64,000 nucleotides of DNA, taken from positions 2,144,001 through 2,208,000 of the forward strand of contig OY782781.1 in NCBI GenBank assembly GCA_963678315.1, written 5' to 3'. A program made the position numbers and the translations under genes. Shown here piece by piece: positions 1-64,000 of the stretch (positions are counted from its first letter, which is position 1; every line of letters begins with the position of its first letter). The stretch comes from Candidatus Cloacimonadales bacterium. GTDB lineage: Bacteria > Cloacimonadota > Cloacimonadia > Cloacimonadales > JAFGVF01. Under the pieces are notes generated by a model that was given only the letters and a program-made list of their open reading frames with translations, ran no database searches and was not told the origin of the DNA.

Positions 1-715
1 GTCCCGCAATATTGAAAGTTTTACTAGGAGCCATTGCTGTAATAGTAAAGTCAGAGAAATCTTCTAGCATTGAGATAGGTACATGCTTATTTCCCTTATA
101 AATTAAGTCATTATGGATTTCATCTGAGATGAGAATAACATTATGTTTCTTACACAAACGTCCAAGCTTGAGAAGTTCTTCTTCTTTCCATACTCTGCCT
201 ATTGGATTGTGAGGAGAACAGAATATCATGACTTTAGCATTAGCTAGCTTCTTATCTAAGTCTTCATAATCCATAGTATAATAACCATCTGTCTCTACAA
301 GCTCATTAATAAGCAACTCTCTATTATGATTACGTACAGCTTCACTAAAAGGAGCATAAACTGGTTGTTGGATTACAACTTTATCTCCTTCATTAGTAAG
401 TAATTTTATTAGGAAGTTTATTGCTGGAACAATACCTGGTGACATCTGTAGCCATTCTGACTTAATTGACCAATTATGTCTCTGCTCTACATAGTTTATA
501 AAATTAGTAAAATAATCAAAACCTTTGAAGTTATAGCCAAATATAGGATGGTCAATTCTTTGCTTGATATCTTCTATAATTTCAGGTGCAGTAGCAAAAT
601 CCATATCTGCCACCCAAAGAGCAAGCAGATCATCTCTACCATACATAATTTCCATTGCATCGTATTTAAAACATTTACTAGCTTTTCTGTTATATATCTT
701 ATCAAAATTATACAT
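1..715 (-). CDS. PatB/MalY-family PLP-dependent cystathionine beta-lyase/aminotransferase (3' end outside window)
   Basis: Manual minus-strand translation from ATG at 715: MYNFDKIYNRKASKCFKYD...APSKTFNIAG (PLP-lysine motif). Start overlaps the upstream stop (TAATG). Not in the ORF track. Confidence 0.88.
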   Translation of the reverse strand, partial: MYNFDKIYNRKASKCFKYDAMEIMYGRDDLLALWVADMDFATAPEIIEDIKQRIDHPIFGYNFKGFDYFTNFINYVEQRHNWSIKSEWLQMSPGIVPAINFLIKLLTNEGDKVVIQQPVYAPFSEAVRNHNRELLINELVETDGYYTMDYEDLDKKLANAKVMIFCSPHNPIGRVWKEEELLKLGRLCKKHNVILISDEIHNDLIYKGNKHVPISMLEDFSDFTITAMAPSKTFNIAG

Positions 716-2679
716 TATTTCTCCAAAGTGTTTATTGCTAATCCATATTCAATTCCAAAAGGATTAATTGCTAGTTGTTCAATCCCTAGTAATTTATTCC
801 AAGCTAAAATAGTTGAAATTGATATATATAGTATTTTTTTGTTTAGTTGGTTATTATCAATATCTGTATAAGTAAGTTCTTCATTACTATACATAATTGA
901 CATGAGCATTTTAGAAAGTTCATTTACATTGAAGTTCTGGACTTCTACTTCATTATAGAAGAAGTCACTATCTTTTAAAATACAATTAATATTCTGATAC
1001 ACTTTACCTATACCACAAGCAAGTTTTACAGTATGGTCTAATATACTGTGTTTTTGTAGTTTAAGTTCTAAATCATCATATATTTCTTTTTGTATATCAA
1101 GAAAGTCATCTGATTGCAATTTATTGTAGTAATAAAGAATACCAGATTGAATACTAATTTTATTTGTTATAGCCCTATTCTTTATTAGACATATTTCAGT
1201 GCTTGAACCTCCAATATCTATAGAATAGAGATTGTATTCTTTAGGCAAACTATTGATTGCTGAAAGACCTCCAAGCTCGGCTTCTAGAGAAGCGTGTATA
1301 AGAACAAGTTCTCTTCTCCAGAGCTCTCTAATCTTAGATTGCACAAGATAGAAGTTCTTGCATATTCTGCCTATATTTGTAGCAACTGCTTGTAATGGAA
1401 TATCTAATACTTGGCACAATTTAAACTGCCAATAACATTTCTCTATTGCTTTATCAATTGCTTGCTCCGTAAGTAAGTTGTCTTTCAAGCCTTTACCTAA
1501 AGCAGTGATAACAATACTTCTTAAGTGTGGTATAACATTATCTCCATCTAGTGAATAAATCATCAATGTTGAATTGTTTGTACCAAAATCCAATGTTGCC
1601 TTTAAGCTAGTGTATCTAGAAAAATAAGTCTTAATCATATCTAAGGCTATTTCTTCATTAGCAGGCTTAAATCTATCATATATTATCTTCTGTGGTATTT
1701 CATTAGGAAGGGTGATATCTAGCTTACCATTTTCAAGTTTGAAATGACTTGATTGAGGATAATGTACTAATTCTGATACTAAAGCATCATCTTCTGGAAA
1801 ATCATCTCTTGTTGCATAACAAAGATATGTTCCGTTGGAAGATACTTCGGCTAAGGTACTATATCCAACCTTAGTGATAACTACATCACAGGCGGATATT
1901 AGTGTTGAAAAGTCCACATCACGTGCTAGAATTTTAACATTAGATCTTACTTCAATATCAGCATTAGTTAAAAAGAAGTATCTATCATCTTGAGTAAGAT
2001 TATTAAAATAGCTAATATCGGATAGAATCCCTCCAAATGAGATTAATACTATAATTTTATCTTTAGGAATATTATATGAAGCACATAGCTCTTCTCTAGA
2101 ATAGTCTTTTATTTTAACAAGATTACCAAACTTAACAGGATTAGCCAAGACCTTAACACTTTCCGGAATTGAGAATGGTAATATATAAGATTTGTCTAAT
2201 CTACTATAAATATCTTCAATCTCCTTGAGTATTACTTTAAACTCATTATCTTCTTTTACAAGAGGCATTCCTCTATAGTTAAAATGCCAGTCAAAATTTG
2301 TTATTGCATATACTGGAATATCAAGTTCATTAGCCGCAATTATTGGTAAAATAGGGACATCTACGACTGCAAAATCTATCTTTTGTGAAGTCATAAAGTC
2401 TTTTTCCTGAGCTACAAAAGCATCTTTATCAGCCCAGAACTCTTTAAGTACTTTTATAGTTTTATCAACATCCGGACTTTTCCATGTTGTTTGAAACATT
2501 CCTGTGTCAGGTTGAATTTCTCTAAATTGAACAAGTCCTGATTCTTGTGGAAAAAGGAATCTTGGTCTATCTGAACAAATAACACACTCTATCCCGAATT
2601 TAATAAATTCATTTACTAATGCTGCTTGCCTACTTGCATGGCCAAAACCATGGGATGTTACATAAATTGCTACTTTCAT
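715..2679 (-). CDS. Fusion: GT-B glycosyltransferase-like N-terminal domain plus Ppx/GppA-like (ASKHA) C-terminal domain
   Basis: N-term YVTSHGFGHASR and VITKVGYSTLAE; C-term ATLDFGTNN and SIDIGGSSTE ASKHA phosphate motifs. Confidence 0.7.
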   Translation of the reverse strand: MKVAIYVTSHGFGHASRQAALVNEFIKFGIECVICSDRPRFLFPQESGLVQFREIQPDTGMFQTTWKSPDVDKTIKVLKEFWADKDAFVAQEKDFMTSQKIDFAVVDVPILPIIAANELDIPVYAITNFDWHFNYRGMPLVKEDNEFKVILKEIEDIYSRLDKSYILPFSIPESVKVLANPVKFGNLVKIKDYSREELCASYNIPKDKIIVLISFGGILSDISYFNNLTQDDRYFFLTNADIEVRSNVKILARDVDFSTLISACDVVITKVGYSTLAEVSSNGTYLCYATRDDFPEDDALVSELVHYPQSSHFKLENGKLDITLPNEIPQKIIYDRFKPANEEIALDMIKTYFSRYTSLKATLDFGTNNSTLMIYSLDGDNVIPHLRSIVITALGKGLKDNLLTEQAIDKAIEKCYWQFKLCQVLDIPLQAVATNIGRICKNFYLVQSKIRELWRRELVLIHASLEAELGGLSAINSLPKEYNLYSIDIGGSSTEICLIKNRAITNKISIQSGILYYYNKLQSDDFLDIQKEIYDDLELKLQKHSILDHTVKLACGIGKVYQNINCILKDSDFFYNEVEVQNFNVNELSKMLMSIMYSNEELTYTDIDNNQLNKKILYISISTILAWNKLLGIEQLAINPFGIEYGLAINTLEK

Positions 2680-2681
2680 TA

Positions 2682-3584
2682 TTATATCTTCTTTGCTATC
2701 TCACATGCTAGTATTACATTATTCTTAATCAATTCAATATTGCTATCTAAAGATTTACCTTTAGTAATCTCGTATAACTTGCTGAGTAAGTATGGTGTTA
2801 TGTCCTTGCCTGTAATTCCATCTCTGTCTGCATCAATTAAAGCTTCTTTGATAAATGGATCAATTATTTCAGAAGGAATCTCATTCTCAACAGGTATTGG
2901 ATTTGCTACTAAAATCCCAGAATCAAGGTCTAAAGATTCTTGAGTTCTGTATATTTCAGCTATTAAATCAACACTATCAACCCTTCTTACAGCTAATTCA
3001 GTTTGTCTTGTATAGAAAGCAGGGAAACTCTTTGTTTTATAACCTAGAACCGGAACATTATAGCTTTCTAGTACTTCTAAAGTCTTTGGTAAATCTAATA
3101 TTGCTTTAGCCCCTGCTGATACAACAATAACATTGTTTTCTTTTAATGAAACTAAATCTGCTGATGCATCTAAGCTATTATCGTATCCTCTATGAATACC
3201 TCCAATACCACCAGTGGCAAAGACTTTTAACCCTGCCAATTTAGCAAGTTTAGATGTTGCAGCAACTGTAGTTCCGCCAGTAAGTTTATTAGCCAAGCAG
3301 TAAGCAATATCTCTAACAGATACTTTCTCTACCTGGTCATCTTTAGCAATTTCTTCTAGTATATCTGAGTCTAAACCAATGTGGATTTGTCCATCGTATA
3401 AAGCAATAGTTGCAGGAGTTACTCCATTGTCTCTACAGATTTCTTCTAGCATTTTAGCAGTTTCTACATTTTGTGGGTATGGCATACCGTGTGTGATAAC
3501 TGTCGATTCTAATACTACAATAGGTAGTCCATCAAAAAGTGCATCCTGTACTTCTTCTGAGTAAGTGAAATATTGTGCTATCAT
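2682..3584 (-). CDS. psuG: Pseudouridine-5'-phosphate glycosidase
   Basis: LESTVITHGMPYPQN, FATGGIGGIHRG, SAGAKAILDLPKTLE, GKDITPYLL motifs. Confidence 0.95.
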   Translation of the reverse strand: MIAQYFTYSEEVQDALFDGLPIVVLESTVITHGMPYPQNVETAKMLEEICRDNGVTPATIALYDGQIHIGLDSDILEEIAKDDQVEKVSVRDIAYCLANKLTGGTTVAATSKLAKLAGLKVFATGGIGGIHRGYDNSLDASADLVSLKENNVIVVSAGAKAILDLPKTLEVLESYNVPVLGYKTKSFPAFYTRQTELAVRRVDSVDLIAEIYRTQESLDLDSGILVANPIPVENEIPSEIIDPFIKEALIDADRDGITGKDITPYLLSKLYEITKGKSLDSNIELIKNNVILACEIAKKI

Positions 3585-3587
3585 AGT

Positions 3588-6452
3588 CTACTTCCTACTA
3601 GTAATTTTCTTATTTGTGAAGATTTCATTGTCAATTAAAGCTCCCTTATCAACCTCTTCAAGACTTAAACCATTCCATTTAAGAATTACCCATGAATACT
3701 GAGTAAAGTTGAATATATTAGAAGGTGAGCCTATACTATTTTCATCATTCCATAGCCAGAAAGATACAGACTTATCTCTAGCAAAAGGACTTTCCATATT
3801 CATAATTAGAGAATATTCATCTTCATTATAGACTTTTCCTTTTACTTCGAAGAAACCTTCATCGAAAGCAAAACCTGGTATCATTCTTTCTGCAAAGAGA
3901 GGGAACAATGGGTTTTGAGTGTATTCTCCCATAAAGAGTAAGGATTCCTTTCTCCAGTCAACACTGTTGATTGCTTCGATTGGAAACATAGAAAGCTCAA
4001 CACCATTTTTCTTTAAAGTATTCGGTACAGAGTATATATCTTCAAAGTTGTCAGCTGATTTTTGAACTAGGCACAGAGGCTTATCTAAAAATGTTCTTCT
4101 TAATCTATAATTGTTCTCATAGGCAGATAATCTACGATACAGCTTATACTCTGGATCTAAAATTACCTCATCAGCTTCAAAAGCAAATTCTAAACTAGTT
4201 ATTTCTTTATTTATTCTGTGCTGAGCAACAATAAAATTCTCTTCGTTGATAAGTTTAACATCAAGTACAAAATCTTTTAATTTCTTATTGTTTTGGATAA
4301 TCTCTACTCTTGTCATACCATCTTTAACTACTGCACTTTTTACTAGCACATTTATAGGATAAATATCATCAATAAAGTTATTTAAATTAGGTAATTTAGT
4401 TAAGGAAGTAAGCTTAGTAAAGAACTCACGTCCTGATAAAGAGTTATTGTTATCAAGAATTGTATTTAAAGCATTGAAGAAGCCATATTCTCCAGCTTGA
4501 TCTTTAATATAGTATAAGAGCATAGCTCCAACTTTAAAGCCCATTATAGCGTCGAATTTACTTGTAGGAAGTTCAAAGTTGTATAAATCATAAAACTCAT
4601 CAAGTGGCATAGCTGTAATATCTTCTAAAGCATCTTTTCTCCACATGGGAGCTTCTGGAGCACGATTCTTTTCTAACCAATAATAATTAGAAATAAAGTT
4701 TGCTAATATTTCTGTCCAATTACCATCACTCTTATCCCATTGACATCTTGAATTAATCCACATTCTCGCTAAATCATGACCTAGAACACCTGGAGATGTA
4801 AATATCTCATTGCTTTTAAATACAGAATTATCAACTAGCAATACATTTTCATAATATTTAAAATCTCTATCTGCTGATTGCACAATGCTTAAATTATCAA
4901 AAGCAAAGGGACCAAAATAGCTAGTATAATCGTTAAAATATTGTTCTACAGCATATTCATATTCATCAATAAGAGCGAATTCATTCTCATAACAGAAGAT
5001 AGTTACTTTAGTATCTCCATACTGGAATGACTTTGATATATATAAATCACCTACTATTTTTAAGCTATTAACTTTGTTACTTGGTTTCCATGTATAATAA
5101 ATTGTATTGTTCTTGAAAGGAGAGATAGTTAAATTACCAGGAGCAATAAATTTATACTTATTTGGTGCAATAGCTGACACTTCAAAGTTGCTTTTTTCCC
5201 CTAATTTAATAAATGGATGCCATTGATATTCATCTAAAGCAATATATGTTATTTTGTTTTTAAGGAGAGGGTATTTATAAATATAAACAAGGGTAATATT
5301 CTTTACATCCATATTGATTAATAATTTGTTATATTCATCATTTAAATCAACTATGTCAAACTCAACTTCTTTCTTGTCTACAAGAACTTTAGCCACTGCT
5401 ATTTCTTTTGATAGGTAGATTGGTGAATCTCCAATATTATCTGAAAATGTGATTTCATCTGAAGCGTTAAGCAATCCTACATTAGGTTCTGGAATGAAAG
5501 ATATTTTATGTTTTAAAATAGACAAATCTTTCATATCTTCACCTTTATCGTCAGAAAATTCTTCAATAAAGAGACTGTCCTGTTTAATTACTATAGTGAA
5601 GTCTCCATGGCCTTTATAGGAAGTATGCCATTGGATGTCTTGATTATAATCTATATAAATGGGACTAATAATAGTCTTTTTTAAGAGAGGATTAAGATAT
5701 TGAAGCTTTTCTGGAATACCGTAGCCAAATCTAGAATGGAATGAACCATTTATATGAAAGATCTTGCTATTGTGGTGATACTCAAGAAAATCAAATATAC
5801 TTTCGGCCATAGTATCATCTTTCAGACAGTTTGCCTGAAACATTCTTTCTATTAGCAATTCTCTAGTCTGTGAATCAAACTCTAGCGTATCCTGGCTCAT
5901 AAGTTCAGATATAAAATTGCTTTTGTAAAGGTAGTTTATTGCATTAGTTTCTCTAGCAAGCAAATTGGATTCATAATCAGGTAAATTTTTAACAGATTCT
6001 AAGCCTTCTTTAATTACTTTGGCAACATACTTTCTTGGTAAACTTGTAGCTATAACTTTGATACTATCATTTTTAGCTATATTTACTAGAGGAGAATAAT
6101 CTGTAAGATAATTCTTCCATAATCTACTATTTGAGTCTAATTGTTCAAATGAATATTCACCATATATAAACTTATCTAAGGCATCTTGAGAATCACGTTC
6201 AAACATTTCCATAGCTAGTACAAAAGTAGAATCTATCTCTAATACTCTTTTAAATGTTTCTTGTTCAATATAATGCTGTAATGAATCACTATGGTTTTCA
6301 CCGAAGAATACAACATCACTATAAACAATTCTACTAGCGAGTTCATCAATAGTAATTTCATTACCCGTTGAGGAATCAAACATTTTGTATTCTTTACTAA
6401 ATAAGCATAATACCGACATTAAAACAGCAAGTAACACTAAAAATCTTTTCAT
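3588..6452 (-). CDS. Secreted ChaN-family domain fused to an M1-aminopeptidase-like domain with a degenerate zinc motif
   Basis: Signal peptide; VVFFGENH, LAMEMFER, KDDTMAESI, HINGSFHS; later VLGHDLARMW...NWTEILANF where HEXXH-x18-E is expected. Confidence 0.65.
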   Translation of the reverse strand: MKRFLVLLAVLMSVLCLFSKEYKMFDSSTGNEITIDELASRIVYSDVVFFGENHSDSLQHYIEQETFKRVLEIDSTFVLAMEMFERDSQDALDKFIYGEYSFEQLDSNSRLWKNYLTDYSPLVNIAKNDSIKVIATSLPRKYVAKVIKEGLESVKNLPDYESNLLARETNAINYLYKSNFISELMSQDTLEFDSQTRELLIERMFQANCLKDDTMAESIFDFLEYHHNSKIFHINGSFHSRFGYGIPEKLQYLNPLLKKTIISPIYIDYNQDIQWHTSYKGHGDFTIVIKQDSLFIEEFSDDKGEDMKDLSILKHKISFIPEPNVGLLNASDEITFSDNIGDSPIYLSKEIAVAKVLVDKKEVEFDIVDLNDEYNKLLINMDVKNITLVYIYKYPLLKNKITYIALDEYQWHPFIKLGEKSNFEVSAIAPNKYKFIAPGNLTISPFKNNTIYYTWKPSNKVNSLKIVGDLYISKSFQYGDTKVTIFCYENEFALIDEYEYAVEQYFNDYTSYFGPFAFDNLSIVQSADRDFKYYENVLLVDNSVFKSNEIFTSPGVLGHDLARMWINSRCQWDKSDGNWTEILANFISNYYWLEKNRAPEAPMWRKDALEDITAMPLDEFYDLYNFELPTSKFDAIMGFKVGAMLLYYIKDQAGEYGFFNALNTILDNNNSLSGREFFTKLTSLTKLPNLNNFIDDIYPINVLVKSAVVKDGMTRVEIIQNNKKLKDFVLDVKLINEENFIVAQHRINKEITSLEFAFEADEVILDPEYKLYRRLSAYENNYRLRRTFLDKPLCLVQKSADNFEDIYSVPNTLKKNGVELSMFPIEAINSVDWRKESLLFMGEYTQNPLFPLFAERMIPGFAFDEGFFEVKGKVYNEDEYSLIMNMESPFARDKSVSFWLWNDENSIGSPSNIFNFTQYSWVILKWNGLSLEEVDKGALIDNEIFTNKKITSRK

Positions 6453-6464
6453 TTACTATTTCCC

Positions 6465-7367
6465 TTACTTCTTTTCTTCTTCTCTTTCTATTATAATGAT
6501 AAAATCACCTAATGATTTATAGTCATCTTTCCAGATAAGTTCTTGACCTATCTCCATGGCAACTGGGGCAATTACAGCAACTTTCAAATGGTTGTTTAGC
6601 AGTTTTACTTTCTGAGCTGTTCCTAAGTGAGATGTAGAGTGAAACTCTCCATTGATATGTAAAACTTTTGCCTTAGGATTTTCTGCTAAATATTCTACTA
6701 TTGATTCAGCCATTGTATCATCTTTTAAACACTGAGCTTTGTAGAAATTCAATATCATTTGATCTTTCATTTTCATTCCATGAGTCTTCATTGATTGCAT
6801 GGTTTCATAGAAATTTACTTTATATTCATCATCTAATACTACAAGTTTATTAGCAACATACTTCTTTTCATCTTCAGAGATTCTATCCAATGCTTCTTGT
6901 CCTTGCATTGCTATAGAAGAAGCATATCTTCTTGGAACGTTTGCTGCTATCACATCATGTTTATTCTTGATTGCTATCTGTAGAAGTGGTTCATAATCTT
7001 CTTTGTGATTAGGCCATAATCTTGCTTTTTCAGAGAAAGTTTTATAATCAATTTTACCAGTAATATATTCATCTAGTTCTTGTTGATTGTCTCTCTCAAA
7101 CATTTCCATAGACAAAGCTAGCTTGTCACAATTCTTACTAAAAGATGAATAAATTTCTTCTTCTAAGCTATGCAATAAAACATCATCATGATATTCACCA
7201 AAAAAGATAACATCATAATCTTCAAATTGCTCAACAAGAGACTCAACATCTTCTATCTGTTTACCAGTTTTTGAATCATATATTCTATATTCTAAGCTGT
7301 TTACCGAACAGATAGACAATAAAATTACCATTACTACAATTATAATATTTGCATTCATATTATTCAC
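6465..7367 (-). CDS. ChaN-family (haem-binding/iron-regulated) exported protein
   Basis: VIFFGEYHDD, LSMEMFERD, AANVPRRYA, KDDTMAESI, HINGEFHS. Confidence 0.85.
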   Translation of the reverse strand: MNNMNANIIIVVMVILLSICSVNSLEYRIYDSKTGKQIEDVESLVEQFEDYDVIFFGEYHDDVLLHSLEEEIYSSFSKNCDKLALSMEMFERDNQQELDEYITGKIDYKTFSEKARLWPNHKEDYEPLLQIAIKNKHDVIAANVPRRYASSIAMQGQEALDRISEDEKKYVANKLVVLDDEYKVNFYETMQSMKTHGMKMKDQMILNFYKAQCLKDDTMAESIVEYLAENPKAKVLHINGEFHSTSHLGTAQKVKLLNNHLKVAVIAPVAMEIGQELIWKDDYKSLGDFIIIIEREEEKK

Positions 7368-7962
7368 CTCTTATTTTGTATTCAATTTTATTACTATTTT
7401 TCAATTCTTCTAAATAATCTATTAATTCGGAAGAATGATAATCTTTAATTTTTATAGTTAGTTCTACATTTGCTGAATATTGATAATCAATAATATCTAG
7501 TTCAAACTGACCAAGTCTGTGTTCTAAAATATTCTTAAAATCATAGCCTAAAGTAACTATGTAATAATTATAATCTACTAATTCTTCAAGGCCATTTAAT
7601 TCAATACCTTTTTCTACAGTTTCTCGATAGGCATCTATTAAGCCTCTAATTCCTAATTTAACTCCTCCAAAATATCTAGTAACTACTGCAACAACATTAG
7701 TTAGTTCAAAGTGATTTAGAGCATTTAGCATTGGTTTACCTGCAGTTCCAGAAGGTTCTCCATTATCAGATGAATGAGCGTATTCCCCACCCTTGCCTAC
7801 TACATAAGCCCAGCAGTTATGATTTGCTGTCTTGTGTTCTTTGCTAATGTCATGAATAAAGTCTTTAGCTTCTTCTGGACTTTCTATATATTTGAGATAG
7901 CAGATAAACCTACTTCTCTGTATCTTATGTTCAAAAACTTCTTCTTTTGATATTCTATTCAT
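7360..7962 (-). CDS. YigZ/IMPACT family protein
   Basis: ANHNCWAY, SDNGEPSGTAGKPML, VVTRYFGGVKLG. Confidence 0.92.
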   Translation of the reverse strand: MNRISKEEVFEHKIQRSRFICYLKYIESPEEAKDFIHDISKEHKTANHNCWAYVVGKGGEYAHSSDNGEPSGTAGKPMLNALNHFELTNVVAVVTRYFGGVKLGIRGLIDAYRETVEKGIELNGLEELVDYNYYIVTLGYDFKNILEHRLGQFELDIIDYQYSANVELTIKIKDYHSSELIDYLEELKNSNKIEYKIRGE

Positions 7963-8118
7963 ATTAGTTATTAAATTTCCTCTTATAACATATATTGATA
8001 AGGGGCTAAATTAGTCAATGATTAACACTATAAATTGAACACTGAATTCTTATGCTTTTGTGATAAATCGCTTTGTTTTGGTTAAATGCTGTAATTATTT
8101 AGCAAAAATCCTGTATGT

Positions 8119-8427
8119 CTAAGTCAGCATCTTTTCATTAACTGATTGTACTTTGCCTTTGATTCTATTTTGCTTAGAAGCCCTAAAATCTATTTTTATA
8201 GTTATTCCTATTCTTTCATATTCTGCACCGAATTTGTAGAATATTCTTCTAACAAGGTCCATAACATGGTCATATTTACCTTCTAGTACAGAACCCATTG
8301 GTGTTAAAAGGTGCTGAACTTTTTCATCAGCATTTATAACATCAAGAACTTGAGCTACAAATGGAGATAGGCTAGTTCCTATATCATAAGTTACTACTAC
8401 TAATTCACATATTATATTTGTATTCAT
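8119..8427 (-). CDS. MTH1187/thiamine-binding protein family
   Basis: SLSPFVA...HLLTPMGSVLEG...TIKIDFR...KVQSV pattern; probable start MNTNII at 8427 after AAGGA. Confidence 0.75.
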   Translation of the reverse strand: MNTNIICELVVVTYDIGTSLSPFVAQVLDVINADEKVQHLLTPMGSVLEGKYDHVMDLVRRIFYKFGAEYERIGITIKIDFRASKQNRIKGKVQSVNEKMLT

Positions 8428-8466
8428 TATACTTTTCCTTTTATTAATTATAAGGCATTGGTCAAG

Positions 8467-8503
8467 GTCCTCCTGCATTAAAAGGCTTCTTTATGCAGGG
8501 GAC
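8467..8503. terminator. Strong imperfect hairpin between the repeat array and the MTH1187-family gene
   Basis: GTCCTCCTGCATTAAAAG...CTTTATGCAGGGGAC inverted repeat. Confidence 0.4.
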
Positions 8504-8546
8504 GGTTAAGATCTAATAAGCTGATCTTACTAGAAGTATTCATCAC

Positions 8547-9455
8547 TTAGGTTGAACTCTGTTGATGCTTACGCTAAAGGCTACATCCAAATACAAGCAA
8601 GATGCTTGTACACCTAGAAAACTTTCGTAGCCAAGGATGGCTACAATCCACACAATCTGATGGAGTGTAAGCATCCACCGTTTAGGTTGAACTCTGTTCA
8701 TGTTTACGTAAAAGGCTAAACCCAAATAAGCAAGATGCTTATGCACCCAGAAAACCTTCGTAGCCAAGGATGGCTACAATCCATTTAATCTGATGGAGTG
8801 TAAGCATCCACCGTTTAGGTTGAACTCTGTTCATGTTTACGCTAAAGGCTACATCCAAATATAAGCAAGATGCTTGTACACCTAGAAAACTTTCGTAGCC
8901 AAGGATGGCTACAATCCACACAATCTGATGGAGTGTAAGCATCCACCGTTTAGGTTGAACTCTGTTCATGCTTACGCTAAAGGCTACATCCAAATACAAG
9001 CAAGATGCTTGCAACCCAAAAGACAATCGTAGCCAAGGATGGCTACAATCCATTTAATCTGATGGAGTGTAAGCATCCACCGCTTAGGTTGAACTCTGTT
9101 CATGCTTACGCTAAAGGCTACATCCAAATACAAGCAAGATGCTTGCAACCCAAAAGACAATCGTAGCCAAGGATGGCTACAATCCATTTAATCTGATGGA
9201 GTGTAAGCATCCACCGTTTAGCTTGAACTCTGTTCATGCTTACGCAAAAGGCTACATCCAAATACAAGCAAGATGCTTATGCACCCAGAAAACCTTCGTA
9301 GCCAAGGATGGCTACAATCCATTTAATCTGATGGAGTGTAAGCATCCACCGCTTAGGTTGAACTCTGTTCATGCTTACGCTAAAGGCTAAATCCAAATAC
9401 AAGCAAGATGCTTGCAACCCAAAAGACAATCGTAGCCAAGGATGGCTACAATCCA
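8547..9455. repeat. Tandem array of ~6.8 x 133-135 bp palindromic units (REP/BIME-like)
   Basis: Unit starts at 8547, 8682, 8815, 8950, 9084, 9218 and 9353; units contain hairpins CAAGCA-AGA-TGCTT(G) and GTAGCCA-AGGA-TGGCTAC. Confidence 0.92.
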
Positions 9456-9488
9456 TGAAAACAACTTACCAAGCCAAGAATGAGTATA

Positions 9489-9513
9489 CCAGAGTGCGGT
9501 TTAGACACTCTGG
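9489..9513 (-). terminator. Hairpin downstream of the oxidoreductase operon
   Basis: CCAGAGTG-N9-CACTCTGG. Confidence 0.5.
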
Positions 9514-9538
9514 CATTTAACTCTGTATTTAAATATTA

Positions 9539-10690
9539 TTATTTGAAAGCTTCCATACCTGAGAAGTCTCTGTATAAGCTGAAGCTTTGTAGTATCTTTT
9601 CATCATCAGCTGTAGTCTTGTTCATAGCGATTCTAGCTAGAAGTTCACCTAAACCAGGTCCTAACATGAAACCTTGTCCGCACATACCGACAGCATTAAT
9701 ATAGTTTTTAATTTCTTTGGTTCTGCCAACAATTGGGAAACCATCAGGAGTCATAGGATATTGTCCTCTCCAAGTTCTTCTTAGTTTTAAGAATTTAAGT
9801 CTTGGGTAAATGCCTAACATTCTTTTTGTTACAAGTGGCAAGAATTCTGAAGTTGATAGATTATTCACTCCCACTATTGGAGGATCTGGTGTAATACAGA
9901 AGACTACTTGTCCTTCATGGTTTTGGTAGAAGTAATAATTTGCAGAACCTGGAGCTTTACGCATGTCAATAACCATAGGTTCAAAGAATCTTTGAACAGG
10001 TTCAGTAATGCCAGCTTCATGATTATCAGGGAAAACAGGAAGATCTAAGTCAATCATTTGACCAAGTTCTCTGGCATTGTTACCTGAAGCATTAATTAAC
10101 TCATCACATTCATAAGCATCTTTATCGGTAGTGACTTGTTTGATTAAATTACCTTCTCTCACAATATCAATTACTTTCTCATTAAAATGGAATTCAGCAC
10201 CATTCTCTTCTGCTTTGAAATGGAAAGCAGACATAGCTAAAAGAGGAGAACACGATCCATCTTCCGGACTAAAAGTAGAACCTTTAAGTCCATCCATATT
10301 GATACCAGGAACAAGTTCATTATATCTTTCAGGGCTTACCCATTCGATATTTAATCCCATTTCTTGAAGAGATTTAACCATGTTTTGAAGTTTTTCAGCA
10401 TCTTGGTCATTCCATGCAGGATATGAGTATCCATTGGATCTCCAACCTATATCAAAGTTGTGTTTTTCTTTCCAAGTAGAAAAAATCTCAATTGAACGCT
10501 GACAAACAGATAGTTTACCATAATCTGAATGAGTAGCTCTTACGCCACCAATAGCTTTTTTATTATTAGCTTGTCCTGGACCAGACATTTCATCTAAAAC
10601 TAGAACCTTCTTACCTTCTTCAGCTAAAAACATAGCAGTAGGAACACCCACTGAACCAGCACCAATTATAATTACATCATATCTTTTCAT
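9539..10690 (-). CDS. FAD-dependent oxidoreductase (DAO family; sarcosine oxidase beta / L-proline dehydrogenase beta-like)
   Basis: DVIIIGAGSVG FAD motif, YPMTPDGFPIVG, GMCGQGFMLGPG; probable start MKRYDV at 10690. Confidence 0.85.
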   Translation of the reverse strand: MKRYDVIIIGAGSVGVPTAMFLAEEGKKVLVLDEMSGPGQANNKKAIGGVRATHSDYGKLSVCQRSIEIFSTWKEKHNFDIGWRSNGYSYPAWNDQDAEKLQNMVKSLQEMGLNIEWVSPERYNELVPGINMDGLKGSTFSPEDGSCSPLLAMSAFHFKAEENGAEFHFNEKVIDIVREGNLIKQVTTDKDAYECDELINASGNNARELGQMIDLDLPVFPDNHEAGITEPVQRFFEPMVIDMRKAPGSANYYFYQNHEGQVVFCITPDPPIVGVNNLSTSEFLPLVTKRMLGIYPRLKFLKLRRTWRGQYPMTPDGFPIVGRTKEIKNYINAVGMCGQGFMLGPGLGELLARIAMNKTTADDEKILQSFSLYRDFSGMEAFK

Positions 10691-10694
10691 AATG

Positions 10695-12770
10695 CTACTC
10701 CTTGTCCTTTCCGGCTGCAAATACTTCTAGTTGTGCTTCAACGAAAACAGGTCTTTTAGTATTTGGTACAACATGGTCAGTTGGAACACCCTCTTGACGC
10801 ATGATTTGTTTAATCATAACTTCACAAGTTTTTGCACCACAAGGGCCCATTCCTGCTCTGGTGATAGCTTTCAATTGATTAAGGTCATATATTCCTTTCT
10901 TGATAAGATCACGAACTTCTTTGACAGTTACCCTTTCACATAAACAAACCATTCCTTCATCAGATAGGTCTTCAACTATGGCATTGTCTAGAGCTTTGGT
11001 TATCTCTAAATCTTGTATTCTAAAAGAAGCTACCTTTTTAGCAATCTCTCTATTGGCTTGAACTTTAATTAATTGAGTTCTTTGTTTTGCAAAAGATTGA
11101 ACTTTTACTACTGGGAATTGACCAAACTCATTACCGTTAATGTCATTTAATTTAACTAAAGCACCTTCTTTAATTTCTATGTTTCCTACTTCATAAGGAA
11201 GAGTGATAATAGGTTTTTCTTTATCCTTACGGTAATCAACAAGTGTTATTGCTAGACCTGGACAGATAAGAACGCACTTTCCACAGCCAATACAGTCACT
11301 AGTATATCTTGGAGTTCCCATAATACCATCACCGTCTATCTTGATAGCGTTAACTGGACAAACAGTTGTACATGGGTTACATGGGATTTCTTGTAAACAA
11401 TGAATTACAGGGAATATTCCTTCTTCTATATCAGGAGTGTTATAATCTTTGATTTTGCCAGGATGTGATTTTAAAATATTAGCTTTATCATACCAGTCCT
11501 GAGGAACATCATCAACATTAGCTCCCATAATCTTACATATCTTCAAACCAGCAATTTTACCATTAAACATTGCAGAAGAAGCTTCAGCTATTTCAAGAGC
11601 ATCTCCAGCTGCCATAACAGGTAGACCTGCTTCCTGAGCTTCTTGAGTAAACTCACTTAAAGAATCTAAACCAACAGCCATAAGAATAGTATCACACTCG
11701 AAACTCTTTTCAGTACCCTTGATAGCTTGGAATTTATCATCAACTTCTATTATAGTAATCCCTTCAACAGTCTCATCACCATTAGCACTTGCAATACTAT
11801 GAGAAGTGTAAATAGGAACACCTAATCTCTTTAGTTTATCAGCATGAACCTTATAACCACCGCATTGTTTTGCAGCTTCAACAAGTCCAACAACATTGAT
11901 GCCAGCCTGTAAAGCATGGTAACCTGCAATTAGTCCAACATTACCACCACCAACAATAAATAACTTTTCGGTAGGTTTAACAAAATCTCTGTTAACTAAA
12001 GTCTGAAAAGCACCTGCACCATAAATACCAGCTAAAGTATTACCATTGAAACGTAAGAACTTCTCTCTAGCTCCAGCTGCATTTAACACAAATTTAGGAC
12101 TAACTAATTTATAAACGCCATCCTTTAAAATACCAACCTTCTTATCGCTAAATACATATAATACTGTGGAATTTACCCATACCTCAATAGAATCCATTGC
12201 CATAACTTCATCAGCTAGGATTTGTCCAATATCATTTCCTCTAGTACCAGCTCTTGAATCAGCTTGTGAACCGAAGAATTTATGGGTTTGTAAAACTAAT
12301 TTACCACCTAATTTATCTTTATCATCAATGATTAATGCCTTGATACCCTCTTTGCCCATTTCTATTCCAGCAGAAAGACCAGCAGGTCCACCACCGATAA
12401 TTAAGACATCAGTTGTTAATTCTTCAATATTAGCTACACTTATAGTATCATCTGTTTCAGGTAAGCTAGGTAAGCCTTCTGCACTTTCAACAATCATGTT
12501 TTCCTTAACAGGTGTCATACATGATTTAACAGGTATACCGTTAGCTATTACTGTACATTTTGCACATTGTCCATTTGCACAGAATATACCTTGAGCAGTA
12601 TTGTCTACATGATGATGACCAAAAGCTTTTACTCCATTTGCCATTAAGGCTGAAGCAATCATTTCTCCCTTACGAGCTTTAAATAATTGTTTGTTCCAAT
12701 AAAAATTGATGTACTCATTAGTTTCCGGAACATCTAGGACCGGATGTTTTTTTATACGTTTTTCCATCAT
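10695..12770 (-). CDS. Sarcosine oxidase alpha / proline dehydrogenase alpha-like flavoprotein with fused 2Fe-2S, 4Fe-4S and BFD-like domains
   Basis: FCANGQCAKC, IIGGGPAG, PCNPCTTVCP/CIGCGKCVLICP, VCLCERV...GMGPCGAKTC; RBS GGAG before MMEKRI at 12770. Confidence 0.85.
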   Translation of the reverse strand: MMEKRIKKHPVLDVPETNEYINFYWNKQLFKARKGEMIASALMANGVKAFGHHHVDNTAQGIFCANGQCAKCTVIANGIPVKSCMTPVKENMIVESAEGLPSLPETDDTISVANIEELTTDVLIIGGGPAGLSAGIEMGKEGIKALIIDDKDKLGGKLVLQTHKFFGSQADSRAGTRGNDIGQILADEVMAMDSIEVWVNSTVLYVFSDKKVGILKDGVYKLVSPKFVLNAAGAREKFLRFNGNTLAGIYGAGAFQTLVNRDFVKPTEKLFIVGGGNVGLIAGYHALQAGINVVGLVEAAKQCGGYKVHADKLKRLGVPIYTSHSIASANGDETVEGITIIEVDDKFQAIKGTEKSFECDTILMAVGLDSLSEFTQEAQEAGLPVMAAGDALEIAEASSAMFNGKIAGLKICKIMGANVDDVPQDWYDKANILKSHPGKIKDYNTPDIEEGIFPVIHCLQEIPCNPCTTVCPVNAIKIDGDGIMGTPRYTSDCIGCGKCVLICPGLAITLVDYRKDKEKPIITLPYEVGNIEIKEGALVKLNDINGNEFGQFPVVKVQSFAKQRTQLIKVQANREIAKKVASFRIQDLEITKALDNAIVEDLSDEGMVCLCERVTVKEVRDLIKKGIYDLNQLKAITRAGMGPCGAKTCEVMIKQIMRQEGVPTDHVVPNTKRPVFVEAQLEVFAAGKDKE

Positions 12771-13100
12771 AGTCTCCCAAATTGGATATATTTTTCCAAA
12801 ATTGTGATTATTTTGAAGAAGTGTCAAGTGGAAAGTAGAAAATTATGATTATAAGTTAACAATCTTTAGGATTCGGAGTCTTGATAAAGTCAAGACTCTT
12901 TGTTTTAGCTTTATTTTTACAAAAATAAATCGATAATAGATTAGTTAAAACTTTAGTCGAAGACGTATTGTAATACTTCGAGTGCTAAAGATTTAGCTAA
13001 GATATGTCGAATCTAAAAATGCTCGACATTTATGTTAACTAGCTTGCTATTTTCAACACCATGCCTTTTGTTAAAAGTCTGAGTCATTTTAATATAACAA

Positions 13101-13456
13101 TTATTTTAGTTTTTCGGATAAGGCAATACGATTCCCTTCCGAATCCTTAAATTCTGCAACATAACCAAACTCGCCTACTGATGTCTTTGGATAGATTCCC
13201 TCTCCACCATTTAAAACAGCCTTCTGTAAAGTCTCATCTATACTATCAGTGTTGAAATAAATAAACACTCCAGATAGTGTAGGCTTATAAACATCTCCTT
13301 TTACTAGAGCACCTGTAATTCCATCCTCCTTTCTATCAAATGGAAAGAAGGCCATCTCTAAACCATCAACATTATCAAGAATGAAGTCATAGCCAAAGAC
13401 TTCTTTATAAAAATGCATGGCTCTTTCTAAATCTAAAACAGGTATTTCAAAGTATC
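13101..13456 (-). pseudogene. VOC/glyoxalase family gene, main 3' portion, interrupted at codons 5-6 by the Mu-like element
   Basis: YFEIPVLDLERAMHFY...AEFKDSEGNRIAL; joins in frame to the 5' piece MNPVGY at 46501-46518. Confidence 0.9.
13452..13456 (+). repeat. Target-site duplication GTATC (left copy)
   Basis: Same pentamer at 46501-46505, directly outside both terminal inverted repeats. Confidence 0.92.
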
Positions 13457-13808
13457 TATAAAGTGACACCCAACTTTTCCATCTGCAATAACGATGTTCT
13501 AATCTTTTAAAGTCTTATTTTTTAGTATCTTGCACCTATTTTACATCGTTTTTTCAAAATTTCCATTTTAAACGCTTTCGAGGTACATTTCTGCCGTTCA
13601 GATTACAGTTTTACAGGAGCTTTGTAGGTGTGGAAATATGGGTGTCATCTCTAAAGCATTATAGATTAGTAGTTTATGGACTATTTTATTTTAGGGTTGA
13701 ACTGAAATCGTTTTTTTTCGTTTTTTCAGGGTGAAAAAGCGATTTCGATGTCTCATTTTAGGTGAAATAGCGTAAAAACGATTTTGAGATTGTGACAGTG
13801 TTATTTCC
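13457..13808 (+). repeat. Left end: TIR plus TGACA-N6/7-TTTCC putative transposase-binding sites
   Basis: Sites at 13464-13480 (+), 13632-13647 (-), 13793-13808 (+). Confidence 0.75.
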
Positions 13809-13883
13809 ATTTTGCAAAAACGATAAAAGTGGTACCTTTTTTTTTCATATTATCACATCAGATTATTTATCATAATATTTCTA

Positions 13884-13913
13884 TTGACATATCGAATACT
13901 AGGGTGCTATATA
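13884..13913 (+). promoter_or_regulatory. Putative sigma-70 promoter of the leftmost element gene
   Basis: TTGACA at 13884, TGCTATAT ~15-17 bp downstream, AAGGAGG RBS before ATG 13941. Confidence 0.45.
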
Positions 13914-13940
13914 TCTAATGTATTCACATAAGGAGGTAAT

Positions 13941-14582
13941 ATGAGTCTACAATCAATTGTTAATGAAATTTATTTACAAGACAGTATCAGAGTTGAAATT
14001 GACTTATGGTTAACAGGTCAGTGGTCTTTACAAAGAAAAAGAAAAAAAGAATCGATTACTTTTAGAAATTTTAAGTATAGAGATCTTTGGCGTGAATCTA
14101 ATTTAAGTATTGATTCATTGAGATCATTGTTATATAAAAACTTAACAAAAGAAGTTAACAATGAAATAAACAAGCCAATCATCGAAGAGGCTAGTGAATA
14201 CTTAAAAAGTATTTATAGTAAATATACTGATCAATACATTAGAAATGAAGTTTTATTCCAGATTTTTAAAAACTATTGCTTTGAAGTTAAAATAACACTT
14301 TCTGAAGTTTTGAAATGTTTAACTGATAAGGACTGCAATCTGATTCTTTCAAAATTATCTTTTGGAGAAATTAAGGAAGAAAATCAAACAATCATAATGA
14401 GTTATAACTTGGTTGAGAATAATGAAATTGTTGATGAGCATATATTCACTATCGGTAAACATATATTTACATTGCTTAAAGATAAGTGCAATAAAATTAC
14501 ATTTGATGAATTAGAAAATGAAGACCCTAACGAAGATACTTTAAAGAGATCAGAAAAATTTTCATGTCATAATGATTATTAA
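13941..14582 (+). CDS. Hypothetical protein (moron-like, own promoter)
   Basis: 213-aa ORF with strong RBS; no motif recognised. Confidence 0.65.
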   Translation: MSLQSIVNEIYLQDSIRVEIDLWLTGQWSLQRKRKKESITFRNFKYRDLWRESNLSIDSLRSLLYKNLTKEVNNEINKPIIEEASEYLKSIYSKYTDQYIRNEVLFQIFKNYCFEVKITLSEVLKCLTDKDCNLILSKLSFGEIKEENQTIIMSYNLVENNEIVDEHIFTIGKHIFTLLKDKCNKITFDELENEDPNEDTLKRSEKFSCHNDY

Positions 14583-14675
14583 AACTAATGATCAAAAAAC
14601 TAAATAACATATCTTAGCTAGGCGTTTAATTCATACAACTAGAGCTCTAGCTAGGATATTGTTACAAAAATATTA

Positions 14676-15404
14676 TTAAATCACCCTAAACAAGAATACC
14701 ATCTCACCTAAGATCCTGAAAGTCTCAAGTTCGTACTCTTCTATTATTATTACATCAAAATCTGGATTTAAAGGTTTCAGGATAACCCTCTTCTTCTCAT
14801 TATCGAATTGTAGCTTTTTAAGTGTCACTCCATCTGGAGTCTGACAAGCACTAATCTTGCCATCAAGACAAGGAATATCCATACTCTCTTTGATTACGAC
14901 TATATCCCCATGCATAATTTTAGGCTCCATACTCCTGCCATTAATTTTGAGAGCAATATACTTATCCTGGCTGTCTGAAAGATATGCTTTAGGTATCTCA
15001 ATATATTTTGATGGAGACTCATCATAACATTCTAATGGTTGACCTGCTGAAATCTCTCCATATATTGGGAGAGTAATATTTCTAGAATCGAATAGATTTA
15101 ACTTATGTTTAAAAACAGAATTATTACCTGTTAACTCTTCAATGTTCTTTTTTTGACCTTCTCCATATAGATTGCCATCAGCATCAGCAACAAACATTCC
15201 ACCTTTGCCAGTTAACAACCAATTTAAGTTCAAACCATAGCATTCATTTATTCTCGCCATGGCAGATGCCGAAGGTTTACTTGCTTTTTTTCTGTTCACC
15301 CAATCAGAAAGATTTCCTGGGGTTACCTCAATAGTTTTAGCAAAATCGGATCGCTTTATGTCTAGTGCATTTACGAACATTAACAGCCTATCTTTTATGT
15401 CCAT
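14676..15404 (-). CDS. CI/LexA-like repressor (HTH plus S24 peptidase)
   Basis: XRE HTH (FAKTIEVTPGNLSDW, NLNWLLTGKG); GEISAG cleavage site, GRSMEP Ser, TLKK Lys; start MDIKDR after AGGAG. Confidence 0.9.
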   Translation of the reverse strand: MDIKDRLLMFVNALDIKRSDFAKTIEVTPGNLSDWVNRKKASKPSASAMARINECYGLNLNWLLTGKGGMFVADADGNLYGEGQKKNIEELTGNNSVFKHKLNLFDSRNITLPIYGEISAGQPLECYDESPSKYIEIPKAYLSDSQDKYIALKINGRSMEPKIMHGDIVVIKESMDIPCLDGKISACQTPDGVTLKKLQFDNEKKRVILKPLNPDFDVIIIEEYELETFRILGEMVFLFRVI

Positions 15405-15429
15405 TTCATCTCCTATGTTAAGCACAACT

Positions 15430-15550
15430 TAATATTCGCATGTGTGCATAGTTATGCGAATGACTGAATTCTTTCCTTGACTTCATTCGCATTTATATTA
15501 TACTAACTTTAAATATACATTCTTTGCAACATTGCGAACAGTGTCAATAA
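15430..15550. promoter_or_regulatory. Divergent promoter/operator region (immunity switch)
   Basis: TTGACT(15477)-N16-TATACT(15499) rightward; TTGACA on the minus strand at 15542-15547; repeated ATTCGCAT/ATGCGAAT motifs. Confidence 0.6.
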
Positions 15551-15567
15551 AAATTTAGGAGGTTCGG

Positions 15568-15810
15568 ATGAGATCACCGTACTATCCAGCTGAAATAAAG
15601 TCAGCTATGTCTCTTAAAAGCATTACTATTAGGGAAATGGCTGAACAGCTTTTGGTCTCCAGGAGAACTATAGAATATTTTATTAATGAAGGTCGTAGAC
15701 TAAGACAAGCACAGGTTTTCTTAGAATTACTACAGCCTGAGCTTCGCGAAATCAGTAAAATCTATCGCAAACACACTAACAAAGATATTATAAGCTCTGA
15801 AAAGAGATAG
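15568..15810 (+). CDS. Ner/Cro-like HTH protein
   Basis: ITIREMAEQLLVSRRTIEYFI HTH; divergent from the repressor, directly before the transposase. Confidence 0.7.
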   Translation: MRSPYYPAEIKSAMSLKSITIREMAEQLLVSRRTIEYFINEGRRLRQAQVFLELLQPELREISKIYRKHTNKDIISSEKR

Positions 15811-15812
15811 TT

Positions 15813-17831
15813 ATGAGATATAGAGAACTATCAATCGAAGAAATACAAAAATTATTTGTATTAAGTAAAGCAGCTGCATATCGAATGACTAAAGCACATG
15901 AATGGGATTTCATCAGCGAGACATTAAAGAAAGGTGGAAGAAAGAAACTATATTTAGTTCCTGCTGATGCAATACCTGAAGAAGAGGAGCTAGCTAGACT
16001 AGTTGAGAACTCTTCCCTACCTGATGATGTAGAGTCAGATTTAGTCGAGTTTGATAATCCAGTAAATGATTTTGTACCACAAATAGTATTTTCACAACAT
16101 GAACTTTTAAGAGCTCAGTTAAAAGCTGAACTCTGTGAGAAAATATTATCTGAATATAAAAGACTAGGTGTTAAAAAGCATGCTGTTGATGAAGTGTTAG
16201 AAGTTTATAACTCAGGACTGTTATTACCAATATTATTCAAACTTGAAGGCTCTAGGACAGCACGTTCTATTCGTATGTGGCTTAAAGACTATGAAGATAA
16301 TGGCAGAGACTATAAAGTTCTGATTCGTTTATCTAAAGCATCAAGTATTAAGAAAGCAACTCTTAAGGAACAGAACTTTTTACTGGGACTATTGTTAGAT
16401 GCTAACAAAGTTAAGATTGGCACAGCTATTAGGAAGTTAAAGCAGTTTAGTAGACTTGGAGCTATTGAATCAGACACAAGTGGAAGAGCTCTTAGACGTT
16501 GGTGTGAAGAGTGGCGAGATAGTAACATACAACAGTGGAATATACTTCGAATGGGAGAAAAATATTCTAAGGACAACTACATATTTAGCCTTACACGTTC
16601 AGATGAACTAAACGTAGGCGATGTATGGGTTGCTGATGGTCATCAACTAGCCTTTGATATTATTGATCCTGATTCAGGAAAGCCTAAACGTATGATGCTT
16701 TTACTATTTTTTGATTGGGCAAGTAGATATCCTGTTGGAGCTTCACTTGCTAATACTGAAGACTCAGAGCATATCTTACTAGCATTAAGAAATGGTATCC
16801 TGCACTGGAATGGCAGACCTAAGTATGTCTATCTTGATAACGGTAGAGCTTTTAAATCTAAACTGTTCCATCAAAAATGGGATGAGCATAATCTTGAAGA
16901 TGAATTCTGTGGAGTATTCCCAAGATTAGATATCAAAGCAGAATTTGCTAAAGCCTATAATGCTAGAGCAAAGGTTGTTGAGAGATTCTTTAGAACATTC
17001 CAAGAAGATTTTGAACGCTCTATGAATACCTTTAGAGGTGCCAGTATAGCAGATAAACCTGCCTTCTTAATGAGAAACGAGAAGTGGATAAAAAAGCTCA
17101 AAAAACGTGAGCCTGTAACTATTGAAGAAGCCAAGAGTATGATGTCATTCTATTTTCAAGAGATGTATGGAAAAACACCCCATGGTGGACTTGCAGGTAA
17201 AACTCCTCTGGAAGTATTTAGAGCTAGTGAAGTACCTGAAGAGAGAAAGATTGAAGACTCTGAACTTAACTTCTTAATGTTGAAGATTGAGCAAAGGAAA
17301 ATTAGAGCCAATGGAGTTCAGCTCTTCAGTATAGTCTATTATCATGATTATCTCATGAACTATGTTGGGCAAAAAGTTTCACTACGCTATGATTTAATGG
17401 ATATGCGATCAGTTTTAGTCTATGATAAAAATGGCAAGATTATATGCCAGGCTTTAGCTAAGAAGAGTGTTCATCCATTTGTTAAACTTGCTGAGAATGA
17501 ACCTTTAGCTAAAAAGCAATGGCTTAAACAACTAGCTCATCAAAGAAGATTAGAGAAAGATGTTAAAGAAAAATCAGCTCTAATCCAAAAGCAAGTTCAA
17601 GAGGCAATTTCAGAGTTTGAACTACCAATTCTTAAAATAACAAACAGTGCTTTTAATGATTCAAGCATGTTAACACATAAAGCTACTTTTAATCCAAGCA
17701 TTGACCTTGATAAAATGGCAGAAAGTACAGCACATATAATTTCAACATCACAACAACTACCTATTAAAACAATAGAAGAACGAGGACTTGAGAATCTCGA
17801 TAAAATGCTTAAACAGATCGGTATAGATTAG
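15813..17831 (+). CDS. MuA-like DDE transposase
   Basis: WVADGH / YLDNGRAF / KVVERFF triad; Mu transposase C-terminal-like region (RKIRANGVQL...VSLRYDLMDM). Confidence 0.92.
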   Translation: MRYRELSIEEIQKLFVLSKAAAYRMTKAHEWDFISETLKKGGRKKLYLVPADAIPEEEELARLVENSSLPDDVESDLVEFDNPVNDFVPQIVFSQHELLRAQLKAELCEKILSEYKRLGVKKHAVDEVLEVYNSGLLLPILFKLEGSRTARSIRMWLKDYEDNGRDYKVLIRLSKASSIKKATLKEQNFLLGLLLDANKVKIGTAIRKLKQFSRLGAIESDTSGRALRRWCEEWRDSNIQQWNILRMGEKYSKDNYIFSLTRSDELNVGDVWVADGHQLAFDIIDPDSGKPKRMMLLLFFDWASRYPVGASLANTEDSEHILLALRNGILHWNGRPKYVYLDNGRAFKSKLFHQKWDEHNLEDEFCGVFPRLDIKAEFAKAYNARAKVVERFFRTFQEDFERSMNTFRGASIADKPAFLMRNEKWIKKLKKREPVTIEEAKSMMSFYFQEMYGKTPHGGLAGKTPLEVFRASEVPEERKIEDSELNFLMLKIEQRKIRANGVQLFSIVYYHDYLMNYVGQKVSLRYDLMDMRSVLVYDKNGKIICQALAKKSVHPFVKLAENEPLAKKQWLKQLAHQRRLEKDVKEKSALIQKQVQEAISEFELPILKITNSAFNDSSMLTHKATFNPSIDLDKMAESTAHIISTSQQLPIKTIEERGLENLDKMLKQIGID

Positions 17832-17839
17832 GAGATCAC

Positions 17840-18553
17840 ATGCGAGAATATACCTTAGCAAAAACCAACAACGTAAAAAAAGGCTACGAGCTTTTTGATT
17901 ATCTAATTAACAGACCTAAAACTGAAATGGTTGGTCTTGGACTTATATATGGTCCTCCAGGACTTGGTAAAAGCAGATTTGCACGCCAGACAGCTATTCA
18001 AAACAATTATATATATTTCAGATTAGAAGCTACTATGACAGCTAAAAGCTTTGCTAGTAGGTTACTTGAACGAATATACTTCCATTTTGGAATGCCTAAG
18101 ATTGGTATAAAAGGAAGTGCTAACCTAATTTTTCAAAAATGCTTAGATATTTTGAGAAATATTGATAATACAATCATAATTATAGATGAGATAGATTATG
18201 CCTTTAAAGACAAAAAGGTTTTAGGCAGTATTCGTGATATTGTAGATGAAACATTGTCTATCATTATCCTTGTAGGAATGTCAGATGCTAAAGAGAGTCT
18301 ACTATCAGCTGATGCTCATTACTTTGATAGATGCAACTTCTTCTGCCAGTTTAAACCACTTGATGTTAAGGATTTAACACTTTTATGTAAAGTGGCATGC
18401 GAAGTTGAAGTAGATGATATAGTTATTAAACATATAGCAAAAAGAACTAAAGGTAATATCAGGAAGTTTATAAAATCACTCTACTCTTTAGAAAACTTAG
18501 CTGAAGCTCAAAATCTTACAATTATAAAACCACAACATTTAAGCTCATTGTAG
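17840..18553 (+). CDS. MuB-like AAA+ ATPase
   Basis: Walker A GPPGLGKS, Walker B IIIIDEID, downstream of the transposase. Confidence 0.9.
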   Translation: MREYTLAKTNNVKKGYELFDYLINRPKTEMVGLGLIYGPPGLGKSRFARQTAIQNNYIYFRLEATMTAKSFASRLLERIYFHFGMPKIGIKGSANLIFQKCLDILRNIDNTIIIIDEIDYAFKDKKVLGSIRDIVDETLSIIILVGMSDAKESLLSADAHYFDRCNFFCQFKPLDVKDLTLLCKVACEVEVDDIVIKHIAKRTKGNIRKFIKSLYSLENLAEAQNLTIIKPQHLSSL

Positions 18554-18562
18554 TAGGTAACC

Positions 18563-19663
18563 ATGGAAATATCTAATTTTAAGAAAGTAAGAAACTTTAT
18601 TGAGTATTTTGGTAAGCCATTTACCTGCACAGTTGTTGCAGGTGAAACTGGTTTAACTAAAGTACAAGCGACCAAAGTATTGGGTAGAATGTTAACTAAA
18701 GGAATTATTAAAGCCATTTCTAAAGAAGGAAAATACGCTATCTACGTTAAGAATAGCGATTATAAAGAATCAAATCTAGTTAACAGCTACAATTTTGAAA
18801 TAAAATTTTTAAAGAACATTATCAAGAAATTGAAAAGTGGAGACTTCACTAGTGCTAGGCAGATAGCAGAATCCCTTGGTTGTGAGAAGAAACGTTTAAC
18901 ACGTTATTTGGTAGCACTCTGTTCTATTGGAATAGTAGATGTTGTTGATAGACAATATAAAGTCGTTAAAGACATCGATCTACTTCTAGTTGGAAGTAAG
19001 TTTGATAAATTAATTTTAAAGAAACTCAAAGCCAAAAACGTTGAGTTTGAAGAAGGAGTAATAATGGGAAGAAAGGAGAAGATGCTATATGATGCTAATG
19101 GAAGAGAGTACCCAGCAAAGATACTTGATCCTCACATCGTAAAGAGAGATACAGTCGTTAATCGTCTTATGGGTAAAGCTATAAAACTACATGATAAAAT
19201 TGAATCTGATAAGATTAAAATGGCTGAAGATATTGATAAGTATTTAACCCAGACAGCTCAGAAGTATGGAGAAGAGTGGAAAGGTAATGCAGAGTTAGTA
19301 TCTTTTGATGGTAAGTACAAGGTTGAAATTAGACAAAGAGAGCATATTGATTTCAGTGAAAAACTTCAAATAGCTAAACAGAAGATTGATGATTGTTTAA
19401 AGCGTTGGAGTGAAGATTCAAATATTAATCTTCAGGCTGTTATCAAAGAAGCCTTTCAAGTTGATAAGAAAGGAGAGATTGCTAAAAGCAGAATCTTAGG
19501 TCTTAGACGCTATAACATCAAAGATAAACAGTGGCAACAAGCAATGGATTTAATCGATGAGGCTATCCAGGTAACTTCAACTAAACAGTATATCGCCTTT
19601 TATGAAAGAGCAAGCAAGGATAAGTCATTCAAGCTTGTCTCACTTAATTTTAGTGCATTATAG
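18563..19663 (+). CDS. Tandem winged-HTH protein fused in frame to a DUF3164-like Mu-phage protein
   Basis: Two HTH-like segments; C-term KGNAELVSFDGKYKV...AFQVDKKG...WQQAMDLI; internal GAAGGAG RBS and ATG at 19064. Confidence 0.7.
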   Translation: MEISNFKKVRNFIEYFGKPFTCTVVAGETGLTKVQATKVLGRMLTKGIIKAISKEGKYAIYVKNSDYKESNLVNSYNFEIKFLKNIIKKLKSGDFTSARQIAESLGCEKKRLTRYLVALCSIGIVDVVDRQYKVVKDIDLLLVGSKFDKLILKKLKAKNVEFEEGVIMGRKEKMLYDANGREYPAKILDPHIVKRDTVVNRLMGKAIKLHDKIESDKIKMAEDIDKYLTQTAQKYGEEWKGNAELVSFDGKYKVEIRQREHIDFSEKLQIAKQKIDDCLKRWSEDSNINLQAVIKEAFQVDKKGEIAKSRILGLRRYNIKDKQWQQAMDLIDEAIQVTSTKQYIAFYERASKDKSFKLVSLNFSAL

Positions 19664-19795
19664 ATAATTTATCAGCAAAGTGACTGCTCCTAATCCTGGG
19701 AGTGTTTCTCTTTGCTTATTTTTTTGTGGTAACTGTAGGCATCGAGGTTTGACGATATCCTCTAGTCTGTTTAGATAGCTCCAGGAGATATAAAT

Positions 19796-20008
19796 ATGGT
19801 ACAAGTTTTTAATGAGAGCAGATGCTACACTCCAGTTGGAGTAGCAGAAATATTGAGTGTAGATATAAGTACAATCTACAGATTGATAAGAGACATTGAT
19901 GATCCTCTTCCTGCATTTAGATTAAAGAATAATGGGCAGTTAAGAGTTCATGGAAAAGAAATCAACAAATACCTAGAAGATCATAAAGTTGATCCTCTTT
20001 ACGAATAA
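19796..20008 (+). CDS. Excisionase-like HTH protein
   Basis: YTPVGVAEILSVDISTIYRLI...LPAFRL. Confidence 0.75.
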   Translation: MVQVFNESRCYTPVGVAEILSVDISTIYRLIRDIDDPLPAFRLKNNGQLRVHGKEINKYLEDHKVDPLYE

Positions 20009-20013
20009 ATAAA

Positions 20014-20397
20014 ATGACTGAAAGGCAGATTGAGTTAGCAAAGCGTTTGAGAAAGAAGATAGTTATTTTCGCAAAAAATGATCTCCGAATAACTATGGAT
20101 GAACTTCATTATCAGATGCAAACTTTAGGATATGGAATATCTTTAAGAGCACTCAATCTGCCTTCTTTAGTTAACTTAAATCTTATCATCCGAGGAAAGC
20201 AAAACCATATCTATGAGAATCTTGATCCTCAAGGTAAGAAGATATGGGCACTCTATAAATCATCTAATTGGAGTAAAGACCAGTTGTATGCATTTATAGC
20301 TCAGAAATTTAGCAAATCAGGAATCAAATATCTAACCAAAAATGAAAAAGGAACTTTAATTAAAGTCTTACAATCTTATGAACTCAAGAGAATATAA
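20014..20397 (+). CDS. Mu GemA/gp16-like protein
   Basis: Position and pattern KKIWALYK...LYAFIAQKF...YLTKNEKGTLIKVL. Confidence 0.5.
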   Translation: MTERQIELAKRLRKKIVIFAKNDLRITMDELHYQMQTLGYGISLRALNLPSLVNLNLIIRGKQNHIYENLDPQGKKIWALYKSSNWSKDQLYAFIAQKFSKSGIKYLTKNEKGTLIKVLQSYELKRI

Positions 20398-20839
20398 AAT
20401 AAAACGTATATCAGCTAAAAAGCTCTATCTTAAGGGTGAAACTAATGCAGTAGCACTTGCTAAGATTTATGATGTTGCCGAAAAGACAGTCAGGAACTGG
20501 ATTAAGAAAGGTAACTGGGAAGCTGAACATGATGAGATAGCATCTCTTGAAGACAAGATTAAGATAGCTCTTAAGAAGGCTTTAATTAAAGCTCTAACAG
20601 AATATGCGAGAGCACCACAAGACACTGCTCTTCAATCTTTAGTATCACTGCTTAGACAGTACAAGAAAGATTTCGAACCTACCAAAGACTTTATCGAATA
20701 TATGAAAAAGTTCTTAGATTGGCTTGTTGATTATTTCTTAACTAAAAATGATGATGAAATAGCCAGATCAATTCAAAAAGAAATTTTAGGAGAATCTGGT
20801 ATTGTAGAATATTTTAGAAAGAGAGCAAGTAGTGGTTAA
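20378..20839 (+). CDS. Probable terminase small subunit (N-terminal HTH)
   Basis: AKKLYL...LAKIYDVAEKTVRNWIKKGNW; directly upstream of the large subunit. Confidence 0.65.
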   Translation: MNSREYKIKRISAKKLYLKGETNAVALAKIYDVAEKTVRNWIKKGNWEAEHDEIASLEDKIKIALKKALIKALTEYARAPQDTALQSLVSLLRQYKKDFEPTKDFIEYMKKFLDWLVDYFLTKNDDEIARSIQKEILGESGIVEYFRKRASSG

Positions 20840-22376
20840 GATTACTCAAAAAGATTATAAGAACTTTTCGGACATTGCTTCCAAAACTTCCAGTGTGAAA
20901 CCATTTCAAAATGATACACCTACTAAACAGAAGCAAAGAATAAGAAAGGCTACTGGTGAAAACTGGTCAGCCTTCTCTTATTTTTGTGTAAGTTATTTTC
21001 CTCATATTTTCAAACTAGCATTTGTAGATGCTCATCAGGAGATGTTTGAGATTACTGAAAAGTATAACGGTGTAACATCTATTACAGGTTTTAGAGGACT
21101 AGGTAAGACAGTTCTGATGGGTGTAGTCTACCCTATCTGGAAAATTATTAAAGGTGAGAGATATATTATTCACACTGCTGCTGATGCAGATTTAGCAGAA
21201 GAGAGAACATCATTTACTTATAATGAGTTAACTCAGAATAAAAGACTTCAGCTTGATTTTGATGGGATTATGCCAGTTGATAGAGATGAATCAGATTTCT
21301 ATCTTCAGAACAAGTGCAGAATAAGAGCTAGAGGTATTAAGCAATCTTTTAGAGGAAGTATTAACCCTAGAACCTCTACAAGACCAGGACTAGTTATCTG
21401 TGATGATATTGATAAAGAGGAAAACATTGGTAATCAATCCATTGGTAAGAAGAAGATGGATAAGATTATTCAAGAGATTGGTGGAGCATTGAACCCTTCA
21501 GGAGATGGTAAAATAATCTGGCTTGGTAATCTAGTACATCCTAATTATGCAATCTGTCAATTCCAACAAGACATCATTGATGAGTTAAAATCAGAGATCA
21601 AAGAGTTTAATCCAGAGAATGTCAAACATCTCTATGGCTTGGAAAAGCGACTCTTGAGATTTCCATTAGAGAATCAAGATGCACAAAGCGTCTGGGAAGA
21701 ACAATATCCAACTGAAGAATTACCAAAGCTGAAGAAGAAGTTTGGCTTAACAGGATATCAAAGAGAATTTTTAGGAAAACCAGTAATTGAAGGAAACATG
21801 TTCAAGTTCCACTGGTTTATGAAATATACTACTATTCCCAAAAGATTTAAAAGAATATGGATGTATGCAGATCCTGCTTGGGGAGAAAAAGGTTGTTACA
21901 AGGCTATTATTTCTATTGGTTATGATGGTTATAAGTTCTATGTACTCCATATCTGGATTAGGCAGACCGAGAACAGTAAGTTCTTTAGTTACTACTATGA
22001 TGCCTACTCAGAATTATCCAGGAAGTATGGAGTCAGATTTAGAGCTGCAATTGAGACTAATTTTGGTCAACACAGGATATTAGCTGATTTTGATAGATGG
22101 TGTAAAGAGAACAATCGCCATCCAATATCACATAGAATCAGAAGAATCAACAATGATAAAAATAAAAATCTTAGAATTGAAAGAACAGATACTACAATCG
22201 AAACAGGTAAAGTGCAATTTCCAGATGGTCAAGATACTCCCACTCTTATAAACCAGTATTTAACATATCCAGATGGTTATGTAGATGGCCCTGATGCCTT
22301 AGCTGGCTGTTTAGAGAGATTCCCAGAATATGACACTGGAAAATCTAGAGTCAGAGTTAGGAGTTTTTCGTTTTGA
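20832..22376 (+). CDS. Terminase large subunit
   Basis: Walker A GFRGLGKT, Walker B LVICDDID, nuclease motifs YADPAW and DGPDAL. Confidence 0.85.
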   Translation: MVKITQKDYKNFSDIASKTSSVKPFQNDTPTKQKQRIRKATGENWSAFSYFCVSYFPHIFKLAFVDAHQEMFEITEKYNGVTSITGFRGLGKTVLMGVVYPIWKIIKGERYIIHTAADADLAEERTSFTYNELTQNKRLQLDFDGIMPVDRDESDFYLQNKCRIRARGIKQSFRGSINPRTSTRPGLVICDDIDKEENIGNQSIGKKKMDKIIQEIGGALNPSGDGKIIWLGNLVHPNYAICQFQQDIIDELKSEIKEFNPENVKHLYGLEKRLLRFPLENQDAQSVWEEQYPTEELPKLKKKFGLTGYQREFLGKPVIEGNMFKFHWFMKYTTIPKRFKRIWMYADPAWGEKGCYKAIISIGYDGYKFYVLHIWIRQTENSKFFSYYYDAYSELSRKYGVRFRAAIETNFGQHRILADFDRWCKENNRHPISHRIRRINNDKNKNLRIERTDTTIETGKVQFPDGQDTPTLINQYLTYPDGYVDGPDALAGCLERFPEYDTGKSRVRVRSFSF

Positions 22377-23251
22377 CATATTTTGATAAGCTTATTTACC
22401 AATACTACCAAGTTTTGAACAACTCCTGGAAGAAGGAAATCAAAGATTCAGCCAAGCAAGCTCTTCAGATGCTAGCAGATATCCCAAAACATGAAAGAAT
22501 AAATAAGAGCCATATAGACGACATCTTAAACATAATAGCCTCCAACATGGGAGAAGACTTTTCATCGCTTGTACGCACCGATACGAAGGCTTTCATCAAA
22601 AGAAACCTCCTATTAGGTCTTAGTGATGCCAAGAAACAAGTGCCAAATAATATATCGATAGGAATATATGGAATCAGAGAAAACAAATTAGAAACTCTCA
22701 TCACTAAACAAAATCTCTTCTGGATAGGAAATAAGTATGGCACAGATATCGAAACCAGATTCAAGAACACACTTAAAGAATCGGTATCTTCAGGATTTAC
22801 CAAAGAGATGCTTGCTAATAAGCTAAAAGAAGAGTTCAAATCTCTTGGAGATAAGAATCAACACTACTGGCAAGGTTTAGCTGAGCATACAGCCCTTAGA
22901 ATACGAGAATTTGGAAGATTAGAAGGATATCATAAAGCAGGAGCTACAGGCTACAGGCTTGTTGTTGTACTTGATGATAGAACATCAGAGATTTGCAGAG
23001 CTTTAGCAAGCCAGGACAAAGTATATCCTGTAGATACTGCTATTGATACTATGAACCAGCTATTAAGCATAAATACCAATAAACACTCCTTAGACACAGT
23101 TAGAGAAATGACTAAGCAGATAGCTCCTTGGGTTTCTGATAAACAAATAAAAAGAGACCCAACTGGTAATCCAATTGGAGTCTCTGTAAATTATTCACCT
23201 TTCCCGCCATTTCATTGGAGATGTAGGACTACTACTGAAATTGTTTATTAG
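22373..23251 (+). CDS. Head morphogenesis protein (Mu gpF / SPP1 gp7 family)
   Basis: LDDRTSEIC and PPFHWRCRT motifs. Confidence 0.85.
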   Translation: MTYFDKLIYQYYQVLNNSWKKEIKDSAKQALQMLADIPKHERINKSHIDDILNIIASNMGEDFSSLVRTDTKAFIKRNLLLGLSDAKKQVPNNISIGIYGIRENKLETLITKQNLFWIGNKYGTDIETRFKNTLKESVSSGFTKEMLANKLKEEFKSLGDKNQHYWQGLAEHTALRIREFGRLEGYHKAGATGYRLVVVLDDRTSEICRALASQDKVYPVDTAIDTMNQLLSINTNKHSLDTVREMTKQIAPWVSDKQIKRDPTGNPIGVSVNYSPFPPFHWRCRTTTEIVY

Positions 23252-23255
23252 CAAA

Positions 23256-24266
23256 CTATCCTTTAGTGCAATATTTTATGTATTCTTCTGTAAAACTATT
23301 AGATAGTTCTGTATCTTCATAAATAATATCAAATTGGTTACTTAAATAAGCTCTACACATTGTTTTAACTTCCCTTTGCCCAGCTATATGAATTACTTTC
23401 TGCTCAATTTTCAGATTTAATTTTTTTGCAGTATGACTTTGGGTACCAATAATAATTCCTCTGTCAACTTTATCTCTAACAAGAATCTCAATCATCCTTT
23501 GTTTTACTTGTTTGGTTACCTCTCTATTGTACCAGTTTTTTATTTCAACATAAATAGCTTCAGATGTAATTGGATCTTCTAGTATTAAGTCTTTTCCTCC
23601 ATCTTTACTACTAGGTGTAAGAAAAGTTTTATACCCCAATCCTTCAAATAATTCTGCAAATAAATGTTCAACATTCCTCCAATCTATTTTTTTAAAAATG
23701 TTACCATCTCTAACAAGTTCATGAATTAAAGATTTACAAGCATTCCTAATTATCATATAATATGGAGATTTGTTTAACTCATCATATTTCTCAATAGTTC
23801 TTAATAATCCATTCTCCCATAATCTAATTAGTTGGTCATACACTATATGTGCTTTTCGTATAAATAACTCTTGGGGGATCTTTTGAGAAAAATCATCAGG
23901 TAAGAAGTTTTCTAACAGAATAGAGTTAAGCCTTAAACTATTTCTAAGCTTTTTGATTTGCAATGGTAATTTATTCTCATTTTCAACATCTAACATAATA
24001 ACAGTCACAGGAATATCATGTGAAGTAGCATATTGTAACTCAGTCTCAACTAAGGTATGCCCCCATGCATCTCTAATTGAAGGTAATTCAGACCCTATTA
24101 TAAAGCCAAAATGATTGGATAAATCAATCAAAGATTTAACATCTCGTGATTCTTCTCCATTTTTTTCTAAAACTGTATATCCTAATCTAGTTAAAACTTC
24201 TCTAACTATGTCTCGAACAAAAGGTGATAGTCCTGTAAAAGGACCTGAAATGAATACATTTTTCAA
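23256..24266 (-). CDS. DUF4062/TIR-like N-terminal domain plus Mrr-like restriction endonuclease
   Basis: N-term VFISG...LVETELQYA; C-term FAELFEGLGY...DGGKDL...YVEIKNW PD-(D/E)xK motif. Confidence 0.7.
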   Translation of the reverse strand: MKNVFISGPFTGLSPFVRDIVREVLTRLGYTVLEKNGEESRDVKSLIDLSNHFGFIIGSELPSIRDAWGHTLVETELQYATSHDIPVTVIMLDVENENKLPLQIKKLRNSLRLNSILLENFLPDDFSQKIPQELFIRKAHIVYDQLIRLWENGLLRTIEKYDELNKSPYYMIIRNACKSLIHELVRDGNIFKKIDWRNVEHLFAELFEGLGYKTFLTPSSKDGGKDLILEDPITSEAIYVEIKNWYNREVTKQVKQRMIEILVRDKVDRGIIIGTQSHTAKKLNLKIEQKVIHIAGQREVKTMCRAYLSNQFDIIYEDTELSNSFTEEYIKYCTKG

Positions 24267-24276
24267 ATATTAACTC

Positions 24277-24762
24277 CTAATTTCTTTTATCTATCATATC
24301 TTCAATTTCTGCATCCTGAATTTTATCTCTCGCGAAACTTATTGGAAATAAACTTAATATCAAACTCCAAATTAATAGTAGAGTCTGTATTGATATGAGT
24401 GAAAATAATACACCTCTGAATATTAATTTGTAGGAGAAAAGATTTTTAAATTGGTAAACTAAAGGACTAAAGACACTAAACAGTAAACTAAAAATTATTA
24501 TCAATGTAGAATAAAGTAATGGTTTTGATAACCTGTCGAAATTTTCTACTTTTCGATATTTACCATCATATGCTACTTTTAGTAATTCTGGCTGTATAAT
24601 TGCAATCCAAGCTCCCATTATACCAAATATTATTGCCGATGTTGTTCTTAGTGATTCAAGGGTTGCAAATTGATTAGAAACTGGAATTTTCATTCCTAGA
24701 AAAAAAGAACAAATTGCGATAAGAGTTATCATAACAATAAAAATTAATGTTTTTATTTTCAT
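24277..24762 (-). CDS. Multi-pass membrane protein (~4 TM)
   Basis: Hydrophobic segments; LRTTSAIIFGIMGAWIAII; starts 2 bp after the upstream gene. Confidence 0.75.
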   Translation of the reverse strand: MKIKTLIFIVMITLIAICSFFLGMKIPVSNQFATLESLRTTSAIIFGIMGAWIAIIQPELLKVAYDGKYRKVENFDRLSKPLLYSTLIIIFSLLFSVFSPLVYQFKNLFSYKLIFRGVLFSLISIQTLLLIWSLILSLFPISFARDKIQDAEIEDMIDKRN

Positions 24763-24764
24763 TA

Positions 24765-25805
24765 TTAGTCCTCAATTCTTGAAAAGATGATCTTTCTTTT
24801 AGCTGTTAGAGCTTCTTTTAGTGAATTAATATCATATAATTCTGTACTCTTATGAGTAACATCAATATCTAGTTCCCCTTTGACTATACTCTTACTTAAC
24901 CAGTACGTTTCTCTATCTCCTTCTAAATTGAATCCTATATCGGATATTGTACTTTCATCTTTATTTTGCCACATGTTTAAAAGATCATTCACGTTGTTTT
25001 CGCTTGGATTGTAATTCGATTCATACTTAAAGTTCAGAACTTTATTAGATACCTTATTAATATCGTGAATCCCTGTGAATTTCAGGAAAGATTGAATAAC
25101 ATTTAAATCCTTTTCAATCTGTATATCTAACTTCATCTTAGTAATTAGTTTTCTGACATCTGAAAATCTACTCTTTAGTAAATCTAGTTGACCACCCAAT
25201 AATAGAAGATGAGACTCAAAAAAAGGATAGATAAGTTCATTCTGTTTGAAATGTTCTAGGTTCTCAATGCTAGGAGTTTTAATCCTAAAATTCTCTATCC
25301 TCTTCTCTTTAACAAATTTTGAATGAAATTGTAAAAAACTCTGCAAATAATGACAAAACTGTCTATTTCCGTTAACAATATGATTAAATCTAACAGTTAA
25401 ATAAATGTTCTTCGAAGGAAGTATCCAAAAGTAGGTACCATATCCAGGTACATAACCCTCTTCAAATTTAGTATCTTTCACATCTGCTTGATCAATAGGC
25501 TTAGTTGAGTTAATAGCACTAACACTATTATCTGTTGTTGGTGTTTCATTCCAAGTTGTAAGGAATATATCCCCATACTCATTTTTTGTGATATCTGCAC
25601 AAAAAGTTCTCATTATGTTTGAATTTTCTTGAGGATTTCCGTAAGTACAAGTCTCAGCTATGGTTTTATCATTTCTTTTTACCCATTCTATTAAATCATT
25701 GAAAATAATATCGCTAGTACCTGATAAAGACCTTTTATCTCCATAATGATAATATCCACATTTCTTGATATTAAAGTATCTTAGTTTTGCTTTTTCATTC
25801 ATCAT
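24765..25805 (-). CDS. Hypothetical soluble protein, first gene of a candidate defence operon
   Basis: 346-aa ORF with AGGAGG RBS; tightly coupled to the membrane and nuclease genes. Confidence 0.7.
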   Translation of the reverse strand: MMNEKAKLRYFNIKKCGYYHYGDKRSLSGTSDIIFNDLIEWVKRNDKTIAETCTYGNPQENSNIMRTFCADITKNEYGDIFLTTWNETPTTDNSVSAINSTKPIDQADVKDTKFEEGYVPGYGTYFWILPSKNIYLTVRFNHIVNGNRQFCHYLQSFLQFHSKFVKEKRIENFRIKTPSIENLEHFKQNELIYPFFESHLLLLGGQLDLLKSRFSDVRKLITKMKLDIQIEKDLNVIQSFLKFTGIHDINKVSNKVLNFKYESNYNPSENNVNDLLNMWQNKDESTISDIGFNLEGDRETYWLSKSIVKGELDIDVTHKSTELYDINSLKEALTAKRKIIFSRIED

Positions 25806-25929
25806 TAACCTCCTATTTCATTAGGTACACCTGTAAACCAAGTGAAGTATATACCTTCAAAACTACATAGCTACTACTTTTAACAAACCTTGCTATAATA
25901 TTATGCTCAAAATCTTTTTGATTAAAGTT

Positions 25930-25953
25930 GAGCTCTACCATTCAGTAGAGCTC
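25930..25953 (-). terminator. Hairpin terminator after the S8 peptidase
   Basis: GAGCTCTAC-N6-GTAGAGCTC. Confidence 0.65.
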
Positions 25954-25974
25954 CTATATTTTTTGCTTATGATT

Positions 25975-28900
25975 CTACTTAATTAGCAAACATTTCTTCA
26001 CAACTGCTTGCTTATTTGATTCAAGTTTATAGAAATACATACCTGATGCTACTTTTTTATTTTGATTATTATTTCCATTCCATACAATTTGATATTGACC
26101 TTTTTCCATGTCACTGTCGAGTAATGTTTTTACCTTTTGTCCTCTTACATTGTAAATATTTAGTTTAACTCGACTTTTTTGTGGTATGAAATACCTTATA
26201 TTTGTTGAGGGGTTGAATGGATTAGGATAACAATTATAAAGTACTGGTTTTAAAGGAATAACTTGGCTTTGTGTATTCTCTGGATTCCTAAGTGAAGCCA
26301 ATATTTTTCTTGTATTCATTATATGATCGTTTCTTGAGCGTGGCATTAGGCTTGAGTATTTTGTCGTACATTTACCACCACTTTCCAGCCAAGCAGATCC
26401 CATATCAATTACAGCAAAACAGGAATCATTATATGTTGGTGGAGACTCAATTATACTAGCATAATGATCAATGGCACCTTGGAAATTATAAATTAATCTA
26501 TTACAAAGTGCTTTAGTGTTTAATAACTCTCTTCTAAAGTCATTTTGATTTGGATATGATATCAGTTTAGCATCAATCCATTCAATTAAGTCTGGTACTT
26601 GATTAGTTTTAGAATGACATACTGTTATACCTTTAAGCACCTGAAAATCAGCATCTGTTAGAAGAGAATCATTAAGTACTTGGTAGTAATATTGTATTGC
26701 CATATCCCAGTTACTATTTATTCTGGCATTCTCAGCTAAATAGAATGGCTCATTCATCCCATCCCTACCGGCACTACCATTAGGAGTTGTTAACCAATGA
26801 TCATAGTTGATGTCTTCATACTGACTAAAGGTGCTCTTTATATCAGTTTCATTGGTATGTCCCCACCAATTCTGGTCAGCTTTAATCTGACTTTTCATAT
26901 TTTCTGTTACAATGTTTAATTGACCAGCTTGTATGTTTGTGAAATTATTAAATCCTTCATGAAGATAAGGTTGTGATTGTACAGCTAGCAATCCTACACC
27001 ATTATCAGATATTTTGTTTTCTCCTGTTCCGTTATAGGCAAGATAAGGAACTGCACTTTTATAAGAAGCAATCCCAATATCCGAGTTAAGAATTTTGTCA
27101 TGTCCAAAATCTACAAGGACATCATAAGCTAATATTGAAACTTCATTATTATTTAATATGCTGTTTTTTAGGACGTAAGTTCCGTTATCATACATTTCCA
27201 AACCTATTTCAGCATTGGATAGATAAGTATTATTCACTATTAATGAAGAATTATTAACAGATGATATCCCTAACCAATGATCCTGAATTGTATTTGGGCA
27301 CATACCTTTAACAACAACAGGATAGAGTTCTGTTCCGTTAAAATGAAATTCCCCATTATTATTTATAAAGTTCTTATTCCTAATACGAATTTCGATTCCT
27401 GGATTAACCTTAACACCAACTCCTGGATCTATACATATGTTTTTATTTATCACCACATCTTGCCTAATATGAATACTTTCATCCACAACACTCGGGATAT
27501 TATACAGATACTGAGCAGTGTTCCTTTCATTGTTTGAAAATTGAGTCCATTCATCCATTTCGTCAATATTATTATTCTTTATTGGAATCCTATAAATCTT
27601 TGCCTCATTTGTATCCTGATTACCAACCAATACATATAAATCTCTTATACTTGTAGAAAAAGCTGATCCAATTGCCATTGACTTAATATTAGCAAAGAAG
27701 TTTATGTTATAGCTTTGAAGAGGTTCTTCATTAACTTGATATACTGAGAGTTCATTGTCTTTTGATAAAACAACATCTTGTATGTTACTTTCTCCAAGAT
27801 CTGCAAGAAGTGATGGCCTCCTATTCTTATGATAGTATCCACCATTTTCAGAGGAATAATCGTTGGTTGTATGATTAATTCTATAGCCTTGTTCAACATC
27901 AAGAACTTCTTCTGAGGCTGTTGTTAAGATTTCAATTCCAAAGTTGTCAGGATAGAAATCTCCTGCAATAATTTTGCCAGGGGTTAAGTCAATATTATCA
28001 ATTTCATCAATTGGAGATGGAGTATTGTCAACATGAGACCAGATTTGAACTGGGTCTTCATCTCCAAAGTCATAACAGTAGGTAGTATAACTAGTAGTCC
28101 TCTCGATTCCCGGATGAAAATCTTTTGTAATCCCAAAAAATAGGCGATTATGATAAACTGGTTCGTCAGGATTAGTAAACTGAGGTTTAACCAAAAGCAA
28201 GTTAGTAGAGCGTAAGTTAGTTATTGAATCTATACCTGGGTCAATTACCCATTCGATGTCCCCTACATTGACATAATCATCTTTCGAACCACTCACAAAA
28301 TTACCTTTAAAGATACCTACCCAATTATCACTACCATTATTACTACCACTTACGACAGCAGTAAATTCACGGTAAAGAGTTTGATCAACATTTCCAACAG
28401 CCATTTCAGAAAGAAAGCGAGAACCATTTATAGTGTAATATTCAGTTTCAAGATCTGTACTAGGATAATTGTGTTGTGTTATTGTTCCATAAAATCCTGA
28501 ATCATTATCGTAATCATTTCCATTAACCAGAATATCCATCCTTCCATTACCAGTCAGGTCATCAACGATAAGCGACTTAACATCTCCTGAAAGTTGGTTA
28601 CTAAATGTAATTGGATACTGATTAATATCATCTAGATTTGAATCATAAGCATACACGGTTACTGCATTGGTCACAAAAACTACTTCAGCATTATCTCCAT
28701 ATATTATATCACCAAAGGCTGGTTTTGTAATTATAGAGTCATTAACTATTTCCATAAATAAATGTGAATTACGATATAAACATGCAAAGTATTCAAAGCT
28801 ATCATTAATTGGCTTCTTCAAACCAAAAGCTAATTCATCAAGACCATCATTATTCATATCAAATATTGCAACTTCTGAAGTTAACTGATATGTTGATAGG

Positions 28901-30597
28901 TCTACTAATTCTTCTAACTTAGGTACACATGGCACCTCAAAATACACGATATCAGTACGTCCCTCATAAAAAAGCTCTAACGAAAATCTAATATTTCTCC
29001 CATAAGGAGAGGAGTCAGAAATAATAAAGTCGCTACTAGAATCAAAGCCAAGAGAGCTAATTGGATTCCATTGCCCATTTCCTTCATCTATATTAATGAA
29101 AGGGTCATCGGTTGTAAGATGTCCTACTACAACATCACTACCTGATTCCCACCAATTCTTAAGGGATATGCTAAGACGTACTTCATCTTCTCCTGTGGAC
29201 AAAACTCCATCTCCTGTATCATCAACAGTAACATTATGAAGTCTATAGGCAGGATGATTCCCTTCAGTGAGAGCTCGATAAACATTCAAACGCCCTGTTC
29301 CCAGAGCACGCATATACATAGAATTTGTATTCATTTGCGTTAGGTCATCTGCAGTTCCCTTTAACCTTTGGATAATTTGTTCTCGGGTTAGATCTGGGAA
29401 TGTATCTTTTATCAATGCTACAGCACCAGAAACCATTGGTGCAGACATTGATGTTCCATCAGCGTATTCATAATTGCTACTCCATGGATTATATGGTAAA
29501 TTATGATTAGTAAACTCTTCATTCTGAGGGGTGGTTGAAACTATTCCATTGCCAGGTGCACAGATATCAAGCAAGTTCCCGTAGTTTGTATAAGATGCTT
29601 TAGCGTCATTGATTCCTGTAGCTCCAACAGAAATAACTCCTGGTATATTTGCTGGGAAAGCAATACTGTTTGCACCCTCATTACCAGCAGCAGCTACAAA
29701 TACGATATTATAATCTTCTAACATTATTGATGAAATTCTATTCCTTAACGTCTGGTTGATAGCATTAGGCACTCCCCAACTCATATTTACAACTTCTGCT
29801 CCATTCCTAAACGCCCAATTTATCCCAATTACAGCGAAACTTGCACTTGGTAATATATTGCTCATTCTTACAGGCATCAGCTGGCAACCAGACTCAAGGT
29901 TATTCCATCCTCCTGCTACACCTGCTACTCCGAGTGAGTTATTTGTTGATGCTCCAATAATCCCAGCAACATGAGTACCGTGCCCACTTTTATCTTGTGG
30001 TATATTAACATCTTCATCATCGAAATTAAGATATCCTAATACATTAAAGCCATGAGCTCCTTGTCCATCATCCCAAAGGTTACTTTCCAAATCAGGATGT
30101 ATTCCATAATCATTAATACCTAAATCAATACCTGAATCCAGCACAGCAACCTTAACATTACCTCCATAAGCTATTTGGTTACTCCATACTTGATTCATGC
30201 CTATTTTTTCTAAACCCAAGGATGTTGAATTATATGAGTCATCAGTGTTTATTCCGAACAACTCTAGTTCATGGTCAGGTTCTGCATATTCAATATTGCT
30301 TTCTTTCTCTAAATTGAAAATTACATCTTCAATATCGTACATCTTATTAAATTCAGCCAGATAGTAAGCCCCTTCATAATCACCTGTTTGGATGGTAAAC
30401 AATGTGTCCATTTTACTGATTTGATAGTTAGAGGCAATAGTATTAAACCAAGTTCTATCAGTTATTACTACTCCAGAGTTGTTTCCTGTAACATTGATTA
30501 AAACATCACTCTTAAAGAGAATATTTCCTTCTACAAAATTAGCTGATAAAGTGCTTATAACAATAATTAAAGTGATAAAAACTATTATCTTCTTCAT
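25975..30597 (-). CDS. Secreted S8 (subtilisin-like) serine peptidase with FG-GAP-like repeats, beta-helix/TPR-like region and FlgD-Ig/T9SS-like CTD
   Basis: Signal peptide; VAVLDSG, GHGTHVAG, GTSMSAP triad; CYPNPFNPST...VASGMYFYKL. Confidence 0.9.
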   Translation of the reverse strand: MKKIIVFITLIIVISTLSANFVEGNILFKSDVLINVTGNNSGVVITDRTWFNTIASNYQISKMDTLFTIQTGDYEGAYYLAEFNKMYDIEDVIFNLEKESNIEYAEPDHELELFGINTDDSYNSTSLGLEKIGMNQVWSNQIAYGGNVKVAVLDSGIDLGINDYGIHPDLESNLWDDGQGAHGFNVLGYLNFDDEDVNIPQDKSGHGTHVAGIIGASTNNSLGVAGVAGGWNNLESGCQLMPVRMSNILPSASFAVIGINWAFRNGAEVVNMSWGVPNAINQTLRNRISSIMLEDYNIVFVAAAGNEGANSIAFPANIPGVISVGATGINDAKASYTNYGNLLDICAPGNGIVSTTPQNEEFTNHNLPYNPWSSNYEYADGTSMSAPMVSGAVALIKDTFPDLTREQIIQRLKGTADDLTQMNTNSMYMRALGTGRLNVYRALTEGNHPAYRLHNVTVDDTGDGVLSTGEDEVRLSISLKNWWESGSDVVVGHLTTDDPFINIDEGNGQWNPISSLGFDSSSDFIISDSSPYGRNIRFSLELFYEGRTDIVYFEVPCVPKLEELVDLSTYQLTSEVAIFDMNNDGLDELAFGLKKPINDSFEYFACLYRNSHLFMEIVNDSIITKPAFGDIIYGDNAEVVFVTNAVTVYAYDSNLDDINQYPITFSNQLSGDVKSLIVDDLTGNGRMDILVNGNDYDNDSGFYGTITQHNYPSTDLETEYYTINGSRFLSEMAVGNVDQTLYREFTAVVSGSNNGSDNWVGIFKGNFVSGSKDDYVNVGDIEWVIDPGIDSITNLRSTNLLLVKPQFTNPDEPVYHNRLFFGITKDFHPGIERTTSYTTYCYDFGDEDPVQIWSHVDNTPSPIDEIDNIDLTPGKIIAGDFYPDNFGIEILTTASEEVLDVEQGYRINHTTNDYSSENGGYYHKNRRPSLLADLGESNIQDVVLSKDNELSVYQVNEEPLQSYNINFFANIKSMAIGSAFSTSIRDLYVLVGNQDTNEAKIYRIPIKNNNIDEMDEWTQFSNNERNTAQYLYNIPSVVDESIHIRQDVVINKNICIDPGVGVKVNPGIEIRIRNKNFINNNGEFHFNGTELYPVVVKGMCPNTIQDHWLGISSVNNSSLIVNNTYLSNAEIGLEMYDNGTYVLKNSILNNNEVSILAYDVLVDFGHDKILNSDIGIASYKSAVPYLAYNGTGENKISDNGVGLLAVQSQPYLHEGFNNFTNIQAGQLNIVTENMKSQIKADQNWWGHTNETDIKSTFSQYEDINYDHWLTTPNGSAGRDGMNEPFYLAENARINSNWDMAIQYYYQVLNDSLLTDADFQVLKGITVCHSKTNQVPDLIEWIDAKLISYPNQNDFRRELLNTKALCNRLIYNFQGAIDHYASIIESPPTYNDSCFAVIDMGSAWLESGGKCTTKYSSLMPRSRNDHIMNTRKILASLRNPENTQSQVIPLKPVLYNCYPNPFNPSTNIRYFIPQKSRVKLNIYNVRGQKVKTLLDSDMEKGQYQIVWNGNNNQNKKVASGMYFYKLESNKQAVVKKCLLIK

Positions 30598-30617
30598 TTC
30601 TTCCTCCTATTTATTTG

Positions 30618-31586
30618 CTATTTTATAATTGTAATTTTCTTTACTTGGCTTCTTTTCCCATCTTTAACCTTGAGAAAGTATATACCTGATGGATAATCTA
30701 GATTTTGAATTCGAGAAAGCCCGTTCTTTGTTGATATCTTATTTTCAGAATAAACTAATCTACCTCTAAGGTCATAAAGAGATAGATTTATATTCTTATC
30801 ACTTTTTTCCATAAATTCAATATTGAAACTGTTTATACAAGGTTGTGGATATATCTGTTTGATTAGCTGATTCTGCATAGGTTCAACCTCTTCAGAATTT
30901 GACACTGTTTTATGGTAGGTTACGATTAGGTGTGGATCATATGGAGCAGATGAAGTTGGATTATTTGAATATGAAACATAATCTGCTTCATATAGTCCTA
31001 TATCATGACCTGGTGGGAATATCAGCCTAAACTGAGAATAACCATGCGATTGTTCAATATCGTTAAGATAGCTCTCAGTAATCGGAAATGAGACCCAACC
31101 AACAAAAGCACTGTCCTGCAAGATCCCCACATTGGAAGTAAGTGGGGTAACATCAAAAACGGAAGGAGTTAAAGTCTCAAATTGTATATGATCAATAATA
31201 ACTGAGTAGGGTTGAGAATAGTAGTGTGGCCATATAAGGTCAATACCATTATCCCAATAGTACTGACATTTAAGGCGTAACATTACACTTGATATAGCGT
31301 AATCATTGGGAACTGGTTTAGTCTCAAATGTAATAAACGATCTGAAATCAAAAATACCTGTTCCAATAAACTGAGCATAACCATAACCAATATCTAAGGT
31401 TGATTGATTGGGAAAGTTGTAATAATTCTGATAATCCATACTATGGTATATAGTCCCAGTCATAGGATTAGGCTCAGAGTATATTGTATCAACAAGAACT
31501 GATTCATATCTATCAGAATATAGCTGTAGAATTATGCTAAATAGAATTAATAAGATTAAGAGATGTCTCTTCATTTTTTCCTCCAT
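30618..31586 (-). CDS. Secreted protein with T9SS-type-A-like C-terminal domain
   Basis: Signal peptide; IYPQP...LYDLRGRLV...SGIYFLKV...KKITIIK. Confidence 0.8.
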   Translation of the reverse strand: MEEKMKRHLLILLILFSIILQLYSDRYESVLVDTIYSEPNPMTGTIYHSMDYQNYYNFPNQSTLDIGYGYAQFIGTGIFDFRSFITFETKPVPNDYAISSVMLRLKCQYYWDNGIDLIWPHYYSQPYSVIIDHIQFETLTPSVFDVTPLTSNVGILQDSAFVGWVSFPITESYLNDIEQSHGYSQFRLIFPPGHDIGLYEADYVSYSNNPTSSAPYDPHLIVTYHKTVSNSEEVEPMQNQLIKQIYPQPCINSFNIEFMEKSDKNINLSLYDLRGRLVYSENKISTKNGLSRIQNLDYPSGIYFLKVKDGKRSQVKKITIIK

Positions 31587-32196
31587 TTTAATGTATAAAT
31601 TATATATAATGTGTGGTTATGAAAAAGCAATATTTATATAATCATCATCAAGATTTAATCTGATAATAATCAAGTAATAGTTTATTTCAAAGCTGCTCCT
31701 TGAACTTCTTTCAATTTCTAAACTGAGTCACTAATATAATATTTAGCAAAAACCAATTTGAGAATAATTAGTATTTCACTAATTGTCAATTGCTTTATTT
31801 ATAATTTATATAAAAGAGGTGTCAGAAAAGTTTTTTTTTATGCTAAAATGGACAATCTAAGACTGATAATTTCAAGCGATGTTAACATGCATGCCAATAG
31901 TTTCTGCCCCAAAAAAAAGATTTAATGCAGAAAATCTCTTATAAATAAAGATAATTTGGGTAAAATATATAAAATTAGTGCTTATAAAACCTAGAAATTG
32001 TTCAATTTCATCCACAAATATTTCTTAGTTATACATCTTCTCATGCATAAGCCATAAACTCTTCACCCACTATTTCAACTATTTTTTTGATATTTTAACT
32101 TATTCTGTGTTAACTCTTTGCAACTCGGTTTGCCTTCTGTTAAATTTCTGTTTTACATTGCATCATAAATATAAAATAATGATGTAAGGATTTTAA

Positions 32197-32622
32197 ATGA
32201 GAATAGATATACATACAGTTTTAAGAGTCTTAAACCTACCTGAAGATGAAAAGATAGCACAACTTTTAGAAGAACACTCTGAGAGTGCTGTAGGCTGGTT
32301 TAGAAAAGTAGCTGAATCCTCAGTACTTGAATCTCTTACAGACTATAAGATGTCTTATTCTTTTTTCTTATTATCTCAAGTATTAGACTTTCTAAACCTT
32401 AAAACTCTTGGTTCTGGTATTATTAAGACTACGGGTATTGATGCACAAGTAACTGAACTTCTTACTGGTAGTGAGATTAGAGCTTATAAAAAGGATTTAG
32501 AGATTCGTTCTTTAGAGACTATTTATGATTATCTTACTCCTCTTGGTATTAAGCGTTTAGATGAACTTAAGTTTGGAAGCAAAGCAGTTAAACACCATAG
32601 AACTAGGGCAACTGTAATATGA
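32197..32622 (+). CDS. Phage protein, probable head-completion/connector
   Basis: First gene of a coupled operon leading to the portal; 3' end duplicated at ~48052-48160. Confidence 0.55.
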   Translation: MRIDIHTVLRVLNLPEDEKIAQLLEEHSESAVGWFRKVAESSVLESLTDYKMSYSFFLLSQVLDFLNLKTLGSGIIKTTGIDAQVTELLTGSEIRAYKKDLEIRSLETIYDYLTPLGIKRLDELKFGSKAVKHHRTRATVI

Positions 32623-33083
32623 GTGTAAATAGTGAAATATTAAAAGCTATTTATACTTCAATAGAGAGTAAACTACACCTCATAGGTAGTGTTATTGAGG
32701 GCAAAGCTAGAAGACTTATACTAGAGAAAGGTATTAAAGATAAAGGTGATTTCTATCAAAACACAAGCTATGCTGTAAGCTTTAACAGCTCTTCTATTGA
32801 CCTGGTTGTAGGATCTAATGTACCTCATGAGCAATATGTTCTAGGTGGTAAAGTTCCCTCCTGGACTCCAATCCAGCCACTTAAAGATTGGGTTGCTCGT
32901 AAAGGCTTAGACTGGGTTGATAAGAAGACAGGTGAACAACTTACTATTGAGAACATTGCCTATATGATTAGAGGAAAGATAAAACGTGAGGGTGTGCCTG
33001 AACGTAATGTCTTTGCAGAGGTTATCCAAAACCAAGAGAAGTGGATTTTTAGTCAGTTAGATTCTATTGAGGTAATACTATGA
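32619..33083 (+). CDS. Phage virion-morphogenesis (HK97 gp10 / Mu gpG-like) protein
   Basis: LVVGSNVPHEQYV, WTPIQPLKDWV, IKREGV; close paralogue at 48157. Confidence 0.6.
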   Translation: MSVNSEILKAIYTSIESKLHLIGSVIEGKARRLILEKGIKDKGDFYQNTSYAVSFNSSSIDLVVGSNVPHEQYVLGGKVPSWTPIQPLKDWVARKGLDWVDKKTGEQLTIENIAYMIRGKIKREGVPERNVFAEVIQNQEKWIFSQLDSIEVIL

Positions 33084-33454
33084 CCTTTCAAGATAAACGA
33101 ATCGCTATTGTTAAAGCATTAATTGACACTGGTATTTCCTCTCGTAACATCGCTTTTTCTAAAGACACTATTCCTAGTTCTTTTCCATCTGCTATTGTAG
33201 TATTAGAAGGAGAAAAAGGCTGTAATAAATCTTCTAAGCGATACTTAGCATTTGAATATGACATCCAAGTATTTCTAATTACTGATGTTAACAATTCAGA
33301 TGATCCAGATATAGATATATTAAAACTATCAGATAGATTTAAATCTAATTACAGAACAGCTGTTGGGAGTGATATACCTAAGATTGAATTCTACCCAGCA
33401 AGAGCTGATGCAGGGCGTAAAGTACGCATAGCCAAGGTTTATACGGTGATTTAG
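33080..33454 (+). CDS. Phage protein, probable tail-completion factor
   Basis: Operon position; FPSAIVVLEGE; truncated paralogue at 48618. Confidence 0.5.
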   Translation: MTFQDKRIAIVKALIDTGISSRNIAFSKDTIPSSFPSAIVVLEGEKGCNKSSKRYLAFEYDIQVFLITDVNNSDDPDIDILKLSDRFKSNYRTAVGSDIPKIEFYPARADAGRKVRIAKVYTVI

Positions 33455-34086
33455 ATGAGAGTTCAAAAGATTGGTGGATTCAATATTGGGATAGTTAGCA
33501 GTGAAGATTTGCTTAATAAGAACTACTCGCCTGAGCCTGTTAACTTAAATTCTTATAAGTGGGAAGGTAGTAAAAGGCTATCGAAATCTTATGAGAAAAA
33601 GAGAATGATAACAGCTCCCTACTCTATGGGTAACTTGCTTAAACTCATTGAAAAAGATGAGTACCATTCAGGTTGTATTGCTTCTAAGGTAAACACCTGT
33701 CTGATGCAGATAGAAGTTAAGAATAGTAGTTTAAAGAGTTGGTTTAGTGATGCTCAATATCCAGGTAATGATGACATACTTTTAACTCTTGGAGAACTGC
33801 TTAAATACTATCTAGCATGTGGTAATGGCTTTATCATCAAGATGAGAAGTGCTTCAGGAGATTGGGTTGGCTTAGAAAGACTACTACCAACAGAAGTACA
33901 ACTAATAGAAAACTATGATGAGTTTGGATTCTTCAAGCCTGATTTCCTTCATGTTAAAAATGGAACGAAGAGATTCTTTCCTGGAGATGATGTAATTCAC
34001 TTTAAGAACCCAACTCATAGATCAAATGCTTGGGGTGTCTCTTGCCTACCTGTGGCTGTTAATATTGAGATTCTAGAACAGATTAA
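33455..34086 (+). pseudogene. Portal protein (PBSX-like), truncated after ~210 aa
   Basis: YHSGCIASK, YYLACGNGFI, LERLLPTEV, DVIHFKNP...WGVS; frame then runs into the antisense sigma gene, far short of a full portal. Confidence 0.75.
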
Positions 34087-34096
34087 AAGTGTGTGT

Positions 34097-35056
34097 TTAA
34101 AACTTATCATTTTGTTGAATCTCTTTAGCAATGCCTTTTTTTTTCAATTCATCATAACTACCTAATCTTTCGTTATAGGAACCGTTGAAGCTATCTAAGT
34201 CTTTTTGCTTAATTTCTGTCTTTAGTTTGCTTTTATCAATTTGTACAACTCCTTGAGGCCAGATAGGAAATTCGACTACTTGTATATTGTTTGAACTTGT
34301 TATAATGAATTCTATAAAAAAAAAGCTGTGCTTATTACCTTGATTAATAAAAACAACTAAAAGACAATAGCTTTGTTCATCAATATACTGTAATTTACAT
34401 GACTTCATTTCTTTAAATTTAATCTTTGAGAAGTCATTAATTTTAGCATTTTTTAAATATCGTTTCATAGAAGATAAATCATTATTATTAAGTGAGTTCT
34501 TTAGTTTATGTATGAAGTTATTAATCTTAAGTGTAAGGTTAGTATAGGGTAATAACTTAAAAAATAGGGTCTTATTATCAATCAGATGATAAAGCTCAAT
34601 TTCATTAGTATACTTATATATTATTTCTCTGACTTTACTCTCTTTAAGTTTAAATCTCTGGGCAATTTTAGCTTTTGATTCTTTCTCTATATAGAAATAC
34701 TCTAATATTCTTCTTTCTCTATCTTTATGTGCAAGAAAAAGATATTTACTAAAATCAATCTCAAAATCTATAATTTCACTACTATTTTCTTGATTTTTAT
34801 TTGAAAAAAAATCAAGTTTATCTTCTTCTACATGAACGGCTAATAATCTTTTTTGCTTAGTAAAATAATCATTACATAAGTTAGTAACTACCTTTCTAAT
34901 CCATCCTTTAGGATTAGCAATCTCTATTACTCTTGAAATCTTTACAAGCTTAACCAGACAATCACTTGCAAAATCCTCAGCTAATTCATAATCATTAACT
35001 ATTTTATAAGCAGTTACCTTTGCAGATTCAAAATACTCTTTAAAACTATTAACCAT
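34097..35056 (-). CDS. ECF-type sigma-70 factor with long C-terminal extension
   Basis: AYKIVNDYELAEDFASD...WIRKVVTNLCNDYF (region 2); ILEYFYIEKESKAKIAQRF (region 4). Confidence 0.75.
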   Translation of the reverse strand: MVNSFKEYFESAKVTAYKIVNDYELAEDFASDCLVKLVKISRVIEIANPKGWIRKVVTNLCNDYFTKQKRLLAVHVEEDKLDFFSNKNQENSSEIIDFEIDFSKYLFLAHKDRERRILEYFYIEKESKAKIAQRFKLKESKVREIIYKYTNEIELYHLIDNKTLFFKLLPYTNLTLKINNFIHKLKNSLNNNDLSSMKRYLKNAKINDFSKIKFKEMKSCKLQYIDEQSYCLLVVFINQGNKHSFFFIEFIITSSNNIQVVEFPIWPQGVVQIDKSKLKTEIKQKDLDSFNGSYNERLGSYDELKKKGIAKEIQQNDKF

Positions 35057-35148
35057 CGCTAGCCTCTCGTAAAATTTTATGTATCAATCAAATAGAGCAA
35101 ACTAATAAAAATATTGTTTTTTTTAGAGTCTATGTAACAGGAGGAGAT

Positions 35149-35346
35149 ATGAAAAAAATAATCTCATTACTGTTAGTGTTAAGTTTTGTCGTGTTGGTAT
35201 TTGCCAGTCAAGTTAATTATGAACTATATCCAGAAATTACATGGATAGAGGTCGGATCTCAAAATTACGAAGTTATTTATGATGACCCAAATGATGATTA
35301 TATTGCTATAGTTATTAATGGAGAAATATTTATAGTTAAAAAGTAA
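35149..35346 (+). CDS. Small secreted protein
   Basis: AGGAGG RBS, signal peptide, 65 aa, divergent from the sigma gene. Confidence 0.7.
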   Translation: MKKIISLLLVLSFVVLVFASQVNYELYPEITWIEVGSQNYEVIYDDPNDDYIAIVINGEIFIVKK

Positions 35347-35577
35347 ATGTTGCAGTTATAGTAATCCTTGTATATTAAGGATTTAGTTAGTTACAACAAA
35401 ACTAGGAGCTAAACAAAAAACAAAAAAAGGAGTAATAAAAAAATGCACAAAAGGAATATTTTAATATTGTTTAGTAGTCTGTTTTATCTTCTATCATAGG
35501 GCATTGTTATCAATTAGATGGTATAATGCAATAATAACTTTACAAATTTAGAAGATCTTAAATTACTTTAATAAATA

Positions 35578-36333
35578 ATGAAGAATAAGGAGTATAGTAT
35601 GAAATTAAGATTAATATTATTGATGTTATTTTATGTTTTAGGTACTAATCTATTTTGCGATAATAATGAATCAATACTCAAAAGTGGTAACAAAAAAAAA
35701 CAGATTGCAGGTTATATTCAATTATTGTCTCAAATACGGTTTGGTAATGACCTAAAACTTGGAGATCGAGTAGTTTATTGTTATAAAGCAGAAGGTAATA
35801 ATGATAGTGTTCACTCTTTAGAAATAATGTCAAAAGATGATAACAACATGGTTATATTGGAAGAGTTTGATGGCAATAGCGTCTATGTTAGAATGAACAG
35901 CAACACTAAAGAGGTCTTAGCTATTTGGGGAACTGATGAATTTGGTCAAGATCAAGTTTTAAATGTTTTATCAAAAAATGAGTTAACCATCTTCGAAGAT
36001 GAAATTAGTGAAATGTTTAATGTTGCTGATTCCATTTTGCAAATTAATGAAAGTTTTTATTTTGATGCTAACACTGAAATCAAACAAGTCGATCAAAACT
36101 CTAGAGTAAATACAATTGATGTAAAAATGGATATTACCAAAACAAAGATTCCTGAAGAGATATCCCAAGAAGTAATAAAGGAAAACAGGTTAGTTTTATC
36201 AAGTGATGTTCCTAAAATGCTACCTTTAATCCCTGTTGCTCTAAGTAATTATAACAAAAGGGGTCTTCTCAAACAATACGATTATGGATTTGTTGAGAAT
36301 AACATATTGGAATTGAGGAGCTATCGAAAATGA
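35578..36333 (+). CDS. Secreted hypothetical protein
   Basis: Signal peptide MKLRLILLMLFYVLG (likely start 35599 after AAGGAG). Confidence 0.7.
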   Translation: MKNKEYSMKLRLILLMLFYVLGTNLFCDNNESILKSGNKKKQIAGYIQLLSQIRFGNDLKLGDRVVYCYKAEGNNDSVHSLEIMSKDDNNMVILEEFDGNSVYVRMNSNTKEVLAIWGTDEFGQDQVLNVLSKNELTIFEDEISEMFNVADSILQINESFYFDANTEIKQVDQNSRVNTIDVKMDITKTKIPEEISQEVIKENRLVLSSDVPKMLPLIPVALSNYNKRGLLKQYDYGFVENNILELRSYRK

Positions 36334-37412
36334 AAAGCTTTAAAATTATAATAATCGCCTTGTTTATTATTATCATTATATTACTTGCTGGATGTGATTT
36401 TAAATTATATAATGACCCCGAAGTTGATGAGGGTGCTTGGAGAGAGGATTTCATTGCTATAATGAACATTGATGGTTCTGATGTTGAACTTATACAATCA
36501 CAACATCAGAATTACTTTGCAGGTGCAAGAAGACCTTATTTTGTGAAAGACTTAGCTGGAAACAGTGAAGAAGAGGTTATTCTCTTAGACTTTCAAGATA
36601 AAATAGATATCATGTCGCTTGATGGAGAAAATAGAAGAACTATTATTGATTCATTGGGTGGTGTACAATATTTTAATCAAGATAGAACAAAAATGATTCT
36701 TCTTCATAATGGTAAGGTTTATCTATCAAGTGTAGATGGATCTAAAGTTGAAAAAATTTCACTTAGTTCTATTACTCGTGGTTATAATCCATCATTTGCT
36801 AAAGATGAAGAGACAATTTTATACAATTATATTGTGAGAAATGATACAACTACTACTGAGTTAGGTTTAGTTGAATATAATATTTATACAAACAACTCTC
36901 AAGTTATTTTGAACACAGTAGTACAAGAAGATCTTCTATTTAATCCAGCATATCAATATCCGAGTAGAATCAATGAAAATGTAATTGTTTATCGGTACGA
37001 TTATAACAAGTTTGAAAATGAGGAAGTGATCAGTAGTCATGATTTTAGAGAACATGACTTGGTGACAAATGAAATAGATATTTTGATTGAGGGGTATATA
37101 AATCTCAAGTACTCAAATTTGAATGAGTTTGTAACATTTGAGCGTGGAAATGATAGGAATATATATTTGTTAAACATAGAGACACAATCAACTATATCTT
37201 TTGAAACAAGTCTTTATGATATTGAAGATGCAAGTTTCAGCTCTGATGATCGTTATCTGATGCTAAATGAAACTATCTATGATACACATTTAGATTCTAC
37301 TTTTATTTTAGAAGACAGTGACTTTTTTGGTAAATATCATAATATTTCTAAAACTAGCATGAATTCAGATAACACAAAAATTGTGGGAATTGTAGGTTTC
37401 TTACATTACTAA
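36330..37412 (+). CDS. Lipoprotein, TolB-like beta-propeller
   Basis: Lipobox LLAGC; IMNIDGSD, IMSLDGEN, SSVDGSK and SFSSDDRY repeats. Confidence 0.75.
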   Translation: MKSFKIIIIALFIIIIILLAGCDFKLYNDPEVDEGAWREDFIAIMNIDGSDVELIQSQHQNYFAGARRPYFVKDLAGNSEEEVILLDFQDKIDIMSLDGENRRTIIDSLGGVQYFNQDRTKMILLHNGKVYLSSVDGSKVEKISLSSITRGYNPSFAKDEETILYNYIVRNDTTTTELGLVEYNIYTNNSQVILNTVVQEDLLFNPAYQYPSRINENVIVYRYDYNKFENEEVISSHDFREHDLVTNEIDILIEGYINLKYSNLNEFVTFERGNDRNIYLLNIETQSTISFETSLYDIEDASFSSDDRYLMLNETIYDTHLDSTFILEDSDFFGKYHNISKTSMNSDNTKIVGIVGFLHY

Positions 37413-37425
37413 ACAGGAGGGGAAA

Positions 37426-40400
37426 ATGAAAAATAAGATTTTAATTATAATAATAATACTAACATTTATATATAATATTGCAGCTTTTACTACTGAATAT
37501 CCAGTAGTTGATCCTTTAAGTGCAGAATGGCAAGAAGCAGGATTGGATGGGGATGTACCTGTTCATCAAGAAGATGTTACTATATCTATATCAGAAATAG
37601 AAAATTTCGATTTGAGTGGTATATTAAATGTAGGGCAGGCAGACGAGATATACCCTTCTCCAACTAACATTGTTAGACTGTTGTTACCTCCAGGAGAATT
37701 CAATCTTACGCAACCAATTGAACTTCAATCTTACATAATTCTAAAAGGTAATCATCAATTTAGGAGAGATGAGGATAGAGCCCAAAGAACTACTTTAAAT
37801 TTTAATCTTGGGGATAATAAAAATTGCATTAATGTTGGTAGTAATACAGAAACTATGGAGAAAGTTGGTATTGAAGATTTATGGATTGTTAGGCAAGACA
37901 ATAGTGACTCTGCAAATACTAATACTGGTAATAATATACATTTTTCACATACTAATAATTGTTGGGTAATAGGTGTTGAAAGCACAACTCCCGTTACAAG
38001 TCACATAAGAATGATAGAATCAAATCATAATTATGTCGCCGGATGTTACTTTGATAATGCTCATAGACATGGAGATGGAGGACAAGGTTACGGAGCTTTT
38101 ATCGAGTATAATAGTCACCATATTCTTGTCGAAAACAATATCTTTAGAAGACTACGACATTCTATGGTAGTTCAGAATGGTGCACATCACAATGTTTTTG
38201 GATATAATACTGTAAAAAAATCCGAAAATACTTCAATTGAAGATTGGGGTCCAGATGGAGTAGCACCATGGATGGAGAACTTTGCTAAATGGATTATGAG
38301 CAGTATTGTACCTGGAGACTATACCGGTGATTTGATATGCCACGGAGAATCTTCTCAACATTATGGAGGACCTTATGAGGGACCTTATGAAAACTTATTT
38401 GAAGGTAATGTCTGTAATTCAATACAAATAGATTCATTCTGGGGCCAGAACAAAAAACATAACACTTTTTTTAGAAACAAATCCAGTAAATATGGTATTG
38501 CTATTTATCCAAAATTGAAGGGATCTTTTGATATACAAGATGAATCAGAAAAACAAACAGAGCAGATAACTATTAACAATTATTGTAAATCGAGACAACA
38601 TTGGACAGACGCTGGACCTCTGTATATGGCAGGAGGAGGGGCTACTGCTCTAGGGGCTACACTTTTATCTTTCATTCCAGAGGTTGGTCCCATCTTAGCG
38701 TTTGATTTCATTCTTTATGGCCTTAAAACAACAATAGATTATGCAAATTTTGGATATAAGTTAACTAATGGAAGGGGATTTGATGTAAAGCCTATTGAAA
38801 AAAATAATATAGTTAAAAGAATGAATTTTTGGGGTAACTATTATACAAGAACATGGACAGATGATGATTATGGTTCAGATTCTAAAGCTTGGGATGATGA
38901 ATCATATTATCGAACAGATATACCTGACTTTTGGGCTACAAGTTTAGAAAGTAGTTGGCCTTATCATCCTAAAAATTCCGATTCAATACCTTCAGAATTT
39001 AGATACAATGCCTTTGATAAAAAGACAGTATCAAGATATGATGATCCGAGCTATCTTCAAACATATTATATTACTGAAGATACTGAAATCCCATATGATT
39101 TGGTTGATGACTTAAGTTCACAAACTGGCAATCTTCATGTCCCAGAGAATACATTGTTAATAATAGACTCGAGCTCTTCAACTGATGGAATAACTCTAAG
39201 TTTTGAACGAAATAGTTTAATGGGAATAAGTGGGGCTGTTATGGTTAGAGGAACAAGTGATAAGCCTGTTACTTTTACTAATCTTCAACCAACTACTAAT
39301 GATAATGATAGATGGTATGGAATATATATAGGAAAAGAAGCTAGAGCAACATTTGATGATTCTTCATTTGAATGGGCAGTTTTTGAAAATGCAAAAGGTT
39401 CTAGCGGTTCCTCTGGTGGAGCTTTTAATTTTGATAATAATTTTTCAAATTTAGACTACACTGTAACTTTCGATAATTGTATCTTTAGGAATAATTTATC
39501 TCCAAGTGTTCCTGAATCAACAAATATTAATAATGGTGATGGTGGTGCTATCTTTATTAAAAACCGTAATGACGATGATATGATACATACTGTCTTTAAT
39601 AATTGTAGTTTCCTTAATAATAATTCAGCATTTGATGGTGGTGCTATATACGCTGACGGTGCTCCTCCAATAATTATGAATTGCTATTTTGAAGACAATC
39701 AAGCTAGAAGAGGTGGTGCTATATCTATCCTTGGGAATGATGATAACAGGGACATTGTAATAGCTGGATCTGTTTTTAATAACAACAGTGCTAATGATAA
39801 CTATGGTGCTGTATATATAGAACAGAGCAAAACCCATGATTCTTCAAGTTATAATACTTTCATCCAAAATAATACATTTGTAAATAATACTGCACTTTCG
39901 GGTTTTGGTGGCGGAATATCAATGAAAAATGTAAGCAAATCTGTTTATTTTATTAACAATATCTTTAGAGATAATTATGCTACTAATAGTTCTGCAGTCT
40001 ATGGTGTTGGACATTCAATATTATATTTATTACATGATAATTTAGTTAATAATCATGAGGTAGTTTTTGAATCAAATTCGATAGAAGGGTTTAATTTAAT
40101 AGATAATCCTTCTAATGACTATATCTCATATGCAAGTTATAATGATAATTATGTATATTCTTCTATGAATCTAAACTACACTGCCAACAATAATATTTAC
40201 AGTAATCCTTTAATATACGATAATATTAAAATTGATACTTTTTCACCATGCTTTAATAGTGGTTTCTTACCTTCTGAGAATGAAGATGCAACTGTTTTTT
40301 GTTCATTACCACATGATATTGCTGGAATGAATAGAATAGCTGGAGGATCAATTGATATCGGAGCTTTTGAGTTTAATGAAGTTTATATTGATATAGATAC

Positions 40401-41877
40401 TGAGGAGATAGTATTGGGTAATATAAATCCTGATTCTCCTAGAGAATTTAAATTCAGAATTATAAACACAAGTGATAACACAACGATATCAAATATTACT
40501 ATTGATGTATCTGAAGATTTAGGTGATGTACTAGTATTTGACAATCATCTAAATGAGCTTACTCCAAACTCCAGTATGACTATCATTGGTAATTTTTATC
40601 CTACTAGCATGTATAAAACTTATAATGGATTTATCAGTATTAAATCAGATAATATCATGAATACCGATATCTCAATTCCATTCAATGCTAATACTCATAT
40701 ACATTCTGCTTGGAACTGGGTTTCTTTCCCAACCGTAAGTGGAAGTATGAATAATAATCAACTGTTTGAGACAATTGATCCATATGGGATTAGTATTATG
40801 TATAAAAATGATTATGCAACATTAGATAGTAATGGATGGAGTGTAAATGGGCTTGATACAATCTATAGTTCAGCTTTCTACAAAATTAATATGGTAGATT
40901 ATTCAAAGCAATATGATATTCCATATAATATGGAAAACACACAGACTTCAATTAATTTATATCCAGGTGTAGATAACTGGGTAGGGTATTGGTTGGATGA
41001 AAGTAAGAACATGAAAGATGCATTTGGAGATAATTTTGATAAAGTAACATCTATGAAATCTGAGAAATGGAGTTATGCTCCAATTCCTATCAATCCCAGA
41101 AAAGATCTCAATATTACTACACCACCTAGTTGGATAACTCACACATTGCACAAGGGGAGAGGTTATATTGTAAGAGTAAATGAAACTATACAAGGGTTTA
41201 GTTGGGAAAATTCAGGAACACAATACTTAATGAAGGGGGCAACACCTAAATTAGAACATTATAATTTCAAGACTACAGATGATTATATGGTGATGGACAT
41301 AATCAATATTGATGATAATATAACAGAAATTGGTGCATTCCAAGAAGATGTTTGTGTTGGGGCTACTGCTGTTGCTGATAATCAAGCACAACTATTATTA
41401 TACCCAAGTGCCGCTAAGAGTAATAATCTAGACTTGAGAATCGAGTATATAAGTGAGAATAAGAGTAATACAGTTGATAATATTTATGTATATGACTTTA
41501 AGAGAAATGATTTTGATGCTTCATATAACTTAACCCTCGAAAAATCATATTACTTGGTCTCTTTTAATGACCCATATTCTGATAATAATGTAACTACTCC
41601 AAAATTAAGGTTATATGGTAATTATCCAAACCCATTTAACCCTGAGACAAATATAACATTTGATATACAATGTGATTCAAAGGTAAAACTTGAGATCTAT
41701 AATATCAAAGGTCAGAAGGTAAAAACACTTATTGATAGTAGATTGTCTGCTGGTAATCACAGTGCAATTTGGAATGGGACAAACTCAAGTAACAAGTCTG
41801 TGGCTTCTGGTGTTTACTTCTACAAACTTAAATCGGATGGTAAGGAGTTAACCAAGAAGATGATTCTTCTAAAATAG
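37426..41877 (+). CDS. Large secreted beta-helix protein (pectin-lyase-like plus Pmp-like repeats) with FlgD-Ig CTD
   Basis: Signal peptide; GDGGQGYG/ENNIFRRLRH beta-helix; GGAI/FxxN repeats; GGSIDIGAFE; NYPNPFNPET...VASGVYFYKL. Confidence 0.85.
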   Translation: MKNKILIIIIILTFIYNIAAFTTEYPVVDPLSAEWQEAGLDGDVPVHQEDVTISISEIENFDLSGILNVGQADEIYPSPTNIVRLLLPPGEFNLTQPIELQSYIILKGNHQFRRDEDRAQRTTLNFNLGDNKNCINVGSNTETMEKVGIEDLWIVRQDNSDSANTNTGNNIHFSHTNNCWVIGVESTTPVTSHIRMIESNHNYVAGCYFDNAHRHGDGGQGYGAFIEYNSHHILVENNIFRRLRHSMVVQNGAHHNVFGYNTVKKSENTSIEDWGPDGVAPWMENFAKWIMSSIVPGDYTGDLICHGESSQHYGGPYEGPYENLFEGNVCNSIQIDSFWGQNKKHNTFFRNKSSKYGIAIYPKLKGSFDIQDESEKQTEQITINNYCKSRQHWTDAGPLYMAGGGATALGATLLSFIPEVGPILAFDFILYGLKTTIDYANFGYKLTNGRGFDVKPIEKNNIVKRMNFWGNYYTRTWTDDDYGSDSKAWDDESYYRTDIPDFWATSLESSWPYHPKNSDSIPSEFRYNAFDKKTVSRYDDPSYLQTYYITEDTEIPYDLVDDLSSQTGNLHVPENTLLIIDSSSSTDGITLSFERNSLMGISGAVMVRGTSDKPVTFTNLQPTTNDNDRWYGIYIGKEARATFDDSSFEWAVFENAKGSSGSSGGAFNFDNNFSNLDYTVTFDNCIFRNNLSPSVPESTNINNGDGGAIFIKNRNDDDMIHTVFNNCSFLNNNSAFDGGAIYADGAPPIIMNCYFEDNQARRGGAISILGNDDNRDIVIAGSVFNNNSANDNYGAVYIEQSKTHDSSSYNTFIQNNTFVNNTALSGFGGGISMKNVSKSVYFINNIFRDNYATNSSAVYGVGHSILYLLHDNLVNNHEVVFESNSIEGFNLIDNPSNDYISYASYNDNYVYSSMNLNYTANNNIYSNPLIYDNIKIDTFSPCFNSGFLPSENEDATVFCSLPHDIAGMNRIAGGSIDIGAFEFNEVYIDIDTEEIVLGNINPDSPREFKFRIINTSDNTTISNITIDVSEDLGDVLVFDNHLNELTPNSSMTIIGNFYPTSMYKTYNGFISIKSDNIMNTDISIPFNANTHIHSAWNWVSFPTVSGSMNNNQLFETIDPYGISIMYKNDYATLDSNGWSVNGLDTIYSSAFYKINMVDYSKQYDIPYNMENTQTSINLYPGVDNWVGYWLDESKNMKDAFGDNFDKVTSMKSEKWSYAPIPINPRKDLNITTPPSWITHTLHKGRGYIVRVNETIQGFSWENSGTQYLMKGATPKLEHYNFKTTDDYMVMDIINIDDNITEIGAFQEDVCVGATAVADNQAQLLLYPSAAKSNNLDLRIEYISENKSNTVDNIYVYDFKRNDFDASYNLTLEKSYYLVSFNDPYSDNNVTTPKLRLYGNYPNPFNPETNITFDIQCDSKVKLEIYNIKGQKVKTLIDSRLSAGNHSAIWNGTNSSNKSVASGVYFYKLKSDGKELTKKMILLK

Positions 41878-41954
41878 TGTCATATGATCTCATGAGCTAT
41901 AGAGTCCTGTTATAAAGGGTTTTATAAGGAATGATCAAAATGATAAAGATACTT

Positions 41955-41980
41955 AAAGGCACAGCATTAGTTGTGCCTTT
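41955..41980 (+). terminator. Rho-independent terminator
   Basis: AAAGGCACA-N8-TGTGCCTTT followed by T/A. Confidence 0.65.
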
Positions 41981-42247
41981 TATATTATAATACTATATTG
42001 GTGATTGTCCCATATCTATTTTTTCTTCAACAGCGATGTATTATCCTTGGAGTTTTATTGGCTCTTGTTTAAGCCTACGAGAAGCATACTGTCTCTAATG
42101 ATGATCAATAAAGCATTTATTGAACTTATTAATTATAAACAATAACTTTAATTACTTATATTACAGGGCTATAATACTTTAACTATTCATATAAAAACTG
42201 TTCCTACACTTAAGTTGAAGTTGAACTTGAACCGTTTTATTTGTTGA

Positions 42248-42730
42248 AATGTCATTCCCTATAACATTCATCCTAAAGGATTTTACAACTCTGGTGGTGA
42301 AACTACAGAGTAGTTAAAAGTATTAAAAGCTACTCTTATGCTCCATAATTTAACTATCATTTCAGTGTCTGAAGGAACTATCAAATTAGTCAATAAAGCA
42401 GACTCTAACACAAATCTAATTGTGGTTGAAAAGGCTGATGTGATAGAGTTTAAACGTAAAAGAATAAATCGTACAGTACCTGATACTTCCATCCTAGATT
42501 GTTTAATTGGTGATTTGAAACTCTTGAAAAACATTTTATCAGATTCTTACATTGAACTTTTAAGTCAGATTTGGGAGCTAACATCCACTATCGACAATCT
42601 TGAGAAGTACACTATCTCACTGTTTGATAGAATACAAATTGAAGATAAACAATACAAGGTTACTGAGATTCAACGAGATACAAAAGAAAATGAATACAAA
42701 TTAAAAGCATGGGAGTTACCTAATGTTTAA
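42248..42730 (+). pseudogene. 3' remnant of a phage structural (tail-region) gene
   Basis: ORF 42338-42730 has no RBS; its frame extends upstream through TAG at 42311 (NVIPYNIHPKGFYNSGGETTE*LKVLKATL); overlaps the next operon gene. Confidence 0.55.
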
Positions 42731-43172
42731 GTTTGATGGTTTTAGAATCATCTCAATAACTGATGGTATAGTAGATGGTTATGTAGTTCCAGATGCAACA
42801 GTTGAGTATCAGCCTGAAATCAAATACAGGATAGAAAAGAAGAATGCTTTTGATCCAACTATCATTATTAAAAGAGATCCTTATCATGATGACCAGATTG
42901 AATGCGAAGCTATACTATTACCAACTGAATACAACACTCTATGTAGTCATTTAACAACTGCTGATCAACTATTTATAGAGTTTGATACAGCAAGCCAAAC
43001 TTTACAATTTCCAGTTACAGTCGATAAACTACCAAAACTTGAAGATGAAACCAGATCATTTAAAAGCCAAGTTAAATTCACACTTAGTTCAATCTATACC
43101 TCTCTTGAATTCATAGACTTTGATAATGTCTTTGGCTATGGAAATGACTGGGGTGAGAACTGGGGATTTTAG
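42723..43172 (+). CDS. Phage hypothetical protein (distal tail region)
   Basis: Coupled operon; C-term FGYGNDWGENWGF. Confidence 0.6.
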   Translation: MFKFDGFRIISITDGIVDGYVVPDATVEYQPEIKYRIEKKNAFDPTIIIKRDPYHDDQIECEAILLPTEYNTLCSHLTTADQLFIEFDTASQTLQFPVTVDKLPKLEDETRSFKSQVKFTLSSIYTSLEFIDFDNVFGYGNDWGENWGF

Positions 43173-43181
43173 GAGAAAAAT

Positions 43182-44006
43182 ATGTCAGAAACAAATAACT
43201 ATAATTTATATAAACCTGCCTCTGGTGAATCAGGATGGGCTCAGGCACTTAATAGCAACTTTGATATCATAGATACTCAAATTAAATCAGCTCATGATAG
43301 TATTTCAAACCATACTAGTTCAGGAAGTAACAAGCACACAGCATCACAGATTAGCACAGCTGATGGCTCTAATGTTGAATCTAAACTATCAACACTATTT
43401 TCAAGTAAAGCAGACACGAGTCACACTCATGATTATGCAAATTCAAATCATGCTCATAGTACAGATAGTGTTAAGAATAACCAGGGAACTTCACTTACAT
43501 CTATCTTAGGGCAGTTAGATTCAAAGGTAGGAAGTATTGAAAATACGCTAAAGTTTCTATCACCAAACCTTGATAAAGTAACAGTATCAGCATTCATAAC
43601 TAATCAAGCTAGTGGTATTAGAATCATGTGTAGCCTTGTGCCATTAATAAACGTACATAATTGGAATATACGTGTTATAAAAGCAGGTAGAACCTTAGCT
43701 GAAGCAACTAGTGCTAGTTCTTATATTTTTATACATAAGGATTCATTAGAGGGCATATCTGATGGTGAAACTGTTGAAGTAGTTGTTACTGCCTTATCAG
43801 GTCAAAGCAGTCAGACAGCAGTTTATAGCCACAAGTTTATGCATATTAATACACATATAGAAGAACGCTTAGACAGTGTAGAACATCAACTTACTATCGG
43901 AAATATCATAGATGCATTTGCTCAAGATGCTGATGCCTTGCAAGCACTTGCCAATGTTCTTCATTCATCAAACACCTTAGCACAGAAAGTAGCAGAGTTA
44001 AGATAA
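43182..44006 (+). CDS. Tail-fibre-like protein
   Basis: TNNYNLYKPASGE...LNSNFDIIDTQIK and KADTSHTHD motifs typical of fibre N-termini. Confidence 0.65.
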   Translation: MSETNNYNLYKPASGESGWAQALNSNFDIIDTQIKSAHDSISNHTSSGSNKHTASQISTADGSNVESKLSTLFSSKADTSHTHDYANSNHAHSTDSVKNNQGTSLTSILGQLDSKVGSIENTLKFLSPNLDKVTVSAFITNQASGIRIMCSLVPLINVHNWNIRVIKAGRTLAEATSASSYIFIHKDSLEGISDGETVEVVVTALSGQSSQTAVYSHKFMHINTHIEERLDSVEHQLTIGNIIDAFAQDADALQALANVLHSSNTLAQKVAELR

Positions 44007-44248
44007 TGAATTCAATTAGAGAAAACACCCTTTTTGATTTAATTAACAGAAAGACAAAACCAACCATCTCAACAGATAAGAATATAGCCTTTATAAAGCC
44101 TGTCTATTCAACTGTTGATGAGAAAGAAGATTTAGGAATCCAGGACCAGAACCTTATTCTTTCAGGAGAAGAGTTTCCAAGCTCTGCGAGAGATGGTCAA
44201 ATATTCATAAAGAACGGAAAAACATATATTTATAAGGAGAACCAATGA
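44006..44248 (+). CDS. Phage hypothetical protein
   Basis: TAATG coupling; FPSSARDGQIFIK...YIYK. Confidence 0.6.
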   Translation: MNSIRENTLFDLINRKTKPTISTDKNIAFIKPVYSTVDEKEDLGIQDQNLILSGEEFPSSARDGQIFIKNGKTYIYKENQ

Positions 44249-44406
44249 CTTTTAAAGAGTTACTTCAAACACAGAAATTAGAGCTTACCCAGGAACATGA
44301 AAAGCTAAGAAGAGTTATCAACGATTCAAATCAAAGACTTCTTAAAACTGAAGGAGCCCTACTTATGATACAACACCTTGAAAAGCAAACATTAGAAGAG
44401 AAATAG
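44245..44406 (+). CDS. Small coiled-coil protein (53 aa, below ORF-track cut-off)
   Basis: AAGGAG RBS, ATGA overlap; MTFKELLQTQKLELTQEHEK...LEEK. Confidence 0.6.
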   Translation: MTFKELLQTQKLELTQEHEKLRRVINDSNQRLLKTEGALLMIQHLEKQTLEEK

Positions 44407-44407
44407 T

Positions 44408-44980
44408 ATGAGTGGTGTATGGAGAGAAATACTTGATTCAGCCAAGCTTGGAGTTGCAGGAGGTATAGCTCAATTAGATGGTTCGGGATTGCTTAAAGAT
44501 ACTCAAGTTCCATCTATCCCCTCAACTAAGATTACAGGATTGATTCCAGCCAATAGCATACCTAATATTGATGCATCTAAAATCATATCAGGAGTTCTTG
44601 GAACTAGTAGAATACCAAGTCTAGACGCATCAAAGATAACTTCAGGATCATTCTTATCAAGCAGAATACCGACACTAGAGCAAAGCAAAATTAATGGTTT
44701 ATCTACAGCTCTTAATAGTAAAGTTAACACTTCAAGAAAGATAAATGGCAAAGCATTAACAGCAGATATATCGATAGATAAAGGAGATGTAGGGTTAACT
44801 AATGCAGAGAATAAATCCTCTGCTACCATAAGATCTGAAATATCACTGACTAACATAATTGATACAGGAATCGATACTTCCTCAATTATAAAGCAAGTTA
44901 CTCAACTACCTGCAAGTGGAAATGATGGTCAGATGGTTAAGCTTAATGGCTCGATTTACGTGTGGAAGGATACAGTTTAA
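44408..44980 (+). CDS. Tail-fibre-like repeat protein
   Basis: GVAGGIAQLD; repeated IPxxDASKIxSG; DVGLTNAENKSSATIR. Confidence 0.7.
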   Translation: MSGVWREILDSAKLGVAGGIAQLDGSGLLKDTQVPSIPSTKITGLIPANSIPNIDASKIISGVLGTSRIPSLDASKITSGSFLSSRIPTLEQSKINGLSTALNSKVNTSRKINGKALTADISIDKGDVGLTNAENKSSATIRSEISLTNIIDTGIDTSSIIKQVTQLPASGNDGQMVKLNGSIYVWKDTV

Positions 44981-45636
44981 TGTGGGAAAAGATAGTTCAA
45001 AATAGAGAGCCTAAAGATATTTATAGTGATGAATTACAGTCTTATGATTATACTTTAGGAGAGGCTGTTCCTTCAAATCCTGATTTTATTCATACTAATG
45101 GAGGATTAGTTTTAACTATAAAAGTGCCTGTCTTGTTAGTAAATTGGGAAACTGTCTTCCAGGATAAAGAGAATCCTCTCTTTCAGATATACAAGTATCT
45201 ACCCAAAGAGATAGATAAAAGTGAGCTTTACCATGAAGAGTTGGTTAAAGATGCTGTTGCTGGACCTAATGAAATAGACTGTAACATCTATTTAACTCCA
45301 GGAAGATATTATTTTAAGTTGTCAAACTGTAAAGTGGCATCATGCCCTACTACCTCATTTATACCTGAGAATAGTTTTATTATGCTTAATGATTGTCATG
45401 ATAAGAGTGATATTCCTAACTGGATTCAATACCCGATTAGTACTATTTGGCTAGCTTTTTATGGCTTAGAGTTTAGGATTAGAAAAGCTGATTTATACTT
45501 AGGATTTGAACCTTCAAAGCTACCAGACCACCTACTACTAGAGGGTGCTTTTTATCATTCTATTGATCAAGATGGAGCTATTAGGACCTACATATATCAC
45601 GATAAGCAACAGTTTATTGAAGGTCAGAAAATTTAG
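44980..45636 (+). CDS. Phage hypothetical protein
   Basis: Probable start MWEKIV by TAATG coupling; last plus-strand gene of the operon. Confidence 0.6.
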   Translation: MWEKIVQNREPKDIYSDELQSYDYTLGEAVPSNPDFIHTNGGLVLTIKVPVLLVNWETVFQDKENPLFQIYKYLPKEIDKSELYHEELVKDAVAGPNEIDCNIYLTPGRYYFKLSNCKVASCPTTSFIPENSFIMLNDCHDKSDIPNWIQYPISTIWLAFYGLEFRIRKADLYLGFEPSKLPDHLLLEGAFYHSIDQDGAIRTYIYHDKQQFIEGQKI

Positions 45637-45647
45637 CAAAAAAAAAT

Positions 45648-45675
45648 AAGCCCATCGTTTAAAGCTGATGGGCTT
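45648..45675. terminator. Bidirectional terminator
   Basis: AAGCCCATC-N10-GATGGGCTT between convergent genes, with an A-tract on the left. Confidence 0.7.
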
Positions 45676-45681
45676 TATAAT

Positions 45682-46050
45682 TTACCAAGTTCTAACCTTA
45701 TAAGTAACATCATTATATTCAAATTGCTCTAAATCAATCTTAGCAAGTTTAGCTATCTTATCAAACAACTGACCTAGTTCATCACGTTCACCAGTTTCAA
45801 TTAAGGTCTGTCCAGTCATCCCATCAAGATAATTAAAATCTATTACAGCTTTTTCAATAAGTTTAATTTTAAGATCTTGTTTAGCTCTTAAGCCAGCCTT
45901 AGCTAAGTTACTAATTAAGGTATCCATAATTTCAACTGCTCCATCACAGTTGGCTTTGCTGTATTGAGTCATGCCATCATTAAAATATCCTCTCCAAGTT
46001 TTAAAAGGGTAGCTTGTCTTTACCTGTTCTAATCTCTCTTTATAAGTCAT
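45682..46050 (-). CDS. Conserved right-terminal hypothetical protein, copy 1
   Basis: MTYKERLEQ...YPF...IETGERDEL...VRTW; AAGGAG RBS; paralogue at 61114. Confidence 0.8.
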   Translation of the reverse strand: MTYKERLEQVKTSYPFKTWRGYFNDGMTQYSKANCDGAVEIMDTLISNLAKAGLRAKQDLKIKLIEKAVIDFNYLDGMTGQTLIETGERDELGQLFDKIAKLAKIDLEQFEYNDVTYKVRTW

Positions 46051-46186
46051 CGTTAACTCCTTTAACTTCATTAATTTATATCTCTATATTAATGGTTTAA
46101 TGAAAGAAGTCAAGTCAAATAGACACTATTTTTAATATTTAACTACATATTATACAACAAGTTAGAGCTTATTTAAGTATAAAAAG

Positions 46187-46500
46187 TGACAGTACTTTTT
46201 CCTTAATCAAAAAATGGAAATGACGCTGTCACAAATTGAAGTAGCATATAATAGTCTAACTAACTAATAGCTATAAAGTTAAAGCTAAATTGATATAGTT
46301 ATACAGAACTGACAGAGTTTTTTCCTTAATCGTTATTTCAAAACAGAAAATGGAAACTATGCTGTCATTTGCAATTTTGGTTAGTAAAGTATGTTAAATG
46401 TTTAATATGTGGGGTTTTAACTGGCATAGAAGTCTATTCATATTGTTGAACTAAGGAAATCACGCTGGCACAACAAGGAAAAAACGCCTGTCACTTTATA
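46187..46500 (-). repeat. Right end of element 1: six TGACA-N6/7-TTTCC sites plus TIR
   Basis: Sites at 46187, 46216, 46310, 46352, 46455 (TGCCA variant) and 46477; TGTCACTTTATA at 46489-46500. Confidence 0.8.
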
Positions 46501-46518
46501 GTATCCTACTGGGTTCAT
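46501..46518 (-). pseudogene. 5' fragment (MNPVGY) of the split VOC gene, including right TSD GTATC
   Basis: AAGGA RBS, ATG AAC CCA GTA GGA TAC, in frame with FEIP at the left junction. Confidence 0.9.
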
Positions 46519-46592
46519 AATTATATCCTTTATAATTTAATTTGATTTATCATCAGCTATTATTATTTCGGATTTAAGTAAAATTGCAAGTA

Positions 46593-47159
46593 TTATTTGG
46601 ATTTATATTCTCTGAAAAGCAAAGAATAAACAGATTCATCCAGATAGCCCTTTCCTTCTACAAAAACATATTCTCTCAATGTACCTTCGTAAGTAAAAGC
46701 AAACTTCTCTGCAATCTTTACTGAAGCAAGATTCCTAGGATCACATCTTAGTTCTAATCTATTTATATTAAGAACATTGAAAGCATATTCTATTATTAAG
46801 CTTGTGAACTCTTTAGCATAACCTTTACCCCACTCTTCTTTGATTAAATCAGCTCCCAGTTCAATTGAGTTTGAACCTTTATTCCAATAGTGAAGTGCAA
46901 CCGTCCCTATTAGCTTATTAGGTTTATTTTTTAAGAATACCCCCCATCTAAAAGCATTACTTTCTTGATAGCTAGCATTCCATCTATTGATAAGATTATC
47001 AGCTTCTGCAATAATCTTTATAGCATTCCTTTGCATATACTTCATTGCTTCAATATCGGAATATATTGAAAATATAGAATGGCTATCTTCTAAAGTTATT
47101 CTTTTCAAAAGCAGTCTATTACTTTCTAATATGGGGAAATTAGTTAATTTTTGATTCAT
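46593..47159 (-). CDS. GNAT acetyltransferase (RimJ/RimL family)
   Basis: LESNRLLLK, EWGKGYA, NLASVKIAEK, FTYEGTLRE. Confidence 0.88.
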   Translation of the reverse strand: MNQKLTNFPILESNRLLLKRITLEDSHSIFSIYSDIEAMKYMQRNAIKIIAEADNLINRWNASYQESNAFRWGVFLKNKPNKLIGTVALHYWNKGSNSIELGADLIKEEWGKGYAKEFTSLIIEYAFNVLNINRLELRCDPRNLASVKIAEKFAFTYEGTLREYVFVEGKGYLDESVYSLLFREYKSK

Positions 47160-47181
47160 ATTTATACCTTTTTCTGAATAT

Positions 47182-47208
47182 AAAAAAGCCGACTGTTAAA
47201 GTCGGCTA
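47182..47208 (-). terminator. Rho-independent terminator of the tRNA operon
   Basis: AGCCGACT-N-AGTCGGCT hairpin with a U-tract on the minus strand. Confidence 0.8.
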
Positions 47209-47212
47209 AATA

Positions 47213-47287
47213 TGGAGCGGGAAATGGGGTTCGAACCCACGACCCCAACGTTGGCAACGTTGTGCTCTACCACTGAGCTACTCCCGC
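47213..47287 (-). tRNA. tRNA-Gly(GCC)
   Basis: GCGGGAGTAGCTCAGTGGTAGAGC...TTGCCAA...GGTTCGAACCC...CTCCA. Confidence 0.97.
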
Positions 47288-47301
47288 TTCTTAAAAATGT
47301 A

Positions 47302-47388
47302 TGGTACCAGAGGCCGGACTTGAACCGGCACGGTATTGCTACCGAGGGATTTTAAGTCCCTTGTGTCTACCATTTCCACCACTCCGGC
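47302..47388 (-). tRNA. tRNA-Leu(TAA)
   Basis: GCCGGAGTGGTGGAAATGGTAGAC...CTTAAAA..., long variable arm, CCA end. Confidence 0.97.
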
Positions 47389-47449
47389 AAAGAGACTAAA
47401 TCGGAAATATGACAAGTTTAAAACTATAAAGTCAAATAATGTAAAGATA

Positions 47450-47524
47450 TGGAGCGGGAAATGGGGTTCGAACCCACGACCCCAACGTTGGCAACGTTGT
47501 GCTCTACCACTGAGCTACTCCCGC
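47450..47524 (-). tRNA. tRNA-Gly(GCC)
   Basis: Identical to 47213-47287. Confidence 0.97.
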
Positions 47525-47538
47525 TTCTTAGAAATGTA

Positions 47539-47625
47539 TGGTACCAGAGGCCGGACTTGAACCGGCACGGTATTGCTACCGAGGGATTTTAAGTCCCTTG
47601 TGTCTACCATTTCCACCACTCCGGC
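47539..47625 (-). tRNA. tRNA-Leu(TAA)
   Basis: Identical to 47302-47388. Confidence 0.97.
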
Positions 47626-47644
47626 AAAAATTCAAAACAAATAA

Positions 47645-47718
47645 TGGAGGCGACACCCAGATTCGAACTGGGGATGGAGATTTTGCAGACCTCTGCCTTA
47701 CCACTTGGCGATGTCGCC
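47645..47718 (-). tRNA. tRNA-Cys(GCA)
   Basis: GGCGACATCGCCAAGTGGTAAGGC...CTGCAAA...GTTCGAATC...CTCCA. Confidence 0.97.
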
Positions 47719-47775
47719 ATTATTTATTATCTTCACATTATCACACTATATACTTTTATCACATGGTTTAATAAA

Positions 47776-47850
47776 TGGAGCGGGAAATGGGGTTCGAACC
47801 CACGACCCCAACGTTGGCAACGTTGTGCTCTACCACTGAGCTACTCCCGC
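47776..47850 (-). tRNA. tRNA-Gly(GCC)
   Basis: Third identical copy; first in transcription order. Confidence 0.97.
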
Positions 47851-48051
47851 TCAACCATGTGAGAGGATAAATAATATAGGGCTGTTATCCTGTCAATACC
47901 TTTTTTATAGTATTTTATGTTTGGATACTGGAATAATAATCCCATATATTCTATTTGCAATAAATTAGGCTTATTTAAAAACTTTTAAAATATTTAATTA
48001 AATATTAACAATAGTGGTATTTTACCACTTGTGCATAATGATAAATTCGTT

Positions 48052-48160
48052 AGTGACTATTTATGAATATCACACACCTCATAGTATCAAGCGTTTAGAT
48101 GAACTTAAATTTGGTTCGACTTCGGTTAAACACTATAAAACCAGGGCAACTGTAATATGA
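48052..48160 (+). pseudogene. 3' remnant of the 32197-32622 paralogue
   Basis: TIYEYHTPHSIKRLDELKFGSTSVKHYKTRATVI vs TIYDYLTPLGIKRLDELKFGSKAVKHHRTRATVI. Confidence 0.85.
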
Positions 48161-48621
48161 GGGTAGATACTGAAATATTAAAAGCTATCTACTCTGCAAT
48201 AGAGAGTAAACTACACCTTATCGGTAGTGTTATTGAAGGTAAGACCAGAAGGCTTATCCTAGAGAAGAACATCAAAGACAAGGGTGATTTCTATCAAAAC
48301 ACAAGCTATGCTGTAAGCTTTAACAGCTCTTCTATTGACCTTGTAGTAGGATCTAATGTGCCACATGAACAATATGTTCTGGGTGGTAAAGTACCTTCAT
48401 GGACTCCAATCCAACCACTTAAAGATTGGGTTGCTCGTAAAGGTTTAGACTGGGTAGATAAGAAAACAGGTGAACAACTTACAATTGAAAATATTGCCTA
48501 TATGATAAGAGCTAAAATAAAACGTGAGGGTGTTCCTGAACGTAATGTCTTTGCTGAGGTTATCCAAAACCAAGAAAAGTGGATTTTTAGTCAGTTAGAT
48601 TCTATTGAGGTGGTTCTATGA
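48157..48621 (+). CDS. Phage virion-morphogenesis protein, paralogue of 32619-33083
   Basis: 154 aa, nearly identical protein sequence. Confidence 0.85.
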   Translation: MRVDTEILKAIYSAIESKLHLIGSVIEGKTRRLILEKNIKDKGDFYQNTSYAVSFNSSSIDLVVGSNVPHEQYVLGGKVPSWTPIQPLKDWVARKGLDWVDKKTGEQLTIENIAYMIRAKIKREGVPERNVFAEVIQNQEKWIFSQLDSIEVVL

Positions 48622-48827
48622 CTTTTCAAGACAAACGAATCGCTATTGTAAGAGCACTTGTTGACACAGGTATTTCCATCAAACATATCGCTTTTTCTAA
48701 AGATACTATTCCAAACTCTTTTCCTTCAGCTATTGTAGTTTTAGAAGGTGAAAAAGGGAAAAACAAATCTTCCAAAAGATATTTAGCATTTGAACATGAC
48801 ATCCAAATCATTAAAAGAGTTATTTAG
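48618..48827 (+). pseudogene. Truncated paralogue of 33080-33454
   Basis: Homology stops after ...LAFEHDIQ (~48805). Confidence 0.85.
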
Positions 48828-48893
48828 TCAAAATTAAGCAACATCTATCCTTTCTAACTATTCGAGGTTAAATATTATGTAAATCAAATTTTA

Positions 48894-50472
48894 CAAGCAT
48901 ACCCCCAAAAAACCTTATAGCCAAAGAGCTAACTAATAGTGAATAAGTATTCTAGAGATATAGTTTGTCAGGTAAAAATTAGATTTACGGCATGTATTTC
49001 AAAAATCAACTTTATGATTAAATTTTAATTTAACTTCCCAGAAAAGGCTAATATTAAGCCATTTTTCGAGGGGATATAAGTAATTGATAAATAATAAAAT
49101 AAATTAAAATATTTATTGAAAAAGAAGAGCTCCTTAAATAAATTGAATTTACTACAAAACAAAAAATAGGGAGCTCTCTAAATATGAAATTAGTAAAAAA
49201 TAGTGTTGTAAAATTGCAAGGGAAATTTTCCAAAAAAGTAAAAAAGTATGCACAAGGATTAAGTCTGCCTGAATATAAAGCATTGAAAGACATAACTAAA
49301 GGCATTATTTCTTCAGGTTCAATAATAGTAAGGCAGATAGCTACTTCTTTACATGAAAGCATTAGTTTAGACAAAGTGTGTGAAAGATTATATAGAAACC
49401 TTAAGAAAGAAAAGCTTGGAAATATAGTTAGTGATAATATATTAAAATCAAACTGTTCAAAAGCTACGAAAGATACCTATTTTATTGTTGATGACTCGGA
49501 TATTGTTAAGCCAAGATCTAATAAATTAGAAGGTCTATCAGTAGTTAGAGATGGATCTACGGGGAAACGTGTTAAAGGTTATCATTTATTCAACATCACT
49601 TCATTAACAGATAATGGTAAATATCATTCGATATTACCTATATGTAGTAAGTTATATAGCAACAAGATAGAGGAAGACACTTCAAAAAACATGCTTGAAG
49701 ATAAAATTATAGATATTACCATTCACAGCAATAACAAAGGAACTTTTGTTTTTGATAGAGGCTATGATAGTCGCAAACTAATAAATTTACTCACCCAAAA
49801 CGAAAACAACTATATACTTCGAAGTACAGGTAGAAGAGATCTCATTGTTGATGATAAAGAAATTGATTTTGTATCGGTGGTTAAGCAAGTTAAACTAAAA
49901 CATAAAGTTATAACTTCTGATAAAACAGTTTTAAGATGTGGAGTAAAAAAAGTTAAGATAAGAACCAATCCTCACAAAAGAAAATACCCAGACACAGTTG
50001 AGGCAAATCTTGTTATTGCAAGATATGGTAAAAAAGGGGGACTATTTTATTTCTTGTGCAATTTTAACGATGATAGTTTAACTGATTATGAGGTTATATT
50101 GAAAACTCTACGAGGATATAGAAAAAGGTGGAAAATTGAAGAGTTTCATAGACATATAAAACAAGAATTTAACTGGGAAAGTGTTCAATTAATGTCTTAT
50201 ATAGGACTAAAAAACATTAATACTATTTTGATGGTTGAGGTAGATATTGTTTATTCTTCGATAAGGTATATTGATGATCTTTTGTACCAATATCCGGAGT
50301 TTGGTAGTCTAAAAAATATAAAGCATACCTATGTGTATTAAAAACTTAGTAGAATAATAAAAAATATATTTAGTAATTCTAAATTAAAGAAAATGGTACC
50401 TCATAAAGGTGAATATCATGATAAGTTACAACTACGAATCAATTTTACTTAAAAAAAATGGGGGTATGCTAA
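48894..50472 (+). mobile_element. IS4-family-like insertion sequence with 13-bp target duplication
   Basis: TIR AGCATACCCCCA / TGGGGGTATGCT; AAATCAAATTTTA at 48881-48893 and 50473-50485. Confidence 0.85.
49184..50452 (+). pseudogene. DDE transposase (IS4-like) with probable premature stop at 50339
   Basis: VDDSD, FDRGYD, YRKRWKIEEFHR (Y-x2-R-x3-E); frame continues 36 codons past the TAA to a stop next to the right TIR. Confidence 0.75.
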
Positions 50473-50588
50473 AAATCAAATTTTAATCTTGACAGTTACA
50501 ATAATATGTCTTTAGCTTGTTTCAGTAATGGAAGTATCAAATTAAAGTACCCTCTAATTGTAAAACTTTCATTTTAAAGGTAGTTATT

Positions 50589-51620
50589 ATGGTTAAAGTT
50601 TTGGTTTATAGTTTTAAAATAATTTTTGTACTCTGCTTTAGTTTATTCACTTATACAACTTTACATAGTGAATCACAACTCTTATTATTACCAGAGTTAG
50701 ATTATTTTCAGTTAGAACAAGATATCTTTGTATCCTTGAATATAGATAACATTGATGACTTATATGGCATATCATGTGATATTGTCTTTGATCCAACATC
50801 AGCTTCTTTTGATCAAATTGATGAAGGAAACTTTCTAAATATTAATGGAAACAGTACAGTAATGCAATATGATACATTTTCTAATAATAGGATTATATTT
50901 GCTTTATCATTAATTGGTCAGGTTCCAGGTGTTTGTTGTGCAGGTAGTTCAACTGTGGCAGTTTTTAAATTCAACCCTCTTTTGTATTCTATTTCTTGTA
51001 TCAGCTTAGAAAATATAATTTTATTAGACTCCAATTTAGAAGAAATAGAATGTATTAGTTCCAATTGTTTAATAAATATTGGGGGGATACCTTCAATTAT
51101 AGATATCCCAAATATAGAGATACCTCTTTATGAGCAGCATACCATTTATCTAACTGAGTTCGTTTTTGACCCAAACACGTCATTCGAGGAATTATCAATT
51201 ACAACCAGCTTTCCACAGCAATTAAATGTATTCACTAATGAAACAGATTTAACCATTCAGAGTTTAAATGAAACAGGTAATTTTAATATAACTCTGACAG
51301 TCAGTGATAATAATTTCTTAGTAGAAAAAAATATATGCGTATTAGTAAATCCAATTACGGCTATTTTTGATGAAGATGACGTATATACTTTTGATAGCAT
51401 AGATATTTTCCCAAATCCAACAAGGGACAATATAGAAATAAATTCAAATAATAAAAGTAAACTTACATACAACATTTATAATATAAAAGGACAAAAATTA
51501 ATATTTGATAAAGTTGGCAATTCGAGAAGCATTTCATTATCTAAATATCCAACAGGTATATATTTTATCAAATTCAATAATGAAAAAAGTACTATAAAAA
51601 AAATAATTAAGTTACATTAG
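50589..51620 (+). CDS. Secreted cohesin-domain protein with Ig-like and T9SS-like CTD
   Basis: DLYGISCDIVFDP cohesin-like motif; IFPNPT...IYNIKGQ...TGIYFIK. Confidence 0.7.
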   Translation: MVKVLVYSFKIIFVLCFSLFTYTTLHSESQLLLLPELDYFQLEQDIFVSLNIDNIDDLYGISCDIVFDPTSASFDQIDEGNFLNINGNSTVMQYDTFSNNRIIFALSLIGQVPGVCCAGSSTVAVFKFNPLLYSISCISLENIILLDSNLEEIECISSNCLINIGGIPSIIDIPNIEIPLYEQHTIYLTEFVFDPNTSFEELSITTSFPQQLNVFTNETDLTIQSLNETGNFNITLTVSDNNFLVEKNICVLVNPITAIFDEDDVYTFDSIDIFPNPTRDNIEINSNNKSKLTYNIYNIKGQKLIFDKVGNSRSISLSKYPTGIYFIKFNNEKSTIKKIIKLH

Positions 51621-51628
51621 GAGTATTT

Positions 51629-54600
51629 ATGAAAAAGGTTATTTTCTCACTTTTCTTAGTTTCAATTTTCAGTTTTATGTTTGGTTATACTGAAGTAAGT
51701 GGTAATATCTCAGAAGATACAACATGGAATGATGCTGTATATTCTGTTACTAATAATATTCATGTTCAAAATAATGCAACACTTACCATTGCTGCAGGAA
51801 CAATTATTAAATTCCATTACAGGAAAAATATCCAGGTCAGTGGAAATCTAGTTCTACAAAGTACTTCAACTTCAAAAATTATATTCACATCAATAAAGGA
51901 TGATACTTATGGTGGTGATACAAACAATGACGGTTCATCATCTACACCTAATGATGCTGATTGGGGATACTTTAAATTTACAACAGCAGATGAAATTAAT
52001 TTTCACGATGTAATTGTTAAATATGGAGGATATAACAGTTATTGTTTTTACGTTCAAGATTCAGTAGTGGAATTTAATTCATGTCATATAGAGGACTGTC
52101 ACCAAGTAGGCATACTTGCAAACTGCAACATAACAGTAAACAACACAACAATAAAAGGATGTAGTATTGGAATAAAAACGGATCAATCTAATAATGAATT
52201 CAAATATCCAATCATTAGTAACTGTACTTTTGAAGAAAACACCTATCCTGTTGTTCAATATAATGGTTCTTTCCCTGTTTACTACAATAATACATTTACT
52301 AACAATAGTTATCAAGGCATTGGGGTTCAAGGCACAATATCCAATTCAGAACTAACTGCTGAATGTACATGGTCTATGGAACATGGACTGCCATATATTT
52401 TATCAGACCATCTAACTATAAATGATAATATAACACTATCAATACCTGCTGGGTTTATTTTGAAAGCTACTATAAATTCTTCTGGCTATGGATATTATAG
52501 AAGATGCATTAATGTTAATGGTAATTTATTGGTAAATGGAACAGAAAACAATCCTGTATATTTCACGTCACTTAATGATGATAGCATTGGAGGTGACACT
52601 AATAGCGATTCTGATAATTCGATTCCCAATAAGGGGGACTGGGGATATATCAAATTTAATTCTTCAGCACAATCTAGTTTAGAACATTGTTATTTTAGGT
52701 TTGGAGGAAGAAAAAGACGATATAATAATTATTCAAGTAGTTATGACCAAAATTACTTATTATGGATCGATAATGCTAATATTGAGCTTAATAATGTAGT
52801 AGTTCAATCTGCTTATGATATAGGCATATCGACTAATAGTAATACTCAGTTAAACAACACTACTCTTAAACACTGTAATAAAGCAATTACAACCAACCAA
52901 CTTAATAATGAGTTTAAATATCCTATAATTAGCAACTGCTCCTTTGAAGAAAACACCTATCCTATAATTCAATACAACGGTTCTTTTCCTATCTATTCAA
53001 ATAATACTTTCACAAATAATAGTTATCAAGGCATCGGTGTTCAAGGTACAATATCCAATTCAGAGCTAACTGCTGAGTGTACATGGTCGTTGGAACATGG
53101 GTTACCGTATATTTTAACAGGAAATTTAACTATAAATGATAATATTAACATGATGTTTTCTCCTGGGTTAGTTTTAAAAGGTCAGAATCAGTATAATATA
53201 ACAGTTAATGGAAATTTAACAGCTAATGGACTAGAAAATAACCCAATCTATGTGACATCAATAAAAAATGATCTTGTAAATGGTGATACTAACAGTGATT
53301 TAGACAACTCCACTCCAGCTAAAGGAGATTGGGGTTATATCAAATTTTCTTCAACTTCTCAATCTAGCATAGCAAATTGTTTCTTAAGTTATGGAGGATA
53401 TAATAGTTATAACTTGTATGTTGATAATGCAGATTTATCTATTGATAACATTTCAATTGAAAATGCACAAAATATTGGTCTCTTGACAAACTGTAGTATT
53501 ACGATATCTAATAGTAATTTTAAAAACTGTACTATTGGAATAAAAACGGATCAATCTAATAATGAATTCAAATATCCAATCATTAGTAACTGTACTTTTG
53601 AAGAAAACACCTATCCTGTTGTTCAATATAATGGTTCTTTCCCTGTTTACTACAATAATACATTTACTAACAATAGTTATCAAGGCATTGGGGTTCAAGG
53701 CACAATATCCAATTCAGAACTAACTGCTGAATGTACATGGTCTATGGAACATGGACTGCCATATATTTTATCAGACCATCTAACTATAAATGATAATATA
53801 ACACTATCAATACCTGCTGGGTTTATTTTGAAAGCTACTATAAATTCTTCTGGCTATGGATATTATAGAAGATGCATTAATGTTAATGGTAATTTATTGG
53901 TAAATGGAACAGAAAACAATCCTGTATATTTCACGTCACTTAATGATGATAGCATTGGAGGTGACACTAATAGCGATTCTGATAATTCGATTCCCAATAA
54001 GGGGGACTGGGGATATATCAAATTTAATTCTTCAGCACAATCTAGTTTAGAACATTGTTATTTTAGGTTTGGAGGAAGAAAAAGACGATATAATAATTAT
54101 TCAAGTAGTTATGACCAAAATTACTTATTATGGATCGATAATGCTAATATTGAGCTTAATAATGTAGTAGTTCAATCTGCTTATGATATAGGCATATCGA
54201 CTAATAGTAATACTCAGTTAAACAACACTACTCTTAAACACTGTAATAAAGCAATTACAACCAACCAACTTAATAATGAGTTTAAATATCCTATAATTAG
54301 CAACTGCTCCTTTGAAGAAAACACCTATCCTATAATTCAATACAACGGTTCTTTTCCTATCTATTCAAATAATACTTTCACAAATAATAGTTATCAAGGC
54401 ATCGGTGTTCAAGGTACAATATCCAATTCAGAGCTAACTGCTGAGTGTACATGGTCGTTGGAACATGGGTTACCGTATATTTTAACAGGAAATTTAACTA
54501 TAAATGATAATATTAACATGATGTTTTCTCCTGGGTTAGTTTTAAAAGGTCAGAATCAGTATAATATAACAGTTAATGGAAATTTAACAGCTAATGGACT

Positions 54601-57600
54601 AGAAAATAACCCAATCTATGTGACATCAATAAAAAATGATCTTGTAAATGGTGATACTAACAGTGATTTAGACAACTCCACTCCAGCTAAAGGAGATTGG
54701 GGTTATATCAAATTTTCTTCAACTTCTCAATCTAGCATAGCAAATTGTTTCTTAAGTTATGGAGGATATAATAGTTATAACTTGTATGTTGATAATGCAG
54801 ATTTATCTATTGATAACATTTCAATTGAAAATGCACAAAATATTGGTCTCTTGACAAACTGTAGTATTACGATATCTAATAGTAATTTTAAAAACTGTAC
54901 TATTGGAATAAAAACGGATCAATCTAATAATGAATTCAAATATCCAATCATTAGTAACTGTACTTTTGAAGAAAACACCTATCCTGTTGTTCAATATAAT
55001 GGTTCTTTCCCTGTTTACTACAATAATACATTTACTAACAATAGTTATCAAGGCATTGGGGTTCAAGGCACAATATCCAATTCAGAACTAACTGCTGAAT
55101 GTACATGGTCTATGGAACATGGACTGCCATATATTTTATCAGACCATCTAACTATAAATGATAATATAACACTATCAATACCTGCTGGGTTTATTTTGAA
55201 AGCTACTATAAATTCTTCTGGCTATGGATATTATAGAAGATGCATTAATGTTAATGGTAATTTATTGGTAAATGGAACAGAAAACAATCCTGTATATTTC
55301 ACGTCACTTAATGATGATAGCATTGGAGGTGACACTAATAGCGATTCTGATAATTCGATTCCCAATAAGGGGGACTGGGGATATATCAAATTTAATTCTT
55401 CAGCACAATCTAGTTTAGAACATTGTTATTTTAGGTTTGGAGGAAGAAAAAGACGATATAATAATTATTCAAGTAGTTATGACCAAAATTACTTATTATG
55501 GATCGATAATGCTAATATTGAGCTTAATAATGTAGTAGTTCAATCTGCTTATGATATAGGCATATCGACTAATAGTAATACTCAGTTAAACAACACTACT
55601 CTTAAACACTGTAATAAAGCAATTACAACCAACCAACTTAATAATGAGTTTAAATATCCTATAATTAGCAACTGCTCCTTTGAAGAAAACACCTATCCTA
55701 TAATTCAATACAACGGTTCTTTTCCTATCTATTCAAATAATACTTTCACAAATAATAGTTATCAAGGCATCGGTGTTCAAGGTACAATATCCAATTCAGA
55801 GCTAACTGCTGAGTGTACATGGTCGTTGGAACATGGGTTACCGTATATTTTAACAGGAAATTTAACTATAAATGATAATATTAACATGATGTTTTCTCCT
55901 GGGTTAGTTTTAAAAGGTCAGAATCAGTATAATATAACAGTTAATGGAAATTTAACAGCTAATGGACTAGAAAATAACCCAATCTATGTGACATCAATAA
56001 AAAATGATCTTGTAAATGGTGATACTAACAGTGATTTAGACAACTCCACTCCAGCTAAAGGAGATTGGGGTTATATCAAATTTTCTTCAACTTCTCAATC
56101 TAGCATAGCAAATTGTTTCTTAAGTTATGGAGGATATAATAGTTATAACTTGTATGTTGATAATGCAGATTTATCTATTGATAACATTTCAATTGAAAAT
56201 GCACAAAATATTGGTCTCTTGACAAACTGTAGTATTACGATATCTAATAGTAATTTTAAAAACTGTACTATTGGAATAAAAACGGATCAATCTAATAATG
56301 AATTCAAATATCCAATCATTAGTAACTGTACTTTTGAAGAAAACACCTATCCTGTTGTTCAATATAATGGTTCTTTCCCTGTTTACTACAATAATACATT
56401 TACTAACAATAGTTATCAAGGCATTGGGGTTCAAGGCACAATATCCAATTCAGAACTAACTGCTGAATGTACATGGTCTATGGAACATGGACTGCCATAT
56501 ATTTTATCAGACCATCTAACTATAAATGATAATATAACACTATCAATACCTGCTGGGTTTATTTTGAAAGCTACTATAAATTCTTCTGGCTATGGATATT
56601 ATAGAAGATGCATTAATGTTAATGGTAATTTATTGGTAAATGGAACAGAAAACAATCCTGTATATTTCACGTCACTTAATGATGATAGCATTGGAGGTGA
56701 CACTAATAGCGATTCTGATAATTCGATTCCCAATAAGGGGGACTGGGGATATATCAAATTTAATTCTTCAGCACAATCTAGTTTAGAACATTGTTATTTT
56801 AGGTTTGGAGGAAGAAAAAGACGATATAATAATTATTCAAGTAGTTATGACCAAAATTACTTATTATGGATCGATAATGCTAATATTGAGCTTAATAATG
56901 TAGTAGTTCAATCTGCTTATGATACAGGAATCTATATTTATGGAGATGAAATATGCAATATTACAAATTCAACATTTCAAGAATGTAATACAGGAGTATA
57001 TATAAATGACTGTTCTGCATTAATAACTGATTGTTTGTTTACTTTCTGTAACACTGGTATATACTTTAATAAAGACACAATGTCTATAGTCTCAAATAGT
57101 AACTTTTCATTCTGTTCTGATCAAGCAATATACTTAAATGGAAATGGAGAAAATCCAACTCCATTAGTTACTGACTGTAATTTTATAAATAATCAAAACT
57201 TTAATGTAAAACTGAACTCTTATCAGGATCCTACTAGAACTCTGAATTTTGAAGATAACTGGTGGGGCACCAACAATGCAAGCTTAATTGAAGAGAAAAT
57301 CTATGATTTTAGTGATAATGAAAGTTGTGCAAGTGTTGATTACTCTCCTTATTTAACCCAAATTAACCAGGATATCTCTAATATTGCAGATTTCAATGGC
57401 AGTGGAAGAGTTGACGGGTTTGATTTAGCAATTCTTGGAAATACATTTGGAACTTCTTCTTCAGACGAAAATTATAATCTTGCAGTAGATTTAAATACAA
57501 GTGGAAGAATTGATGGATTTGATTTAGCCATCTTTGCAACTCACTTTGGTGAAATAGGACCTAATGATAGAGCATTGGATGATATTGAGAATAGTAACAC

Positions 57601-58312
57601 TAATTTAGTATCAAAATTGGAATTATCACATGATTATTCAAACTTAGAGATAGGAGATATCATTGAAATTCCGATCACTCTTAGAAATGATTATTCATGC
57701 TTAGGTATAGCATTTGATTTAGACTTTAATCCTGATATCTTTGAAGTAATTGATTTCTATTTTATGGATACAATGATATCTAACCAAAATATTAACTTCT
57801 ATAGTATAAATAATCAAGTTGGTAAAGTAATTATTGGTACCTCTACAAAATATCTTAATATTGATTACCTAAGAGGTTTAACCAATATAGCAACAGTTTC
57901 GTTTAAAGTTATTAGTCAATTTAGTAATGAAACAATTTTAGTTGATAATCAAAACTTGATAGAATATGGTGGGGCAACTTTTATAGAATTAGATGCGAAT
58001 GAGGTTGATCTTACTTCAGATGTTAATGAAGTTAGTTTTGTTGAAAGTCTTTCAAATTATCCGAATCCTTTTAACCCTACTACAACGATTTCATTTACAC
58101 TACCGAAATCAGAGGAAGTAGAAATCACTATATATAACATTAAAGGTCAGAGAGTAAAGGAACTTATAAAGGGACAGTTGAAAGCTGGTATAAATAACGT
58201 TATATGGGATGGGAAAAATGAAAACGGTCTGATGTCATCAAGTGGAGTATATTTATATAGAATAAAAACAGATAGTAATAATATTGTTAGAAAAATGTCA
58301 TTAATGAAATAG
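51629..58312 (+). CDS. Giant secreted beta-helix repeat protein with dockerin, cohesin and FlgD-Ig CTD (2227 aa)
   Basis: FTSxxDDxxGGDTN...GDWGYI repeats; DFNGSGRVDGFDLA / DLNTSGRIDGFDLA duplicated Ca-binding loops; GIAFDLDFNPD; NYPNPFNPTT. Confidence 0.85.
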   Translation: MKKVIFSLFLVSIFSFMFGYTEVSGNISEDTTWNDAVYSVTNNIHVQNNATLTIAAGTIIKFHYRKNIQVSGNLVLQSTSTSKIIFTSIKDDTYGGDTNNDGSSSTPNDADWGYFKFTTADEINFHDVIVKYGGYNSYCFYVQDSVVEFNSCHIEDCHQVGILANCNITVNNTTIKGCSIGIKTDQSNNEFKYPIISNCTFEENTYPVVQYNGSFPVYYNNTFTNNSYQGIGVQGTISNSELTAECTWSMEHGLPYILSDHLTINDNITLSIPAGFILKATINSSGYGYYRRCINVNGNLLVNGTENNPVYFTSLNDDSIGGDTNSDSDNSIPNKGDWGYIKFNSSAQSSLEHCYFRFGGRKRRYNNYSSSYDQNYLLWIDNANIELNNVVVQSAYDIGISTNSNTQLNNTTLKHCNKAITTNQLNNEFKYPIISNCSFEENTYPIIQYNGSFPIYSNNTFTNNSYQGIGVQGTISNSELTAECTWSLEHGLPYILTGNLTINDNINMMFSPGLVLKGQNQYNITVNGNLTANGLENNPIYVTSIKNDLVNGDTNSDLDNSTPAKGDWGYIKFSSTSQSSIANCFLSYGGYNSYNLYVDNADLSIDNISIENAQNIGLLTNCSITISNSNFKNCTIGIKTDQSNNEFKYPIISNCTFEENTYPVVQYNGSFPVYYNNTFTNNSYQGIGVQGTISNSELTAECTWSMEHGLPYILSDHLTINDNITLSIPAGFILKATINSSGYGYYRRCINVNGNLLVNGTENNPVYFTSLNDDSIGGDTNSDSDNSIPNKGDWGYIKFNSSAQSSLEHCYFRFGGRKRRYNNYSSSYDQNYLLWIDNANIELNNVVVQSAYDIGISTNSNTQLNNTTLKHCNKAITTNQLNNEFKYPIISNCSFEENTYPIIQYNGSFPIYSNNTFTNNSYQGIGVQGTISNSELTAECTWSLEHGLPYILTGNLTINDNINMMFSPGLVLKGQNQYNITVNGNLTANGLENNPIYVTSIKNDLVNGDTNSDLDNSTPAKGDWGYIKFSSTSQSSIANCFLSYGGYNSYNLYVDNADLSIDNISIENAQNIGLLTNCSITISNSNFKNCTIGIKTDQSNNEFKYPIISNCTFEENTYPVVQYNGSFPVYYNNTFTNNSYQGIGVQGTISNSELTAECTWSMEHGLPYILSDHLTINDNITLSIPAGFILKATINSSGYGYYRRCINVNGNLLVNGTENNPVYFTSLNDDSIGGDTNSDSDNSIPNKGDWGYIKFNSSAQSSLEHCYFRFGGRKRRYNNYSSSYDQNYLLWIDNANIELNNVVVQSAYDIGISTNSNTQLNNTTLKHCNKAITTNQLNNEFKYPIISNCSFEENTYPIIQYNGSFPIYSNNTFTNNSYQGIGVQGTISNSELTAECTWSLEHGLPYILTGNLTINDNINMMFSPGLVLKGQNQYNITVNGNLTANGLENNPIYVTSIKNDLVNGDTNSDLDNSTPAKGDWGYIKFSSTSQSSIANCFLSYGGYNSYNLYVDNADLSIDNISIENAQNIGLLTNCSITISNSNFKNCTIGIKTDQSNNEFKYPIISNCTFEENTYPVVQYNGSFPVYYNNTFTNNSYQGIGVQGTISNSELTAECTWSMEHGLPYILSDHLTINDNITLSIPAGFILKATINSSGYGYYRRCINVNGNLLVNGTENNPVYFTSLNDDSIGGDTNSDSDNSIPNKGDWGYIKFNSSAQSSLEHCYFRFGGRKRRYNNYSSSYDQNYLLWIDNANIELNNVVVQSAYDTGIYIYGDEICNITNSTFQECNTGVYINDCSALITDCLFTFCNTGIYFNKDTMSIVSNSNFSFCSDQAIYLNGNGENPTPLVTDCNFINNQNFNVKLNSYQDPTRTLNFEDNWWGTNNASLIEEKIYDFSDNESCASVDYSPYLTQINQDISNIADFNGSGRVDGFDLAILGNTFGTSSSDENYNLAVDLNTSGRIDGFDLAIFATHFGEIGPNDRALDDIENSNTNLVSKLELSHDYSNLEIGDIIEIPITLRNDYSCLGIAFDLDFNPDIFEVIDFYFMDTMISNQNINFYSINNQVGKVIIGTSTKYLNIDYLRGLTNIATVSFKVISQFSNETILVDNQNLIEYGGATFIELDANEVDLTSDVNEVSFVESLSNYPNPFNPTTTISFTLPKSEEVEITIYNIKGQRVKELIKGQLKAGINNVIWDGKNENGLMSSSGVYLYRIKTDSNNIVRKMSLMK
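52165..56924 (+). repeat. Intragenic tandem repeat, 1368 bp (456 aa) x ~3.5
   Basis: TATTGGAATAAAAACGGATC at 52165, 53533, 54901 and 56269; copies appear identical. Confidence 0.95.
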
Positions 58313-58322
58313 GAGTAGAACA

Positions 58323-61067
58323 ATGAAGAAATTCTTAATAATATTAATTGTTTTATTACATCTCTCTATTATTAACGCGGAGGATGTCATTTTTGAAACA
58401 GACTTTTCTGATAGTGAAGGTTATTCCGTCGACTATAGATATGGGAACTATAATTATAGTTGGGGAAGAGTATTATCTGGCGGTATTGTAAATAATAGAG
58501 AAAACTATCCTCCAGATATTAACTACGAAGATGGAAATGATATTTTATATTCAGCAAGTCAAAAATATAATAATGATATCAATCCAATTCTTGAATATGA
58601 TGATGTTTCTAGGAACATCATTAGATTAGGTGAAAAAGAATATTTAGGAGGAAGTACTTATAAACATTCAATTCCCTTACTTGGGTATGAAGAGTATAAA
58701 TTAAGGTTTGATTATTGTATTCCTTCAATTGGTTATAGAGATAGATTGATAGTAGCTATTGATACAACAGCTAGTGAATTTAGCTTAAATTTCAATGACA
58801 ATTCTCAAATTTCGGAAAGTGATTTTTTAGAAAGCCTGATTATTCTAGATGAATATGAGGATGCTACTAATGGATTTTTCAGTGGTTTTAGATGGGAGTC
58901 AATAGACATTGACTTAACTGAATACAAAGGTTCAACTATATCTCTAATTTTCTATTTCAAAGCCGAGTTTAGAGTTAATGACTTATTTTTCGGAAGTCAA
59001 ATAGGTCCATTTATTGATAATGTATCTGTAACTGGTAATGGTAAATTGCTTGAATCCAATAAGCATGAAATTTCATTTGGTAATTTTTACAATGGAGAGA
59101 TATCAGAAGAAGAGCATTTTTGGTTAAGAAATAACACTTCTGATTATGGAACAATTACTGAAGTTCAAATACCTGATGGTTTTGAAGTTAAATTTAGTTT
59201 TTTGAATGAATGGAATGAACAACTAATAAACTCTTTCATTAATCATAATTCTGTTGAATACACTTTCGATGTACGATTCAATTCTAATTTTATAGGTAAT
59301 GAAAGTGGCATTATAGAAGGTGATTTAATTATACAAACAGATTTAGAAAACTCATTGCCTGTTATAATTCACTTATCAGCTCAATGTGGAGAGCCTCCAA
59401 CTGGTTTACTTTCAATAATAGGACCAATCGAAAATCCAGATTTGAATCATGAATTTGAAGTTGACATCATTGTCAATACTGGGAATATTTCAAACCTATT
59501 TGGAGTAGCTTGTGACCTCATATATAATCCATTAGACATAATTCCAGTAAGTATTTCACATGGTGATGGTTTAACCGAGAACGGTCAGAACCAGGTATCA
59601 TTCCAAGACTACATTGACTATGATGAAAACACAATAATAATTGGAAGTACTTGTTTGCAAGGTAGCTATGTTTTACCACCACAAAACAGTAATGAACATA
59701 TTGCAACCATACGATTTAGGACACTCAGTTATGGACAGACAAATTTAGTTTTAAATAATACAGGTCTGATAAATCAATTTGGTGAAAGTTCATTAGGTTG
59801 CGATACCGAAGATCTTGCAATAAATGTTACACCCTCTGAATTGATTGCAAGCCTATCATTTAATAATAATCAAATAAATACTTCTATAAACAATGACTTT
59901 GAAGTAGATTTAATGATTGATAATGTAGAGAATTTATTTGCGTTTGCTTGCGATGTAGAATATGATTCTGATAAAATTTCAATAAATGAAATAATCTATA
60001 ATGATGCTTTAGGGGAAACATCACAATTTTTAATGAGTAATAATAATGATGGTTTAGTCACTATTGGAATAACAAGGTTAAACAATAGTTCTCAAGGTGT
60101 AGATATTAACGATATATCTTCAATATTTACTATTAATGCAACTGCCAATTCACCAGGTGATTGTGACTTACTTGTAACAAATATTGGATTATTAGCTCCA
60201 GATGCTGTAACTTCTTATAATTATGCAAATAATGCTACATGCAATGTATCAATATCAAATTTTGAGCTTATTCTAAATATTCCTGAAACATTTAGTGTAG
60301 ATGAGGATGAATCATTGAATATAAATATGCAACCATATTTCTCATATAATGCAGAGTATAATGAGTTTTTTATTTTTGAATTTGAAGGAAATGATAATAT
60401 AGAGATAGATTATATTGATTGGATTGTGACAATAGAACCTTATGAGAATTGGAATGGTACACAAAGTGTAGAAATGATAATCAAAGAAAACAACAATTCG
60501 GTTATAACCAGTACTAATTTTGAGATTGAAGTTAATTCTATAAACGATTCACCACAAATCGCTTTAGATTTACCAGATATTTCAGTTAATCAAGGTCAAT
60601 TGGAGTTTGATATAAATCTTGATGAGATTTTTATTGATATCGATCATAATGATGAGTTATACTATTCCGTTGAAGGTTACACAAACATATTTGCATTTGT
60701 AAATCAAAGCATGCTATTTTTAAGATGTTCTCCATATTGGTCTGGAACCGAAACGATTACAATTAATGCGAGTGATGGTATAGAGACAGTTTCTTCTTCA
60801 TTCATCGTAACAGTTGAGCCAATTGTTATTAGTCTAGAAGTTCCAGAGGTATCCATATTTGTGGAAAATAATCTAATACATATAGAATGGCAAGCAGTTA
60901 ATGGGGCAAGTTCTTATAAAGTTTTTTCCACAACTAATCCTATGGGTTTAGATTTTAATGATGTTACAAGTGAAGGGACATTTCAATTATACAGTAACAC
61001 CATTAGATGGCAATGTCAAGAAAACACTAACTATAAATTCTATAAAGTTAAAGCATCTACAGATTAA
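58323..61067 (+). CDS. Secreted protein with two cohesin-like domains and cadherin/Ig-like repeats
   Basis: NLFGVACDLIYNP and NLFAFACDVEYD; PYENWNGT, VNSINDSP and PYWSGTE repeats. Confidence 0.75.
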   Translation: MKKFLIILIVLLHLSIINAEDVIFETDFSDSEGYSVDYRYGNYNYSWGRVLSGGIVNNRENYPPDINYEDGNDILYSASQKYNNDINPILEYDDVSRNIIRLGEKEYLGGSTYKHSIPLLGYEEYKLRFDYCIPSIGYRDRLIVAIDTTASEFSLNFNDNSQISESDFLESLIILDEYEDATNGFFSGFRWESIDIDLTEYKGSTISLIFYFKAEFRVNDLFFGSQIGPFIDNVSVTGNGKLLESNKHEISFGNFYNGEISEEEHFWLRNNTSDYGTITEVQIPDGFEVKFSFLNEWNEQLINSFINHNSVEYTFDVRFNSNFIGNESGIIEGDLIIQTDLENSLPVIIHLSAQCGEPPTGLLSIIGPIENPDLNHEFEVDIIVNTGNISNLFGVACDLIYNPLDIIPVSISHGDGLTENGQNQVSFQDYIDYDENTIIIGSTCLQGSYVLPPQNSNEHIATIRFRTLSYGQTNLVLNNTGLINQFGESSLGCDTEDLAINVTPSELIASLSFNNNQINTSINNDFEVDLMIDNVENLFAFACDVEYDSDKISINEIIYNDALGETSQFLMSNNNDGLVTIGITRLNNSSQGVDINDISSIFTINATANSPGDCDLLVTNIGLLAPDAVTSYNYANNATCNVSISNFELILNIPETFSVDEDESLNINMQPYFSYNAEYNEFFIFEFEGNDNIEIDYIDWIVTIEPYENWNGTQSVEMIIKENNNSVITSTNFEIEVNSINDSPQIALDLPDISVNQGQLEFDINLDEIFIDIDHNDELYYSVEGYTNIFAFVNQSMLFLRCSPYWSGTETITINASDGIETVSSSFIVTVEPIVISLEVPEVSIFVENNLIHIEWQAVNGASSYKVFSTTNPMGLDFNDVTSEGTFQLYSNTIRWQCQENTNYKFYKVKASTD

Positions 61068-61079
61068 TTAATTATTAAT

Positions 61080-61110
61080 GAGATATATCTCTTTTCTTTG
61101 AGGTATATCT
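61080..61110. terminator. Hairpin between convergent genes
   Basis: GAGATATATCTC-N-GAGGTATATCTC. Confidence 0.5.
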
Positions 61111-61113
61111 CTC

Positions 61114-61482
61114 TTACCAAGTTCTTACCTTATAAGTAATATCATTATATTCAAATTGTTCTAAATCAATCTTAGCTTTTAAAGCTACTTTTTCAAACAA
61201 CTGACCTAGTTCATCACGTTCACCTGTTTCAATAAAAGTATAGCCTGTCATTTGATCTAATGCATTAAACTCAATAACTGCCTTTTCAATTAGAACTATC
61301 TTAATCTCAGCTTTAGCTCTTAAGCCAGCTTTTGCTAAATCTTCAAGTAAAGTATCCATAATTTGAACAGCACAGTCACAGTTAATTTTACAGTATTGTG
61401 TTAAACCATCTTTATAATAACCTCTCCACACTTCAAATGGGTAGCCTGCTTTTAACTGTTCTAATCTTTCTTTATAAGTCAT
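61114..61482 (-). CDS. Conserved right-terminal hypothetical protein, copy 2
   Basis: Intact, same-length paralogue of 45682-46050. Confidence 0.8.
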   Translation of the reverse strand: MTYKERLEQLKAGYPFEVWRGYYKDGLTQYCKINCDCAVQIMDTLLEDLAKAGLRAKAEIKIVLIEKAVIEFNALDQMTGYTFIETGERDELGQLFEKVALKAKIDLEQFEYNDITYKVRTW

Positions 61483-61619
61483 CGTTAACTCCTTTTTCTT
61501 CATTAATTTATGTCTCTACAATATAACTTTAATGAAAGAAGTCAAGTCAAATAGACATTATTTTACACAGTTAAATAGTTATTATTTAATGAGTTAGTGC
61601 TATATTAAATTAATTACAT

Positions 61620-61939
61620 GGAAATAGTGAAGTCACTTTTTCCACCTAACAGAAGAGGAAATAAAGTTGTCAAAAATTATCCAGCAATATCTTATGTATG
61701 TGTTTATATATTAGTACTTTATAAAATGGAAATAATGGTGACATCAAAAGGACAGCTATTTTTCCTTAATATAGATGCTTTAGAGGAATGTGGAAATATC
61801 TTTGTCAATTTAGATTTTTTCACTTATATCATCATAAGTGTTTAATGTGTGGTGCTTTAAGCATCATAATAGTCTAATATTATCTTTAAAAATGGAAGTT
61901 ACGCTGTCGCTACAAGGAAAAAACCTATGTCAATTTATA
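61620..61939 (-). repeat. Right end of element 2: GGAAA-N6/7-TGTCA-like sites plus TIR
   Basis: Exact or near matches at 61620, 61657, 61750, 61792, 61894 and 61916; TGTCAATTTATA at 61928-61939. Confidence 0.75.
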
Positions 61940-62099
61940 TTAATGTTCATATAAAATAATATCTCAGCTCTATAATCCAGAAAGTTGTTATCAGGTCTCT
62001 CAAGAGAAATAATACATGTTATTAATTATATATTTGACAACCTTGTAACTTAAGTTTAATCTTGTTATTGTTACTAAATTAATATTTCTTGGAGGAGTT

Positions 62100-63560
62100 A
62101 TGTTAAGAAAATCAGCTTTTATTATTTTGTTTTTGATTATTGCTTTAAATCTTACTGCGGTAAATAATTATTCGAAGATCTTACCTGAAATCGACGATAA
62201 CGGTAATTTGTCTGTTACTTTGGCTTATTGTGAATATATGTCTGATTTAGGTTATAGGGATGCTAAACTAGACAAAATAAATCTTACTTTTGATGGTCTA
62301 ACAATAGGCATCACTAGCGCAGAGAACTGTTATTCATTAGCAGGTTATTATTACAGTCCCTACAACTATCAATCTTACGGGACAAGATCTTTTGTTCATG
62401 ATGAAAATGGTAATATGCTGCTTCTAATAAAAAGATATTATGATGAGCCTGAATGTCATTATGATTTTATATATAGAACTAGTGGAAGTAATTTAAATGA
62501 AATATTAGCAGGTAATATTTTCTTCCCAGCTGAATTAGTTACTTCTCCTCGAAATTACATCCATAACATTATTAAGGATAGTGAAGATATTATCTATATT
62601 TCCTATGAGCACGAATATTGGGGACCAGCTATTGACCAACTTATATATCAATCAGCTAATGATGGTAAGACATGGACTCCTCTAGTTGATTTTGATAATC
62701 AAGATTTAACTAACATGATATTGAAAGATGTTCATCCAGATAATAATGATATAATGTTCTTTGCTAAAGATGATGGTTTTCTTTATAAATCAGAGGACCA
62801 TGGCTTAACAACTACACTAGTTGATAGCACTTCTGGAATGGAATGGTATGAACATCTTGCTTTAAATGGGAATCATGATTTTATCTTCTGTGGAAGCGGT
62901 TTGATATACGCGAATTGTTACTCTTTTGAAGAGAACTGTTGGAAGATAATGAAGTCAGTTGATGATGGCTTTTCTTGGAATGTTCTTAATAACTATAATG
63001 GATATGGCTTAAATTGCATTGATAATGATGCTCAGAATCCAGGAGTATTATATGCTTGCGATAATTATAAAATTGTAAAAAGTATTGATTATGGTGAGAC
63101 CTTTACAACAATATTAGAAAGTAATCAAACTGGTGGTCCGATAAAAGGTATCTATCAAATAGACGGCTCAGATTATTTTGTTTTTCTAACAGTATATGGC
63201 TTACATGCAGGTAATTCTTATGGAGACTTCTATCCGCTGGGATATTATGTTGATAATAGTGATACAGAAGCTCCAATAGCAAATTCAACTATCACTGCTT
63301 CTTGTTATCCAAATCCATTTAATCCTGAAACTACAATTGAATATACTCTCCCAGAAAATGGCCTTACTTCTATTGAAGTATTTAACATTAAAGGGCAATT
63401 AGTTAAAACACTCAAAAAAGATTATATGTCTGCAGGTAGTCATACTGTTGTTTGGCATGGTAAGAATAGTAACAATAAACAATGCGCTTCGGGTTTGTAC
63501 TTTTACGTTGTGAAACAAGGAAATAATACTATGTCTAAATCAATGATTCTTATGAAATAG
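62100..63560 (+). CDS. Secreted BNR/Asp-box beta-propeller protein with FlgD-Ig CTD
   Basis: SANDGKTW, SEDHGLT, SVDDGFSW and SIDYGETF Asp-boxes; CYPNPFNPET; lies outside element 2. Confidence 0.85.
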   Translation: MLRKSAFIILFLIIALNLTAVNNYSKILPEIDDNGNLSVTLAYCEYMSDLGYRDAKLDKINLTFDGLTIGITSAENCYSLAGYYYSPYNYQSYGTRSFVHDENGNMLLLIKRYYDEPECHYDFIYRTSGSNLNEILAGNIFFPAELVTSPRNYIHNIIKDSEDIIYISYEHEYWGPAIDQLIYQSANDGKTWTPLVDFDNQDLTNMILKDVHPDNNDIMFFAKDDGFLYKSEDHGLTTTLVDSTSGMEWYEHLALNGNHDFIFCGSGLIYANCYSFEENCWKIMKSVDDGFSWNVLNNYNGYGLNCIDNDAQNPGVLYACDNYKIVKSIDYGETFTTILESNQTGGPIKGIYQIDGSDYFVFLTVYGLHAGNSYGDFYPLGYYVDNSDTEAPIANSTITASCYPNPFNPETTIEYTLPENGLTSIEVFNIKGQLVKTLKKDYMSAGSHTVVWHGKNSNNKQCASGLYFYVVKQGNNTMSKSMILMK

Positions 63561-63614
63561 TATATGAAGCAATCTAATACATTAGAACTTCTAGAATAGA
63601 AATTTCCTACACGG

Positions 63615-63661
63615 TTACTTGCCCCCTTGAAAAATTAGCTTTTTTTCAAAGAGGCAAGTAA
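63615..63661. terminator. Long hairpin between convergent genes
   Basis: TTACTTGCC...TTGAAAAA-loop-TTTTTCAA...GGCAAGTAA. Confidence 0.55.
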
Positions 63662-63753
63662 GGGTGAAGTATTATTACTTTAATAAAGTGTAGTTATCTT
63701 TGTTATGAAATAGTAGTATTAACTAATTAACAAAGAATATATTGTTGAATATT

Positions 63754-64000
63754 TTAGTGTCTAAAGTGTCTCATTCCTGTCATAATCATAGCAATATTAT
63801 GTTCATTGCATGCTTGAATAACTTCTGGGTCTCCTTTAGAACCACCAGGTTGAATAACAGCAGTTACACCATATTTTACAAGTTCATCAATAGAATCTCT
63901 AAATGGGAAGAAACCATCAGAAGCACAAATGCAACCATTGAGTTCTAGCCTAAACTTCTTAGCTTTACTTATTGCAATTTCTGTTGAATCAATGCGACTA
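63754..64000 (-). CDS. purH: Bifunctional AICAR transformylase/IMP cyclohydrolase, C-terminal part
   Basis: Manual translation: SRIDS...[13 protein letters not shown]...IQPGGSKGD...MTGMRHFRH*. Confidence 0.95.

Follow-up and report, generated by a model that had tools for sequence, protein, structure and literature searches.

Duplications of 5 bp at the target site are not unique to Mu: Tn7 and Tn3 produce one too, and in Tn7-like and type V-K CAST transposons such duplications go with multiple binding repeats in subterminal positions. According to the accessible text of one study, Mu- and B3-like phages conserve TG...CA termini, and D3112-like phages acquire genes at a central position (PMC8705779). 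The same text presents Leptospira WETA1-type prophages as Mu/B3-like with genomes that start and end with TA; these TA-TA prophages, described as full-length, measure 37.9-40.4 kb and have 6-bp duplications, and the authors leave open whether others exist in other bacteria (PMC8705779). The precedent for TA-ended transposable prophages that we found in this accessible literature is confined to Leptospira (PMC8705779).

We analysed a window (the whole stretch of DNA studied, 64,000 nt) from a Candidatus Cloacimonadales bacterium, in which an initial annotation had reported a Mu-type insertion in a glyoxalase gene. We conclude that window positions 13457-46500 very probably represent a Mu-family prophage-derived element, defective and cargo-laden, inserted in a VOC gene of a Cloacimonadota-type chromosome.

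Results

Junctions and target-site duplication

The span of the element (33,044 bp) was read directly from the sequence (Table 1). Perfect 12-nt inverted termini at both ends are bounded by direct copies of GTATC: the left junction reads ...TTCAAA GTATC (13452-13456) followed by TATAAAGTGACA (13457-13468), and the right junction reads TGTCACTTTATA (46489-46500) followed by GTATC (46501-46505) and CTACTGGGTTCAT (to 46518). Both the exact insertion with its GTATC duplication and the perfect terminal repeats claimed by the initial annotation are borne out by this read-out. As a chance control, we counted perfect 12-nt inverted repeats with an adjacent 5-bp direct repeat, and found 4 occurrences in the real window and ~1 (maximum 2) in 30 Markov simulations. 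Because of these counts, the repeats and the duplication alone are not decisive. Four further results decide for an insertion: (i) the VOC N-terminus, (ii) the VOC gene of two related chromosomes, L001 and L002, (iii) the Mu-type gene set, and (iv) a second right end.

An A precedes GTATC at both copies (read directly), so we also considered that the duplication might span 6 bp (AGTATC), which would make the ends asymmetric and place the element at 13457-46499. Such a duplication would resemble those of B3/Tn552-type transposases and of the Leptospira TA-TA prophages, the only TA-ended transposable prophages described in the accessible text, which yield 6 bp (PMC8705779). However, it leaves asymmetric termini (TATAAAG... 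versus ...CTTTAT), with a right end in AT rather than TA, and the right end of a second element likewise closes ...TTTATA. We therefore regard 6 bp as unlikely; on the symmetric reading of the ends the duplication is most simply 5 bp, and the restored VOC gene is identical either way. The initial annotation had taken this duplication as the Mu hallmark: it is present and the element is Mu-like, but it is not exclusive to Mu, and the Mu-like assignment is drawn from gene content instead.

The interrupted VOC gene

The insertion target is codon 5/6 of a 122-codon VOC gene. In-script removal of the element and one GTATC gave a 122-aa ORF encoding a VOC protein, MNPVGYFEIP..., which begins MNPVGYFEIPVL and has AAAGGA 9 nt upstream of its ATG. 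Original codons 6-122 occupy 13101-13454, and 33 kb now separate the gene's first four and a third codons from the remainder. The present-day ORF is a 122-aa fusion with the N-terminus MSLYRYFEIP; the element end donates the GTG at which it starts and its first four codons (M-S-L-Y, part of R).

The restored protein is 73% identical to P0002 (100% query coverage), and the four best non-self matches (P0002-P0005; 122, 122, 122 and 120 aa) all begin MNPVGYFEIP. Among the matches listed, 105 of 119 non-self homologues carry NPxx[YFW]FE[IL]P and 5 have the exact MNPVGYFEIP start. In L001 and L002, the nearest Cloacimonadales chromosomes (73% and 70% identity), the VOC gene is uninterrupted, has 122 codons and begins ATGAACCCAGTTGG..., with a similar AAGGA motif in front. 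The N-terminus proposed earlier is matched by the homologues. Of the empty site proposed for relatives, only the contiguous VOC gene itself was seen (L001 and L002); none of 64 related loci had the GNAT-VOC-oxidase arrangement. The 117 intact VOC codons might equally reflect maintenance by selection as a recent insertion, since the element end provides a new GTG start (ORF 13101-13469).

Element ends and a second related element

A subterminal motif, TGACA-N5-7-TTYCC, has 13 matches in the window versus 0.70 expected (100 shuffles). Nine of the 13 lie in the two ends of the element and three or four in the right end of the second element; a looser pattern adds one variant copy in the ends of the 33-kb element. 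Beyond the perfect 12 nt, both ends have a TTTTCC block at positions 19-24, and motif sites stand at equal distances from the left and right termini (8-24 and 176-191 nt). Misassembly would not yield Mu-type ends with such symmetric sites, nor duplicate exactly 5 bp in a way that restores in frame the N-terminus of the four best homologues. Hence misassembly or a chance arrangement of repeats, rather than a biological insertion, is barely credible, even though the source looks metagenome-derived, the relatives are MAGs and the repeat configuration exceeds its expected count.

The second element is a left-truncated relative of the first. Three genes of the first element recur in its left part: the 141-aa gene as its tail alone, the 154-aa gene, and the 124-aa gene broken off at 64 codons. 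The second element's ORFs at 48157-48827 show 94% identity to the 154-aa protein and 86% to residues 1-64 of the 124-aa protein. Alignment by blastn gave 87% for 32508-33268 versus 48046-48806 and 73% for 45682-46500 versus 61114-61939. It also holds T9SS-tagged proteins (343 and 2227 aa), a 914-aa ORF and a 129-aa ORF (minus strand). Its right end, ...TGTCAATTTATA, ends at 61943 and has motif copies within 61657-61932; when the two right ends are aligned, the motif blocks are kept and similarity is lost directly after ...TTTATA.

The termini of the 33-kb element are TA...TA, not TG...CA, which counts against a Mu reading; the Mu, B3 and RcapMu records begin with TG. We see the insertion as a clean, ordinary case, with these ends as its main oddity.

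Regulation and transposition genes

A Mu-type gene set in canonical orientation adjoins the left end, in line with the earlier attribution to Mu: the repressor gene runs leftward, and genes for the HTH protein, A, B, DUF3164, TerS-like, TerL and MuF proteins follow rightward. The repressor (phrog_4 transcriptional repressor, 1.1e-37) is transcribed toward the left end, as is Mu c. From its position, the 80-aa HTH protein could perhaps stand in place of Mu ner.

The transposase matches phrog_310 across residues 18-594 (3.4e-85, PHROGs), has its DDE residues in the contexts VWVAD, LDNG and VVERF (D-D spacing 67), and has an rve match (1.8e-6) whose 28.6 bits lie below the Pfam cut-off of 32.6. 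Its close homologues are 663-682 aa long. Among 7,999 proteins scored, 429 were relatives at E<=0.001, and taxon-bearing names in the best 120 of these 429 comprise 18 Cloacimonadota and 1 Bacteroidales. Similarity to MuA is very distant (BLASTP, 27% across 131 aa, E 3e-5), which counts against a Mu reading. None of 271 records covers at least 80% of the query at a single place; among phages, the best transposase matches, to phiRTG5 and BalMu-1 (~32-33%), span the catalytic core only. The ATPase has a Walker A motif, GPPGLGKS, and a Walker B motif, IIIIDEID, along with Pfam matches to AAA_22 (2.5e-12) and TniB (1.2e-8); in BLASTP it matches the B proteins of RcapMu (5e-13) and Mu (5e-5). The 366-aa protein combines an N-terminal wHTH-like region with a DUF3164 domain (1.3e-54, Pfam) and shares 37% identity with the DUF3164 protein of phage B3 (E 4e-42); the 70-aa protein matches HTH_17 (3.9e-8, Pfam).

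Several of these results would suit a non-viral Tn7-like or Tn5053/Tn402-like transposon (TnsB/TniA with TnsC/TniB) instead of a derivative of a Mu-type phage. Compared by sequence with solved structures, the transposase comes closest to TnsB from a type V-K CAST (E 4e-11), and MuA did not appear at E<0.01; the ATPase matches TniB; the cargo is heavy and a working virion module is lacking; and these families, too, have 5-bp duplications and multiple transposase-binding repeats in their ends. However, TnsA, TniQ/TnsD and resolvase were absent among the 32 element ORFs scanned (Pfam, PHROGs, NCBIfam), and the ends lack a TGT start. Moreover, TerS-like, TerL, MuF-like, portal-fragment, DUF3164 and CI-type repressor genes stand in Mu order, the transposase matches the phage family phrog_310 along almost its full length and the ATPase matches phrog_296. 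We consider such a transposon very unlikely.

By analogy with the Mu paradigm, the DDE transposase of this Mu-like element would bind the subterminal repeats at either end and nick the 3' ends, the MuB-like ATPase would choose the target, and the transposase would join the element ends to the target strands with a 5-bp stagger; gap repair or replication would then leave GTATC on each flank. With a repressor, a transposase, an ATPase and two ends that all look intact, the element may still be able to transpose as a large mini-Mu.

Packaging genes and cargo

The nearest phage TerL proteins are those of RcapMu, Campylobacter CAM-P21 and Helicobacter prophages (~25% identity). MuF comes straight after TerL, with no portal gene in between. 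Instead, a portal fragment lies 10 kb beyond this pair, matching Phage_portal and portal_PBSX in its N-terminal part only: portal-like residues are about the first 211-213 of ~400, and the final ~25 codons are read-through. Among its relatives, P0241 (415 aa) and P0242 (421 aa) have PF04860; similarity gives out at query residue ~211, and 9 of 21 matches in a library-wide portal search are 387-405 aa long and align to the query over no more than their own first ~210-230 residues. The C-terminal half was found nowhere in the window, and no capsid, protease/scaffold, tail or lysis genes were recognised in the element (Pfam, PHROGs, NCBIfam). The element is defective, as the initial annotation had suspected, and is no longer a complete phage; its decay may have come before or after the insertion. 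The irregular gene order counts against a simple Mu reading, and the history is therefore more complex than one insertion and simple decay. Near the right end, the 190-aa ORF matches phrog_23008 tail fiber (2.5e-10, PHROGs) and the 274-aa ORF gave weak leads from Atlas (best 0.83); this group of ORFs is possibly the leftover of a tail-fibre region.

Non-phage cargo makes up ~16 kb, about half of the element. Both cargo 1b proteins have a T9SS C-terminal sorting domain (Por_Secre_tail 4e-8 and 1e-13; TIGR04183 6e-13). In cargo block 2, the 1483-aa ORF matches Beta_helix (0.0062) and ends in a T9SS domain (Por_Secre_tail 6.4e-9, Pfam) that shares 48-50% identity with its counterparts in the ORFs at 62100-63560 and 51629-58312. 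The 251-aa and 1483-aa ORFs have hydrophobic, signal-like N-termini, and a lipoprotein-like leader opens the 360-aa ORF.

Beta-helix proteins often serve as phage tailspikes. Together with the many element ORFs that have no family match and the tail-fibre match of the 190-aa ORF, this might suggest a complete inducible temperate phage, with T9SS beta-helix giants as tailspikes and capsid, tail and lysis genes too divergent to recognise. Yet the portal stops at about half length with its remainder absent from the window, and the 1483-aa protein runs from a signal-peptide-like start to a host-type sorting domain sharing 50% identity with the one in a chromosomal gene located outside both elements. 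In addition, the ~17 kb left after removing the two cargo blocks is less than the ~23 kb of RcapMu late genes alone. A complete phage is thus highly improbable.

Table 1. Coordinates of features in the window
Feature	Position	Strand	Evidence
Interrupted VOC/glyoxalase-family gene, body (now fusion ORF)	13101-13469	-	PF00903 39.2 bits, cut-off 20.6 (Pfam)
Left duplication copy, GTATC	13452-13456	.	Read directly; identical to 46501-46505
Left end	13457-13808	+	12-nt terminal repeat (13457-13468), three motif copies
Left-end motif copies	13464-13480 (+), 13632-13647 (-), 13793-13808 (+)		TGACA-N5-7-TTYCC
213-aa ORF between left end and repressor	13941-14582	+	No match in Pfam, PHROGs, PADLOC, NCBIfam
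CI/LexA-type repressor (HTH, S24 self-cleaving peptidase)	14676-15425	-	Peptidase_S24 1.7e-21, Phage_CI_repr 1.2e-5
80-aa small HTH protein, opens rightward early operon	15568-15810	+	Weak HTH_11 0.0038
MuA-type DDE transposase, 672 aa	15813-17831	+	Mu-transpos_C 5e-18; D275/D342/E390
MuB-like AAA+ transposition ATPase, 237 aa	17840-18553	+	phrog_296 DNA transposition protein 1.1e-26
Early/middle genes (366, 70, 127 aa)	18563-20397	+	DUF3164, HTH_17
TerS-like DNA-binding protein	20378-20839	+	phrog_4151 3.5e-10
Large terminase TerL	20832-22376	+	phrog_38 TerL 5.6e-60
MuF/SPP1-gp7-like minor head protein	22373-23251	+	phrog_241 3.9e-13; TIGR01641 6e-10
Cargo 1a, defence-type block	23256-25805	-	
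Cargo 1a, Mrr-like nuclease	23256-24266	-	Mrr_cat 2.4e-15 (Pfam); mREase_IV 1.1e-6 (PADLOC)
Cargo 1a, PDC-M18B, candidate defence	24277-24762	-	PADLOC 3.7e-39
Cargo 1a, PDC-M18A, candidate defence	24765-25805	-	PADLOC 2.1e-84
Cargo 1b, S8 subtilase (1540 aa) and 322-aa protein	25975-31586	-	Peptidase_S8 8.9e-50
Three small ORFs (141, 154, 124 aa)	32197-33454	+	Common to second element; no family matches (Pfam, PHROGs, PADLOC, NCBIfam)
Truncated portal gene	33455-34165	+	Phage_portal 2.9e-5, portal_PBSX 4.4e-5
Cargo block 2	34097-41877	.	ECF-type sigma factor, then divergent + ORFs (65, 251, 360, 1483 aa)
ECF-type sigma factor	34097-35056	-	TIGR02937 sigma70-ECF 1.8e-11
Six ORFs (130, 149, 274, 80, 190, 224 aa)	42338-45636	+	Only 190-aa ORF matched
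129-aa ORF adjoining right end	45682-46071	-	77% identity to 61114-61503; no family match (Pfam, PHROGs, PADLOC, NCBIfam)
Right end	46187-46500	-	Terminal repeat (46489-46500), six motif copies
Right-end motif copies, outer	46477-46493 (-), 46455-46470 (-), 46352-46367 (-)		46455-46470 is a TGCCA variant
Right-end motif copies, inner	46310-46325 (+), 46216-46231 (-), 46187-46202 (+)		
Right duplication copy and orphaned VOC start codons	46501-46518	-	Duplication 46501-46505; ATG AAC CCA GTA G on minus strand
Second, left-truncated element	~48023-61943	+	Left boundary approximate
IS4-like transposase in second element	49184-50341		DDE_Tnp_1 (Pfam)

Discussion

By description, the TA...TA termini liken the element to the Leptospira TA-TA prophages; as far as the accessible text describes those prophages, it differs from them in its duplication (most simply 5 bp), its 33-kb length, its defectiveness and its Cloacimonadota-type host. 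With Tn7-like and type V-K CAST transposons, it shares a DDE transposase with Mu-transpos_C paired with an AAA+ ATPase. Unlike them, it is without TnsA, TniQ and Cas genes, its ends are not TGT, and it has phage packaging genes and a CI-type repressor.

The element has a short target duplication in common with Mu, RcapMu, phiRTG5 and BalMu-1. Its left end is laid out as in Mu-like phages, with a leftward repressor followed rightward by a small regulator, DDE transposase and AAA+ ATPase. It has a DUF3164 gene, as do B3 and phiRTG5, and, as in Mu-like phages, genes for a TerS-like DNA-binding protein, TerL and MuF, and repeated transposase-site-like motifs in both ends. It departs from those phages in its very distant sequence, its TA...TA termini, its 33.0-kb length, its loss of the portal C-terminus and of recognisable capsid, tail and lysis genes, and in being half cargo. 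Unlike mini-Mu and 'grounded' defective prophages, it is natural, 33 kb long and has loci for host-type T9SS-secreted proteins; like them, it has kept its ends, A and B while losing morphogenesis genes, and has gathered accessory and defence genes mid-element.

Precise insertion of the element in a VOC-family gene

Direct reading of the window gave GTATC (13452-13456) followed by TATAAAGTGACA (13457-13468) at the left junction, and TGTCACTTTATA (46489-46500), GTATC (46501-46505), and then CTACTGGGTTCAT up to position 46518 at the right, in both cases identical to the junctions described in the initial annotation. The element measures 33,044 bp, and the copies of GTATC on either side lie within coding sequence. 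Beyond the perfect 12-nt terminal inverted repeat, a TTTTCC block at positions 19-24 is common to both ends. An A precedes each GTATC copy, and a duplication of 6 bp with asymmetric ends is formally still admissible; the restored target gene is identical under the 5-bp (Mu-type) and the 6-bp (B3-type) readings.

We removed the element and one GTATC by script, which yielded a 122-aa minus-strand ORF with the start MNPVGYFEIPVL and an AAAGGA sequence 9 nt upstream of its ATG. The interrupted gene is a predicted member of the VOC (glyoxalase/bleomycin-resistance/dioxygenase) superfamily, with 39.2 bits against PF00903 (curated cut-off, 20.6) and 31.8 bits against Ble-like_N (24.5). A search with the 117-aa truncated VOC protein as query identified 968 relatives. 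Among the 119 non-self homologues listed, the FE[IL]P strand is present in 118 and NPxx[YFW]FE[IL]P in 105. Five of these 119 start with exactly MNPVGYFEIP, including the four best, P0002-P0005 (122, 122, 122, and 120 aa). The N-terminus that the initial annotation had restored, MNPVGYFEIP, is thus borne out by the best homologues.

The annotation had further expected relatives to have (i) a contiguous VOC gene and (ii) an empty site of the form GNAT-VOC-oxidoreductase. The first expectation held: loci L001 (73% identity) and L002 (70% identity), both on Cloacimonadales chromosomes, have an uninterrupted 122-codon VOC ORF starting ATGAACCCAGTTGG, with an AAGGA motif upstream. The second did not. 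Genome contigs scanned with the VOC protein provided 64 loci, all from genomes other than that of the window, and GNAT, VOC, and the 710-aa oxidoreductase occurred together in none of them (tblastn). A GNAT-like match near VOC was found only at L013, L019, and L022 (Pedobacter), at 35-37% identity and on the opposite strand; none of these three has the oxidoreductase.

The body of the VOC gene is an open frame of 117 original codons, which aligns with relatives over 100% of its length. The terminal nucleotides of the element contribute a GTG and four codons, giving a present ORF (13101-13469) that is again 122 aa long and begins MSLYR... in place of MNPVG.... P0001, the database entry of the window's own VOC gene, is recorded in this fused form, starting MSLYRYFEIP. 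Owing to the new start, the gene may still be translated if transcription exits the left end of the element, and the intact frame is therefore an unreliable sign of the recent insertion that the annotation had suggested. A promoter/terminator scan of the left end was uninformative (17 promoter-like sites versus 12.7 expected). We note that the database places the fusion protein on a 2,988,751-bp contig and the window's transposase on one of 3,016,564 bp, and that the cluster of the fusion protein has two member sequences. One explanation could be a sister assembly in which the VOC locus is in a different state.

As a chance control, we ran 30 first-order Markov simulations, considering inverted repeats more than 500 nt apart. 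A perfect 12-nt inverted repeat with an adjacent 5-bp direct repeat occurs in four cases in the window, versus about one in the simulations (maximum, two). This combination was not decisive, and we dropped it as a sole statistic. The composition of the window shows no GC step at the element borders. The insertion is carried by four independent results: the restored N-terminus, the contiguous gene in relatives, the gene content of the element, and the second right end.

A Mu-type transposition module at the left end

We scanned 32 element ORFs against Pfam, PHROGs, and NCBIfam; the families found, together with features outside the element, are collected in the table.

Predicted features of the element and its surroundings, with coordinates in the window and supporting matches
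Feature	Coordinates	Strand	Match or remark
213-aa ORF	13941-14582	+	No family matches
CI/LexA-type repressor	14676-15425	-	Peptidase_S24 1.7e-21; phrog_4 1.1e-37
80-aa HTH protein	15568-15810	+	Weak HTH_11 match
672-aa transposase	15813-17831	+	Mu-transpos_C 5e-18; phrog_310 3.4e-85, residues 18-594
237-aa AAA+ ATPase	17840-18553	+	phrog_296 'DNA transposition protein' 1.1e-26
DUF3164 protein	18563-19663	+	1.3e-54; 37% identity to phage B3 DUF3164 protein
HTH_17 protein	19796-20008	+	3.9e-8
TerS-like DNA-binding protein	20378-20839	+	phrog_4151 3.5e-10
Large terminase (TerL)	20832-22376	+	phrog_38 5.6e-60
MuF/SPP1-gp7-like protein	22373-23251	+	phrog_241 3.9e-13; TIGR01641 6e-10
Mrr-like nuclease	within 23256-31586	-	Mrr_cat 2.4e-15
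PDC-M18B	24277-24762	-	PADLOC 3.7e-39
PDC-M18A	24765-25805	-	PADLOC 2.1e-84
1540-aa S8 subtilase and 322-aa protein	within 23256-31586	-	T9SS sorting domain in each
Portal gene, front half (236-aa ORF)	33455-34165		Pfam/NCBIfam portal models matched at N-terminal parts only
ECF-type sigma gene	34097-35056	-	TIGR02937 1.8e-11
ORFs of 65, 251, 360, and 1483 aa	after sigma gene, block 34097-41877		
190-aa ORF	44408-44980		Only tail-fibre-like ORF; phrog_23008 2.5e-10
Six tRNA genes	47213-47850	-	Gly-GCC, Leu-TAA, Gly-GCC, Leu-TAA, Cys-GCA, Gly-GCC
Second element	~48,023-61,943		
IS4-like transposase	49184-50341		DDE_Tnp_1 7.3e-8; at break point of second element's 124-aa gene
2227-aa beta-helix protein	51629-58312		Dockerin-like segment and T9SS sorting domain

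The repressor, transposase, and ATPase genes are apparently intact, as are both ends. Residues D275, D342, and E390 of the transposase stand in the contexts VWVAD(275), LDNG(342), and VVERF(390), and the protein is predicted to be a MuA-type DDE transposase with an intact catalytic triad; its rve match, at 28.6 bits, falls under the Pfam cut-off of 32.6. The adjacent ATPase has a Walker A (GPPGLGKS) and a Walker B (IIIIDEID) motif and matches the B proteins of RcapMu (5e-13) and Mu (5e-5) by BLASTP, which suggests a MuB-type AAA+ transposition ATPase. The repressor gene points leftward, and the ner-like gene, A, and B point rightward, a layout and gene order that are the same in Mu, RcapMu, and phiRTG5. 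The genes beside the left end hence form a Mu transposition module in Mu orientation, which supports the insertion as more than chance.

No phage in the collection searched is close to the element in sequence. For the transposase, 271 phage records gave matches; identity stayed under 60% throughout, and no record reached 80% coverage of the query at a single place. The strongest matches to the core were phiRTG5 (32%) and BalMu-1 (33%). A direct BLASTP comparison with MuA aligned only 131 aa, at 27% identity. TerL is closest to the Mu-like phages RcapMu and Campylobacter CAM-P21 and to Helicobacter prophages, at about 25%. Among solved structures, the best match of the transposase is TnsB of a type V-K CAST (4e-11), and MuA is absent at E<0.01. 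We considered membership in the Tn7-like or Tn5053-like transposons, and rejected it because the Pfam, PHROGs, and NCBIfam scans found no TnsA, TniQ/TnsD, or resolvase among the 32 element ORFs.

Relatives of the transposase are numerous in the protein collection: of 7,999 candidates scored, 429 reached E<=0.001. Within the 120 relatives listed, Cloacimonadota are named 18 times (by our count) and Bacteroidales once. Two relatives, P0131 and P0133, are on contigs of 30 and 37 kb. Two further Mu-type transposases, P0122 (79%, 679 aa) and P0139 (58%, 825 aa), lie on the same 3,016,564-bp contig as that of the window; several elements of this kind are thus probably present in the genome. To our knowledge, Cloacimonadota are a phylum without a cultured phage. 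Our literature search, in which related matches were judged by title and the start of the abstract, found no publication tying Cloacimonadota to Mu-like phages.

A truncated portal gene and no match to capsid, tail, or lysis families

The portal fragment breaks at ~34,088, directly against the stop of the opposite-strand ECF-type sigma gene. Two PF04860 proteins, P0241 (415 aa) and P0242 (421 aa), align with it only to its residue ~211, and their C-terminal halves have no match anywhere in the window. A library-wide search with the fragment returned 21 proteins at E<=0.001: nine of 387-405 aa, which match it only over their own first ~210-230 residues, and 12 shorter ones (67-270 aa).

Capsid, protease/scaffold, connector, tail, tape-measure, endolysin, and holin families had no match in the Pfam, PHROGs, and NCBIfam scans, and for a 274-aa ORF the Atlas search gave weak leads only (best, 0.83). 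In RcapMu and phiRTG5, genes of capsid, tail, and lysis type occupy the right-hand ~20 kb, where the element has two non-phage blocks instead. Its 33,044 bp are short of a ~36-39 kb genome with complete head, tail, and lysis modules. Because of this size, the cut portal gene, and the lack of capsid, tail, and lysis matches, we regard the element as a defective derivative. A defective state is typical of prophage decay.

Gene order is also irregular. In the element, TerL-MuF (20832-23251) is followed by cargo, with ORFs of 141, 154, and 124 aa and the portal fragment ~10 kb downstream (32197-34165). This differs from both RcapMu, with TerL-(small ORFs)-portal-MuF, and phiRTG5, with TerL-portal-MuF, which indicates that at least one rearrangement, or recombination between two prophages (a hybrid origin), preceded the present state.

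Candidate defence genes and T9SS-tagged proteins as cargo

Both models of the candidate defence system PDC-M18 are matched by neighbouring ORFs, a prediction made from sequence, and the mid-element region 23256-25805, in which the Mrr-like nuclease gene neighbours the PDC-M18 pair, is likely a prophage-borne defence islet. Signal- or lipoprotein-like N-termini are seen in the 251-, 360-, and 1483-aa ORFs that follow the sigma gene. The last of these combines a beta-helix region with a T9SS domain; the latter shares 50% identity with the T9SS domain of an ORF outside both elements (62100-63560). A search for internal repeats marking cargo boundaries gave none that were convincing.

A second, left-truncated element with a related right end

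The second element is a left-truncated relative of the first. Of the 141-aa gene it keeps the final 45 codons (67% identity), and of the 124-aa gene the initial 64 (86%); the 154-aa gene is present (94%), as is a 129-aa gene on the minus strand (77%). Its right end, ...TGTCAATTTATA, shares its motif architecture with that of the first element. The rest of its 124-aa gene and any portal remnant are missing. Two T9SS-tagged proteins (343 and 2227 aa) are also encoded in its interior, along with an ORF of 914 aa. In both elements, then, the stretch from the conserved small ORFs to the right end houses genes for large secreted proteins; these genes are not the same in the two, similarity being confined to the ~85-aa sorting domains.

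Within the gene of the 2227-aa protein, a 300-nt repeat is present in seven copies whose spacing switches between 714 and 654 nt; identity to the first copy likewise alternates, at 93% and 77%. These long repeats were seen by a separate repeat search; Tandem Repeats Finder reported nothing at 47-62 kb with a score of at least 200 and a period of at most 500. On its left side the second element adjoins the cluster of six tRNA genes, in which a Gly-Leu pair is duplicated (97% identity over 191 nt).

Subterminal motifs and TA...TA termini

The motif TGACA-N5-7-TTYCC occurs 13 times in the window versus 0.70 expected, and none of 100 shuffles reached 13. The left 352 nt of the element contain three copies and its right 314 nt five (plus a TGCCA variant under a looser pattern); three more are in the right end of the second element, and two are within a pair of homologous coding sequences (33124, 48662). 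At each end of the element, an inward-pointing copy sits 8-24 nt from the terminus and a copy in the opposite orientation at 176-191 nt (13464-13647, 46310-46493). The right-end copies form two facing pairs, 46187/46216 and 46310/46352. In an alignment of the two right ends (81% mean column identity), the motif blocks are better kept than the spacers, and the likeness ceases directly after ...TTTATA. By the Mu paradigm, we take the motif copies as candidate transposase-binding sites.

The termini of the element are 5'-TA...TA-3' and not the 5'-TG...CA-3' of Mu-like phages. The Mu, B3, and RcapMu records start with TG, whereas the element starts with TA; the ends of the phiRTG5 record are not trimmed to the transposon termini, which makes it uninformative for this comparison.

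Discussion

The element is a defective Mu-family prophage, truly and precisely inserted in the VOC gene of a Cloacimonadota-type genome. Disruption of a gene by a transposable prophage is a well-understood kind of event; what makes this case interesting is its TA...TA ends combined with a 5-bp duplication, its cargo of candidate defence and T9SS genes, and the presence of a second remnant nearby. On the Mu paradigm, the transposase would bind the repeated end sites, cleave the 3' ends, and, directed by the ATPase, carry out strand transfer with a 5-bp stagger; repair or replication would then generate the GTATC duplication. An element that was already defective on entering the VOC site would call for fewer post-insertion events, and would fit a hybrid origin followed by transposition.

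A tentative reading, which we consider less likely than not, takes the element for a Mu derivative that makes no virion yet can still move, and that has a 5-bp duplication and TA...TA termini of a non-canonical type. In that case, Mu-type elements would persist in the uncultured phylum Cloacimonadota as large transposons that move defence genes (Mrr-like, PDC-M18) and likewise ferry T9SS-secreted protein loci round the chromosome. Another outcome of such traffic would be the second remnant, where different secreted-protein cargo occupies the equivalent position. The TA-ended class, known to date from Leptospira alone and there with 6-bp duplications, would then also occur in Cloacimonadota.

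The precise junctions provide an exactly delimited Mu-type element in Cloacimonadota. Its defined ends, candidate transposase-binding sites, and duplication are ingredients for a mini-Mu-type genetic tool, and the ends and sites help to recognise such prophages in metagenome-assembled genomes. The termini also bear on a question raised by PMC8705779, whether the supposedly invariant terminal CA of this transposase family is replaceable outside Leptospira. According to that paper, all Mu- and B3-like phages known at the time shared TG-CA; a subclass of Leptospira prophages has TA-TA ends with duplications of 6 bp, and the authors do not decide whether other bacteria harbour the TA-TA type (PMC8705779). 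By its ends, the element is a TA-TA case outside Leptospira, most simply with a target-site duplication of 5 bp as against 6 bp.

Follow-up and report, generated by a model that had tools for sequence, protein, structure and literature searches.

The window analysed here, a 64,000-nucleotide stretch of the genome of a Candidatus Cloacimonadales bacterium (G000), contains a Mu-like element, E1, that occupies positions 13457-46500 and runs uninterrupted for 33.0 kb between its two ends. The 12-nt terminal inverted repeat TATAAAGTGACA is present exactly at both ends, at 13457 on the plus strand and at 46489-46500 on the minus strand, and comparison of the flanks identifies a GTATC target-site duplication with its left copy at 13452-13456 and its right copy at 46501-46505. 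The left end (13457-13860, plus strand) combines the repeat with the transposase-site-like word GTGACA-N6-TTTTCC and is ∼72% identical to both left ends of E3, a further copy located elsewhere in the genome; the right end (46072-46500, plus strand) has the terminal inverted repeat together with repeated transposase-site-like words. GTGACA-N5-7-TTTTCC words are confined to the E1 ends (4 of 4 strict matches) and are putative transposase sites. The end motif is weak evidence by itself because the six matches seen in the window at one mismatch or fewer (2.79 expected) were also reached in 6 of 100 shuffles; the whole genome has seven exact matches, five of which are element ends. E1 interrupts a VOC/glyoxalase gene (13101-13469, Pfam PF00903) a few codons in, and in-silico excision of 13457-46505 yields a 128-codon open frame across the joint of this gene. 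E1 was brought in by Mu-type transposition, as the 5-bp duplication and the insertion in the VOC/glyoxalase gene show.

A 213-aa gene with no assigned function (13941-14582, plus strand) occupies an accessory slot at the left end, and the equivalent slot of E3 is filled by a PDC-S31 defence candidate. It is followed by a repressor with a helix-turn-helix (HTH) and an S24 self-cleaving peptidase domain (14676-15425, minus strand; PF00717, 76.5 bits; phrog_4, E 1e-37), a ner-like small HTH protein with weak HTH matches and a position kept in relatives (15568-15810, plus strand), an intact 672-aa MuA-type DDE transposase (15813-17831, plus strand; PF09299 (Mu-transpos_C), 65.3 bits; phrog_310, E 3.4e-85) and, adjoining MuA, a MuB-type AAA+ transposition ATPase (17840-18553, plus strand; phrog_296, E 1.1e-26; AAA_22 and TniB). 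Three DDE-bearing motifs of the E1 MuA align with the TnsB core (E 4e-11), the residues being assigned by reading the alignment. The middle region (18563-20397, plus strand), which is kept in relatives, encodes DUF3164 (PF11363, 185 bits), HTH_17 and 127-aa proteins. A first-pass annotation of this DNA had described the repressor, MuA, MuB and both ends of E1 as apparently intact, and the profile matches and motif ends bear this out. As to misassembly, which it had named as a possible objection, independent contigs from four public runs in two studies, one of which runs may be the source sample, bridge the E1 junctions (33872-45560), one with no mismatches. Comparison of reads with 28000-47200 also gave the joints 31756>46529 and 45801>45880, with sides of 20 and 27 letters, and these were rejected as repeat artefacts. 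A 938-nt contig from run X5 matches 46500-46937 with 13 mismatches and continues leftward for 466 unlike letters; it breaks exactly at the E1 right end, as an empty site in an ∼3% divergent strain might.

Genes for TerS, TerL (514 aa) and a MuF-like head protein come next (20378-23251, plus strand; phrog_38, E 6e-60; phrog_4151/1889); the MuF-like protein matches PF04233 at 26.2 bits, under the 29.6-bit cut-off, and phrog_241 at E 4e-13. The 23.3-31.6 kb block is an ordinary accessory hot spot of the phage family, situated between the MuF-like gene and the lysin. In E1 it holds a candidate defence part with an Mrr-like nuclease (PF04471, 57 bits), PDC-M18B (E 4e-39) and PDC-M18A (E 2e-84) at 23256-25805 on the minus strand, and T9SS cargo at 25975-31586, also on the minus strand, in which a 1540-aa S8 subtilase bearing a C-terminal T9SS domain is accompanied by a T9SS protein of 322 aa (PF00082, 170 bits; PF18962). 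The defence genes are 96–98% identical in amino acids to those of E3 (dS 0.03–0.08), and the T9SS cargo has chromosomal paralogues at 2.2588-2.2613 Mb of the genome. A pair of one large and one smaller T9SS protein is found in the same slot in IMG/VR relatives, complete ones included, and T9SS ORFs occur at 13 of 80 IMG/VR loci, nearly all within the hot spot and with complete phages among them. Defence systems fill the hot spot in most relatives examined, in the form of type II restriction-modification, ABC-3C-like, type III restriction and BREX genes, and in the G024 genome a caspase-STAND protein adjoins epimerase and methyltransferase genes there. The 23–32 kb block had earlier been counted among the non-phage cargo; a reading of it as degeneration is not supported, as complete phages also have blocks of this kind.

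Three small late genes of E1 (141, 154 and 124 aa; 32197-33454, plus strand) have no family match and precede the portal in all relatives. The portal itself (33455-34165, plus strand) is truncated; homology to the intact 393-aa portal of E3 (PF04860, 56.6 bits) stops at residue 212, at about base 34090, in good agreement with the first estimate of a cut at ∼210 aa, and the last 24 codons of the truncated gene are antisense to a sigma gene. The latter (34097-35056, minus strand) encodes a sigma-70-like factor with regions 2 and 4 (PF04542 and PF04545, both weak) and a C-terminal extension, and shares 84% amino acid identity with counterparts on the chromosomes of G005 and G007, where the host context is syntenic. 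Divergent from it is an operon for exported proteins of 65, 251 and 360 aa and a 1483-aa beta-helix T9SS protein (35149-41877, plus strand). G007 has chromosomal homologues of the 251- and 360-aa genes, sigma and T9SS genes have a syntenic chromosomal context in both G005 and G007, and the sigma/T9SS cassette of E1 is also found in an element of G005. Judged by these sequence relationships, the 34.1-42.3 kb block is a host-type sigma/T9SS unit that stands in place of ∼8.2 kb of the head and tail genes, a stretch beginning in the C-terminal half of the portal and taking in the tape measure. Six distal-tail/fibre genes (130, 149, 274, 80, 190 and 224 aa; 42338-45636, plus strand), which follow the tape measure in complete relatives, come after it, and the 190-aa protein matches a tail-fibre family (phrog_23008, E 2.5e-10). 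A 129-aa terminal gene (45682-46071, minus strand) with no family match is common only to E1, E3 and the neighbouring element E2, at 74–88% amino acid identity. When the proteins of a complete relative were used in tblastn searches, the endolysin, protease-capsid fusion, tail-tube candidate, Dam and tape measure were all absent from E1, which confirms the earlier reading that protease, capsid, tail tube, tape measure and lysis genes are missing. The retained genes, including the 366-aa DUF3164 gene, have the same lengths as in relatives, and the replaced stretch is the only breakage. E1 is a defective prophage: it is phage-derived, integrated, and has morphogenesis genes missing or truncated. 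With an incomplete virion and lysis gene set, E1 and E3 are both predicted to be unable to make virions alone.

E2 (∼48046-61939) is a right-hand remnant with no left end, and its right-end motif TATAAATTGACA lies at 61928-61939 on the minus strand. In its late-gene remnant (48046-48827, plus strand) the 154-aa gene is preceded by the 3' end of the 141-aa gene and followed by the opening 64 codons of the 124-aa gene; 48046-48806 is 86.6% identical in nucleotides to E1 32508-33268, with 94% and 86% amino acid identity to the E1 counterparts. The terminal gene (61114-61503) and right end together span 61114-61939 on the minus strand; 61114-61942 is 73% identical to E1 45682-46503, and the right part of E2 is 88% identical to E3. 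That two related elements with a common right end and terminal gene are present is thus upheld by the nucleotide matches. An IS element (48883-50493, plus strand; PF01609), with a DDE_Tnp_1 transposase at 49184-50341 and two further genomic copies of 99% identity, lies at the E2 break and precedes a cargo operon (50589-61067, plus strand). This operon encodes a 343-aa T9SS protein, a 2227-aa beta-helix/dockerin T9SS protein that contains 1368-nt repeats, and a 914-aa exported protein with no close relative among 11 genomes of the bacterial family and weak domain matches in six of them. The cargo operon is different from that of E1, as had been noted, but E2 is a remnant with an IS ahead of its cargo and not a whole second element. 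E3, the third defective copy, lies ∼260 kb away at 2417578 to ∼2454343 of the genome with a TTTGA target duplication; it contains an IS, its DUF3164 gene is split and its left end is duplicated, and while defence genes are present, the tape measure, distal tail genes and lysin are all absent. There are no near-identical copies in G000, and no recent transposition is visible because the MuA proteins of E1 and E3 are only 80% identical. E1 and E3 were rejected as a complementing pair, jointly lacking a tape measure, a 143-aa gene and a lysin.

E1, E2 and E3 are defective members of a common siphovirus-type Mu-like phage family of the Cloacimonadales. The family has a size of ∼31–35 kb, its contigs are 30.8–36 kb long, a range that includes E1, and complete relatives are found in G027, G001 and many IMG/VR contigs. 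Their late set comprises an M15 endolysin, the three small late genes, a 393-aa portal and a 578–589-aa XkdF-protease/capsid fusion, followed by a 180-aa tail-tube candidate, two small genes, Dam, an 872–993-aa tape measure and six distal-tail genes. The capsid identity of the fusion is indicated by phrog_1623, genome position and language-model neighbours (major capsid clusters, score 0.97); a sequence search of the 578-aa fusion against solved structures gave nothing relevant, and an AlphaFold2 model built on a 20-row alignment had a mean pLDDT of 45, too poor for a fold search. A tape measure is present in 38 of 41 informative IMG/VR loci (those whose sequence continues for 6 kb or more beyond the capsid gene), and the proposal of a new element class is not supported, the chassis being a common and mostly complete phage family. 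Within G000, lysin and tape measure matches are confined to a distant fourth prophage; the one Mu-like prophage there that appears complete is distant, with a MuA at 24% identity and a Mu-type portal, and no complete same-family helper was found in G000 or G005. In G024, which belongs to another bacterial family, glycosyltransferase/GH130 genes stand in place of tail genes. Replacement of virion genes by cargo happened independently at least four times (E1 type, E3, E2 and G024), so that repeated replacement by cassettes, as first envisaged, is seen, but the cargo is not exclusively secretome, with glycosyltransferases in G024 and defence genes in E1 and E3. By arithmetic on coordinates, the DNA gained and lost is 8.25 and 8.18 kb in E1, 6.8 and 7.4 kb in E3, and 6.4 and 7.2 kb in G024, insertion being close to deletion in all three measurable cases. 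Literature searches of limited range found no description of this phage family or of T9SS cargo in transposable phages.

The domain PF18962 (Por_Secre_tail) scores above its cut-off in the proteins encoded at 25975-30597, 30618-31586, 37426-41877, 50589-51620 and 51629-58312, which are predicted to be secreted. T9SS genes account for 33.7% of the DNA of the elements compared with 10.6% of the remaining genome, and the probability that three random host segments of matched lengths would each contain a whole T9SS gene is ∼0.008. The cargo had been described as mostly signal-peptide proteins; a hydrophobic N-terminus is seen by eye in 7 of the 10 E1 cargo proteins, the first block is half defence, and a T9SS C-terminal domain is present in only 3 of the 10. 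The T9SS enrichment, together with the intact transposase, ATPase and ends and the 5-bp duplications, is what would be expected of the autonomous cargo transposon proposed by the first-pass annotation, which would have abandoned the virion route and spread secreted-protein genes by MuA and MuB alone. We consider this very improbable; terminase, head and tail-tip genes are retained without stops, the copies are few and old, defence genes and the G024 glycosyltransferases are also among the cargo, and the portal-sigma junction is common to different genera, which transposition alone cannot cross. Replicative Mu transposition without an exit is moreover lethal to the host.

The E1-type portal-sigma junction is present in G005, which belongs to another genus, as a full 3958-nt match at 84% identity, and the host gene orthologous to the one flanking E1 is 910 kb distant from that element. 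A metagenome contig, L150, has the junction at 89% identity with the portal cut after the same residue as in E1, and a scar in G003 joins 97 nt of portal to sigma. Among 203 genomes of the order, two span the junction, G005 whole and G003 as a fragment. Confinement of cargo-laden versions to one site, which had been named as a point that would count against mobility, is contradicted by E1, E3, G005, the metagenome contig and the G003 scar. The occurrence of the junction in another genus and site, in the metagenome contig and in the scar therefore indicates that the defective design spread horizontally. The sigma segment is 94.5% identical between E1 and the G005 element, whereas each is 88–91% identical to chromosomal copies. 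Between E1 and G005, all 12 genes in the stretch that runs from TerS up to the 80-aa tail gene have a dS of 0.41–0.89, and all 21 host orthologue pairs have a dS of 1.07 or more, these being Nei-Gojobori estimates for an AT-rich genome in which host genes are close to saturation. Divergence is mosaic, with a sigma dS of 0.13 between E1 and L150 and a dS of 0.7–0.9 for the adjacent portal N-terminal part. Retained virion genes have a dN/dS of 0.06–0.22 and no stops; because divergence is mosaic, the low dN/dS may come from recombination with functional phages, and we do not take it to prove that the genes function in the defective state. Bobay et al. (2014) reportedly found defective prophages to be under purifying selection.

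These comparisons bear on whether the elements simply decayed in place, complete phages having lost virion genes and gained host DNA to become immobile fossils that are distributed by vertical inheritance and rearrangement. With 38 of 41 loci complete, defective copies would be the expected minority; E2 has no left end, E3 has its IS and split gene, there are no recent duplicates in G000, and the G005 copy is decaying, with its sigma gene in four pieces, its right end lost and three tail genes missing. We nevertheless find decay in place unlikely, since the break at residue 212 recurs in G000, G005, the metagenome contig and the G003 scar with flanks that are all different, the sigma segment differs by 5.5% of nucleotides (dS 0.13 to L150) where host genes have a dS of at least 1.07, and E1 is unbroken outside the replaced stretch with gene lengths as in relatives. 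Probably, then, we are dealing with two separately inserted virion-defective copies of one Mu-like family, with replaced genes and a junction that has spread between genomes. The portal-sigma junction would have arisen once and then spread horizontally, whether through recombination between related elements, through packaging of the 33-kb element in capsids that complete relatives supply, or through both. The cargo may be kept through a benefit to the lysogen, and E1 might still be mobile within the cell by means of MuA, MuB and its ends, no recent move being seen. Counted against this explanation are the age of the copies, the decay of G005 and E3, the lack of a same-family helper in G000, the mosaic divergence, the lack of a match to the sigma cassette in IMG/VR with the query used, and host-gene dS values near saturation.

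Packaging could also be the central route, with E1 as a helper-dependent satellite that replicates by its own MuA and MuB, uses its own terminase and pac site, takes heads and tails from a co-infecting complete relative, and thereby moves host-beneficial sigma/T9SS cargo from cell to cell. The intact MuA, MuB, repressor, TerS, TerL, MuF-like gene and both ends of E1 fit this reading, as do the low dN/dS and stop-free state of the retained virion genes, the near-equal exchange of DNA that leaves E1 within the family size range, and the horizontal spread of the defective junction. We hold it only tentatively: neither G000 nor G005 has a family helper, 33 kb is far above the size of known satellites, no helper-interference gene was recognised in E1, a search of IMG/VR viral contigs by a method that finds close relatives only gave no match to the sigma cassette, recombination with functional phages can yield low dN/dS, and Mu packaging sets only an upper length bound. 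Mini-Mu, consisting of the ends with A and B, is replicated and packaged with helper Mu. That E1-type elements are its natural counterpart, a capsid-less lineage of headful size that spreads between Cloacimonadales genera through its replication and packaging during growth of a complete relative in the same cell, we regard as rather doubtful. If that were nonetheless true, E1 would be the first transposable-phage-derived satellite, and one with a self-regulated secretome module; literature searches of limited range found no paper on a natural Mu-derived satellite. More generally, if the defective design travels, there would be a route by which a transposable phage comes to carry, with the aid of a helper, host operons for surface and secreted proteins, and this would supply a missing intermediate linking Mu-like phages to cargo transposons or satellites. 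Even conservatively, what is new is a large undescribed Mu-like phage family of an uncultured phylum, an accessory slot in that family that carries defence systems or T9SS-secreted proteases, and whole host sigma/T9SS regulatory units that are movable between chromosome and prophage.

We note the parallels to the siphovirus-type Mu-like phages, namely the Pseudomonas B3/D3112 group and the Bacteroides hankyphage. As in the complete relatives, their genomes begin with repressor, ner-like gene, MuA and MuB and proceed to terminase and head genes and then to tape measure and tail genes, and they likewise have a 5-bp target duplication and variable genes in fixed regions. A core/accessory layout of such transposable phages has been described (PMC4378225), and the hankyphage, itself transposable, is reported to be widespread, to infect a host of the FCB group and to have a lytic cycle that is incomplete (PMC12135933). 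In contrast to these phages, E1, E2 and E3 lack capsid, tube, tape measure and lysin genes, the Cloacimonadales family has a portal of the PF04860 type rather than Portal_Mu and a capsid fused to an XkdF-type protease, and the accessory slot reaches 8–9 kb and includes proteases predicted to be T9SS-secreted. Defective ('grounded' or domesticated) prophages, of a kind covered by two reviews (PMC6379469, PMC8987985), resemble the elements in their lost virion genes, stop-free genes of low dN/dS and likely host-beneficial cargo. They differ in that the losses here are near-equal-length replacements by whole host operons, and one defective design occurs in different genera and at different sites while being less diverged than the hosts. 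Phage satellites such as P4, PICI, cf-PICI and PLE are alike in having their own mobility and regulation genes, an incomplete virion set and their own terminase, although they measure ∼7–18 kb compared with 33 kb for E1, for which no helper was found and in which no interference genes were seen. Among Tn7, Tn5053 and CAST elements (TnsB/TniA with TnsC/TniB) there is a similar TnsB-related DDE transposase, an AAA+ partner of the type that matches TniB, 5-bp duplications and cargo between the ends. Unlike those transposons, E1 gives no match to a TniQ/TnsD target selector among Pfam results for 47 ORFs and has a phage repressor, TerS, TerL, a MuF-like gene, a portal fragment and tail-tip genes.

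E1, the Mu-like element at 13457-46500 of the window, lies in a complete genome (G000; 2.99 Mb), of which the window covers C1:2144001-2208000; GC content is ∼31%. Its end sequence, TATAAAGTGACA, is present as inverted copies, GTATC is found on either side, and in-silico removal of E1 with one GTATC regains an open frame across the joint, that of a VOC/glyoxalase gene. From 13457 onward the early genes encode an S24/HTH repressor, a ner-like protein, MuA (672 aa) and MuB, followed by middle genes (DUF3164, HTH_17 and a 127-aa gene) and the packaging and head genes TerS, TerL and a MuF-like gene. A first block of minus-strand genes (23256-31586) precedes three small late genes and a 236-aa portal fragment; the second block consists of a minus-strand sigma-like gene and then a plus-strand operon whose last gene encodes a 1483-aa T9SS protein, that is, one with the C-terminal sorting domain PF18962 of type IX secretion. 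Six more late genes, one fibre-like, and a minus-strand 129-aa terminal gene form the right part. Contigs from four public sequencing runs in two studies bridge 33872-45560 (one run may be the source sample), so the unusual junctions of E1 hold against misassembly.

MuA relatives occur in 27 of 61 related genomes, and whole elements were compared at seven places in six of these 27, one copy in genome G003 being assessed through cross-matches only. The element of genome G027 reads repressor, ner, A, B, DUF3164, HTH_17, 130 aa, TerS, TerL and MuF-like, then a variable minus-strand block, M15 endolysin, three small genes, portal and protease-capsid fusion, then 180 aa, 68 aa, 107 aa, Dam, an 872-aa tape measure, 143 aa and homologues of E1's six late genes; the element of G001 has the same gene set. 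Compared with this order, E1 is without everything between portal residue 213 and the 143-aa gene. The capsid fusion has 135 relatives in IMG/VR, from which 80 loci were kept, and a tape measure is found in 38 of the 41 with at least 6 kb downstream of the capsid gene, which argues that the family is a real, mostly complete phage. The chassis is a new family within a known kind, the siphovirus-type Mu-like transposable phages. The first-pass annotation had proposed a new class of virion-defective, Mu-derived cargo transposons with secretome cassettes; the Mu derivation and the virion defect stand, but a new class does not, since the chassis is that of mostly complete Mu-like phages.

The source genome has a second full-length MuA copy (80% identity), and the element that carries it, the third copy E3, extends from 2417578 to ∼2454343, with TTTGA on both flanks. 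Its chassis and minus-strand block are the same as in E1; the Mrr-like, 161-aa and 346-aa proteins of the two are 96-98% identical, and the subtilases 85%. E3 has the whole 393-aa portal (PF04860, 56.6 bits), of which E1 has a fragment, and further genes that E1 lacks: a 578-aa protein in which an XkdF-type prohead protease is fused to a capsid-like C-terminal part, a 182-aa protein, a pair of small ORFs and a Dam methylase. Downstream of Dam it has two T9SS genes on the minus strand, then another sigma-like gene, its second block ending with the terminal gene; all genes from the tape measure on are missing. The lysin is absent from E1 and E3 alike, and tblastn of G000 gave matches to lysin and tape measure nowhere but in a distant fourth Mu-like prophage at ∼1518000-1551200 (MuA identity 24%). 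This prophage, apparently complete, has an 832-aa Portal_Mu-MuF fusion, a Clp-type protease, a weak capsid-family match, gp36, an M15 lysin, Dam and a 969-aa homologue of the tape measure; between its tail-tip genes and the E1 ones, identity is 28-47%. We also note that the left 1.9 kb of E3 (the end, a PDC-S31-like candidate defence gene and part of the repressor gene) is tandemly duplicated within 2417578-2421100, and that ∼2 kb past its right end a remnant at 2456475-2457726 carries a repressor gene, a ner-like gene and part of MuA, interrupted by stops; here, as with E1 and E2, insertions of Mu-like elements thus cluster.

E2, a right-hand remnant at ∼48046-61939, has no left end, and a host GNAT gene and six tRNA genes directly precede its start. 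Its small late genes share 761 nt with E1 at 86.6% identity, and the terminal gene and right end are 73% identical. The late-gene remnant is followed by an IS, with two further copies in the genome (99% identical), and then by a 10.5-kb operon encoding exported and T9SS proteins. Among these, the 2227-aa T9SS protein contains, at 51887-56931, 1368-nt tandem units that are 99.6-99.9% identical to each other, each made of two diverged half-units of ∼684 nt. The tRNA cluster (47213-47850, between the right end of E1 and E2) reads Gly-Leu, Gly-Leu, Cys, Gly, the Gly-Leu pair being duplicated over 182 nt at 99.5% identity. A 34-nt stretch in the right-end region of E1 (46124-46157) is repeated inverted just left of E2 (47983-48016, 85% complementary) and may be a trace of inversion or Mu-mediated rearrangement.

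The first block occupies the accessory slot of the family, which in relatives lies between the MuF-like gene and the lysin. There G027 has a type II restriction-modification system, G001 DUF2326/CTD10 ABC-3C-like genes, G036 a type III restriction enzyme, G031 BREX genes, G024 a caspase-STAND protein with epimerase and methyltransferase genes adjoining, and G005 a 366-aa T9SS protein; in E1 and E3 the first genes encode an Mrr-like nuclease and PDC-M18A/B, a candidate defence pair (E 2e-84 and 4e-39). Of the 80 IMG/VR loci, 13 have T9SS ORFs, which with few exceptions occupy this slot, on the minus strand and usually as one large and one smaller protein, and six of the 13 also have the tape measure, so the first block is uninformative on loss of virion function. 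Between E1 and E3, dS is 0.03-0.08 in the defence part against 0.83 in the neighbouring MuF-like gene, which points to recent exchange of the defence part between the two co-resident elements.

On the G000 chromosome, the 322-aa T9SS cargo gene has two paralogues (82-84% aa) in tandem at 2258840-2261326, together with an 82-aa piece of the subtilase C-terminus, from the 3' end of its gene, beside an IS-like edge; the locus is bordered by HflX and Endonuclease-I-T9SS genes and, at its opposite limit, by pyruvate:ferredoxin oxidoreductase genes. In G031 (locus L027, 16591-18759), the fibre-like gene of the element is closely followed by a gene for a 722-aa streptopain-like C10 peptidase that carries inhibitor I69 and a T9SS C-terminal domain.

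The second block is a unit captured from a host. When 203 genomes of the order were searched with 33455-37412, 20 had matches, most to the portal part only. In G005 and G007 the sigma gene has a syntenic chromosomal context, with two adjacent T9SS genes transcribed away from it, and the sigma and T9SS genes of E3 have the same layout. G007 has no MuA match, and its chromosome carries homologues of the 251- and 360-aa genes. No chromosomal sigma orthologue was found in G000, where the best match to the G007 chromosomal gene is that of E1 (84%).

Replacements differ in position. In E1 and the G005 element the replaced interval starts at portal residue 212 and stops just short of the 130-aa gene; it extends as far as the terminal gene from Dam in E3 and from codon 64 of the 124-aa gene in E2, and in G024, from another bacterial family, from the 180-aa to the 80-aa gene, the insert there being GH130 enzymes and glycosyltransferases; IMG/VR contig L132 has a 482-aa T9SS ORF at the expected tape-measure position. 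Inserted and deleted DNA, from coordinates, are of similar length, 8.25 vs 8.18 kb in E1, 6.8 vs 7.4 kb in E3 and 6.4 vs 7.2 kb in G024. T9SS genes in G000 number 126 by Pfam matches and 130 ORFs by a custom profile (11.2% of DNA), and make up 33.7% of the elements vs 10.6% of the rest of the genome; the probability that three random host segments of the same lengths would each hold a whole T9SS gene is ∼0.008, calculated post hoc and assuming independence. The proposal of exchangeable cargo in place of virion genes is borne out by the second block and by the E2 and E3 replacements, but not by the first block, which is the family's accessory slot.

The cargo-laden version occurs at more than one site. 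The element of G005, from another genus, shares with E1 the cut portal, the sigma gene, the small genes and the beta-helix protein, at 84% nt identity over 3958 nt, and has a similar left end. It is flanked by other DNA than E1: the gene orthologous to the E1 flank gene is 910 kb away, and the right flank is the counterpart of G000 ∼1.95 Mb. A JGI metagenome contig (89% identical to E1, 88% to G005) carries the three small genes, the cut portal, sigma and the 65-aa gene, its portal ending after the same residues as in E1 (…EILEQIK). In G003, where sigma and the 65-aa gene occur with two T9SS genes, 97 nt of portal sequence adjoin the sigma 3' end. One defective design recurs across genera. Over the sigma-65-aa segment E1 and the G005 element are 94.5% alike and both are 88-91% identical to chromosomal copies (93-97% alike among themselves), which fits a single capture. 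Each of the 12 genes compared from TerS through the 80-aa gene has an E1-G005 dS of 0.41-0.89, and sigma dS between E1 and the metagenome contig is 0.13, whereas all 21 host orthologue pairs give at least 1.07 (six saturated); DNA with the defect has thus passed between lineages since the hosts diverged.

Divergence among E1-type copies is mosaic, with dS of 1.2-2.0 in early genes, 0.7-0.9 in portal-N and 0.13 in the adjacent sigma gene, and the three portal fragments differ from one another at least as much as from the intact E3 portal. This is most simply explained if homologous recombination took place repeatedly, both from one related element to another and with chromosomal sigma loci. The retained virion genes may therefore owe their low dN/dS (TerL 0.06, MuF-like 0.09, portal-N 0.11) to descent from working phages. 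Three candidate routes could carry the junction: a complete relative may package it, it may recombine in once DNA is taken up, or it may transpose. No recent transposition was seen in G000, the G005 copy is decaying, and no same-family helper was found in either genome; we consider it doubtful that E1-type elements are satellites. One contig from run X5 departs from the window precisely at base 46500, the right end of E1, its next 466 letters being unlike; such a break is as an empty site would give, and may reflect one. In one sample (runs X3, X5 and X6), the cassette 33904-43172 differs from the window by 1 in 9269 letters, but 31 of 1402 letters differ in 44229-45630 and 13 of 438 in the flank 46500-46937, so that 33904-46937 is a strain mosaic of near-identical and 2-3% divergent segments.

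Within the limits of our search terms and library, we found no account of this phage family, no report of T9SS cargo in transposable phages and no description of natural Mu-derived satellites. The E1 chassis is like siphovirus-type Mu-like transposable phages in carrying accessory genes at fixed positions, as PMC4378225 describes for that group. E1, E2 and E3 fit defective prophages. The repeated, length-for-length swap of virion modules for whole host operons exceeds what is usual for a defective prophage, and the E1-type design, unlike the usual defective prophage, is found across genera.
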